Shown piece after piece: positions 1-64,000 of a stretch of DNA of 64,000 nucleotides (position 1 is the stretch's first letter; each line of letters opens with the position of its first letter). A model generated the notes under the pieces. It was not told the origin of the DNA, made no database searches, and saw nothing but the letters and a program-made list of their open reading frames with translations. Origin of the DNA: Antedon mediterranea (lineage: Eukaryota > Animalia > Echinodermata); NCBI RefSeq assembly GCF_964355755.1, contig NC_092675.1, positions 12,643,812 through 12,707,811 on the forward strand. Reading direction: 5' to 3'. Position numbers and translations under genes: made by a program.

Positions 1-840
1 TGCTTAGAATCACATTATAAACCGTTTTAGACCATTTTGAGCATTTCGATAACAATTTTCACACAAAAACATCAAAGAGCACAAAATAGCTTAATATCGT
101 ATTTAAAAATGTTTTAGACCATTTTGAGCATTTAGAAAAAACTTTTTCACACAAAACACCAAAGTGCTTAGAATAGCTTCAAATCGTATTTGGAGACGTT
201 TTAGACCATTTTGAGATTTTCGAAAAAACTTGGTTACACAAAAATATCAAAGTGCTTAAAATCACATTATAAACCGTTTTAGACCATTTTGAGCATTTCG
301 ATAACACTTTTCACACAAAAACATCAAAGAGCACAAAATAGCTTAATATCGTATTTAAAAACGTTTTAGACCATTTTGAGCATTTCGACAAAACTTTTTC
401 ACACAAAACACCAAAGTGCTTAGAATAGCTTCAAATCGCATTTGGAGACGTTTTAGACCAATTTGTGCATTTCGATGAAACTTGGTTACACAAAAACATC
501 AAAGTGCTTAAAATCACATTATAAATCGTTTTAGACCATTTTGAGCATTTCGATAACACTTTTCACACAAAAACATCAAAGAGCACAAAATAGCTTAATA
601 TCTTATTTAAAAACGTTTTAGACCATTTTGAGCATTTAGACAAAACTTTTTCACACAAAACACCAAAGTGCTTAGAATAGCTTCAAATCGCATTTGGAGA
701 CGTTTTAGACCATTTTGTGATTTTCAAAAAAACTTGTTAACATAAAAACACCAAAGTGCTTAGAATAGCTTCAAATCGTATTTGGAGACGTTTTAGACCA
801 TTTTGTGATTTTCGAAAAAACTTGTAAACATAAAAACACC

Positions 841-2166
841 AAAGTGCTTAGAATAGCTTCAAATCGCATTTGGAGACATTTTAGACCAATTTGTGATTTT
901 CGAAAAAAACTTGTCAACATAAAAACACCAAAGTGTTTAGAATAGCTTCAAATCGCATTTGGAGACGTTTTAGACCAATTTGTGATTTTCGAAAAAACTT
1001 ATCAACATAAAAACACCAAAGGGTTTAGAATAGCTTCAAATCGCATTTGGAGACGTTTTAGACCATTTTGTGATTTTTGAAAAAAACTTGTTAACATAAA
1101 AACACGAAAGTGCTTAGAATAGCTTCAAATCGCATTTGGAAACGTTTTAGACCATTTTGTGATTTTCGAAAAAACTTGTTAACATAAAAACACGAAAGTG
1201 CTTAGAATAGCTTCAAATCGCATTTGGAAACGTTTTAGACCATTTTGTGATTTTCGAAAAAAATTGTTAACATAAAAACACCAAAGTGCTTAGAATAGCT
1301 TCAAATCGCATTTGGAGACATTTTAGACCAATTTGTGATTTTCGAAAAAAACTTGTCAACATAAAAACACCAAAGTGTTTAGAATAGCTTCAAATCGCAT
1401 TTGGAGACGTTTTAGACCAATTTGTGATTTTCGAAAAAACTTATCAACATAAAAACACCAAAGGGTTTAGAATAGCTTCAAATCGCATTTGGAGACGTTT
1501 TAGACCATTTTGTGATTTTTGAAAAAAACTTGTTAACATAAAAACACGAAAGTGCTTAGAATAGCTTCAAATCGCATTTGGAAACGTTTTAGACCATTTT
1601 GTGATTTTCGAAAAAACTTGTTAACATAAAAACACGAAAGTGCTTAGAATAGCTTCAAATCGCATTTGGAAACGTTTTAGACCATTTTGTGATTTTCGAA
1701 AAAAATTGTTAACATAAAAACACCAAAGTGCTTAGAATAGCTTCAAATCGCATTTGGAGACATTTTAGACCAATTTGTGATTTTCGAAAAAAACTTGTCA
1801 ACATAAAAACACCAAAGTGTTTAGAATAGCTTCAAATCGCATTTGGAGACGTTTTAGACCAATTTGTGATTTTCGAAAAAACTTATCAACATAAAAACAC
1901 CAAAGGGTTTAGAATAGCTTCAAATCGCATTTGGAGACGTTTTAGACCATTTTGTGATTTTTGAAAAAAACTTGTTAACATAAAAACACGAAAGTGCTTA
2001 GAATAGCTTCAAATCGCATTTGGAAACGTTTTAGACCATTTTGTGATTTTCGAAAAAACTTGTTAACATAAAAACACGAAAGTGCTTAGAATAGCTTCAA
2101 ATCGCATTTGGAAACGTTTTAGACCATTTTGTGATTTTCGAAAAAAATTGTTAACATAAAAACACC
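841..2166. repeat. Three tandem copies of a 442-bp five-monomer (all A-type) higher-order unit
   Basis: The diagnostic variant TTTGGAGACA starts at 869, 1311 and 1753 (442-bp spacing). Each is followed by the same series of variants (TTGTCAAC, TTATCAAC/AAAGGGTTTAG, CACG/GGAAACG twice). Confidence 0.93.
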
Positions 2167-5100
2167 AAAGTGCTTAGAATAGCTTCAAATCGCATTTGGA
2201 AACGTTTTAGACCATTTTGTTATTTTCGAAAAAAATTGTTAACATAAAAACACCAAAGTGCTTAGAATCACATTATAAACCGTTTTAGACCATTTTGAGC
2301 ATTTCGATAACAATTTTCACACAAAAACATCAAAGAGCACAAAATAGCTTAATATCGTATTTAAAAATGTTTTAGACCATTTTGAGCATTTAGATAAAAC
2401 TTTTTCACAAAAAACACCAAAGTGCTTAGAATAGCTTCAAATCGCATTTGGAGACGTTTTAGACCATTTTGTGATTTTTGAAAAAACTTGTTAACATAAA
2501 AACACCAAAGTGCTTAGAATAGCTTCAAATCACATTTGGAGACGTTTTAGACCATTTTGTGATTTTCGAAAAAACTTGTTAACATAAAAACACGAAAGTG
2601 CTTAGAATAGCTTCAAATCGCATTTGGAAACGTTTTAGACCATTTTGTGATTTTCGAAAAAACTTGTTAACATAAAAACACGAAAGTGCTTAGAATAGCT
2701 TCAAATCGCATTTGGAAACGTTTTAGACCATTTTGTGATTTTCGAAAAAAATTGTTAACATAAAAACACCAAAGTGTTTAGAATAGCTTCAAATCGCATT
2801 TGGAGACGTTTTAGACCAATTTGTGATTTTCGAAAAAACTTATCAACATAAAAACACCAAAGGGTTTAGAATAGCTTCAAATCGCATTTGGAGACGTTTT
2901 AGACCATTTTGTGATTTTCGAAAAAACTTGTTAACATAAAAACACGAAAGTGCTTAGAATAGCTTCAAATCGCATTTGGAAACGTTTTAGACCATTTTGT
3001 GATTTTCGAAAAAACTTGTTAACATAAAAACATGAAAGTGCTTAGAATAGCTTCAAATCGTATTTGGAGACGTTTTAGACCATTTTGTGATTTTCGAAAA
3101 AACTTGTTAACATAAAAACACCAAAGTGCTTAGAATAGCTTCAAATCGCATTTGGAGACGTTTTAGACCATTTTGTGCATTTCGATGAAACTTGGTTACA
3201 CAAAAACATCAAAGTGCTTAAAATCACATTATAAACCATTTTAGACCATTTTGAGCATTTCGATAACACTTTTCACACAAAAACATCAAAGAGCACAAAA
3301 TAAAACGTTTTAGACCATTTTGAGCATTTCGACAAAACTTTTTCACACAAAACACCAAAGTGCTTAGAATAGCTTCAAATCGCATTTGGAAACGTTTTAG
3401 ACCATTTTGTGATTTTCGAAAAAAATTGTTAACATAAAAACACCAAAGTGCTTAGAATCACATTATAAACCGTTTTAGACCATTTTGAGCATTTCGATAA
3501 CAATTTTCACACAAAAACATCAAAGAGCACAAAATAGCTTAATATCGTATTTAAAAATGTTTTAGACCATTTTGAGCATTTGGATAAAACTTTTTCACAC
3601 AAAACACCAAAGTGCTTAGAATAGCTTCAAATCGCATTTGGAGACGTTTTAGACCATTTTGTGATTTTTGAAAAAAATTGTTAACATAAAAACACCAAAG
3701 TGCTTAGAATAGCTTCAAATCACATTTGGAGACGTTTTAGACCATTTTGTGATATTCGAAAAAACTTGTTAACATAAAAACACGAAAGTGCTTAGAATAG
3801 CTTCAAATCGCATTTGGAAACGTTTTAGACAATTTTGTGATTTTCGAAAAAACTTGTTAACATAAAAACACCAAAGTGCTTAGAATAGCTTCAAATCGCA
3901 TTTGGAAACGTTTTAGACCATTTTGTTATTTTCAAAAAAAATTGTTAACATAAAAACACCAAAGTGCTTAGAATCACATTATAAACCGTTTTAGACCATT
4001 TTGAGCATTTCGATAACAATTTTCACACAAAAACATCAAAGAGCACAACATAGCTTAATATCGTATTTAAAAATGTTTTAGACCATTTTGAGCATTTAGA
4101 TAAAACTTTTTCACACAAAACACCAAAGTGCTTAGAATAGCTTCAAATCGCATTTGGAGACGTTTTAGACCATTTTGTGATTTTTGAAAAAACTTGTTAA
4201 CATAAAAACACCAAAGTGCTTAGAATAGCTTCAAATCACATTTGGAGACGTTTTAGACCATTTTGTGATTTTCGAAAAAACTTGTTAACATAAAAACACG
4301 AAAGTGCTTAGAATAGCTTCAAATCGCATTTGGAAACGTTTTAGACCATTTTGTGATTTTCGAAAAAACTTGTTAACATAAAAACACGAAAGTGCTTAGA
4401 ATAGCTTCAAATCGCATTTGGAAACGTTTTAGACCATTTTGTGATTTTCGAAAAAAATTGTTAACATAAAAACACCAAAGTGTTTAGAATAGCTTCAAAT
4501 CGCATTTGGAGACGTTTTAGACCAATTTGTGATTTTCGAAAAAACTTATCAACATAAAAACACCAAAGGGTTTAGAATAGCTTCAAATCGCATTTGGAGA
4601 CGTTTTAGACCATTTTGTGATTTTCGAAAAAACTTGTTAACATAAAAACACGAAAGTGCTTAGAATAGCTTCAAATCGCATTTGGAAACGTTTTAGACAA
4701 TTTTGTGATTTTCGAAAAAACTTGTTAACATAAAAACATGAAAGTGCTTAGAATAGCTTCAAATCGTATTTGGAGACGTTTTAGACCATTTTGTGATTTT
4801 CGAAAAAACTTGTTAACATAAAAACACCAAAGTGCTTAGAAAAGCTTCAAATCGCATTTGGAGACGTTTTAGACCATTTTGTGCATTTCGATGAAACTTG
4901 GTTACACAAAAACATCAAAGTGCTTAAAATCACATTATAAACCATTTTAGACCATTTTGAGCATTTCGATAACACTTTTCACACAAAAACATCAAAGAGC
5001 ACAAAATAGCTTAATATCGTATTTAAAAACGTTTTAGACCATTTTGAGCATTTCGACAAAACTTTTTCACACAAAACACCAAAGTGCTTAGAATAGCTTC

Positions 5101-8100
5101 AAATCGCATTTGGAGACGTTTTAGACCATTTTGTGATTTTCGAAAAAACTTGTTAACATAAAAACATCAAAGTGTACAGAATAACTTCAAATCGCATTTG
5201 GAGACCGTTTTAGGCCAATTTGTGATTTTCGAAAAAACTTGTTAACCTAAAAATACCAAAGTGTTTAGAATAGCTTCAAATCGCATTTGGAGACGTTTTA
5301 GACCATTTTGTGATTTTCGAAAAAACTTGTTAACATAAAAACACCAAAGTGCTTCAAATCGCATTTGGAGACATTTTAGACCAATTTGTGATTTTTGAAA
5401 AAACTTGTTAACATAAAAACACCAAAGTGCTTACAATAGCTTCAAATCGTATTTGGAGACGTTTTAGACCATTTTGTGATTTTCGAAAAAACTTGTTAAC
5501 ATAAAAACACCAAAGTACTTAGAATAGCTTCAAATCGCATTTGGAGACGTTTTAGACCATTTTATGCATTTCGATGAAACTTGGATACACAAAAACATCA
5601 AAGTGCTTAAAATCACATTATAATCCGTTTTAGACTATTTTGAGCATTTCGATAACACTTTTCACACAAAAACATCAAAGAGCACAAAATAGCTTAATAT
5701 CGTATTTAAAAACGTTTTAGACCATTTTGAGCATTTCGACAAAACTTTTTCACACAAAACACCAAAGTGCTTAGAATAGCTTCAAATCGCATTTGGAGAC
5801 GTTTTAGACCATTTTGTGATTTTCGAAAAAAATTGTTAACATAAAAACATCAAAGTGAACAGAATAGCTTCAAATCGCATTTGGAGACATTTTAGACCAA
5901 TTTGTGATTTTCGAAAAAACTTGTCAACATAAAAACACCAAAGTGTTTAGAATAGCTTCAAATCGCATTTGGAGACGTGTTAGACCAATTTGTGATTTTC
6001 GAAAAAACTTATCAACATAAAAACACCAAAGGGTTTAGAATATCTTCAAATCGCATTTGGAGACGTTTTAGACCATTTTGTGATTTTCGAAAAAACTTGT
6101 TAACATAAAAACACCAAAGTGCTTAGAAAAGCTTCAAATCGCATTTGGAGACGTTTTAGACCATTTTGTGATTTTCAAAAAAAATTGTTAACATAAAAAC
6201 ACCAAAGTGCATAGAATCACATTATAAACCGTTTTAGACCATTTAGAGCATTTCGATAACAATTTTCACACAAAAACATCAATGAGCACAAAATAGCTTA
6301 ATATCGTATTTAAAAATGTTTTAGACCATTTTGAGCATTTAGACAAAACTTTTTCACACAAAACACCAAAGTGCTTAGAATAGCTTCAAATCGCATTTGG
6401 AGACGTTTTAGACAATTTTGTGATTTTCGAAAAAACTTGGTTACACAAAAACATCAAAGTGCTTAAAATCACATTATAAACCGTTTTAGACCATTTTGAG
6501 CATTTCGATAACACTTTTCACACAAAAACATCATAGAGCACAAAATAGCTTAATATCGTATTTAAAAACGTTTTAGACCATTTTGAGCATTTCGACAAAA
6601 CTTGTTAACATAAAAACACCAAAGTGCTTAGAATGGCTTCAATCGCATTTGGAGACGCTTTAGACCATTTTGTGATTTTCGAAAAAAATTGTTAACATAA
6701 AAACACCAACGTGCTTAGAATCACATTATAAACCGTTTTAGACCATTTTGAGCATTTCGATAACAATTTTCACACAAAAACATCAAAGAGCACAAAATAG
6801 CTTAATATCGTATTTAAAAATGTTTTAGACCATTTTGAGCATTTAGAAAAAACTTTTTCACACAAAACACCAAAGTGCTTAGAATAGCTTCAAATCGTAT
6901 TTGGAGACGTTTTAGACCATTTTGAGATTTTCGAAAAAACTTGGTTACACAAAAACATCAAAGTGCTTAAAATCACATTATAAACCGTTTTAGACCATTT
7001 TGAGCATTTCGATAACACTTTTCACACAAAAACATCAAAGAGCACAAAATAGCTTAATATCGTATTTAAAAACGTTTTAGACCATTTTGAGCATTTCGAC
7101 AAAACTTTTTCACACAAAACACCAAAGTGCTTAGAATAGCTTCAAATCGCATTTGGAGACGTTTTAGACCAATTTGTGCATTTCGATGAAACTTGGTTAC
7201 ACAAAAACATCAAAGTGCTTAAAATCACATTATAAATCGTTTTAGACCATTTTGAGCATTTCGATAAACACTTTTCACACAAAAACATCAAAGAGCACAA
7301 AATAGCTTAATATCTTATTTAAAAACGTTTTAGACCATTTTGAGCATTTAGACAAAACTTTTTCACACAAAACACCAAAGTGCTTAGAATAGCTTCAAAT
7401 CGCATTTGGAGACGTTTTAGACCATTTTGTGATTTTCAAAAAAACTTGTTAACATAAAAACACCAAAGTGCTTAGAATAGCTTCAAATCGCATTTGGAGA
7501 CATTTTAGACCAATTTGTGATTTTCGAAAAAAACTTGTCAACATAAAAACACCAAAGTGTTTAGAATAGCTTCAAATCGCATTTGGAGACGTTTTAGACC
7601 AATTTGTGATTTTCGAAAAAACTTATCAACATAAAAACACCAAAGGGTTTAGAATAGCTTCAAATCGCATTTTGAGACGTTTTAGACCATTTTTGTGATT
7701 TTCGAAAAAACTTGTTAACATAAAAACACGAAAGTGCTTAGAATAGCTTCAAATCGCATTTGGAAACGTTTTATTCCATTTTGTGATTTTCGAAAAAAAT
7801 TGTTAACATAAAAACACCAAAGTGCTTAGAATCCCATTATAAACCGTTTTAGACCATTTTGAGCATTTCGATAACAATTTTCACACAAAAACATCAAAGA
7901 GCACAAAATAGCTTAATATCGTATTTAAAAATGTTTTAGACCATTTTGAGCATTTAGATAAAACTTTTTCACACAAAACACCAAAGTGCTTAGAATAGCT
8001 TCAAATCGCATTTGGAGACGTTTTAGACCATTTTGTGATTTTTGAAAAAACTTGTTAACATAAAAACACCAAAGTGCTTAGAATAGCTTCAAATCACATT

Positions 8101-9289
8101 TGGAGACGTTTTAGACCATTTTGTGATTTTCGAAAAAACTTGTTAACATAAAAACACGAAAGTGCTTAGAATAGCTTCAAATCGCATTTGGAAACGTTTT
8201 AGACCATTTAGTGATTTTCGAAAAAAATTGTTAACATAAAAACACCAAAGTGTTTAGAATAGCTTCAAATCGCATTTGGAGACGTTTTAGACCAATTTGT
8301 GATTTTCGAAAAAACTTATCAACATAAAAACACCAAAGGGTTTAGAATAGCTTCAAATCGCATTTGGAGACGTTTTAGACCATTTTGTGATTTTCGAAAA
8401 AACTTGTTAACATAAAAACACGAAAGTGCTTAGAATAGCTTCAAATCGCATTTGGAAACGTTTTAGACCATTTTGTGATTTTCGAAAAAACTTGTTAACA
8501 TAAAAACATGAAAGTGCTTAGAATAGCTTCAAATCGTATTTGGAGACGTTTTAGACCATTTTGTGATTTTCGAAAAAACTTGTTAACATAAAAACACCAA
8601 TGTGCTTAGAATAGCTTCAAATCGCATTTGGAGACGTTTTAGACCATTTTGTGCATTTCGATGAAACTTGGTTACACAAAAATATCAAAGTGCTTAAAAT
8701 CACATTATAAACCATTTTAGACCATTTTGAGCATTTCGATAACACTTTTCACACAAAAACATCAAAGAGCACAAAATAGCTTAATATCGTATTTAAAAAC
8801 GTTTTAGACCATTTTGAGCATTTCGACAAAACTTTTTCACACAAAACACCAAAGTCCTTAGAATAGGTTCAAATCGCATTTGGAGACGTTTTAGACCATT
8901 TTGTGATTTTCGAAAAAAATTGTTAACATAAAAACATCAAAGTGTACAGAATAGCTTCAAATCGCATTTGGAGACCGTTTTAGGCCAATTTGTGATTTTC
9001 GAAAAAACTTGTTAACCTAAAAATACCAAAGTGTTTAGAATAGCTTCAAATCGCATTTGGAGACGTTTTAGACCATTTTGTGATTTTCGAAAAAACTTGT
9101 TAACATAAAAACACCAAAGTGCTTAGAATAGCTTCAAATCGCATTTGGAGACATTTTAGACCAATTTGTGATTTTCGAAAAAACTTATCAACATAAAAAC
9201 ACCAAAGGGTTTAGAATATCTTCAAATCGCATTTGGAGACGTTTTAGACCATTTTGTGATTTTCGAAAAAACTTGCTAACATAAAAACA

Positions 9290-12200
9290 CCAAAGTGCTT
9301 AGAATAGCTTCAAATCGCATTTGGAGACGTTTTAGACCAATTTGTGATTTTCGAAAAAACTTATCAACATAAAAACACCAAAGGGTTTAGAATAGCTTCA
9401 AATCGCATTTGGAGACGTTTTAGACCATTTTGTGATTTTGAAAAAACTTGTTAACATAAAAACACCAAAGTGCTTAGAATAGCTTCAAATCGCATTTGGA
9501 GACGTTTTAGACCATTTTGTGATTTTCGAAAAAACTTGTTAACATAAAAACACCAAAGTGCTTAGAATAGCTTCAAATCGTATTTGGAGACGTTTTAGAC
9601 CATTTTGAGATTTTCGAAAAAACTTGGTTACACAAAAACATCAAAGTGCTTAAAATCACATTATAAACCGTTTTAGACCATTTTGAGCATTTCGATAACA
9701 CTTTTCACACAAAAACATCAAAGAGCACAAAATAGCTTAATATCGTATTTAAAAACGTTTTAGACCATTTTGAGCATTTCGACAAAACTTTTTTAAACAA
9801 AACACCAAAGTGCTTAGAATAGCTTCAAATCGCATTTGGAGACGTTTTAGACCAATTTGTGATTTTTGAAAAAACTTGTTAACATAAAAACACCAAAGTG
9901 CTTAGAATAGCTTCAAATCACATTTGGAGACGTTTTAGACCATTTTGTGATTTTCGAAAAAACTTGTTAACAAAAAAACACGAAAGTGCTTAGAATAGCT
10001 TCAAATCGCCTTTGGAAACGTTTTAGACCATTTTGTGATTTTCGAAAAAACTTGTTAACATAAAAACACGAAAGTGCTTAGAATCACATTATAAACCGTT
10101 TTAGACCATTTTGAGCATTTCGATAACAATTTTCACACAAAAACATCAAAGAGCACAAAATAGCTTAATATCGTATTTAAAAATGTTTTAGACCATTTTG
10201 AGCATTTAGATAAAACTTTTTCACACAAAACACCAAAGTGCTTAGAATAGCTTCAAATCGCATTTGGAGACGTTTTAGACCAATTTGTGATTTTTGAAAA
10301 AACTTGTTAACATAAAAACACCAAAGTGCTTAGAATAGCTTCAAATCACATTTGGAGACGTTTTAGACCATTTTGTGATTTTGAACAAACTTGTTAACAT
10401 AAAAACACCAAAGTGCTTAGAATAGCTTCAAATCGCATTTGGAGACGTTTTAGACCATTTTGTGATTTTCGAAAAAACTTGTTAACATAAAAACACCAAA
10501 GTGCTTAGAATAGCTTCAAATCGTATTTGGAGACGTTTTAGACCATTTTGAGATTTTCGAAAAAACTTGGTTACACAAAAACATCAAAGTGCTTAAAATC
10601 ACATTATAAACCGTTTTAGACCATTTTGAGCATTTCGATAACACTTTTCACACAAAAACATCAAAGAGCACAAAATAGCTTAATATCGTATTTAAAAACG
10701 TTTTAGACCATTTTGAGCATTTCGACAAAACTTTTTCACACAAAACACCAAAGTGCTTAGAATAGCTTCAAATCGCATTTGGAGACGTTTTAGACCAATT
10801 TGTGCATTTCGATGAAACTTGATTACACAAAAACATCAAAGTGCTTAAAATCACATTATAAACCGTTTTAGACCATTTTGAGCATTTCGATAACACTTTT
10901 CACACAAAAACATCAAAGAGCACAAAATAGTTTAATATCGTATTTAAAAACGTTTAGACCATTTTGAGCATTTAGACAAAACTTTTTCACACAAAACACC
11001 AAAGTGCTTAGAATAGCTTCAAATAACATTTGGAGACGTTTTAGACCATTTTGTGCATTTCGATGAAACTTGGTTACACAAAAACATCAAAGTGCTTAAA
11101 ATCACATTATAAATCGTTTTAGACCATTTTGAGCATTTCGACAAAACTTTTTCACACAAAATATCAAAGGGCTTAGAATAGCTTCAAATCGCATTTGGAG
11201 ACGTTTTAGACCATTTTGTGATTTTCGAAAAAACTTTTTAACATAAAAACACCAAAGTGCTTAGAATAGCTTCAAATCACATTTGGAGACGTTTTAGACC
11301 ATTTTGTGATTTTCGAAAAAACTTGTTAACATAAAAACACGAAAGTGCTTAGAATAGCTTCAAATCGCATTTGGAAACGTTTTAGACCATTTTGTGATTT
11401 TCGAAAAAAATTGTTAACATAAAAACACCAAAGTGCTTAGAATCACATTATAAACCGTTTTAGACCATTTTGAGCATTTCGATAACAATTTTCACACAAA
11501 AACATCAAAGAGCACAAAATAGCTTAATATCGTATTTAAAAATGTTTTAGACCATTTTGAGCATTTAGATAAAACTTTTTCACACAAAACACCAAAGTGC
11601 TTAGAATAGCTTCAAATCGCATTTGGAGACGTTTTAGACCATTTTGTGATTTTCGAAAAAACTTTTTAACATAAAAACACCAAAGTGCTTAGAATAGCTT
11701 CAAATCACATTTGGAGTCGTTTTAGACCATTTTGTGATTTTCGAAAAAACTTGTTTACATAAAAACACGAAAGTGCTTAGAATAGCTTCAAATCGCATTT
11801 GGAAACGTTTTAGACCATTTTGTGATTTTCGAAAAAAATTGTTAACATAAAAACACCAAAGTGCTTAGAATCACATTATAAACCGTTTTAGACCATTTTG
11901 AGCATTTCGATAACAATTTTCACACAAAAACATCAAAGAGCACAAAATAGCTTAATATCGTATTTAAAAATGTTTTAGACCATTTTGAGCATTTAGATAA
12001 AACTTTTTCACACAAAACACCAAAGTGCTTAGAATAGCTTCAAATCGCATTTGGAGACGTTTTAGACCATTTTGTGATTTTTGAAAAAACTTGTTAACAT
12101 AAAAACACCAAAGTGCTTAGAATAGCTTCAAATCACATTTGGAGACGTTTTAGACCATTTTGTGATTTTCGAAAAAACTTGTTAACATAAAAACACGAAA

Positions 12201-14950
12201 GTGCTTAGAATAGCTTCAAATCGCATTTGGAAACGTTTTAGACCATTTTGTGATTTTCGAAAAAACTTGTTAACATAAAAACACGAAAGTGCTTAGAATA
12301 GCTTCAAATCGCATTTGGAGACGTTTTAGACCAATTTGTGATTTTCGAAAAAACTTATCAACATAAAAACACCAAAGGGTTTAGAATAGCTTCAAATCGC
12401 ATTTGGAGACGTTTTAGACCATTTTGTGATTTTGAAAAAACTTGTTAACATAAAAACACCAAAGTGCTTAGAATAGCTTCAAATCGCATTTGGAGACGTT
12501 TTAGACCATTTTGTGATTTTCGAAAAAACTTGTTAACATAAAAACACCAAAGTGCTTAGAATAGCTTCAAATCGTATTTGGAGACGTTTTAGACCATTTT
12601 GAGATTTTCGAAAAAACTTGGTTACACAAAAACATCAAAGTGCTTAAAATCACATTATAAACCGTTTTAGACCATTTTGAGCATTTCGATAACACTTTTC
12701 ACACAAAAACATCTAAGAGCACAAAATAGCTTAATATCGTATTTAAAAACGTTTTAGACCATTTTGAGCATTTCGACAAAACTTTTTCAAACAAAACTCC
12801 AAAGTGCTTAGAATAGCTTCAAATCGCATTTGGAGACGTTTTAGACCAATTTGTGATTTTCGAAAAAACTTGTTAACATAAAAACACCAAAGTGCTTAGA
12901 ATAGCTTCAAATCACATTTGGAGACGTTTTAGACCATTTTGTGATTTTCGAAAAAACTTGTTAACAAAAAAACACGAAAGTGCTTAGAATAGCTTCAAAT
13001 CGCCTTTGGAAACGTTTTAGACCATTTTGTGATTTTCGAAAAAACTTGTTAACATAAAAACACGAAAGTGCTTAGAATCACATTATAAACCGTTTTAGAC
13101 CATTTTGAGCATTTCGATAACAATTTTCACACAAAAACATCAAAGAGCACAAAATAGCTTAATATCGTATTTAAAAATGTTTTAGACCATTTTGAGCATT
13201 TAGATAAAACTTTTTCACACAAAACACCAAAGTGCTTAGAATAGCTTCAAATCGCATTTGGAGACGTTTTAGACCAATTTGTGATTTTTGAAAAAACTTG
13301 TTAACATAAAAACACCAAAGTGCTTAGAATAGCTTCAAATCACATTTGGAGACGTTTTAGACCATTTTGTGATTTTGAACAAACTTGTTAACATAAAAAC
13401 ACCAAAGTGCTTAGAATAGCTTCAAATCGCATTTGGAGACGTTTTAGACCATTTTGTGATTTTCGAAAAAACTTGTTAACATAAAAACACCAAAGTGCTT
13501 AGAATAGCTTCAAATCGTATTTGGAGACGTTTTAGACCATTTTGAGATTTTCGAAAAAACTTGGTTACACAAAAACATCAAAGTGCTTAAAATCACATTA
13601 TAAACCGTTTTAGACCATTTTGAGCATTTCGATAACACTTTTCACACAAAAACATCAAAGAGCACAAAATAGCTTAATATCGTATTTAAAAACGTTATAG
13701 ACCATTTTGAGCATTTCGACAAAACTTTTTCACACAAAACACCAAAGTGCTTAGAATAGCTTCAAATCGCATTTGGAGACGTTTTAGACCAATTTGTGCA
13801 TTTCGATGAAACTTGATTACACAAAAACATCAAAGTGCTTAAAATCACATTATAAACCGTTTTAGACCATTTTGAGCATTTCGATAACACTTTTCACACA
13901 AAAACATCAAAGAGCACAAAATAGTTTAATATCGTATTTAAAAACGTTTTAGACCATTTTGAGCATTTAGACAAAACTTTTTCACACAAAACACCAAAGT
14001 GCTTAGAATAGCTTCAAATAACATTTGGAGACGTTTTAGACCATTTTGTGCATTTCGATGAAACTTGGTTACACAAAAACATCAAAGTGCTTAAAATCAC
14101 ATTATAAATCGTTTTAGACCATTTTGAGCATTTCGACAAAACTTTTTCACACAAAATATCAAAGGGCTTAGAATAGCTTCAAATCGCATTTGGAGACGTT
14201 TTAGACCATTTTGTGATTTTCGAAAAAACTTTTTAACATAAAAACACCAAAGTGCTTAGAATAGCTTCAAATCACATTTGGAGACGTTTTAGACCATTTT
14301 GTGATTTTCGAAAAAACTTGTTAACATAAAAACACGAAAGTGCTTAGAATAGCTTCAAATCGCATTTGGAAACGTTTTAGACCATTTTGTGATTTTCGAA
14401 AAAAATTGTTAACATAAAAACACCAAAGTGCTTAGAATCACATTATAAACCGTTTTAGACCATTTTGAGCATTTCGATAACAATTTTCACACAAAAACAT
14501 CAAAGAGCACAAAATAGCTTAATATCGTATTTAAAAATGTTTTAGACCATTTTGAGCATTTAGATAAAACTTTTTCACACAAAACACCAAAGTGCTTAGA
14601 ATAGCTTCAAATCGCATTTGGAGACGTTTTAGACCATTTTGTGATTTTCGAAAAAACTTTTTAACATAAAAACACCAAAGTGCTTAGAATAGCTTCAAAT
14701 CACATTTGGAGACGTTTTAGACCATTTTGTGATTTTCGAAAAAACTTGTTTACATAAAAACACGAAAGTGCTTAGAATAGCTTCAAATCGCATTTGGAAA
14801 CGTTTTAGACCATTTTGTGATTTTCGAAAAAAATTGTTAACATAAAAACACCAAAGTGCTTAGAATCACATTATAAACCGTTTTAGACCATTTTGAGCAT
14901 TTCGATAACAATTTTCACACAAAAACATCAAAGAGCACAAAATAGCTTAA
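9290..14950. repeat. Approximately 2994-bp tandem duplication within the satellite (boundaries approximate)
   Basis: Rare variants recur at an offset of 2994-2995 bp: CGCCTTTGG at 10007 and 13001, AACAAAAAAACACG near 9969 and 12963, AGTTTAATATC near 10929 and 13923, TTGTTTACAT near 11751 and 14746. Confidence 0.85.
13066..14424. repeat. Example of the 16-monomer, 1360-bp higher-order repeat (B-C-A-A-A-A*-B-C-A'-B-C-A'-B/C hybrid-A-A-A)
   Basis: The GAATCACATT landmark of the first B monomer recurs at 13075 and 14435 (1360 bp), 34245 and 35605 (1360 bp), and 10081 and 11440 (1359 bp, with a 1-bp deletion near 10953). The monomer lengths sum to 1360. Confidence 0.85.
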
Positions 14951-16324
14951 AGTGGAGCTACACTCAGACTTTCTCAGCTTATATTATGTTTAAGTATGTT
15001 TAATTGAAAGTGATTACATAAAAAAAACAGAGAAAACACGGAAATATTTTTCAAAAACCCATTTCTAAAAAATCGGTTAGAAAATAGTGTCTTTTAATAC
15101 ATTACACTTTTTCAGTAACTTAGGGGTTATTAGTTTACAATACGTCGCGAAACGCGTTACACTTAGCGACTGACGCGTTTTAGTCGCCGGTGAACTGTCT
15201 CCCCTTTGATAAATTATGTGTCGAAAAATGGGGAATAAATTTTATACACACAATTAATACGATTTGTTTAGGCCTAAGTAATATTTCCGATAAAAATGTC
15301 AGTATAATTTACATGTATAACCTCATGATTTGCAATGTACAACAACAGCATAATTAATCTTATCAGATTGCTTATTAACTTTAAGCTAGGCCTAGCTAAG
15401 CCGTCTCTGCTCAGCCTAGCTAGCCTTGAATTTTTGTCTAAGCCTATGGCATTCATGGGTTTGAAAATGCTTGGTCGTTTCGCCCCATTTATCGTTCCTG
15501 GGTTTTCTCGCACATTCACAAGAATTGTGAAACACAAAATCCCATACAGAACAAGAGTAGAAAAGCGATGACCGATGTGGAAGCTTAGGCCTGACTGAAA
15601 AGCAACTTTTCAGGCACCCTATCATGGCCCATGGGTAGGCCGAAGTTGGGTGTCAACAGAACAAACTTCACTGCTGTCAGCCTAGCTAGAGGCCAAACAG
15701 CATCGGTACATACCTACACTCTAGTAGGCCTAGGCCTAGCTTTATTGAATATATAGCCACGTCTTTCTCAAATCTCGTTAAATTTGACATTTTAGTAATA
15801 GTCTCATAATCACATTATTACACTGTGAAACATGATAGGGTCACATTCAGAATGTTTCAATATACTTTTCGCCCGTCAAAAATAACATCGCGACAAAATA
15901 ACAGATCGCCAGCTCTGCAGTAGTGTGATTGTAAAAATTGTCACGTGATCAGACTCCCTAGCAAAATAAAAAACCCAATTGGACCCGAACGGGGGAAAGT
16001 GTCTATTTACGCAAAATTGCGCAATGTATACGCGATAAAAATACAAGAAATAGAAAGATCTGGAAAAATTACATAAAAAAACTTTTTAAATTTTTTTTTT
16101 AGTGAAGAATTTAATTTTTTAGGATTATTCAAATATACCCCCCTTTTGCATGTAAAAGAATAGGAAATTACAAGGTATCCCCCCAAAACTCAAAAAGGCG
16201 TGATTTTCAAGAAAATCGTACTCATTGAAAAAAATTTCAAAAAAATATGAAGTATGAGGGATGATATTTTTAAATAATAGTTGAAATGTATGAAAAATAG
16301 TAATTTTCTGGGTGGAGCTCCACT
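14951..16324. mobile_element. Non-autonomous TTAA DNA transposon, Kolobok-like (1374 bp; element E1)
   Basis: TTAA is duplicated at 14947-14950 and 16325-16328, and the satellite resumes exactly (GC-TTAA ... TTAA-TATCG). The 18-bp imperfect TIR is AGTGGAGCTACACTCAGA on the left versus AGTGGAGCTCCACCCAGA (reverse complement of the right end), 16/18 matches. 5'-RR...YY-3' termini with a TTAA TSD are the established Kolobok signature. No transposase ORF. An empty paralogous site lies at 11952-11955. Confidence 0.9.
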
Positions 16325-19300
16325 TTAATATCGTATTTAAAAATGTTTTAGACCATTTTGAGCATTTAGATAAAACTTTTTCACACAAAACACCAAAGTG
16401 CTTAGAATAGCTTCAAATCGCATTTGGAGACATTTTAGACCATTTTGTGATTTTTGAAAAAACTTGTTAACATAAAAACACCAAAGTGCTTAGAATAGCT
16501 TCAAATCACATTTGGAGACGTTTTAGACCATTTTGTGATTTTCGAAAAAACTTTTTAACATAAAAACACCAAAGTGCTTAGAATAGCTTCAAATCACATT
16601 TGGAGACGTTTTAGACCATTTTGTGATTTTTGAAAAAACTTGTTAACATAAAAGCACGAAAGTGCTTAGAATAGCTTCAAATCGCATTTGGAAACGTTTT
16701 AGACCATTTTGTGATTTTCGAAAAAGATTGTTAACATAAAAACACCAAAGTGCTTAGAATCACATTATAAACCGTTTTAGACCATTTTGAGCATTTCGAT
16801 AACAATTTTCACACAAAAACATCAAAGAGCACAAAATAGCTTAATATCGTATTTAAAAATGTTTTAGACCATTTTGAGCATTTAGATAAAACTTTTTCAC
16901 ACAAAACACCAAAGTGCTTAGAATAGCTTCAAATCGCATTTGGAGACGGTTTAGACCATTTTGTGATTTTGAAAAAACTTGTTAACATAAAAACACCAAA
17001 GTGCTTAGAATAGCTTCAAATCGCATTTGGAGACGTTTTAGACCATTTTGTGATTTTCGAAAAAACTTGTTAACATAAAAACACCAAAGTGCTTAGAATA
17101 GCTTCAAATCGTATTTGGAGACGTTTTAGACCATTTTGAGATTTTCGAAAAAACTTGGTTACACAAAAACATCAAAGTGCTTAAAATCACATTATAAACC
17201 GTTTTAGACCATTTTGAGCATTTCGATAACACTTTTCACACAAAAACATCAAAGAGCACAAAATAGCTTAATATCGTATTTAAAAACGTTTTAGACCATT
17301 TTGAGCATTTCGACAAAACTTTTTCACACAAAACACCAAAGTGCTTAGAATAGCTTCAAATCGCATTTGGAGACGTTTTAGACCAATTTGTGCATTTCGA
17401 TGAAACTTGATTACACAAAAACATCAAAGTGCTTAAAATCACATTATAAACCGTTTTAGACCATTTTGAGCATTTCGATAACACTTTTCACACAAAAACA
17501 TCAAAGAGCACAAAATAGCTTAATATCGTATTTAAAAACGTTTTAGACCATTTTGAGCATTTAGACAAAACTTTTTCACACAAAACACCAAAGTGCTTAG
17601 AATAGCTTCAAATCGCATTTGGAGACGTTTTAGACCATTTTGTGCATTTCGATGGAACTTGGTTACACAAAAACATCAAAGTGCTTAAAATCACATTATA
17701 AATCGTTTTAGACCATTTTGAGCATTTCGACAAACTTTTTCACACAAAATACAAAAGTGCTTAGAATAGCTTCAAATCGCATTTGGAGACGTTTTAGACC
17801 ATTTTGTGATTTTCGAAAAAACTTTTTAACATAAAAACACCAAAGTGCTTAGAATAGCTTCAAATCACATTTGGAGACGTTTTAGACCATTTTGTGATTT
17901 TCGAAAAAACTTGTTAACATAAAAACACGAAAGTGCTTAGAATAGCTTCAAATCGCATTTAGAAACGTTTTAGACCATTTTGTGATTTTCGAAAAAATTG
18001 TTAACATAAAAACACCAAAGTGCTTAGAATCACATTATAAACCGTTTTAGACTATTTTGAGCATTTCGATAACAATTTTCACACAAAAACATCAAAGAGC
18101 ACAAAATAGCTTAATATCGTATTTAAAAATGTTTTAGACCATTTTGAGCATTTAGATAAAACTTTTTCACACAAAACACCAAAGTGCTTAGAATAGCTTC
18201 AAATCGCATTTGGAGACGTTTTAGACCAATTTGTGATTTTTGAAAAAACTTGTTAACATAAAAACACCAAAGTGCTTAGAATAGCTTCAAATCACATTTG
18301 GAGACGTTTTAGACCATTTTGTGATTTTGAACAAACTTGTTAACATAAAAACACCAAAGTGCTTAGAATAGCTTCAAATCGCATTTGGAGACGTTTTAGA
18401 CCATTTTGTGATTTTCGAAAAAACTTGTTAACATAAAAACACCAAAGTGCTTAGAATAGCTTCAAATCGTATTTGGAGACGTTTTAGACCATTTTGAGAT
18501 TTTCGAAAAAACTTGGTTACACAAAAACATCAAAGTGCTTAAAATCACATTATAAACCGTTTTAGACCATTTTGAGCATTTCGATAACACTTTTCACACA
18601 AAAACATCAAAGAGCACAAAATAGCTTAATATCGTATTTAAAAACGTTTTAGACCATTTTGAGCATTTCGACAAAACTTTTTCACACAAAACACCAAAGT
18701 GCTTAGAATAGCTTCAAATCGCATTTGGAGACGTTTTAGACCAATTTGTGCATTTCGATGAAACTTGATTACACAAAAACATCAAAGTGCTTAAAATCAC
18801 ATTATAAACCGTTTTAGACCATTTTGAGCATTTCGATAACACTTTTCACACAAAAACATCAAAGAGCACAAAATAGCTTAAAATCGTATTTATAAACGTT
18901 TTAGACCATTTTGAGCATTTCGACAAAACTTTTTCACATAAAACACCAAAGTGCTTAGAATAGCTTCAAATCGCATTTGGAGACGTTTTAGACCAATTTG
19001 TGCATTTCGATGAAACTTGATTACACAAAAACATCAAAGTGCTTAAAATCACATTATAAACCGTTTTAGACCATTTTGAGCATTTCGATAACACTTTTCA
19101 CACAAAAACATCAAAGAGCACAAAATAGCTTAATATCGTATTTAAAAACGTTTTAGACCATTTTGAGCATTTAGAAAAAACTTTTTCACACAAAACACCA
19201 AAGTGCTTAGAATAGCTTCAAATCGCATTTGAAGACGTTTTAGACCATTTTGTGATTTTTGAAAAAACTTGTTAACATAAAAACACCAAAGTGCTTAGAA

Positions 19301-20410
19301 TAGCTTCAAATCACATTTGGAGACGTTTTAGACCATTTTGTGATTTTCGAAAAAACTTGTTAACATAAAAACAAGAAAGTGCTTAGAATCACATTATAAA
19401 CCGTTTTAGACCATTTTGAGCATTTCGATAACAATTTTCACACAAAAACATCAAAGAGCACAAAATAGCTTAATATCGTATTTAAAAATGTTTTAGACCA
19501 TTTTGAGCATTTAGATAAAACTTTTTCACACAAAACACCAAAGTGCTTAGAATAGCTTCAAATCGCATTTGGAGACGTTTTAGACCATTTTGTGATTTTT
19601 GAAAAAACTTGTTAACATAAAAACACCAAAGTGCTTAGAATAGCTTCAAATCACATTTGGAGATGTTTTAGACCATTTTGTGATTTTTGTAAAAACTTGT
19701 TAACATAAAAACACGAAAGTGCTTAGAATAGCTTCAAATCACATTTGGAGACGTTTTAGACCATTTTGTGATTTTTGAAAAAACTTGTTAACATAAAAAC
19801 ACGAAAGTGCTTAGAATAGCTTCAAATCGCATTTGGAAACGTTTTAGACCATTTTGTGATTTTCGAAAAAGATTGTTAACATAAAAACACCAATGTGCTT
19901 AGAATCACATTATAAACCGTTTTAGACCATTTTGAGCATTTCGATAACAATTTTCACACAAAAACATCAAAGAGCACAAAATAGCTTAATATCGTATTTA
20001 TAAATGTTTTAGACCATTTTGAGCATTTCGACAAAACTTTTTCACACAAAACACCAAAGTGCTTAGAATAGCTTCAAATCGCATTTGGAGACGTTTTTTA
20101 TACCATTTTGTGATTTCGATGAAACTTGATTACACAAAAACATCAAAGTCCTTAAAATCACATTATAAACCGTTTTAGACCATTTTGAGCATTTCGATAA
20201 CACTTTTCACACAAAAACATCAAAGAGCACAAAATAGCTTAATTTTTTTATTTTATTTTATTTTATTTAATTTTCAGGCAAACATACATGACAACACAGC
20301 GGTGCAGCACCCTGAGGATTGCCATGAGTGCAAAGCACTATCGAGATGGCTCTCCATATACTGCACTAGAACATATAAGACAAACATATACACAAGATGC
20401 TCTACATAGA

Positions 20411-20434
20411 CAAAGACTTATTATTAAGTCTTTG
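20411..20434. repeat. Perfect hairpin, 10-bp arms with 4-nt loop, inside the SINE-like element
   Basis: CAAAGACTTA-TTAT-TAAGTCTTTG. Confidence 0.95.
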
Positions 20435-20460
20435 GGAGTGGAGTTGTAAATTGTCATGAG

Positions 20461-20467
20461 AAAAAAA
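20461..20467 (-). terminator. T7 run, potential Pol III terminator just downstream of the tRNA-like head
   Basis: The minus strand reads CCTGTCATATGTCAGGG-TTTTTTT, 15 nt after the B box. Runs of four or more T terminate Pol III. Function here is inferred. Confidence 0.45.
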
Positions 20468-20482
20468 CCCTGACATATGACA

Positions 20483-20537
20483 GGACTTGAACCCAGGACC
20501 CTTAGATTGGTAGCCAAGCATCATAACCACCAAGCCA
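20483..20537 (-). promoter_or_regulatory. RNA polymerase III type-2 internal promoter (A box and B box) in the tRNA-like SINE head
   Basis: The A box TGGCTTGGTGG at 20537-20527 fits TRGCNNARYGG approximately. The B box GGTTCAAGTCC at 20493-20483 fits GGTTCRANNCC. The spacing is 33 nt, as in tRNA genes. Confidence 0.8.
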
Positions 20538-23500
20538 CAGCTCCACTCCTAATATCGTATTTAAAAACGTTTTAGACCATTTTGAGCATTTAGACAAAAC
20601 TTTTTCACACAAAACACCAAAGTGCTTAGAATAGCTTCAAATCGCATTTGGAGACGTTTTAGAACATTTTGTGTTTTTCGAAAAAAACTGTTAACATAAA
20701 AACACCAAAGTGCTTAGAATAGCTTCAAATCGCATTTGGAGACGTTTTAGAACATTTTGTGTTCTTCGAAAAAACCTGTTAACATAAAAACACCAAAGTG
20801 CTTAGAATAGCTTCAAATCGCATTTGGAGACGTTTTAGACCATTTTGTGATTTTTGAAAAAACTTGTTAACATAAAAACACCAAAGTGCTTAGAATAGCT
20901 TCAAATCACATTTGGAGACGTTTTAGACCATTTTGTGATTTTCGAAAAAACTTGTTAACATAAAAACACGAAAGTGCTTAGAATAGCTTCAAATCGCATT
21001 TGGAAACGTTTTAGACCATTTTGTGATTTTCGAAAAAGATTGTTAACATAAAAACACCAAAGTGCTTAGAATCACAATATAAACCGTTTTAGACCATTTT
21101 GAGCATTTCGATAACAATTTTCACACAAAAACATCAAAGAGCACAAAATAGCTTAATATCGTATTTAAAAATGTTTTAGACCATTTTGAGCATTTAGATA
21201 AAACTTTTTCACACAAAACACCAAAGTGCTTAGAATAGCTTCAAATCGCATTTGGAGACGGTTTAGACCATTTTGTGATTTTGAAAAAACTTGTTAACAT
21301 AAAAACACCAAAGTGCTTAGAATAGCTTCAAATCGCATTTGGAGACGTTTTAGACCATTTTGTGATTTTCGAAAAAACTTGTTAACATAAAAACACCAAA
21401 GTGCTTAGAATAGCTTCAAATCGTATTTGGAGACGTTTTAGACCATTTTGAGATTTTCGAAAAAACTTGGTTACACAAAAACATCAAAGTGCTTAAAATC
21501 ACATTATAAACCGTTTTAGACCATTTTGAACATTTCGATAACACTTTTCACACAAAAACATCAAAGAGCACAAAATAGCTTAATATCGTATTTAAAAACG
21601 TTTTAGACCATTTTGAGCATTTCGACAAAACTTTTTCACACAAAACACCAAAGTGCTTAGAATAGCTTCAAATCGCATTTGGAGACGTTTTAGACCAATT
21701 TGTGCATTTCGATGAAACTTGATTACACAAAAACATCAACGTGCTTAAAATCACATTATAAACCGTTTTAGACCATTTTGAGCATTTCGATAACACTTTT
21801 CACACAAAAACATCAAAGAGCACAAAATAGCTTAATATCGTATTTAAAAACGTTTTAGACCATTTTGAGCATTTAGACAAAACTTTTTCACACAAAACAC
21901 CAAAGTGCTTAGAATAGCTTCAAATCGCATTTGGAGACGTTTTAGACCATTTTGTGCATTTCGATGAAACTTGGTTACACAAAAACATCAAAGTGCTTAA
22001 AATCACATTATAAATCGTTTTAGACCATTTTGAGCATTTCGACAAAACTTTTTCACACAAAAACACGAAAGTGCTTAGAATAGCTTCAAATCGCATTTGG
22101 AAACGTTTTAGACCATTTTGTGATTTTCGAAAAAACTTGTTAACATAAAAACACGAAAGTGCTTAGAATAGCTTCAAATCGCATTTGGAAACGTTTTAGA
22201 CCATTTTGTGATTTTCGAAAAAAATTGTTAACATAAAAACACCAAAGTGTTTAGAATAGCTTCAAATCGCATTTGGAGACGTTTTAGACCAATTTGTGAT
22301 TTTCGAAAAAACTTATCAACATAAAAACACCAAAGGGTTTAGAATAGCTTCAAATCGCATTTGGAGACGTTTTAGACCATTTTGTGATTTTGAAAAAACT
22401 TGTTAACATAAAAACACCAAAGTGCTTAGAATAGCTTCAAATCGCATTTGGAGACGTTTTAGACCATTTTGTGATTTTCGAAAAAACTTGTTAACATAAA
22501 AACACCAAAGTGCTTAGAATAGCTTCAAATCGTATTTGGAGACGTTTTAGACCATTTTGAGATTTTCGAAAAAACTTGGTTACACAAAAACATCAAAGTG
22601 CTTAAAATCACATTATAAACCGTTTTAGACCATTTTGAACATTTCGATAACACTTTTCACACAAAAACATCAAAGAGCACAAAATAGCTTAATATCGTAT
22701 TTAAAAACGTTTTAGACCATTTTGAGCATTTCGACAAAACTTTTTCACACAAAACACCAAAGTGCTTAGAATAGCTTCAAATCGCATTTGGAGACGTTTT
22801 AGACCAATTTGTGCATTTCGATGAAACTTGATTACACAAAAACATCAACGTGCTTAAAATCACATTATAAACCGTTTTAGACCATTTTGAGCATTTCGAT
22901 AACACTTTTCACACAAAAACATCAAAGAGCACAAAATAGCTTAATATCGTATTTAAAAACGTTTTAGACCATTTTGAGCATTTAGACAAAACTTTTTCAC
23001 ACAAAACACCAAAGTGCTTAGAATAGCTTCAAATAACATTTGGAGACGTTTTAGACCATTTTGTGCATTTCGATGAAACTTGGTTACACAAAAACATCAA
23101 AGTGCTTAAAATCACATTATAAATCTTTTTAGACCATTTTGAGAATTTCGACAAAACTTTTTCACACAAAATATCAAAGGGCTTAGAATAGCTTCAAATC
23201 GCATTTGGAGACGTTTTAGACCATTTTGTGCATTTCGATGAAACTTGGTTACACAAAAACATCAAAGTGCTTAAAATCACATTATAAATCGTTTTAGACC
23301 ATTTTGAGCATTTCGACAAAACTTTTTCACACAAAAACACGAAAGTGCTTCGAATAGCTTCAAATCGCATTTGGAAACGTTTTAGACCATTTTGTGATTT
23401 TCGAAAAAACTTGTTAACATAAAAACACGAAAGTGCTTAGAATAGCTTCAAATCGCATTTGGAGACGTTTTAGACCAATTTGTGATTTTCGAAAAAACTT

Positions 23501-26500
23501 ATCAACATAAAAACACCAAAGGGTTTAGAATAGCTTCAAATCGCATTTGGAGACGTTATAGACCATTTTGTGATTTTGAAAAAACTTGTTAACATAAAAA
23601 CACCAAAGTGCTTAGAATAGCTTCAAATCGCATTTGGAGACGTTTTAGACCATTTTGTGATTTTCGAAAAAACTTGTTAACATAAAAACACCAAAGTGCT
23701 TAGAATAGCTTCAAATCGTATTTGGAGACGTTTTAGACCATTTTGAGATTTTCGAAAAAACTTGGTTACACAAAAACATCAAAGTGCTTAAAATCACATT
23801 ATAAACCGTTTTAGACCATTTTGAACATTTCGATAACACTTTTCACACAAAAACATCAAAGAGCACAAAATAGCTTAATATCGTATTTAAAAACGTTTTA
23901 GACCATTTTGAGCATTTCGACAAAACTTTTTCACACAAAACACCAAAGTGCTTAGAATAGCTTCAAATCGCATTTGGAGACGTTTTAGACCAATTTGTGC
24001 ATTTCGATGAAACTTGATTACACAAAAACATCAACGTGCTTAAAATCACATTATAAACCGTTTTAGACCATTTTGAGCATTTCGATAACACTTTTCACAC
24101 AAAAACATCAAAGAGCACAAAATAGCTTAATATCGTATTTAAAAACGTTTTAGACCATTTTGAGCATTTAGACAAAACTTTTTCACACAAAACACCAAAG
24201 TGCTTAGAATAGCTTCAAATAACATTTGGAGACGTTTTAGACCATTTTGTGCATTTCGATGAAACTTGGTTACACAAAAACATCAAAGTGCTTAAAATCA
24301 CATTATAAATCTTTTTAGACCATTTTGAGCATTTCGACAAAACTTTTTCACACAAAATATCAAAGGGCTTAGAATAGCTTCAAATCGCATTTGGAGACGT
24401 TTTAGACCATTTTGTGATTTTCGAAAAAACTTGTTAACATAAAAACACGAAAGTGCTTAGAATAGCTTCAAATCGCATTTGGAGACGTTTTAGACCATTT
24501 TGTGATTTTCGAAAAAACTTGTTAACATAAAAACACGAAAGTGCTTAGAATCACATTATAAACCGGTTTAGACCATTTTGAGCATTTCGATAACAATTTT
24601 CACACAAAAACATCAAAGAGCACAAAATAGCTTAATATCGTATTTAAAAATGTTTTAGACCATTTTGAGCATTTAGATAAAACTTTTTCACACAAAACAC
24701 CAAAGTGCTTAGAATAGCTTCAAATCGCATTTGGAGACGTTTTAGACCATTTTGTGATTTTTGAAAAAACTTGTTAACATAAAAACACCAAAGTGCTTAG
24801 AATAGCTTCAAATCACATTTGGAGATGTTTTAGACCATTTTGTGATTTTTGTAAAAACTTGTTAACATAAAAACACGAAAGTGCTTAGAATAGCTTCAAA
24901 TCACATTTGGAGACGTTTTAGACCATTTTGTGATTTTTGAAAAAACTTGTTAACATAAAAACACGAAAGTGCTTAGAATAGCTTCAAATCGCATTTGGAA
25001 ACGTTTTAGACCATTTTGTGATTTTCGAAAAAGATTGTTAACATAAAAACACCAATGTGCTTAGAATCACATTATAAACCGTTTTAGACCATTTTGAGCA
25101 TTTCGATAACAATTTTCACACAAAAACATCAAAGAGCACAAAATAGCTTAATGTCGTATTTATAAATGTTTTAGACCATTTTGAGCATTTCGACAAAACT
25201 TTTTCACACAAAACACCAAAGTGCTTAGAATAGCTTCAAATCGCATTTGGAGACGTTTTTTATACCATTTTGTGATTTCGATGAAACTTGATTACACAAA
25301 AACATCAAAGTGCTTAAAATCACATTATAAACCGTTTTAGACCATTTTGAGCATTTCGATAACACTTTTCACACAAAAACATCAAAGAGCACAAAATAGC
25401 TTAATATCGTATTTAAAAACGTTTTAGACCATTTTGAGCATTTAGACAAAACTTTTTCACACAAAACACCAAAGTGCTTAGAATAGCTTCAAATCGCATT
25501 TGGAGACGTTTTAGAATATTTTGTGTTTTTCGAAAAAAACTGTTAACATAAAAACACCAAAGTGCTTAGAATAGCTTCAAATCACATTTGGAGACGTTTT
25601 AGAACATTTTGTGTTCTTCGAAAAAACCTGTTAACATAAAAACACCAAAGTGCTTAGAATAGCTTCAAATCGCATTTGGAGACGTTTTAGACCATTTTGT
25701 GATTTTTGAAAAAACTTGTTAACATAAAAACACCAAAGTGCTTAGAATAGCTTCAAATCACATTTGGAGACGTTTTAGACCATTTTGTGATTTTCGAAAA
25801 AACTTGTTAACATAAAAACACGAAAGTGCTTAGAATAGCTTCAAATCGCATTTAGAAACGTTTTAGACCATTTTGTGATTTTCGAAAAAGATTGTTAACA
25901 TAAAAACACCAAAGTGCTTAGAATCACAATATAAACCGTTTTAGACCATTTTGAGCATTTCGATAACAATTTTCACACAAAAACATCAAAGAGCACAAAA
26001 TAGCTTAATATCGTATTTAAAAATGTTTTAGACCATTTTGAGCATTTAGACAAAACTTTTTCACACAAAACACCAAAGTGCTTAGAATAGCTTCAAATCG
26101 CATTTGGAGACGTTTTAGACCATTTTGTGCATTTCGATGAAACTTGGTTACACAAAAACATCAAAGTGCTTAAAATCACATTATAAATCGTTTTAGACCA
26201 TTTTGAGCATTTCGACAAAACTTTTTCACACAAAATACCAAAGGGCTTAGAATAGCTTCAAATCGCATTTGGAGACGTTTTAGACCATTTTGTGATTTTC
26301 GAAAAAACTTTTTAACATAAAAAGACCAAAGTGCTTAGAATAGCTTCAAATCACATTTGGAGACGTTTTAGACCATTTTGTGATTTTCGAAAAAACTTGT
26401 TAACATAAAAACACGAAAGTGCTTAGAATAGCTTCAAATCGCATTTGGAAACGTTTTAGACCATTTTGTGATTTTCGAAAAAAATTGTTAACATAAAAAC

Positions 26501-29500
26501 ACCAAAGTGCTTAGAATCACATTATAAACCGTTTTAGACCATTTTGAGCATTTCGATAACAATTTTCACACAAAAACATCAAAGAGCACAAAATAGCTTA
26601 ATATCGTATTTAAACATGTTTTAGACCATTTTGAGCATTTAGATAAAACTTTTTCACACAAAACACCAAAGTGCTTAGAATAGCTTCAAATCGCATTTGG
26701 AGACGTTTTAGACCATTTTGTGATTTTTGAAAAAACTTGTTAACATAAAAACACCAAAGTGCTTAGAATAGCTTCAAATCACATTTGGAGACGTTTTAGA
26801 CCATTTTGTGATTTTCGAAAAAACTTGTTAACATAAAAACACGAAAGTGCTTAGAATAGCTTCAAATCGCATTTGGAGACGTTTTAGACCATTTTGTGAT
26901 TTTCGAAAAAACTTGTTAACATAAAAACACGAAAGTGCTTAGAATAGCTTCAAATCGCATTTGGAAACGTTTTAGACCATTTTGTGATTTCCGAAAAAAA
27001 TTGTTAACATAAAAACACCAAAGTGTTTAGAATTGCTTCAAATCGCATTTGGAGACGTTTTAGACCAATTTGTGATTTTCGAAAAAACTTATCAACATAA
27101 AAACACCAAAGGGTTTAGAATAGCTTCAAATCGCATTTGGAGACGTTTTAGACCATTTTGTGATTTTCGAAAAAACTTGTTAACATAAAAACACCAAAGT
27201 GCTTAGAATAGCTTCAAATCGTATTTGGAGACGTTTTAGACCATTTTGAGATTTTCGAAAAAACTTGGTTACACAAAAACATCAAAGTGCTTAAAATTAC
27301 ATTATAAACCGTTTTAGACCATTTTGAACATTTCGATAACACTTTCACACAAAAACATCAAAGAGCACAAAATAGCTTAATATCGTATTTAAAAACGTTT
27401 TAGACCATTTTGAGCATTTCGACAAAACTTTTTCACACAAAACACAAAAGTGCTTAGAATAGCTTCAAATCGCATTTGGAGACGTTTTAGACCAATTTGT
27501 GCATTTCGATGAAACTTGATTACACAAAAACATCAACGTGCTTAAAATCACATTATAAACCGTTTTAGACCATTTTGAGCATATCGATAACACTTTTCAC
27601 ACAAAAACATCAAAGAGCACAAAATAGCTTAATATCGTATTTAAAAACGTTTTAGACCATTTTGAGCATTTAGACAAAACTTTTTCACAAAAAACACCAA
27701 AGTGCTTAGAATAGCTTCAAATAACATTTGGAGACGTTTTAGACCATTTTGTGCATTTCGATGAAACTTGGTTACACAAAAACATCAAAGTGCTTAAAAT
27801 CACATTATAAATCGTTTTAGACCATTTTGAGCATTTCGACAAAACTTTTTCACACAAAATATCAAAGGGCTTAGAATAGCTTCAAATCGCATTTGGAGAC
27901 GTTTTAGACCATTTTGTGATTTTCGAAAAAACTTTTTAACATAAAAACACCAAAGTGCTTAGAATAGCTTCAAATCACATTTGGAGACGTTTTAGACCAT
28001 TTTGTGATTTTCGAAAAAACTTGTTAACATAAAAACACGAAAGTGCTTAGAATAGCTTCAAATCGCATTTGGAAACGTTTTAGACCATTTTGTGATTTTC
28101 GAAAAAAATTGTTAACATAAAAACACCAAAGTGCTTAGAATCACATTATAAACCGTTTTAGACCATTTTGAGCATTTCGATAACAATTTTCACACAAAAA
28201 CATCAAAGAGCACAAAATAGCTTAATATCGTATTTAAAAATGTTTTAGACCATTTTGAGCATTTAGATAAAACTTTTTCACACAAAACACCAAAGTGCAT
28301 TTGGAGACGTTTTAGACCATTTTGTGATTTTTGAAAAAACTTGTTAACATAAAAACACCAAAGTGCTTAGAATAGCTTACATTCGCATTTGGAGACGTTT
28401 TAGACCAATTTGTGATTTTTGAAAAAACTTGTTAACATAAAAACACCAAAGTGCTTAGAATAGCTTCAAATCACATTTGGAGACGTTTTAGACCATTTTG
28501 TGATTTTGAACAAACTTGTTAACATAAAAACACCAAAGTGCTTAGAATAGCTTCAAATCGCATTTGGAGACGTTTTAGACCATTTTGTGATTTTCGAAAA
28601 AACTTGTTAACATAAAAACACCAAAGTGCTTAGAATAGCTTCAAATCGTATTTGGAGACGTTTTAGACCATTTTGAGATTTTCGAAAAAACTTGGTTACA
28701 CAAAAACATCAAAGTGCTTAAAATCACATTATAAACCGTTTTAGACCATTTTGAGCATTTCGATAACACTTTTCACACAAAAACATCAAAGAGCACAAAA
28801 TAGCTTAATATCGTATTTAAAAACGTTTTAGACCATTTTGAGCATTTCGACAAAACTTTTTCACACAAAACACCAAAGTGCTTAGAATAGCTTCAAATCG
28901 CATTTGGAGACGTTTTAGACCAATTTGTGCATTTCGATGAAACTTGATTACACAAAAACATCAAAGTGCTTAAAATCACATTATAAACCGTTTTAGACCA
29001 TTTTGAGCATTTTGATAACACTTTTCACACAAAAACATCAAAGAGCACAAAATAGCTTAATATCGTATTTAAAAACGTTTTAGACCATTTTGAGCATTTA
29101 GACAAAACTTTTTCACACAAAACACCAAAGTGCTTAGAATAGCTTCAAATCGCATTTGGAGACGTTTTAGACCATTTTGTGCATTTCGATGAAACTTGGT
29201 TACACAAAAACATCAAAGTGCTTAAAATCACATTATAAATCGTTTTAGACCATTTTGAGCATTTCGACAAAACTTTTTCACACAAAATACCAAAGTGCTT
29301 AGAATAGCTTCAAATCGCATTTCGAGACGTTTTAGACCATTTTGTGATTTTCGAAAAAACTTTTTAACATAAAAACACCAAAGTGCTTAGAATAGCTTCA
29401 AATCACATTTGGAGACATTTTAGACCATTTTGTGATTTTCGAAAAAACTTGTTAACATAAAAACACGAAAGTGCTTAGAATAGCTTCAAATCGCATTTGG

Positions 29501-32500
29501 AAACGTTTTAGACCATTTTGTGATTTTCGAAAAAAATTGTTAACATAAAAACACCAAAGTGCTTAGAATCACATTATAAACCGTTTTAGACCATTTTGAG
29601 CATTTCGATAACAATTTTCACACAAAAACATCAAAGAGCACAAAATAGCTTAATATCGTATTTAAAAATGTTTTAGACCATTTTGAGCATTTAGATAAAA
29701 CTTTTTCACACAAAACACCAAAGTGCTTAGAATAGCTTCAAATCGCATTTGGAGACGTTTTAGACCATTTTGTGATTTTTGAAAAAACTTGTTAACATAA
29801 AAACACCAAAGTGCTTAGAATAGCTTCAAATCACATTTGGAGACGTTTTAGACCATTTTGTGATTTTCGAAAAAACTTTTTAACATAAAAACACCAAAGT
29901 GCTTAGAATAGCTTCAAATCACATTTGGAGACGTTTTAGACCATTTTGTGATTTTTGAAAAAACTTGTTAACATAAAAACACGAAAGTGCTTAGAATAGC
30001 TTCAAATCGCATTTGGAAACGTTTTAGACCATTTTGTGATTTTCGAAAAAGATTGTTAACATAAAAACACCAAAGTGCTTAGAATCACATTATAAACCGT
30101 TTTAGACCATTTTGAGCATTTCGATAACAATTTTCACACAAAAACATCAAAGAGCACAAAATAGCTTAATATCGTATTTAAAAATGTTTTAGACCATTTT
30201 GAGCATTTAGATAAAACTTTTTCACACAAAACACCAAAGTGCTTAGAATAGCTTCAAATCGCATTTGGAGACGGTTTAGACCATTTTGTGATTTTGAAAA
30301 AACTTGTTAACATAAAAACACCAAAGTGCTTAGAATAGCTTCAAATCGCATTTGGAGACGTTTTAGACCATTTTGTGATTTTCGAAAAAACTTGTTAACA
30401 TAAAAACACCAAAGTGCTTAGAATAGCTTCAAATCGTATTTGGAGACGTTTTAGACCATTTTGAGATTTTCGAAAAAACTTGGTTACACAAAAACATCAA
30501 AGTGCTTAAAATCACATTATAAACCGTTTTAGACCATTTTGAGCATTTCGATAACACTTTTCACACAAAAACATCAAAGAGCACAAAATAGCTTAATATC
30601 GTATTTAAAAACGTTTTAGAACATTTTGAGCATTTCGACAAAACTTTTTCACACAAAACACCAAAGTGCTTAGAATAGCTTCAAATCGCATTTGGAGACG
30701 TTTTAGACCATTTTGTGCATTTCGATGAAACTTGATTACACAAAAACATCAAAGTGCTTAAAATCACATTATAAACCATTTTAGACCATTTTGAGCATTT
30801 CGATAAAACTTTTCACACAAAAACATCAAAGAGCACAAAATAGCTTAATATCGTATTTAAAAACGTTTTAGACCATTTTGAGCATTTAGACAAAACTTTT
30901 TCACACAAAACACCAAAGTGCTTAGAATAGCTTCAAATCGCATTTGGAGACGTTTTAGACCATTTTGAGCATTTCGATGGAACTTGGTTACACAAAAACA
31001 TCAAAGTGCTTAAAATCACATTATAAATCGTTTTAGACCATTTTGAGCATTTCGACAAAACTTTTTCACACAAAATACAAAAGTGCTTAGAATAGCTTCA
31101 AATCGCATTTGGAGACGTTTTAGACCATTTTGTGATTTTCGAAAAAACTTTTTAACATAAAAACACCAAAGTGCTTAGAATAGCTTCAAATCACATTTGG
31201 AGACGTTTTAGACCATTTTGTGATTTTCGAAAAAACTTGTTAACATAAAAACACGAAAGTGCTTAGAATAGCTTCAAATCGCATTTAGAAACGTTTTAGA
31301 CCATTTTGTGATTTTCGAAAAAAATTGTTAACATAAAAACACCAAAGTGCTTAGAATCACATTATAAACCGTTTTAGACCATTTTGAGCATTTCGATAAC
31401 AATTTTCACACAAAAACATCAAAGAGCACAAAATAGCTTAATATCGTATTTAAAAATGTTTTAGACCATTTTGAGCATTTAGATAAAACTTTTTCACACA
31501 AAACACCAAAGTGCTTAGAATAGTTTCAAATCGCATTTGGAGACGTTTTAGACCAATTTGTGATTTTTGAAAAAACTTGTTTACATAAAAACACCAAAGT
31601 GCTTAGAATAGCTTCAAATCACATTTGGAGACGTTTTAGACCATTTTGTGATTTTGAACAAACTTGTTAACATAAAAACACCAAAGTGCTTAGAATAGCT
31701 TCAAATCGCATTTGGAGACGTTTTAGACCATTTTGTGATTTTCGAAAAAACTTGTTAACATAAAAACACGAAAGTGCTTAGAATAGCTTCAAATCGCATT
31801 TGGAAACGTTTTAGACCATTTTGTGATTTTCGAAAAAGATTGTTAACATAAAAACACCAAAGTGCTTAGAATCACAATATAAACCGTTTTAGACCATTTT
31901 GAGCATTTCGATAACAATTTTCACACAAAAACATCAAAGAGCACAAAATAGCTTAATATCGTATTTAAAAATGTTTTAGACCATTTTGAGCATTTAGATA
32001 AAACTTTTTCACACAAAACACCAAAGTGCTTAGAATAGCTTCAAATCGCATTTGGAGACGGTTTAGACCATTTTGTGATTTTGAAAAAACTTGTTAACAT
32101 AAAAACACCAAAGTGCTTAGAATAGCTTCAAATCGCATTTGGAGACGTTTTAGACCATGTTGTGATTTTCGAAAAAACTTGTTAACATAAAAACACCAAA
32201 GTGCTTAGAATAGCTTCAAATCGTATTTGGAGACGTTTTAGACCATTTTGAGATTTTCGAAAAAACTTGGTTACACAAAAACATCAAAGTGCTTAAAATC
32301 ACATTATAAACCGTTTTAGACCATTTTGAACATTTCGATAACACTTTTCACACAAAAACATCAAAGAGCACAAAATAGCTTAATATCGTATTTAAAAACG
32401 TTTTAGACCATTTTGAGCATTTCGACAAAACTTTTTCACACAAAACACCAAAGTGCTTAGAATAGCTTAAAATCGCATTTGGAGACGTTTTAGACCAATT

Positions 32501-33000
32501 TGTGCATTTCGATGAAACTTGATTACACAAAAACATCAACGTGCTTAAAATCACATTATAAACCGTTTTAGACCATTTTGAGCATTTCGATAACACTTTT
32601 CACACAAAAACATCAAAGAGCACAAAATAGCTTAATATCGTATTTAAAAACGTTTTAGACCATTTTGAGCATTTAGACAAAACTTTTTCACACAAAACAC
32701 CAAAGTGCTTAGAATAGCTTCAAATCGCATTTGGAGACGTTTTAGACCATTTTGTGCATTTCGATGAAACTTGGTTACACAAAAACATCAAAGTGCTTCA
32801 AATGACATTATAAATCGTTTTAGACCATTTTGAGCATTTCGACAAAACTTTTTCACACAAAATACCAAAGGGCTTAGAATAGCTTCAAATCGCATTTGGA
32901 GACGTTTTAGACCATTTTGTGATTTTCGAAAAAACTTTTTAACATAAAAACACCAAAGTGCTTAGAATAGCTTCAAATCACATTTGGAGACGTTTTAGAC

Positions 33001-36000
33001 CATAAGTGCTTAGAATCACATTATAAACCGTTTTAGACCATTTTGAGCATTTCGATAACAATTTTAACACAAAAACATCAAAGAGCACAAAATAGCTTAA
33101 TATCGTATTTAAAAATGTTTTAGACCATTTTGAGCATTTAGATAAAACTTTTTCACACAAAACACCAAAGTGCTTAGAATAGCTTACATTCGCATTTGGA
33201 GACGTTTTAGACCAATTTGTGATTTTTGAAAAAACTTGTTAACATAAAAACACCAAAGTGCTTAGAATAGCTTCAAATCACATTTGGAGACGTTTTAGAC
33301 CATTTTGTGATTTTGAACAAACTTGTTAACATAAAAACACCAAAGTGCTTAGAATAGCTTCAAATCGCATTTGGAGACGTTTTAGACCATTTTGTGATTT
33401 TCGAAAAAACTTGTTAACATAAAAACACCAAAGTGCTTAGAATAGCTTCAAATCGTATTTGGAGACGTTTTAGACCATTTTGAGATTTTCGAAAAAACTT
33501 GGTTACACAAAAACATCAAAGTGCTTAAAATCACATTATAAACCGTTTTAGACCATTTTGAGCATTTCGATAACACTTTTCACACAAAAACATCAAAGAG
33601 CACAAAATAGCTTAATATCGTATTTAAAAACGTTTTAGACCATTTTGAGCATTTCGACAAAACTTTTTCACACAAAACACCAAAGTGCTTAGAATAGCTT
33701 CAAATCGCATTTGGAGACGTTTTAGACCAATTTGTGCATTCCGATGAAACTTGATTACACAAAAACATCAAAGTGCTTAAAATCACATTATAAACCGTTT
33801 TAGACCATTTTGAGCATTTCAATAACACTTTTCACACAAAAACATCAAAGAGCACAAAATAGCTTAATATCGTATTTAAAAACGTTTTAGACCATTTTGA
33901 GCATTTAGACAAAACTTTTTCACACAAAACACCAAAGTGCTTAGAATAGCTTCAAATCGCATTTGGAGACGTTTTAGACCATTTTGTGCATTTCGATGAA
34001 ACTTGGTTACACAAAAACATCAAAGTGCTTAAAATCACATTATAAATCGTTTTAGACCATTTTGAGCATTTCGACAAAACTTTTTCACACAAAATACCAA
34101 AGTGCTTAGAATAGCTTCAAATCGCATTTGGAGACGTTTTAGACCATTTTGTGATTTTCGAAAAAACTTTTTAACATAAAAACACCAAAGTGCTTAGAAT
34201 AGCTTCAAATCACATTTGGAGACGTTTTAGACCATAAGTGCTTAGAATCACATTATAAACCGTTTTAGACCATTTTGAGCATTTCGATAACAATTTTAAC
34301 ACAAAAACATCAAAGAGCACAAAATAGCTTAATATCGTATTTAAAAATGTTTTAGACCATTTTGAGCATTTAGATAAAACTTTTTCACACAAAACACCAA
34401 AGTGCTTAGAATAGCTTCAAATCGCATTTGGAGACGTTTTAGACCAATTTGTGATTTTTGAAAAAACTTGTTAACATAAAAACACCAAAGTGCTTAGAAT
34501 AGCTTCAAATCACATTTGGAGACGTTTTAGACCATTTTGTGATTTTGAAAAAACTTGTTAACATAAAAACACCAAAGTGCTTAGAATAGCTTCAAATCGC
34601 ATTTGGAGACGTTTTAGACCATTTTGTGATTTTCGAAAAAACTTGTTAACATAAAAACACCAAAGTGCTTAGAATAGCTTCAAATCGTATTTGGAGACGT
34701 TTTAGACCATTTTGAGATTTTCGAAAAAACTTGGTTACACAAAAACATCAAAGTGCTTAAAATCACATTATAAACCGTTTTAGACCATTTTGAGCATTTC
34801 GATAACACTTTTCACACAAAAACTTCAAAGAGCACAAAATAGCTTAATATCGTATTTAAAAACGTTTTAGACCATTTTGAGCATTTCGACAAAACTTTTT
34901 CACACAAAACACCAAAGTGCTTAGAATAGCTTCAAATCGCATTTGGAGACGTTTTAGACCAATTTGTGCATTTCGATGAAACTTGATTACACAAAAACAT
35001 CAAAGTGCTTAAAATCACATTATAAACCGTTTTAGACCATTTTGAGCATTTCGATAAAACTTTTCACACAAAAACATCAAAGAGCACAAAATAGCTTAAT
35101 ATCGTATTTAAAAACGTTTTAGACCATTTTGAGCATTTAGACAAAACTTTTTCACACAAAACACCAAAGTGCTTAGAATAGCTTCAAATCGCATTTGGAG
35201 ACGTTTTAGACCATTTTGTGCATTTCGATGGAACTTGGTTACACAAAAACATCAAAGTGCTTAAAATCACATTATAAATCGTTTTAGACCATTTTGAGCA
35301 TTTCGACAAAACTTTTTCACACAAAATACAAAAGTGCTTAGAATAGCTTCAAATCGCATTTGGAGACGTTTTAGACCATTTTGTGATTTTCGAAAAAACT
35401 TTTTAACATAAAAACACCAAAGTGCTTAGAATAGCTTCAAATCACATTTGGAGACGTTTTAGACCAATTTGTGATTTTCGAAAAAACTTGTTAACATAAA
35501 AACACGAAAGTGCTTAGAATAGCTTCAAATCGCATTTAGAAACGTTTTAGACCATTTTGTGATTTTCGAAAAAAATTGTTAACATAAAAACACCAAAGTG
35601 CTTAGAATCACATTATAAACCGTTTTAGACCATTTTGAGCATTTCGATAACAATTTTCACACAAAAACATCAAAGAGCACAAAATAGCTAAATATCGTAT
35701 TTAAAAATGTTTTAGACCATTTTGAGCATTTAGATAAAACTTTTTCACACAAAACACCAAAGTGCTTAGAATAGCTTCAAATCGCATTTGGAGACGTTTT
35801 AGACCAATTTGTGATTTTTGAAAAAAATTGTTAACATAAAAACACCAAAGTGCTTAGAATAGCTTCAAATCACATTTGGAGACGTTTTAGACCATTTTGT
35901 GATTTTGAACAAACTTGTTAACATAAAAACACCAAAGTGCTTAGAATAGCTTCAAATCGTATTTGGAGACGTTTTAGACCATTTTGTGATTTTCGAAAAA

Positions 36001-37980
36001 ACTTGGTTACACAAAAACATCAAAGTGCTTAAAATCACATTATAAACCGTTTTAGACCATTTTGAGCATTTCGATAACACTTTTCACACAAAAACATCAA
36101 AGAGCACAAAATAGCTTAATATCGTATTTAAAAACGTTTTAGACCATTTTGAGCATTTCGACAAAACTTTTTCACACAAAACACCAAAGTGCTTAGAATA
36201 GCTTCAAATCGCATTTGGAGACGTTTTAGACCAATTTGTGCATTTCGATGAAACTTGATTACACAAAAACATCAAAGTGCTTAAAATCACATTATAAACC
36301 GTTTTAGACCATTTTGAGCATTTCGATAACACTTTTCACACAAAAACATCAAAGAGCACAAAATAGCTTAATATCGTATTTAAAAACGTTTTAGACCATT
36401 TTGAGCATTTAGACAAAACTTTTTCACACAAAACACCAAAGTGCTTAGAATAGCTTCAAATCGCATTTGGAGACGTTTTAGACCATTTTGTGCATTTCGA
36501 TGAAACTTGGTTACACAAAAACATCAAAGTGCTTAAAATCACATTATAAATCGTTTTAGACCATTTTGAGCATTTTGACAAAACTTTTTCACACAAAATA
36601 CCAAAGTGCTTAGAATAGCTTCAAATCGCATTTGGAGACGTTTTAGACCATTTTGTGATTTTCGAAAAAACTTTTTAACATAAAAACACCAAAGTGCTTA
36701 GAATAGCTTCAAATCACATTTGGAGACGTTTTAGACCATAAGTGCTTAGAATCACATTATAAACCGTTTTAGACCATTTTGAGCATTTCGATAACAATTT
36801 TAACACAAAAACATCAAAGAGCACAAAATAGCTTAATATCGTATTTAAAAATGTTTTAGACCATTTTGAGCATTTAGATAAAACTTTTTCACACAAATCA
36901 CCAAAGTGCTTAGAATAGCTTCAAATCGCATTTGGAGACGTTTTAGACCAATTTGTGATTTTTGAAAAAACTTGTTAACATAAAAACACCAAAGTGCTTA
37001 GAATAGCTTCAAATCACATTTGGAGACGTTTTAGACCATTTTGTGATTTTGAACAAACTTGTTAACATAAAAACACGAAAGTGCTTAGAATAGCTTCAAA
37101 TCGCATTTGGAGACGTTTTAGACCATTTTGTGATTTTCGAAAAAACTTGTTAACATAAAAACACCAAAGTGCTTAGAATAGCTTCAAATCGTATTTGGAG
37201 ACGTTTTAGACCATTTTGAGATTTTCGAAAAAACTTGGTTACACAAAAACATCAAAGTGCTTAAAATCACATTATAAACCGTTTTAGACCATTTTGAGCA
37301 TTTCGATAACACTTTTCACACAAAAACATCAAAGAGCACAAAATAGCTTAATATCGTATTTAAAAACGTTTTAGACCATTTTGAGCATTTCGACAAAACT
37401 TTTTCACACAAAACACCAAAGTGCTTAGAATAGCTTCAAATCGCATTTGGAGACGTTTTAGACCAATTTGTGCATTTCGATGAAACTTGATTACACAAAA
37501 ACATCAAAGTGCTTAAAATCACATTATAAACCGTTTTAGACCATTTTGAGCATTTCGATAACACTTTTCACACAAAAACATCAAAGAGCACAAAATAGCT
37601 TAATATCGTATTTAAAAACGTTTTAGACCATTTTGAGCATTTAGACAAAACTTTTTCACACAAAACACCAAAGTGCTTAGAATAGCTTCAAATCGCATTT
37701 GGAGACGTTTTAGACCATTTTGTGCATTTCGATGAAACTTGGTTACACAAAAACATCAAAGTGCTTAAAATCACATTATAAATCGTTTTAGACCATTTTG
37801 AGCATTTCGACAAAACTTTTTCACACAAAATACCAAAGTGCTTAGAATAGCTTCAAATCGCATTTCGAGACGTTTTAGACCATTTTGTGATTTTCGAAAA
37901 AACTTTTTAACATAAAAACACCAAAGTGCTTAGAATAGCTTCAAATCACATTTGGAGACGTTTTAGACCATAAGTGCTTA
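33001..37980. repeat. 1232-bp deletion derivative of the higher-order repeat, marked by the junction AGACCATAAGTGCTTAG
   Basis: CATAAG junctions lie at 33001, 34233, 36737 and 37969 (spacings 1232, 2504, 1232), and also at 50952 and 60489. The junction corresponds to loss of 128 bp (compare the intact 14298-14425). 1360 - 128 = 1232. Confidence 0.88.
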
Positions 37981-40189
37981 GAATCACATTATAAACCGTT
38001 TTAGACCATTTTGAGCATTTCGATAACAATTTTCACACAAAAACATCAAAGAGCACAAAATAGCTTAATATCGTATTTAAAAATGTTTTAGACCATTTTG
38101 AGCATTTAGATAAAACTTTTTCACACAAAACACCAAAGTGCTTAGAATAGCTTCAAATCGCATTTGGAGACGTTTTAGACCATTTTGTGATTTTTGAAAA
38201 AACTTGTTAACATAAAAACACCAAAGTGCTTAGAATAGCTTCAAATCACATTTGGAGACGTTTTAGACCATTTTGTGATTTTCGAAAAAACTTGTTAACA
38301 TAAAAACACGAAAGTGCTTAGAATAGCTTCAAATCGCATTTGGAAACGTTTTAGACCATTTAGTGATTTTCGAAAAAACTTGTTAACATAAAAACACGAA
38401 AGTGCTTAGAATAGCTTCAAATCGCATTTGGAAACGTTTTAGACCATTTTGTGATTTTCGAAAAAAATTGTTAACATAAAAACACCAAAGTGTTTAGAAT
38501 AGCTTCAAATCGCATTTGGAGACGTTTTAGACCAATTTGTTATTTTCGAAAAAACTTATCAACATAAAAACACCAAAGGGTTTAGAATAGCTTCAAATCG
38601 CATTTGGAGACGTTTTAGACCATTTTGTGATTTTCGAAAAAACTTGTTAACATAAAAACATGAAAGTGCTTAGAATAGCTTCAAATCGTATTTGGAGACG
38701 TTTTAGACCATTTTGTGATTTTCGAAAAAACTTGTTAACATAAAAACACCAAAGTGCTTAGAATAGCTTCAAATCGCATTTGGAGACGTTTTAGACCATT
38801 TTGTGCATTTCGATGAAACTTGGTTACACAAAAACATCAAAGTGCTTAAAATCACATTATAAACCATTTTAGACCATTTTGAGCATTTCGATAACACTTT
38901 TCACACAAAAACATCAAAGAGCACAAAATAGCTTAATATCGTATTTAAAAACGTTTTAGACCATTTTGAGCATTTCGACAAAACTTTTTCACACAAAACA
39001 CCAAAGTGCTTAGAATAGCTTCAAATCGCATTTGGAGACGTTTTAGACCATTTTGTGATTTTCGAAAAAACTTGTTAACATAAAAACATCAAAGTGTACA
39101 GAATAACTTCAAATCGCATTTGGAGACCTTTTTAGGCCAATTTGTGATTTTCAAAAAAACTTGTTAACATAAAAACACCAAAGTGCTTAGAATAGCTTCA
39201 AATCGTATTTGGAGACATTTTAGACCAATTTGTGATTTTCGAAAAAAACTTGTCAACATAAAAACACCAAAGTGTTTAGAATAGCTTCAAATCGCATTTG
39301 GAGACGTTTTAGACCAATTTGTGATTTTCGAAAAAACTTATCAACATAAAAACACCAAAGGGTTTAGAATAGCTTCAAATCGCATTTTGAGACGTTTTAG
39401 ACCATTTTGTGATTTTCGAAAAAACTTGTTAACATAAAAACACGAAAATGCTTAGAATAGCTTCAAATCGCATTTGGAAACGTTTTATTCCATTTTGTGA
39501 TTTTCGAAAAAAATTGTTAACATAAAAACACCAAAGTGCTTAGAATCACATTATAAACCGTTTTAGACCATTTTGAGCATTTCGATAACAATTTTCACAC
39601 AAAAATATCAAAGAGCACAAAATAGCTTAATATCGTATTTAAAAATGTTTTAGACCATTTTGAGCATTTAGATAAAACTTTTTCACACAAAACACCAAAG
39701 TGCTTAGAATAGCTTCAAATCGGATTTGGAGACGTTTTAGACCATTTTGTGATTTTTGAAAAAACTTGTTAACATAAAAACACCAAAGTGCTTAGAATAG
39801 CTTCAAATCACATTTGGAGACGTTTTAGACCATTTTGTGATTTTCGAAAAAAACTTGTCAACATAAAAACACCAAAGTGTTTAGAATAGCTTCAAATCGC
39901 ATTTGGAAACGTTTTAGACCATTTAGTGATTTTCGAAAAAACTTGTTAACATAAAAACACGAAAGTGCTTAGAATAGCTTCAAATCGCATTTGGAAACGT
40001 TTTAGACCATTTTGTGATTTTCGAAAAAAATTGTTAACATAAAAACATGAAAGTGCTTAGAATAGCTTCAAATCGTATTTGGAGACGTTTTAGACCATTT
40101 TGTGATTTTCGAAAAAACTTGTTAAACATAAAAACACCAAAGTGCTTAGAATAGCTTCAAATCGCATTTGGAGACGTTTTAGACCATTT

Positions 40190-41600
40190 TTTGCATTTCG
40201 ATGAAACTTGGTTACACAAAAACATCAAAGTGCTTAAAATCACATTATAAACCATTTTAGACCATTTTGAGTATTTCGATAACACTTTTCACACAAAAAC
40301 ATCAAAGAGCACAAAATAGCTTAATATCGTATTTAAAAACGTTTTAGACCATTTTGAGCATTTCGACAAAACTTTTTCACACAAAACACAAAAGTGCTTA
40401 GAATAGCTTCAAATCGCATTTGGAGACGTTTTAGACCATTTTGTGATTTTCGAAAAAACTTGTTAACATAAAAACATCAAAGTGTACAGAATAACTTCAA
40501 ATCGCATTTGGAGACCGTTTTAGGCCAATTTGTGATTTTCGAAAAAACTTGTTAACCTAAAAATACCAAAGTGTTTAGAATAGCTTCAAATCGCATTTGG
40601 AGACGTTTTAGACCATTTTGTAATTTTCGAAAAAAATTGTTAACATAAAAACACCAAAGTGCTTCAAATCGCATTTGGAGACATTTTAGACCAATTTGTG
40701 ATTTTTGAAAAAACTTGTTAACATAAAAACACCAAAGTGCTTACAATAGCTTCAAATCGTATTTGGAGACGTTTTAGACCATTTTGTGATTTTCGAAAAA
40801 ACTTGTTAACATAAAAACACGAAAGTACTTAGAATAGCTTCAAATCGCATTTGGAGACGTTTTAGACCATTTTATGCATTTCGATGAAACTTGGTTACAC
40901 AAAAACATCAAAGTGCTTAAAATCACATTATAAACCATTTTAGACCATTTTGAGTATTTCGATAACACTTTTCACACAAAAACATCAAAGAGCACAAAAT
41001 AGCTTAATATCGTATTTAAAAACGTTTTAGACCATTTTGAGCATTTCGACAAAACTTTTTCACACAAAACACCAAAGTGCTTAGAATAGCTTCAAATCGC
41101 ATTTGGAGACGTTTTAGACCATTTTGTGATTTTCGAAAAAACTTGTTAACATAAAAACATCAAAGTGTACAGAATAACTTCAAATCGCATTTGGAGACCG
41201 TTTTAGGCCAATTTGTGATTTTCGAAAAAACTTGTTAACCTAAAAATACCAAAGTGTTTAGAATAGCTTCAAATCGCATTTGGAGACGTTTTAGACCATT
41301 TTGTGATTTTCGAAAAAACTTGTTAACATAAAAACACCAAAGTGCTTCAAATCGCATTTGGAGACATTTTAGACCAATTTGTGATTTTTGAAAAAACTTG
41401 TTAACATAAAAACACCAAAGTGCTTACAATAGCTTCAAATCGTATTTGGAGACGTTTTAGACCATTTTGTGATTTTCGAAAAAACTTGTTAACATAAAAA
41501 CACGAAAGTACTTAGAATAGCTTCAAATCGCATTTGGAGACGTTTTAGACCATTTTATGCATTTCGATGAAACTTGGTTACACAAAAACATCAAAGTGCT
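40190..41600. repeat. Tandem duplication of a 683-bp eight-monomer unit (boundaries approximate)
   Basis: The rare variants GAGTATTTCG (T at 40272 and 40955) and ATAACTTC (40491 and 41174) recur at 683 bp. Confidence 0.85.
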
Positions 41601-44600
41601 TAAAATCACATTATAATCCGTTTTAGACCATTTTGAGCATTTCGATAACACTTTTCACACAAAAACATCAAAGAGCACAAAATAGCTTAATATCGTATTT
41701 AAAAACGTTTTAGACCATTTTGAGCATTTCGACAAAACTTTTTCACACAAAACACCAAAGTGCTTAGAATAGCTTCAAATCGCATTTGGAGACGTTTTAG
41801 ACCATTTTGTGATTTTCGAAAAAAATTGTTAACATAAAAACATCAAAGTGTACAGAATAGCTTCAAATCGCATTTGGAGACCGTTTTAGGGCAATTTGTG
41901 ATTTTCGAAAAAACTTGTTAACCTAAAAATACCAAAGTGTTTAGAATAGCTTCAAATCGCATTTGGAGACGTTTTAGACCATTTTGTGATTTTCGAAAAA
42001 ACTTGTTAACATAAAAACACCAAAGTGCTTAGAATAGCTTCAAATCGCATTTGGAGACATTTTAGACCAATTTGTGATTTTCGAAAAAACTTGTCAACAT
42101 AAAAACACCAAAGTGTTTAGAATAGCTTCAAATCGCATTTGGAGACGTTTTAGACCAATTTGTGATTTACGAAAAAACTTATCAACATAAAAACACCAAA
42201 GGGTTTAGAATAGCTTCAAATCGCATTTTGAGACGTTTTAGACCATTTTGTGATTTTCGAAAAAACTTGTTAACATAAAAACACGAAAGTGCTTAGAATA
42301 GCTTCAAATCGCATTTGGAAACGTTTTAGACCATTTTGTGATTTTCGAAAAAGATTGTTAACATAAAAACACCAATGTGCTTAGAATCACATTATAAACC
42401 GTTTTAGACCATTTTGAGCATTTCGATAACAATTTTCACACAAAAACATCAAAGAGCACAAAATAGCTTAATATCGTATTTAAAAATGTTTTAGACCATT
42501 TTGAGCATTTAGATTAAACTTTTTCACACAAAACACCAAAGTGCTTAGAATAGCTTCAAATCGAATTTGGAGACGGTTTAGACCATTTTGTGATTTTGAA
42601 AAAACTTGTTAACATAAAAACACCAAAGTGCTTAGAATAGCTTCAAATTGCATTTGGAGACGTTTTAGACCATTTTGTGATTTTCGAAAAAACTTGTTAA
42701 CATAAAAACACCAAAGTGCTTAGAATAGCTTAAAATCGTATTTGGAGACGTTTTAGACCATTTTGAGATTTTCGAAAAAACTTGGTTACACAAAAACATC
42801 AAAGTGCTTAAAATCACATTATAAACCGTTTTAGACCATTTTGAGCATTTCGATAACACTTTTCACACAAAAACATCAAAGAGCACAAAATAGCTTAATA
42901 TCGTATTTAAAAACGTTTTAGACCATTTTGAGCATTTCGACAAAACTTTTTCACACAAAACACCAAAGTGCTTAGAATAGCTTCAAATCGCATTTGGAGA
43001 CGTTTTAGACCAATTTGTGCATTTCGATGAAACTTGATTACACAAAAACATCAAAGTGCTTAAAATCACATTATAAACCGTTTTAGACCATTTTGAGCAT
43101 TTCGATAACACTTTTCACACAAAAACATCAAAGAGCACAAAATAGCTTAATATCGTATTTAAAAACGTTTTAGACCATTTTGAGCATTTAGAAAAAACTT
43201 TTTCACACAAAACACCCAAGTGCTTAGAATAGCTTCAAATCGCATTTGAAGACGTTTTAGACCATTTTGTGATTTTCGAAAAAACTTGTTAACATAAAAA
43301 CACGAAAGTGCTTAGAATAGCTTCAAATCGCATTTGGAAACGTTTTAGACCATTTTGTGATTTTCGAAAAAACTTGTTAACATAAAAACACGAAAGTGCT
43401 TAGAATAGCTTCAAATCGCATTTGGAAACGTTTTAGACCATTTTGTGATTTTCGAAAAAACTTGTTAACATAAAAACATGAAAGTGCTTAGAATAGCTTC
43501 AAATCGTATTTGGAGACGTTTTAGACCATTTTGTAATTTTCGAAAAAACTTGTTAACATAAAAACACCAATGTGCTTAGAATAGCTTCAAATCGCATTTT
43601 GAGACGTTTTTTATACCATTTTGTGATGTCGATGAAAATTGATTACACAAAAACATCAAAGTGCTTAAAATCACATTATAAACCGTTTTAGACCATTTTG
43701 AGCATTTCGATAACACTTTTCACACAAAAACATCAAAGAGCACAAAATAGCTTAATATCGTATTTAAAAACGTTTTAGACCATTTTGAGCATTTAGACAA
43801 AACTTTTTCACACAAAACACCAAAGTGCTTAGAATAGCTTCAAATCGCATTTGGAGACGTTTTAGAACATTTTGTGTTTTTCGAAAAAAACTGTTAACAT
43901 AAAAACACCAAAGTGCTTAGAATAGCTTCAAATCGCATTTGGAGACGTTTTAGAACATTTTGTGTTCTTCGAAAAAACCTGTTAACATAAAAACACCAAA
44001 GTGCTTAGAATAGCTTCAAATCGCATTTGGAGACGTTTTAGACCATTTTGTGATTTTTGAAAAAACTTGTTAACATAAAAACACCAAAGTGCTTAGAATA
44101 GCTTCAAATCACATTTGGAGACGTTTTAGACCATTTTGTGATTTTCGAAAAAACTTGTTAACATAAAAACACGAAAGTGGTTAGAATAGCTTCAAATCGC
44201 ATTTGGAAACGTTTTAGACCATTTTGTGATTTTCGAAAAAGATTGTTAACATAAAAACACCAAAGTGCTTAGAATCACAATATAAACCGTTTTAGACCAT
44301 TTTGAGCATTTCGATAACAATTTTCACACAAAAACATCAAAGAGCACAAAATAGCTTAATATCGTATTTAAAAATGTTTTAGACCATTTTGAGCATTTAG
44401 ATAAAACTTTTTCACACAAAACACCAAAGTGCTTAGAATAGCTTCAAATCGCATTTGGAGACGGTTTAGACCATTTTGTGATTTTGAAAAAACTTGTTAA
44501 CATAAAAACACCAAAGTGCTTAGAATAGCTTCAAATCGCATTTGGAGACGTTTTAGACCATTTTGTGATTTTCGAAAAAACTTGTTAACATAAAAACACC

Positions 44601-46235
44601 AAAGTGCTTAGAATAGCTTCAAATCGTATTTGGAGACGTTTTAGACCATTTTGAGATTTTCGAAAAAACTTGGTTACACAAAAACATCAAAGTGCTTAAA
44701 ATCACATTATAAACCGTTTTAGACCATTTTGAACATTTCGATAACACTTTTCACACAAAAACATCAAAGAGCACAAAATAGCTTAATATCGTATTTAAAA
44801 ACGTTTTAGACCATTTTGAGCATTTCGACAAAACTTTTTCACACAAAACACCAAAGTGCTTAGAATAGCTTCAAATCGCATTTGGAGACGTTTTAGACCA
44901 ATTTGTGCATTTCGATGAAACTTGATTACACAAAAACATCAACGTGCTTAAAATCACATTATAAACCGTTTTAGACCATTTTGAGCATTTCGATAACACT
45001 TTTCACACAAAAACATCAAAGAGCACAAAATAGCTTAATATCGTATTTAAAAACGTTTTAGACCATTTTGAGCATTTAGACAAAACTTTTTCACACAAAA
45101 CACCAAAGTGCTTAGAATAGCTTCAAATCGCATTTGGAGACGTTTTAGACCATTTTGTGCATTTCGATGAAACTTGGTTACACAAAAACATCAAAGTGCT
45201 TAAAATGACATTATAAATCGTTTTAGACCATTTTGAGCATTTCGACAAAACTTTTTCACACAAAATACCAAAGGGCTTAGAATAGCTTCAAATCGCATTT
45301 GGAGACGTTTTAGACCATTTTGTGATTTTCGAAAAAACTTTTTAACATAAAAACACCAAAGTGCTTAGAATAGCTTCAAATCACATTTGGAGACGTTTTA
45401 GACCATTTTGTGATTTTCGAAAAAACTTGTTAACATAAAAACACGAAAGTGCTTAGAATAGCTTCAAATCGCATTTGGAAACGTTTTAGACCATTTTGTG
45501 ATTTTCGAAAAAACTTGTTAACATAAAAACACGAAAGTGCTTAGAATAGCTTCAAATCGCATTTGGAAACGTTTTAGACCATTTTGTGATTTTCGAAAAA
45601 AATTGTTAACATAAAAACACCAAAGTGCTTAGAATCACATTATAAACCGTTTTAGACCATTTTGAGCATTTCGATAACAATTTTCACACAAAAACATCAA
45701 AGAGCACAAAATAGCTTAATATCGTATTTAAAAATGTTTTAGACCATTTTGAGCATTTAGATAAAACTTTTTCACACAAAACACCAAAGTGCTTAGAATA
45801 GCTTCAAATCGCATTTGGAGACGTTTTAGACCATTTTGTGATTTTTGAAAAAACTTGTTAACATAAAAACACCAAAGTGCTTAGAATAGCTTCAAATCAC
45901 ATTTGGAGACGTTTTAGACCATTTTGTGATTTTCGAAAAAACTTGTTAACATAAAAACACGAAAGTGCTTAGAATAGCTTCAAATCGCATTTGGAAACGT
46001 TTTAGACCATTTTGTGATTTTCGAAAAAACTTGTTAACATAAAAACACGAAAGTGCTTAGAATAGCTTCAAATCGCATTTGGAAACGTTTTAGACCATTT
46101 TGTGATTTTCGAAAAAACTTGTTAACATAAAAACACGAAAGTGCTTAGAATCACATTATAAACCGTTTTAGACCATTTTGAGCATTTCGATAACAATTTT
46201 CACACAAAAACATCAAAGAGCACAAAATAACTTAA

Positions 46236-46782
46236 AGATGTATTGTCCCTTTGACTAATTCCAAAAAAATAAAAAATAAAAGATTTCGAAAAAAGGTGGG
46301 TCATTTTGAAGTATCATAATAGTTATTAACTATCACCAAAAATTTTTTGAAAAAAAAAAAATTTAACTGAAATACAGACGTGTTTTTGTTAAAAAAATAA
46401 CTTTGACTTCCAGTCAAAGTTTTCAGTCAAAACATATCCCATAAGGAAACACGCTTGTTTGGCTACTCTGTATGCATAATCATAAAACTTCCTCATGATC
46501 TGTGTGAAATAACCTTCTTAACCGTGACGAGTTGTAAACAATCCTAATTTAGCATATGCATAATGCGTACTCATGGTTTGAAATCTTTGTTTACTTTAGC
46601 TCGTGACGATTTTCCAAATGAAATGTAATCAAACTAATTTACCTGTTAATTACGTAAACTTGTTGTTTTTGGCTAAAATTTTCGACTTAAAGTGAATAAC
46701 TTTAACATTACTTTGATATGGCCACTTTAAATTTAGAATATTTTGACCTTCATTTTTTTGTGTTTCAAGGGACAATACATCT
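46236..46782. mobile_element. Non-autonomous TTAA DNA transposon/MITE, Kolobok-like (547 bp; element E3, copy 1)
   Basis: The TTAA TSD lies at 46232-46235 and 46783-46786. The TIR is a perfect 16 bp, AGATGTATTGTCCCTT ... AAGGGACAATACATCT, with AG...CT (RR...YY) termini. No ORF. Confidence 0.92.
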
Positions 46783-49528
46783 TTAATATCGTATTTATAA
46801 ATGTTTTAGACCATTTTGAGCATTTCGACAAAACTTTTTCACACAAAACACCAAAGTTCTTAGAATAGCTTCAAATCGCATTTGGAGACGTTTTAGACCA
46901 TTTTGTGATTTCGATGAAACTTGATTACACAAAAACATCAAAGTGCTTAAAATCACATTATAAACCGTTTTAGACCATTTTGAGCATTTCGATAACACTT
47001 TTCACACAAAAACATCAAAGAGCAAAAAATAGCTTAATATCGTATTTAAAAACGTTTTAGACCATTTTGAGCATTTAGACAAAACTTTTTCACACAAACA
47101 CCAAAGTGCTTAGAATAGCTTCAAATCGCATTTGGAGACGTTTTAGAACATTTTGTGTTTTTCGAAAAAAACTGTTAACATAAAAACACCAAAGTGCTTA
47201 GAATAGCTTCAAATCGCATTTGGAGACGTTTTAGAACATTTTGTGTTCTTCGAAAAAACCTGTTAACATAAAAACACCAAAGTGCTTAGAATAGCTTCAA
47301 ATCGCATTTGGAGACGTTTTAGACCATTTTGTGATTTTTGAAAAAACTTGTTAACATAAAAACACCAAAGTGCTTAGAATAGCTTCAAATCACATTTGGA
47401 GACGTTTTAGACCATTTTGTGATTTTCGAAAAAACTTGTTAACATAAAAACACCAAAGTGCTTAGAATAGCGTCAAATCGTATTTGGAGACGTTTTAGAC
47501 CATTTTGTGATTTTCGAAAAAACTTGTTAACATAAAAACACCAAAGTGCTTAGAATAGCTTCAAATCGCATTTGGAGACGGTTTAGACCATTTTATGATT
47601 TTGAAAAAACTTGTTAACATAAAAACACCAAAGTGCTTATAATAGCTTCAAATCGCATTTGGAGACGTTTTAGACCATTTTGTGATTTTCGAAAAAACTT
47701 GTTAACATAAAAAAACCAAAGTGCTTAGAATAGCTTCAAATCGTATTTGGAGACGTTTTAGACCATTTTGAGATTTTCGAAAAAACTTGGTTACACAAAA
47801 ACATCAAAGTGCTTAAAATCACATTATAAACCGTTTTAGACCATTTTGAGCATTTCGATAACACTTTTCACACAAAAACATCAAAGAGCACAAAATAGCT
47901 TAATATCGTATTTAAAAACGTTTTAGACCATTTTGAGCATTTCGACAAAAACGTTTTCACACAAAACACCAAAGTGCTTAGAATAGCTTCAAATCGCATT
48001 TGGAGACGTTTTAGACCAATTTGTGCATTTCGATGAAACTTGATTACACAAAAACATCAAAGTGCTTAAAATCACATTATAAACCGTTTTAGACCATTTT
48101 GAGCATTTCGATAACACTTTTCACACAAAAACATCAAAGAGCACAAAATAGCTTAATATCGTATTTAAAAACGTTTTAGACCATTTTGAGCATTTCGACA
48201 AAACTTTTTCACACAAAACACCAAAGTGCTTAGAATAGCTTCAAATCGCATTTGGAGACGTTTTAGACCAATTTTGTGCATTTCGATGAAACTTGATTAC
48301 ACAAAAACATCAAAGTGCTTAAAATCACATTATAAACCGTTTTAGACCTTTTTGAGCATTTCGATAACACTTTTCACACAAAAACATCAAAGAGCACAAA
48401 ATAGCTTAATATCGTATTTAAAAACGTTTTAGACCATTTTGAGCATTTAGACAAAACTTTTTCACACAAAACACCAAAGTGCTTAGAATAGCTTCAAATC
48501 GCATTTGGAGACGTTTTAGACCATTTTGTGATTTTTGAAAAAACTTGTTAACATAAAAACACCAAAGTGCTTAGAATAGCTTCAAATCACATTTGGAGAC
48601 GTTTTAGACCATTTTGTGATTTTCGAAAAAACTTGTTAACATAAAAACACGAAAGTGCTTAGAATAGCTTCAAATCGCATTTGGAAACGTTTTAGACCAT
48701 TTTGTGATTTTCGAAAAAACTTGTTAACATAAAAACACGAAAGTGCTTAGAATCACATTATAAACCGTTTTAGACCATTTTGAGCATTTCGATAACAATT
48801 TTCACACAAAAACATCAAAGAGCACAAAATAGCTTAATATCGTATTTAAAAATGTTTTAGACCATTTTGAGCATTTAGATAAAACTTTTTCACACAAAAC
48901 ACCAAAGTGCTTAGAATAGCTTCAAATCGCATTTGGAGACGTTTTAGACCATTTTGTGATTTTCGAAAAAACTTGTTAACATAAAAACACGAAAGTGCTT
49001 AGAATAGCTTCAAATCGCATTTGGAAACGTTTTAGACCATTTTGTGATTTTCGAAAAAAATTGTTAACATAAAAACACCAAAGTGTTTAGAATAGCTTCA
49101 AATCGCATTTGGAGACGTTTTAGACCAATTTGTGATTTTCGAAAAAACTTATCAACATAAAAACACCAAAGGGTTTAGAATAGCTTCAAATCGCATTTGG
49201 AGACGTTTTAGACCATTTTGTGATTTTGAAAAAACTTGTTAACATAAAAACACCAAAGTGCTTAGAATAGCTTCAAATCGCATTTGGAGACGTTTTAGAC
49301 CATTTTGTGATTTTCGAAAAAACTTGTTAACATAAAAACACCAAAGTGCTTAGAATAGCTTCAAATCGTATTTGGAGACGTTTTAGACCATTTTGAGATT
49401 TTCGAAAAAACTTGGTTACACAAAAACATCAAAGTGCTTAAAATCACATTATAAACCGTTTTAGACCATTTTGAGCATTTCGGTAACACTTTTCACACAA
49501 AAACATCAAAGAGCACAAAATAGCTTAA

Positions 49529-50582
49529 CACTTTGACTGCCAGAGGTTTTTCCAGTTAGAAACTGCCACCGCCAGCGTTTTTAGCCCAATTCGATGTTTT
49601 TATTAAAGCTGATTGAAACCATGTATGTGATTTGATTTATATATAATTTAGACTAAAATAATCATAAAGATTTTAGCTTTACAATGGTACCAAGAACGAT
49701 TTTTAAATCGCAATATGTAAATTGTAATAGTAAAATGAAAGTAACCCACTTTTTGAATTTTTCGTAGTTTCGCGCAAGAAAGTCGAGATATTCGCGATTT
49801 TGTGCAAGACATCACAATATGAAAATATCGCCCGGTGAGATCAACAAACAACGAAAAAGTTACTTACACGGCACCGATAGGCCTATAAAAACAAGTTATC
49901 ACTATCGAAAAATGTATTACATTTTATAAATCATAAATCTTACATCAATGTTTCGCCAAAATCCACATAGTAAAGACACCAGGCCTAATTAACCAGGCCT
50001 AAAGTTGGTCCGGAACCGTTTTACGACTAGGGCTAGGCTAGCCTAGTACTACTAGCCTAGGCCTAGCTAGGAGATAGTAAACTGATGATAATAACCATAC
50101 CATTTCCAAACAAGTTTGTTGCGTGAAACTCGGTCACTTTCAGTAAAACACCAAAACAATTAGGGTATACATACAATAATAAAATTAAAGACTTCATATT
50201 GAAAATGACTCCATTACTTTTTATTCAGATAACAAACAAACATGTCAATCCACAAAAACCTTTGTAATGCTTCGGCGGCATAGCTAGCGCGCGACCGATA
50301 CACAATGCGCCAAGCCATCGGTCTACGCGCTACTGTGATGCGCGGTGTTTGTTATTTCGACAGGTACCATTTTGACAGTCGTTCGTAACCAGATTAGTTA
50401 CTTTCAAATTGTAAAATATTGACGGTCCAGACCGAATATAGTGTTCATATTTATAGTATATACCAATAATTAACCTATCTACCGGATTTCGTAAAAAAAC
50501 GCGAAAAACGAAGATCTTCGTTTTTGGCAGTCAAGCGTTGTGTTTCCAAAAATGAAGATCTTCGTGTTTGGCAGTCAAAGTG
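49529..50582. mobile_element. Non-autonomous piggyBac-like TTAA transposon (1054 bp; element E4, copy 1)
   Basis: The TTAA TSD lies at 49525-49528 and 50583-50586. The TIR is a perfect 14 bp, CACTTTGACTGCCA ... TGGCAGTCAAAGTG. C...G termini and asymmetric subterminal repeats are as in piggyBac elements. No transposase ORF. Confidence 0.88.
50504..50582. repeat. Subterminal direct repeat (44-bp period) of a palindrome plus TIR core at the right end of E4
   Basis: A perfect 22-bp palindrome AAAAACGAAGATCTTCGTTTTT (50504-50525) is followed by GGCAGTCAA. It is repeated as AAAAATGAAGATCTTCGTGTTT-GGCAGTCAA from 50548. Confidence 0.92.
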
Positions 50583-53500
50583 TTAATATCGTATTTAAAA
50601 ACGTTTTAGACCATTTTGAGCATTTAGACAAAACTTTTTCACACAAAACACCAAAGTGCTTAGAATAGCTTCAAATCGCATTTGGAGACGTTTTAGACCA
50701 TTTTGTGCATTTCGATGAAACTTGGTTACACAAAAACATCAAAGTGCTTAAAATCACATTATAAATCGTTTTAGACCATTTTGAGCATTTCGACAAAACT
50801 TTTTCACACAAAATACCAAAGTGCTTAGAATAGCTTCAAATCGCATTTGGAGACGTTTTAGACCATTTTGTGATTTTCGAAAAAACTTTTTAACATAAAA
50901 ACACCAAAGTGCTTAGAATAGCTTCAAATCACATTTGGAGACGTTTTAGACCATAAGTGCTTAGAATCACATTATAAACCGTTTTAGACCATTTTGAGCA
51001 TTTCGATAACAATTTTCACACAAAAACATCAAAGAGCACAAAATAGCTTAATATCGTATTTAAAAATGTTTTAGACCATTTTGAGCATTTAGATAAAACT
51101 TTTTCACACAAAACACCAAAGTGCTTAGAATAGCTTCAAATCGCATTTGGAGACGTTTTAGACCATTTTGTGATTTTTGAAAAAACTTGTTAACATAAAA
51201 ACACCAAAGTGCTTAGAATAGCTTCAAATCACATTTGGAGACGTTTTAGACCATTTTGTGATTTTTGAAAAAACTTGTTAACATAAAAACACCAAAGTGC
51301 TTAGAATAGCTTCAAATCGCATTTGGAGACGTTTTAGACCATTTTGTGATTTTCGAAAAAAATTGTTAACATAAAAACATCAAAGTGTACAGAATAGCTT
51401 CAAATCGCATTTGGAGACCGTTTTAGGGCAATTTGTGATTTTCGAAAAAACTTGTTAACCTAAAAATACCAAAGTGTTTAGAATAGCTTCAAATCGCATT
51501 TGGAGACGTTTTAGACCATTTTGTGATTTTCGAAAAAACTTGTTAACATAAAAACACCAAAGTGCTTAGAATAGCTTCAAATCGCATTTGGAGACATTTT
51601 AGACCAATTTGTGATTTTCGAAAAAACTTGTCAACATAAAAACACCAAAGTGTTTAGAATAGCTTCAAATCGCATTTGGAGACGTTTTAGACCAATTTGT
51701 GATTTACGAAAAAACTTATCAACATAAAAACACCAAAGGGTTTAGAATAGCTTCAAATCGCATTTTGAGACGTTTTAGACCATTTTGTGATTTTCGAAAA
51801 AACTTGTTAACATAAAAACACGAAAGTGCTTAGAATAGCTTCAAATCGCATTTGGAAACGTTTTAGACCATTTTGTGATTTTCGAAAAAGATTGTTAACA
51901 TAAAAACACCAATGTGCTTAGAATCACATTATAAACCGTTTTAGACCATTTTGAGCATTTCGATAACAATTTTCACACAAAAACATCAAAGAGCACAAAA
52001 TAGCTTAATATCGTATTTAAAAATGTTTTAGACCATTTTGAGCATTTAGATTAAACTTTTTCACACAAAACACCAAAGTGCTTAGAATAGCTTCAAATCG
52101 AATTTGGAGACGGTTTAGACCATTTTGTGATTTTGAAAAAACTTGTTAACATAAAAACACCAAAGTGCTTAGAATAGCTTCAAATTGCATTTGGAGACGT
52201 TTTAGACCATTTTGTGATTTTCGAAAAAACTTGTTAACATAAAAACACCAAAGTGCTTAGAATAGCTTAAAATCGTATTTGGAGACGTTTTAGACCATTT
52301 TGAGATTTTCGAAAAAACTTGGTTACACAAAAACATCAAAGTGCTTAAAATCACATTATAAACCGTTTTAGACCATTTTGAGCATTTCGATAACACTTTT
52401 CACACAAAAACATCAAAGAGCACAAAATAGCTTAATATCGTATTTAAAAACGTTTTAGACCATTTTGAGCATTTCGACAAAACTTTTTCACACAAAACAC
52501 CAAAGTGCTTAGAATAGCTTCAAATCGCATTTGGAGACGTTTTAGACCAATTTGTGCATTTCGATGAAACTTGATTACACAAAAACATCAAAGTGCTTAA
52601 AATCACATTATAAACCGTTTTAGACCATTTTGAGCATTTCGATAACACTTTTCACACAAAAACATCAAAGAGCACAAAATAGCTTAATATCGTATTTAAA
52701 AACGTTTTAGACCATTTTGAGCATTTAGAAAAAACTTTTTCACACAAAACACCCAAGTGCTTAGAATAGCTTCAAATCGCATTTGAAGACGTTTTAGACC
52801 ATTTTGTGATTTTCGAAAAAACTTGTTAACATAAAAACACGAAAGTGCTTAGAATAGCTTCAAATCGCATTTGGAAACGTTTTAGACCATTTTGTGATTT
52901 TCGAAAAAACTTGTTAACATAAAAACACGAAAGTGCTTAGAATAGCTTCAAATCGCATTTGGAAACGTTTTAGACCATTTTGTGATTTTCGAAAAAACTT
53001 GTTAACATAAAAACATGAAAGTGCTTAGAATAGCTTCAAATCGTATTTGGAGACGTTTTAGACCATTTTGTAATTTTCGAAAAAACTTGTTAACATAAAA
53101 ACACCAATGTGCTTAGAATAGCTTCAAATCGCATTTTGAGACGTTTTTTATACCATTTTGTGATTTCGATGAAAATTGATTACACAAAAACATCAAAGTG
53201 CTTAAAATCACATTATAAACCGTTTTAGACCATTTTGAGCATTTCGATAACACTTTTCACACAAAAACATCAAAGAGCACAAAATAGCTTAATATCGTAT
53301 TTAAAAACGTTTTAGACCATTTTGAGCATTTAGACAAAACTTTTTCACACAAAACACCAAAGTGCTTAGAATAGCTTCAAATCGCATTTGGAGACGTTTT
53401 AGAACATTTTGTGTTTTTCGAAAAAAACTGTTAACATAAAAACACCAAAGTGCTTAGAATAGCTTCAAATCGCATTTGGAGACGTTTTAGAACATTTTGT

Positions 53501-55772
53501 GTTCTTCGAAAAAACCTGTTAACATAAAAACACCAAAGTGCTTAGAATAGCTTCAAATCGCATTTGGAGACGTTTTAGACCATTTTGTGATTTTTGAAAA
53601 AACTTGTTAACATAAAAACACCAAAGTGCTTAGAATAGCTTCAAATCACATTTGGAGACGTTTTAGACCATTTTGTGATTTTCGAAAAAACTTGTTAACA
53701 TAAAAACACGAAAGTGGTTAGAATAGCTTCAAATCGCATTTGGAAACGTTTTAGACCATTTTGTGATTTTCGAAAAAGATTGTTAACATAAAAACACCAA
53801 AGTGCTTAGAATCACAATATAAACCGTTTTAGACCATTTTGAGCATTTCGATAACAATTTTCACACAAAAACATCAAAGAGCACAAAATAGCTTAATATC
53901 GTATTTAAAAATGTTTTAGACCATTTTGAGCATTTAGATAAAACTTTTTCACACAAAACACCAAAGTGCTTAGAATAGCTTCAAATCGCATTTGGAGACG
54001 GTTTAGACCATTTTGTGATTTTGAAAAAACTTGTTAACATAAAAACACCAAAGTGCTTAGAATAGCTTCAAATCGCATTTGGAGACGTTTTAGACCATTT
54101 TGTGATTTTCGAAAAAACTTGTTAACATAAAAACACCAAAGTGCTTAGAATAGCTTCAAATCGTATTTGGAGACGTTTTAGACCATTTTGAGATTTTCGA
54201 AAAAACTTGGTTACACAAAAACATCAAAGTGCTTAAAATCACATTATAAACCGTTTTAGACCATTTTGAACATTTCGATAACACTTTTCACACAAAAACA
54301 TCAAAGAGCACAAAATAGCTTAATATCGTATTTAAAAACGTTTTAGACCATTTTGAGCATTTCGACAAAACTTTTTCACACAAAACACCAAAGTGCTTAG
54401 AATAGCTTCAAATCGCATTTGGAGACGTTTTAGACCAATTTGTGCATTTCGATGAAACTTGATTACACAAAAACATCAACGTGCTTAAAATCACATTATA
54501 AACCGTTTTAGACCATTTTGAGCATTTCGATAACACTTTTCACACAAAAACATCAAAGAGCACAAAATAGCTTAATATCGTATTTAAAAACGTTTTAGAC
54601 CATTTTGAGCATTTAGACAAAACTTTTTCACACAAAACACCAAAGTGCTTAGAATAGCTTCAAATCGCATTTGGAGACGTTTTAGACCATTTTGTGCATT
54701 TCGATGAAACTTGGTTACACAAAAACATCAAAGTGCTTAAAATGACATTATAAATCGTTTTAGACCATTTTGAGCATTTCGACAAAACTTTTTCACACAA
54801 AATACCAAAGGGCTTAGAATAGCTTCAAATCGCATTTGGAGACGTTTTAGACCATTTTGTGATTTTCGAAAAAACTTTTTAACATAAAAACACCAAAGTG
54901 CTTAGAATAGCTTCAAATCACATTTGGAGACGTTTTAGACCATTTTGTGATTTTCGAAAAAACTTGTTAACATAAAAACACGAAAGTGCTTAGAATAGCT
55001 TCAAATCGCATTTGGAAACGTTTTAGACCATTTTGTGATTTTCGAAAAAACTTGTTAACATAAAAACACGAAAGTGCTTAGAATAGCTTCAAATCGCATT
55101 TGGAAACGTTTTAGACCATTTTGTGATTTTCGAAAAAAATTGTTAACATAAAAACACCAAAGTGCTTAGAATCACATTATAAACCGTTTTAGACCATTTT
55201 GAGCATTTCGATAACAATTTTCACACAAAAACATCAAAGAGCACAAAATAGCTTAATATCGTATTTAAAAATGTTTTAGACCATTTTGAGCATTTAGATA
55301 AAACTTTTTCACACAAAACACCAAAGTGCTTAGAATAGCTTCAAATCGCATTTGGAGACGTTTTAGACCATTTTGTGATTTTTGAAAAAACTTGTTAACA
55401 TAAAAACACCAAAGTGCTTAGAATAGCTTCAAATCACATTTGGAGACGTTTTAGACCATTTTGTGATTTTCGAAAAAACTTGTTAACATAAAAACACGAA
55501 AGTGCTTAGAATAGCTTCAAATCGCATTTGGAAACGTTTTAGACCATTTTGTGATTTTCGAAAAAACTTGTTAACATAAAAACACGAAAGTGCTTAGAAT
55601 AGCTTCAAATCGCATTTGGAAACGTTTTAGACCATTTTGTGATTTTCGAAAAAACTTGTTAACATAAAAACACGAAAGTGCTTAGAATCACATTATAAAC
55701 CGTTTTAGACCATTTTGAGCATTTCGATAACAATTTTCACACAAAAACATCAAAGAGCACAAAATAACTTAA

Positions 55773-56319
55773 AGATGTATTGTCCCTTTGACTAATTCCA
55801 AAAAAATAAAAAATAAAAGATTTCGAAAAAAGGTGGGTCATTTTGAAGTATCATAATAGTTATTAACTATCACCAAAAATTTTTTGAAAAAAAAAAAATT
55901 TAACTGAAATACAGACGTGTTTTTGTTAAAAAAATAACTTTGACTTCCAGTCAAAGTTTTCAGTCAAAACATATCCCATAAGGAAACACGCTTGTTTGGC
56001 TACTCTGTATGCATAATCATAAAACTTCCTCATGATCTGTGTGAAATAACCTTCTTAACCGTGACGAGTTGTAAACAATCCTAATTTAGCATATGCATAA
56101 TGCGTACTCATGGTTTGAAATCTTTGTTTACTTTAGCTCGTGACGATTTTCCAAATGAAATGTAATCAAACTAATTTACCTGTTAATTACGTAAACTTGT
56201 TGTTTTTGGCTAAAATTTTCGACTTAAAGTGAATAACTTTAACATTACTTTGATATGGCCACTTTAAATTTAGAATATTTTGACCTTCATTTTTTTGTGT
56301 TTCAAGGGACAATACATCT
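55773..56319. mobile_element. Kolobok-like MITE E3, copy 2 (from segmental duplication)
   Basis: It appears identical to 46236-46782 at +9537, with the same flanking variant AAAATAACTTAA. The TSD is TTAA at 55769-55772 and 56320-56323. Confidence 0.92.
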
Positions 56320-59065
56320 TTAATATCGTATTTATAAATGTTTTAGACCATTTTGAGCATTTCGACAAAACTTTTTCACACAAAACACCAAAGTTCTTAG
56401 AATAGCTTCAAATCGCATTTGGAGACGTTTTAGACCATTTTGTGATTTCGATGAAACTTGATTACACAAAAACATCAAAGTGCTTAAAATCACATTATAA
56501 ACCGTTTTAGACCATTTTGAGCATTTCGATAACACTTTTCACACAAAAACATCAAAGAGCAAAAAATAGCTTAATATCGTATTTAAAAACGTTTTAGACC
56601 ATTTTGAGCATTTAGACAAAACTTTTTCACACAAACACCAAAGTGCTTAGAATAGCTTCAAATCGCATTTGGAGACGTTTTAGAACATTTTGTGTTTTTC
56701 GAAAAAAACTGTTAACATAAAAACACCAAAGTGCTTAGAATAGCTTCAAATCGCATTTGGAGACGTTTTAGAACATTTTGTGTTCTTCGAAAAAACCTGT
56801 TAACATAAAAACACCAAAGTGCTTAGAATAGCTTCAAATCGCATTTGGAGACGTTTTAGACCATTTTGTGATTTTTGAAAAAACTTGTTAACATAAAAAC
56901 ACCAAAGTGCTTAGAATAGCTTCAAATCACATTTGGAGACGTTTTAGACCATTTTGTGATTTTCGAAAAAACTTGTTAACATAAAAACACCAAAGTGCTT
57001 AGAATAGCGTCAAATCGTATTTGGAGACGTTTTAGACCATTTTGTGATTTTCGAAAAAACTTGTTAACATAAAAACACCAAAGTGCTTAGAATAGCTTCA
57101 AATCGCATTTGGAGACGGTTTAGACCATTTTATGATTTTGAAAAAACTTGTTAACATAAAAACACCAAAGTGCTTATAATAGCTTCAAATCGCATTTGGA
57201 GACGTTTTAGACCATTTTGTGATTTTCGAAAAAACTTGTTAACATAAAAAAACCAAAGTGCTTAGAATAGCTTCAAATCGTATTTGGAGACGTTTTAGAC
57301 CATTTTGAGATTTTCGAAAAAACTTGGTTACACAAAAACATCAAAGTGCTTAAAATCACATTATAAACCGTTTTAGACCATTTTGAGCATTTCGATAACA
57401 CTTTTCACACAAAAACATCAAAGAGCACAAAATAGCTTAATATCGTATTTAAAAACGTTTTAGACCATTTTGAGCATTTCGACAAAAACTTTTTCACACA
57501 AAACACCAAAGTGCTTAGAATAGCTTCAAATCGCATTTGGAGACGTTTTAGACCAATTTGTGCATTTCGATGAAACTTGATTACACAAAAACATCAAAGT
57601 GCTTAAAATCACATTATAAACCGTTTTAGACCATTTTGAGCATTTCGATAACACTTTTCACACAAAAACATCAAAGAGCACAAAATAGCTTAATATCGTA
57701 TTTAAAAACGTTTTAGACCATTTTGAGCATTTCGACAAAACTTTTTCACACAAAACACCAAAGTGCTTAGAATAGCTTCAAATCGCATTTGGAGACGTTT
57801 TAGACCAATTTTGTGCATTTCGATGAAACTTGATTACACAAAAACATCAAAGTGCTTAAAATCACATTATAAACCGTTTTAGACCTTTTTGAGCATTTCG
57901 ATAACACTTTTCACACAAAAACATCAAAGAGCACAAAATAGCTTAATATCGTATTTAAAAACGTTTTAGACCATTTTGAGCATTTAGACAAAACTTTTTC
58001 ACACAAAACACCAAAGTGCTTAGAATAGCTTCAAATCGCATTTGGAGACGTTTTAGACCATTTTGTGATTTTTGAAAAAACTTGTTAACATAAAAACACC
58101 AAAGTGCTTAGAATAGCTTCAAATCACATTTGGAGACGTTTTAGACCATTTTGTGATTTTCGAAAAAACTTGTTAACATAAAAACACGAAAGTGCTTAGA
58201 ATAGCTTCAAATCGCATTTGGAAACGTTTTAGACCATTTTGTGATTTTCGAAAAAACTTGTTAACATAAAAACACGAAAGTGCTTAGAATCACATTATAA
58301 ACCGTTTTAGACCATTTTGAGCATTTCGATAACAATTTTCACACAAAAACATCAAAGAGCACAAAATAGCTTAATATCGTATTTAAAAATGTTTTAGACC
58401 ATTTTGAGCATTTAGATAAAACTTTTTCACACAAAACACCAAAGTGCTTAGAATAGCTTCAAATCGCATTTGGAGACGTTTTAGACCATTTTGTGATTTT
58501 CGAAAAAACTTGTTAACATAAAAACACGAAAGTGCTTAGAATAGCTTCAAATCGCATTTGGAAACGTTTTAGACCATTTTGTGATTTTCGAAAAAAATTG
58601 TTAACATAAAAACACCAAAGTGTTTAGAATAGCTTCAAATCGCATTTGGAGACGTTTTAGACCAATTTGTGATTTTCGAAAAAACTTATCAACATAAAAA
58701 CACCAAAGGGTTTAGAATAGCTTCAAATCGCATTTGGAGACGTTTTAGACCATTTTGTGATTTTGAAAAAACTTGTTAACATAAAAACACCAAAGTGCTT
58801 AGAATAGCTTCAAATCGCATTTGGAGACGTTTTAGACCATTTTGTGATTTTCGAAAAAACTTGTTAACATAAAAACACCAAAGTGCTTAGAATAGCTTCA
58901 AATCGTATTTGGAGACGTTTTAGACCATTTTGAGATTTTCGAAAAAACTTGGTTACACAAAAACATCAAAGTGCTTAAAATCACATTATAAACCGTTTTA
59001 GACCATTTTGAGCATTTCGGTAACACTTTTCACACAAAAACATCAAAGAGCACAAAATAGCTTAA

Positions 59066-60119
59066 CACTTTGACTGCCAGAGGTTTTTCCAGTTAGAAAC
59101 TGCCACCGCCAGCGTTTTTAGCCCAATTCGATGTTTTTATTAAAGCTGATTGAAACCATGTATGTGATTTGATTTATATATAATTTAGACTAAAATAATC
59201 ATAAAGATTTTAGCTTTACAATGGTACCAAGAACGATTTTTAAATCGCAATATGTAAATTGTAATAGTAAAATGAAAGTAACCCACTTTTTGAATTTTTC
59301 GTAGTTTCGCGCAAGAAAGTCGAGATATTCGCGATTTTGTGCAAGACATCACAATATGAAAATATCGCCCGGTGAGATCAACAAACAACGAAAAAGTTAC
59401 TTACACGGCACCGATAGGCCTATAAAAACAAGTTATCACTATCGAAAAATGTATTACATTTTATAAATCATAAATCTTACATCAATGTTTCGCCAAAATC
59501 CACATAGTAAAGACACCAGGCCTAATTAACCAGGCCTAAAGTTGGTCCGGAACCGTTTTACGACTAGGGCTAGGCTAGCCTAGTACTACTAGCCTAGGCC
59601 TAGCTAGGAGATAGTAAACTGATGATAATAACCATACCATTTCCAAACAAGTTTGTTGCGTGAAACTCGGTCACTTTCAGTAAAACACCAAAACAATTAG
59701 GGTATACATACAATAATAAAATTAAAGACTTCATATTGAAAATGACTCCATTACTTTTTATTCAGATAACAAACAAACATGTCAATCCACAAAAACCTTT
59801 GTAATGCTTCGGCGGCATAGCTAGCGCGCGACCGATACACAATGCGCCAAGCCATCGGTCTACGCGCTACTGTGATGCGCGGTGTTTGTTATTTCGACAG
59901 GTACCATTTTGACAGTCGTTCGTAACCAGATTAGTTACTTTCAAATTGTAAAATATTGACGGTCCAGACCGAATATAGTGTTCATATTTATAGTATATAC
60001 CAATAATTAACCTATCTACCGGATTTCGTAAAAAAACGCGAAAAACGAAGATCTTCGTTTTTGGCAGTCAAGCGTTGTGTTTCCAAAAATGAAGATCTTC
60101 GTGTTTGGCAGTCAAAGTG
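59066..60119. mobile_element. piggyBac-like element E4, copy 2 (from segmental duplication)
   Basis: It appears identical to 49529-50582 at +9537. The TSD is TTAA at 59062-59065 and 60120-60123. Confidence 0.88.
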
Positions 60120-63100
60120 TTAATATCGTATTTAAAAACGTTTTAGACCATTTTGAGCATTTAGACAAAACTTTTTCACACAAAACACCAAAGTGCTTAG
60201 AATAGCTTCAAATCGCATTTGGAGACGTTTTAGACCATTTTGTGCATTTCGATGAAACTTGGTTACACAAAAACATCAAAGTGCTTAAAATCACATTATA
60301 AATCGTTTTAGACCATTTTGAGCATTTCGACAAAACTTTTTCACACAAAATACCAAAGTGCCTAGAATAGCTTCAAATCGCATTTGGAGACGTTTTAGAC
60401 CATTTTGTGATTTTCGAAAAAACTTTTTAACATAAAAACACCAAAGTGCTTAGAATAGCTTCAAATCACATTTGGAGACGTTTTAGACCATAAGTGCTTA
60501 GAATCACATTATAAACCGTTTTAGACCATTTTGAGCATTTCGATAACAATTTTCACACAAAAACATCAAAGAGCACAAAATAGCTTAATATCGTATTTAA
60601 AAATGTTTTAGACCATTTTGAGCATTTAGATAAAACTTTTTCACACAAAACACCAAAGTGCTTAGAATAGCTTCAAATCGCATTTGGAGACGTTTTAGAC
60701 CATTTTGTGATTTTTGAAAAAACTTGTTAACATAAAAACACCAAAGTGCTTAGAATAGCTTCAAATCACATTTGGAGACGTTTTAGACCATTTTGTGATT
60801 TTCGAAAAAACTTGTTAACATAAAAACACGAAAGTGCTTAGAATAGCTTCAAATCGCATTTGGAAACGTTTTAGACCATTTAGTGATTTTCGAAAAAACT
60901 TGTTAACATAAAAACACGAAAGTGCTTAGAATAGCTTCAAATCGCATTTGGAAACGTTTTAGACCATTTTGTGATTTTCGAAAAAAATTGTTAACATAAA
61001 AACACCAAAGTGTTTAGAATAGCTTCAAATCACATTTGGAGACGTTTTAGACCAATTTGTGATTTTCGAAAAAACTTATCAACATAAAAACACCAAAGGG
61101 TTTAGAATAGCTTCAAATCGCATTTGGAGACGTTTTAGACCATTTTGTGATTTTCGAAAAAACTTGTTAACATAAAAACACGAAAGTGCTTAGAATAGCT
61201 TCAAATCGCATTTGGAAACGTTTTAGACCATTTTGTGATTTTCGAAAAAACTTGTTAACATAAAAACATGAAAGTGCTTAGAATAGCTTCAAATCGTATT
61301 TGGAGACGTTTTAGACCATTTTGTGATTTTCGAAAAAACTTGTTAACATAAAAACACCAATGTGCTTAGAATAGCTTCAAATCGCATTTTGAGACGTTTT
61401 AGACCATTTTGTGCATTTCGATGAAACTTGGTTACACAAAAACATCAAAGTGCTTAAAATCACATTATAAACGATTTTAGACCATTTTGAGCATTTCGAT
61501 AACACTTTTCACACAAAAACATCAAAGAGCACAAAATAGCTTAATATCGTATTTAAAAACGTTTCAGACCATTTTGAGCATTTCGACAAAACTTTTTCAC
61601 ACAAAACACCAAAGTGCTTAGAATAGCTTCAAATCGCATTTGGAGACGTTTTAGACCATTTTGTGATTTTCGAAAAAACTTGTTAACATAAAAACATCAA
61701 AGTGTACAGAATAACTTCAAATCGCATTTGGAGACCGTTTTAGGCCAATTTGTGATTTTCGAAAAAACTTGTTAACCTAAAAATACCAAAGTGTTTAGAA
61801 TAGCTTCAAATCGCATTTGGAGACGTTTTAGACCATTTTGTGATTTTCGAAAAAACTTGTTAACATAAAAACACCAAAGTGCTTCAAATCGCATTTGGAG
61901 ACATTTTAGACCAATTTGTGATTTTTGAAAAAACTTGTTAACATAAAAACACCAAAGTGCTTACAATAGCTTCAAATCGTATTTGGAGACGTTTTAGACC
62001 ATTTTGTGATTTTCGAAAAAACTTGTTAACATAAAAACACCAAAGTACTTAGAATAGCTTCAAATCGCATTTGGAGACGTTTTAGACCATTTTATGCATT
62101 TCGATGAAACTTGGTTACACAAAAACATCAATGTGCTTAAAATCACATTATAATCCGTTTTAGACCATTTTGAGCATTTCGATAACACTTTTCACACAAA
62201 AACATCAAAGAGCACAAAATAGCTTAATATCGTATTTAAAAACGTTTTAGACCATTTTGAGCATTTAGACAAAACTTTTTCACACAAAACACCAAAGTGT
62301 TTAGAATAGCTTCAAATCGCATTTGGAGACGTTTTAGACCATTTTGTGATTTTCGAAAAAACTTGTTAACATAAAAACACCAAAGTGCTTCAAATCGCAT
62401 TTGAGACATTTTAGACCAATTTGTGATTTTTGAAAAAACTTGTTAACATAAAAACACCAAAGTGCTTACAATAGCTTCAAATCGTATTTGGAGACGTTTT
62501 AGACCATTTTGTGATTTTCGAAAAAACTTGTTAACATAAAAACACCAAAGTACTTAGAATAGCTTCAAATCGCATTTGGAGACGTTTTAGACCATTTTAT
62601 GCATTTCGATGAAACTTGGTTACACAAAAACATCAAAGTGCTTAAAATCACATTATAATCCGTTTTAGACCATTTTGAGCATTTCGATAACACTTTTCAC
62701 ACAAAAACATCAAAGAGCACAAAATAGCTTAATATCGTATTTAAAAACTTTTTAGACCATTTTGAGCATTTCGACAAAACTTTTTCACACAAAACACCAA
62801 AGTGCTTAGAATAGCTTCAAATCGCATTTGGAGACGTTTTAGACCATTTTGTGATTTTCGAAAAAAATTGTTAACATAAAAACATCAAAGTGTACAGAAT
62901 AGCTTCAAATCGCATTTGGAGACCGTTTTAGGCCAATTTGTGATTTTCGAAAAAACTTGTTAACCTAAAAATACCAAAGTGTTTAGAATAGCTTCAAATC
63001 GCATTTGGAGACGTTTTAGACCAATTTGTGATTTTCGAAAAAACTTATCAACATAAAAACACCAAAGGGTTTAGAATATCTTCAAATCGCATTTGGAGAC

Positions 63101-64000
63101 GTTTTAGACCATTTTGTGATTTTCGAAAAAACTTGTTAACATAAAAACACCAAAGTGCTTAGAATAGCTTCAAATCGCATTTGGAGACGTTTTAGACCAA
63201 TTTGTGATTTTCGAAAAAACTTATCAACATAAAAACACCAAAGGGTTTAGAATAGCTTCATTTGGAGACGTTTTAGACCATTTTGTGATTTTGAAAAAAC
63301 TTGTTAACATAAAAACACCAAAGTGCTTAGAATAGCTTCAAATCGCATTTGGAGACGTTTTAGACCATTTTGTGATTTTCGAAAAAACTTGTTAACATAA
63401 AAACACCAAAGTGCTTAGAATAGCTTCAAATCGTATTTGGAGACGTTTTAGACCATTTTGAGATTTTCGAAAAAACTTGGTTACACAAAAACATCAAAGT
63501 GCTTAAAGTCACATTATAAACCGTTTTAGACCATTTTGAGCATTTCGATAACACTTTTCACACAAAAACATCAAAGAGCACAAAATAGCTTAATATCGTA
63601 TTTAAAAACGTTTTAGACCATTTTGAGCATTTCGACAAAACTTTTTCACACAAAACACCAAAGTGCTTAGAATAGCTTCAAATCACATTTGGAGACGTTT
63701 TAGACCATTTTGTGATTTTCGAAAAAACTTGTTAACATAAAAACACGAAAGTGCATAGAATAGCTTCAAATCGCCTTTGGAAACGTTTTAGACCATTTTG
63801 TGATTTTCAAAAAAAAACTTTTTAACATAAAAACACGAAAGTGCTTAGAATCACATTATAAACCGTTTTAGACCATTTTGAGCATTTCGATAACAATTTT
63901 CACACAAAAACATCAAAGAGCACAAAATAGCTTAATATCGTATTTAAAAATGTTTTAGACCATTTTGAGCATTTAGATAAAACTTTTTCACACAAAACAC

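What the first reader, a model, noticed from the sequence alone, without database searches (positions are those of the whole stretch)
14941..50590. Four unrelated mobile elements of three mechanistic classes all insert at the same TTAA of one satellite monomer
Seen: E1 (14951), the SINE E2 (20244), E3 (46236) and E4 (49529) all interrupt the C monomer at GAGCACAAAATA(G/A)C-TTAA-TATCGTATTT. The array offers other TTAA classes: GTTAAC in most A monomers, CTTAAA in one B subtype, and TTTAAA 10 bp downstream in the same C monomer. By hand count this site is only 3 of about 15 TTAA sites per 1360-bp unit, and no other class is hit. Known: Kolobok and piggyBac need TTAA, but SINEs insert by target-primed reverse transcription and do not, so TTAA preference alone cannot explain the SINE. 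Inference: the site may be a host-defined landing pad in the satellite, such as a phased nucleosome linker, a bent or unwound AT segment, or a gap between bound satellite proteins. Alternatively, insertions elsewhere in the monomer may be purged because they break a functional unit. Caveat: there are only four independent events.
Basis: partly seen in the sequence, partly recalled or inferred. Interest (0 to 1): 0.85.

Follow-up and report, generated by a model that had tools for sequence, protein, structure and literature searches.

The report
Four transposons share one satellite site
Four unrelated jumping elements sit at the same spot of an 88-base satellite repeat, likely because that spot is the only flexible, TA-rich TTAA the repeat offers rather than because the host marks it, and four events are too few to settle this.

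Summary
The array has six insertions from four independent events; E3 and E4 recur as identical copies in a 9.5-kb duplication. E1 and E3 (Kolobok-type) and E4 (piggyBac-type) duplicate the C-monomer TTAA exactly. The SINE E2 duplicates TAA(T), one base off.

This site is 116 of 632 array TTAAs (18%). Three TTAA elements sharing a class is unremarkable alone (p=0.13). Adding an unbiased SINE gives p=0.002-0.005.

The likeliest cause is sequence-encoded target choice. Only this TTAA class lies outside an A-tract and is not flanked G...C, and it has the most TA steps. The SINE family's 5' flanks gave an AATAT consensus in two runs (weak); 97 of 116 such motifs in the array lie at this site.

Array turnover, purging and a toy nucleosome model do not explain it. 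A linker would also expose the unused TTTAAA 12 bp away. Flank preferences of E1, E3 and E4 in this genome could not be measured.

Precedents: Pokey in 28S rDNA, hotspots in human repeats, and similar satellite cases this scan noted in other genomes. A host landing pad is not excluded (about 0.17).

The parts
1..64000 (+). AT-rich satellite array of 688 monomers: A types (87-88 bp, 430), B types (78 bp, 137), C (87 bp, 118), 3 unclassed; irregular higher-order arrangement, shortest common unit C-a-b of 252 bp
16841..16844 (+). Example of the empty target: the CTTAAT-class TTAA of a C monomer (116 of 632 TTAA in the array)
16853..16856 (+). Example of the unused TTTAAA-class TTAA, 12 bp downstream in the same C monomer (112 of 632); internal control for chromatin and turnover
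14951..16324 (.). E1: 1374-bp non-coding Kolobok-type element, AG termini, about 18-bp TIRs, TTAA duplication; host monomer identical to a common C type (32 in the window)
20244..20549 (-). E2: 306-bp full-length SINE-like element, tRNA-type A and B boxes by eye, (TAAAA)n tail, duplication TAA(T) shifted one base from the TTAA
46236..46782 (.). E3: 547-bp non-coding Kolobok-type element, AG termini, perfect 16-bp TIRs, TTAA duplication; private G>A two bases left of the site
49529..50582 (.). E4: 1054-bp non-coding piggyBac-type element, CACTTT termini, perfect 14-bp TIRs, palindromic 31-nt subterminal direct repeat, TTAA duplication
55773..56319 (.). E3b: copy of E3 made by array duplication, not a new insertion
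59066..60119 (.). E4b: copy of E4 made by array duplication, not a new insertion
41749..51361 (+). First copy of a recent tandem duplication of about 9.5 kb (repeated at +9537) that carries E3 and E4

Best explanation
Four unrelated elements sit at one position of the satellite's C monomer, likely because each insertion enzyme has an ordinary liking for flexible, TA-rich DNA and this TTAA is the only such site that the repeat offers. The array holds just four TTAA contexts, each repeated 91-308 times, so a modest preference looks like a single site.

Shown: junction anatomy, four independent events, the census of contexts, and that the C site is the only class both outside an A-tract and not flanked G...C, with about 4 TA steps within 8 bp against 1-3 for the other classes.

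Inferred: Kolobok- and piggyBac-type transposases made elsewhere bend and open the target, so they would favour this TTAA over the A-tract-embedded TTTAAAAA and CTTAAAA and over GTTAAC. A LINE endonuclease would nick the adjacent alternating AT run and prime the SINE there. E1 and E3 may share one enzyme family, which would leave about three independent preferences. Later array duplication copied E3 and E4.
For: Physical contrast of the classes (chosen after seeing the site).

SINE family 5' flanks at position 20549 gave consensus AATAT in both runs laid (33 and 31 contigs, agreement 0.43 and 0.44). Simulated AT-rich flanks give agreement 0.38-0.41, and that word appears by chance in 3-6% of single runs. 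In the array, 97 of 116 AATAT/ATATT motifs, and 194 of 490 alternating TATA/ATAT cut points, lie at the C site, against 1.6% under uniform insertion.

piggyBac targets printed in PMC3078864 Tables 2-3: by my count 0 of 15 distinct TTAA targets have C next to the TTAA, the base that GTTAAC shows on both strands. The authors report repeated use of one TTAA while neighbours are ignored. Pokey prefers C at -1 and T at -4, both present here, though its G at +4 is not. Position hotspots within repeat consensuses hold for 82% of human insertion types across all TE classes.
Against: The flank preferences of E1, E3 and E4 in this genome were not measured; one search was swamped by satellite contigs. 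The AATAT hint is one base out of register with E2's own flank. It comes from two runs that may share loci, it was not seen at the neighbouring stop position 20547 (ATATT in one run, ACAAT in the other), and the SINE's 3' junction was skipped by the tool. PMC4786924 describes piggyBac targets as embedded in AT-rich DNA, which would favour TTTAAA rather than CTTAAT. Nine distinct flanks of a family with E4's 14-bp terminus in metagenome contigs had A3 T3 C2 G1 at -1, so no clear preference. Even with GTTAAC excluded, the C site is only 36% of the remaining sites. L1-type and RTE-type target rules do not predict the SINE's position (0.5% and 2.3% of their sites).
Confidence: 0.55

Rival explanations
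1. Host-defined landing pad: phased nucleosomes or satellite-binding proteins leave this part of the C monomer open in germ cells, so all insertion enzymes are steered there.
For: Three mechanisms hit one site with joint p=0.002-0.005 if the SINE is unbiased. piggyBac prefers linker DNA in human cells (PMC4786924). The commonest C-to-C spacing is 252 bp, with steps of about 88 bp, lengths that could phase nucleosomes (inference).
Against: The TTTAAA 12 bp away shares the same linker and nearly the same helical face, yet has 0 of 2 informative events (p=0.25, weak). The toy occupancy model changed with its parameters and never singled out the C site from its neighbour. No chromatin data were available.
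Confidence: 0.17
2. Mostly chance: three TTAA elements happened to share a class and one AT-loving SINE landed beside it.
For: p=0.13 for three elements in one class, 0.12 when weighted by monomer age. A SINE that needs only six A/T bases lands at this site 7% of the time. The window was picked out from very many scanned windows.
Against: The joint probability is below 0.01 under uniform or mildly AT-biased SINE insertion. The largest class (49% of sites) was missed by all four.
Confidence: 0.16
3. Break capture: a TTAA transposon excised from this site and the SINE cDNA was patched into the break, so E2 is not an independent choice of target.
For: The junction can also be read as TTAA on the left and TTAA minus one base on the right. 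The only multi-base deletion among 101 C monomers removes this site (18 bp, monomer at 3239).
Against: E2 is full length to the family's 5' boundary and has a tail and a duplication, as expected of normal target-primed insertion (general knowledge). piggyBac excision is precise (PMC5381638). The deletion has microhomology and is 1 of about 5 deletion events in the array.
Confidence: 0.06
4. Survival bias: insertions occur everywhere, but those in A and B monomers are removed faster by array turnover or by selection on a functional motif.
For: At monomers carry fewer private substitutions (1.38 per kb) than C monomers (2.28 per kb), so they are homogenised somewhat faster.
Against: Weighting by private-substitution density moves the C site's share only from 0.18 to 0.20. 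B2 monomers with GTTAAC carry the most private changes (5.45 per kb). The downstream TTTAAA has the same history as the used site. The GTTAAC region is the most variable TTAA class.
Confidence: 0.06

Closest known systems
Pokey and mPok in Daphnia 28S rDNA (PMC3849761; passages and section 10 read)
   Same: piggyBac-type elements use one TTAA of more than 30 in a tandem host repeat, and the choice is mirrored by weak flank preferences genome-wide (C at -1, T at -4, both present here). R elements insert in the same gene (paper's background; their closeness to the Pokey site is recalled).
   Different: Pokey has evolved long-term specificity and many copies sit at that site. Here four unrelated families each contribute one event, the repeat is a satellite, and at least the SINE is dispersed genome-wide.
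Insertion hotspots within human repeat consensuses (PMC2836564; abstract and section 13 read)
   Same: Insertions into a multicopy sequence pile up at particular consensus positions, for DNA, LTR, SINE and LINE elements, and not always at the canonical motif.
   Different: Based on about 300,000 events in dispersed repeats. The section read shows hotspots per inserted family, not one position shared by three mechanisms.
piggyBac hotspots and linker preference in human cells (PMC3078864, passages and Tables 2-3; PMC4786924, passages)
   Same: One TTAA is reused while nearby TTAAs are ignored, which the authors attribute to sequence context; linker DNA is preferred.
   Different: Engineered single-family assays in cell lines; no Kolobok or SINE, and no hits in satellite DNA in PMC3078864.
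Kolobok / T2-MITE elements of Xenopus (PMC6004289; passages)
   Same: TTAA duplication and AG termini, as in E1 and E3.
   Different: E1 and E3 lack the AGGRR motif of T2-MITEs and show no transposase. No flank preference beyond TTAA appears in the passages seen.

Membership tests
Kolobok superfamily, non-autonomous (E1, E3) | TTAA target duplication | tested here: met
   definition in PMC6004289
Kolobok superfamily, non-autonomous (E1, E3) | TIRs that begin with RR (AG) | tested here: met
   E1 AGTGG..., E3 AGATG...; arms 91% and 100% complementary
Kolobok superfamily, autonomous | THAP-DDE transposase gene | tested here: not met
   E1's longest stop-to-stop frame is 111 aa. E3 is 547 bp; its frames were not listed. 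Filed as Kolobok-type by their ends only.
T2-MITE family | terminal AGGRR motif | tested here: not met
   termini are AGTGG and AGATG against the definition
piggyBac-like element, non-autonomous (E4) | TTAA duplication and 12-19 bp TIRs starting C[CAT][CAT][TGA][TAG][TGA] | tested here: met
   14-bp perfect TIRs starting CACTTT; motif from PMC5381638
piggyBac-like element, non-autonomous (E4) | subterminal direct or palindromic repeats (found in 94 of 157 PBLE) | tested here: met
   31-nt direct repeat at 50504 and 50548, self-complementary
piggyBac-like element, autonomous | DDD transposase gene | not tested
   E4's frames were not listed; at 1054 bp it is shorter than the smallest PBLE (1721 bp)
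tRNA-derived SINE (E2) | tRNA-related head with A and B boxes | tested here: inconclusive
   Boxes seen by eye against a recalled consensus. ARAGORN found 0 genes and Rfam gave no tRNA hit. A run of 7 T follows the head.
tRNA-derived SINE (E2) | microsatellite or A-rich 3' tail, length 200-700 nt, dispersed multicopy family | tested here: met
   (TAAAA)n tail, 306 bp; 2010 and 2566 contigs laid, with diverse 5' flanks; criteria from PMC11481361
tRNA-derived SINE (E2) | 6-18 bp target duplication (typical, not required in PMC11481361) | tested here: not met
   duplication is 3-4 bp
Site-specific elements of multicopy repeats (Pokey / R2 type) | a large share of the family's copies sits at one site of the host repeat | tested here: not met
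   SINE only: depth falls from 82,638 to 93 (X15) and from 312,529 to 547 (X18) where the satellite flank begins. E4 inconclusive. E1 and E3 not tested.
Chromatin-defined landing pad | accessible position in vivo coinciding with the site, beyond sequence preference | not testable with these tools
   no chromatin data; the toy model is not a test of this

The most novel reading that the evidence does not exclude
The C monomer of this abundant satellite carries a host-made window, a phased linker or protein-free bent segment, that steers Kolobok, piggyBac and target-primed retrotransposition to one base pair position. Insertions would then be a fossil footprint of germ-line satellite chromatin.
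Probability: 0.17. Interest if true: 0.65.

Novelty: new member of a known kind. Interest (0 to 1): 0.3.

Why it matters
As best explained, it is a tidy example of how a satellite turns weak target preferences into an apparent single site, and a chance to measure Kolobok flank preference, for which my searches gave nothing beyond TTAA. If the landing-pad reading held, insertion maps would read out germ-line chromatin on satellite DNA in animals where it has not been assayed.

Tried and rejected
No whole genome is held for the window, so the decisive census of insertions across all arrays could not be run.

Laying public contigs on one A-b-C-a unit with E4: all 24 loose-end rows shown (926 not shown) were satellite sequence, so neither other insertion sites nor E4 flanks could be read. 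The joints near the C site are biased by the reference break and were not counted as evidence.

The satellite motif was absent from metagenome contigs. E4's terminus matched 38 loci. Only 12 loci with 9 distinct flanks shared a subterminal motif and were counted; 26 were dropped as chance or unclear. The result was inconclusive (its partner-TIR column was faulty and not used).

Toy nucleosome model: parameter-dependent. Local duplex stability does not single out the C site. L1-type and RTE-type target rules were rejected as predictors, although a T run does lie about 10 nt upstream of E2's duplication as in PMC6007223; that paper's signature fits 4041 positions in the array.

The 9-base match between E2's 5' end and E1's TIR was considered as a sign that the SINE replaced a Kolobok copy. 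It was set aside because that end is the family's normal boundary and pairs with an internal arm of the SINE.

Supplement 1 of PMC3078864 held no target sequences; supplement 2 was not read. Figures with piggyBac sequence logos (PMC4786924, PMC3078864) could not be seen and may bear on the flank preference. PMC5932611 (passages) added nothing specific.
Full report
Setting. The whole window is one AT-rich satellite. Splitting it gives 688 monomers: 430 A-type (87-88 bp), 137 B-type (78 bp), 118 C (87 bp) and 3 unclassed, in irregular order. Earlier notes on this genome call the animal a feather star; I did not test that. In public contigs the satellite's summed depth is about a hundred to a thousand times that of the E4 family, depending on the run. 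It is therefore abundant, though depth is not a copy number.

Observation. A k-mer scan for non-satellite sequence finds six insertions and no others. E3b and E4b are letter-for-letter copies of E3 and E4 inside a tandem duplication with offset 9537, so there are four events. E1 (14951-16324), E3 (46236-46782) and E4 (49529-50582) have terminal inverted repeats and duplicate the TTAA of the C monomer exactly. They show no similarity to each other beyond short low-complexity matches. E1 and E3 begin with AG, as Kolobok elements do (PMC6004289, passages). E4 begins CACTTT with a 14-bp TIR and a palindromic subterminal repeat, as piggyBac-like elements do (PMC5381638, passages). E2 (20244-20549) lies on the minus strand, has A- and B-box-like motifs by eye and a (TAAAA)n tail, and duplicates TAA or TAAT, one base off the TTAA. 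ARAGORN and Rfam do not recognise its head.

Chance. The reconstructed empty array holds 632 TTAAs: 116 at the C site, 112 at the TTTAAA 12 bp further on, 91 CTTAAA in B1, 308 G/T-TTAAC in A and B2, and 5 others. Three TTAA elements share some class with p=0.13. All four, if treated as TTAA users, do so with p=0.06. The values for the named class (0.006 and 0.001) are post hoc. With the SINE placed uniformly, the joint value is 0.002-0.005. Four of four puts the site's true share above 0.47 at 95% one-sided, at least 2.6-fold over supply, if one ignores that the class was chosen afterwards. The pattern is probably non-random, but it leans on one SINE and the window was selected from many.

Turnover and selection. 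Private substitutions per kb, a clock for time since homogenisation, are 2.28 (C), 2.38 (Ag), 1.38 (At), 1.95 (B1) and 5.45 (B2). Weighting by them lifts the C site only to 0.20. The GTTAAC is kept in 221 of 256 At monomers against 99 of 101 for the C site, so it does not look like a protected motif. The downstream TTTAAA shares the C site's history. Purging is unlikely.

Sequence. The C site is the only class that is both outside an A- or T-tract and not flanked by G and C. It has about 4 TA steps within 8 bp, against 3, 2 and 1 for the others; duplex stability does not separate it. These features were picked after seeing the site. In PMC3078864 (passages with Tables 2-3) I count 15 distinct TTAA targets, none followed by C (one non-TTAA row left out), and the authors report reuse of one TTAA while neighbours are ignored. 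Pokey, a piggyBac element, uses one of more than 30 TTAAs in Daphnia rDNA and prefers C at -1 and T at -4 elsewhere (PMC3849761, section 10). The C site has both, but not the preferred G at +4. Against this, piggyBac targets are described as AT-embedded (PMC4786924, passages), which would favour TTTAAA, and nine flanks of a family with E4's terminus showed no clear bias.

The SINE. Laying contigs of two runs on E2 shows a large dispersed family: 2010 and 2566 contigs, a shared 5' boundary at 20547-20549, and diverse AT-rich flanks. Depth falls to 0.1-0.2% where this satellite flank begins, so the family does not home to the site. At stop position 20549 both runs gave a flank consensus starting AATAT (33 and 31 contigs; agreement 0.43 and 0.44). 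Simulated AT-rich flanks give agreement 0.38-0.41 and that word in 3-6% of runs. In the array 97 of 116 such motifs are at the C site. The hint is weak: it is one base out of register with E2's own flank, the runs may share loci, the rows at 20547 disagree (ATATT, ACAAT), only 12 of 354 loose-end rows were shown, and the 3' junction was skipped. L1-type and RTE-type rules (PMC6007223, abstract and section 18) do not predict the site.

Chromatin. piggyBac does prefer linkers, so a phased linker is plausible. But it would open the TTTAAA 12 bp away as well; that site was available in 2 of the 3 TTAA events and used in neither (p=0.25). A toy nucleosome model gave the two sites nearly equal occupancy in 12 of 12 settings and lower occupancy at A/B2 in 10 of 12; it is parameter-dependent and only shows a lack of support.

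What could not be done. No genome is held. One search was swamped by satellite contigs, so neither other insertion sites nor flanks of E1, E3 or E4 were read. One contig of run X18 ends exactly at E4's TTAA, which fits flanks that branch there.

Comparison with what is known. Position hotspots inside repeats are general: 654 of 799 human insertion types depart from expectation (PMC2836564, abstract and section 13). Earlier notes of this scan describe similar satellite cases in other genomes, mostly put down to ordinary target preference; they are unchecked and I saw them after forming my reading. My searches (listings only, except the papers named) showed no report of Kolobok, piggyBac and a SINE at one satellite position, and none of the 15 papers listed for crinoid satellites mentions crinoids. 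The library lacks most subscription papers.

Verdict. The feature is real and is a new member of a known kind. Sequence-encoded target choice 0.55, host landing pad 0.17, chance 0.16, break capture 0.06, survival bias 0.06. Interest 0.3.

Noticed in passing
window 41749-51361 and +9537: Very recent tandem duplication of about 9.5 kb of the array (7 mismatches in 9613 bases) that copied two transposon insertions; a collapsed or doubled assembly segment was not excluded.
   Followed up: partly
window 20377-20549 versus 20278-20376: The SINE is modular: its head and core reach about ten times the contig depth of its 3' part, and other copies continue from 20377 into a different sequence, suggesting exchanged tails.
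   Followed up: partly
window 20411-20553, minus strand: The SINE head folds strongly (z = -4.3): its 5' end pairs with an arm about 90 nt downstream, directly followed by a perfect 10-bp hairpin, and a run of 7 T lies just after the B box, odd for a Pol III transcript.
   Followed up: partly
window 20539-20547 and 14951-14959 / 16316-16324: The SINE's 5' end and E1's TIR share 9 identical bases at almost the same distance from the target; taken as coincidence.
   Followed up: partly
window about 3302 (C monomer at 3239): An 18-bp deletion removes the target TTAA; it is the only multi-base deletion among 101 C monomers.
   Followed up: partly
window 1-64000: Insertion density is high: 4 independent events in 102 non-duplicated C monomers. 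The satellite is very abundant in the laid runs and may be centromeric (untested).
   Followed up: no
L003, L006, L008, L010, L011, L015, L016, L020, L029, L030, L033: A repeat family in metagenome contigs shares E4's exact 14-bp terminus plus TTAA but has unrelated subterminal sequence with CCCATGG repeats.
   Followed up: partly
window 15380-15745 and 49975-50070: E1 and E4, otherwise unrelated, both carry central TAGGCCTA/CTAG-rich low-complexity patches.
   Followed up: no
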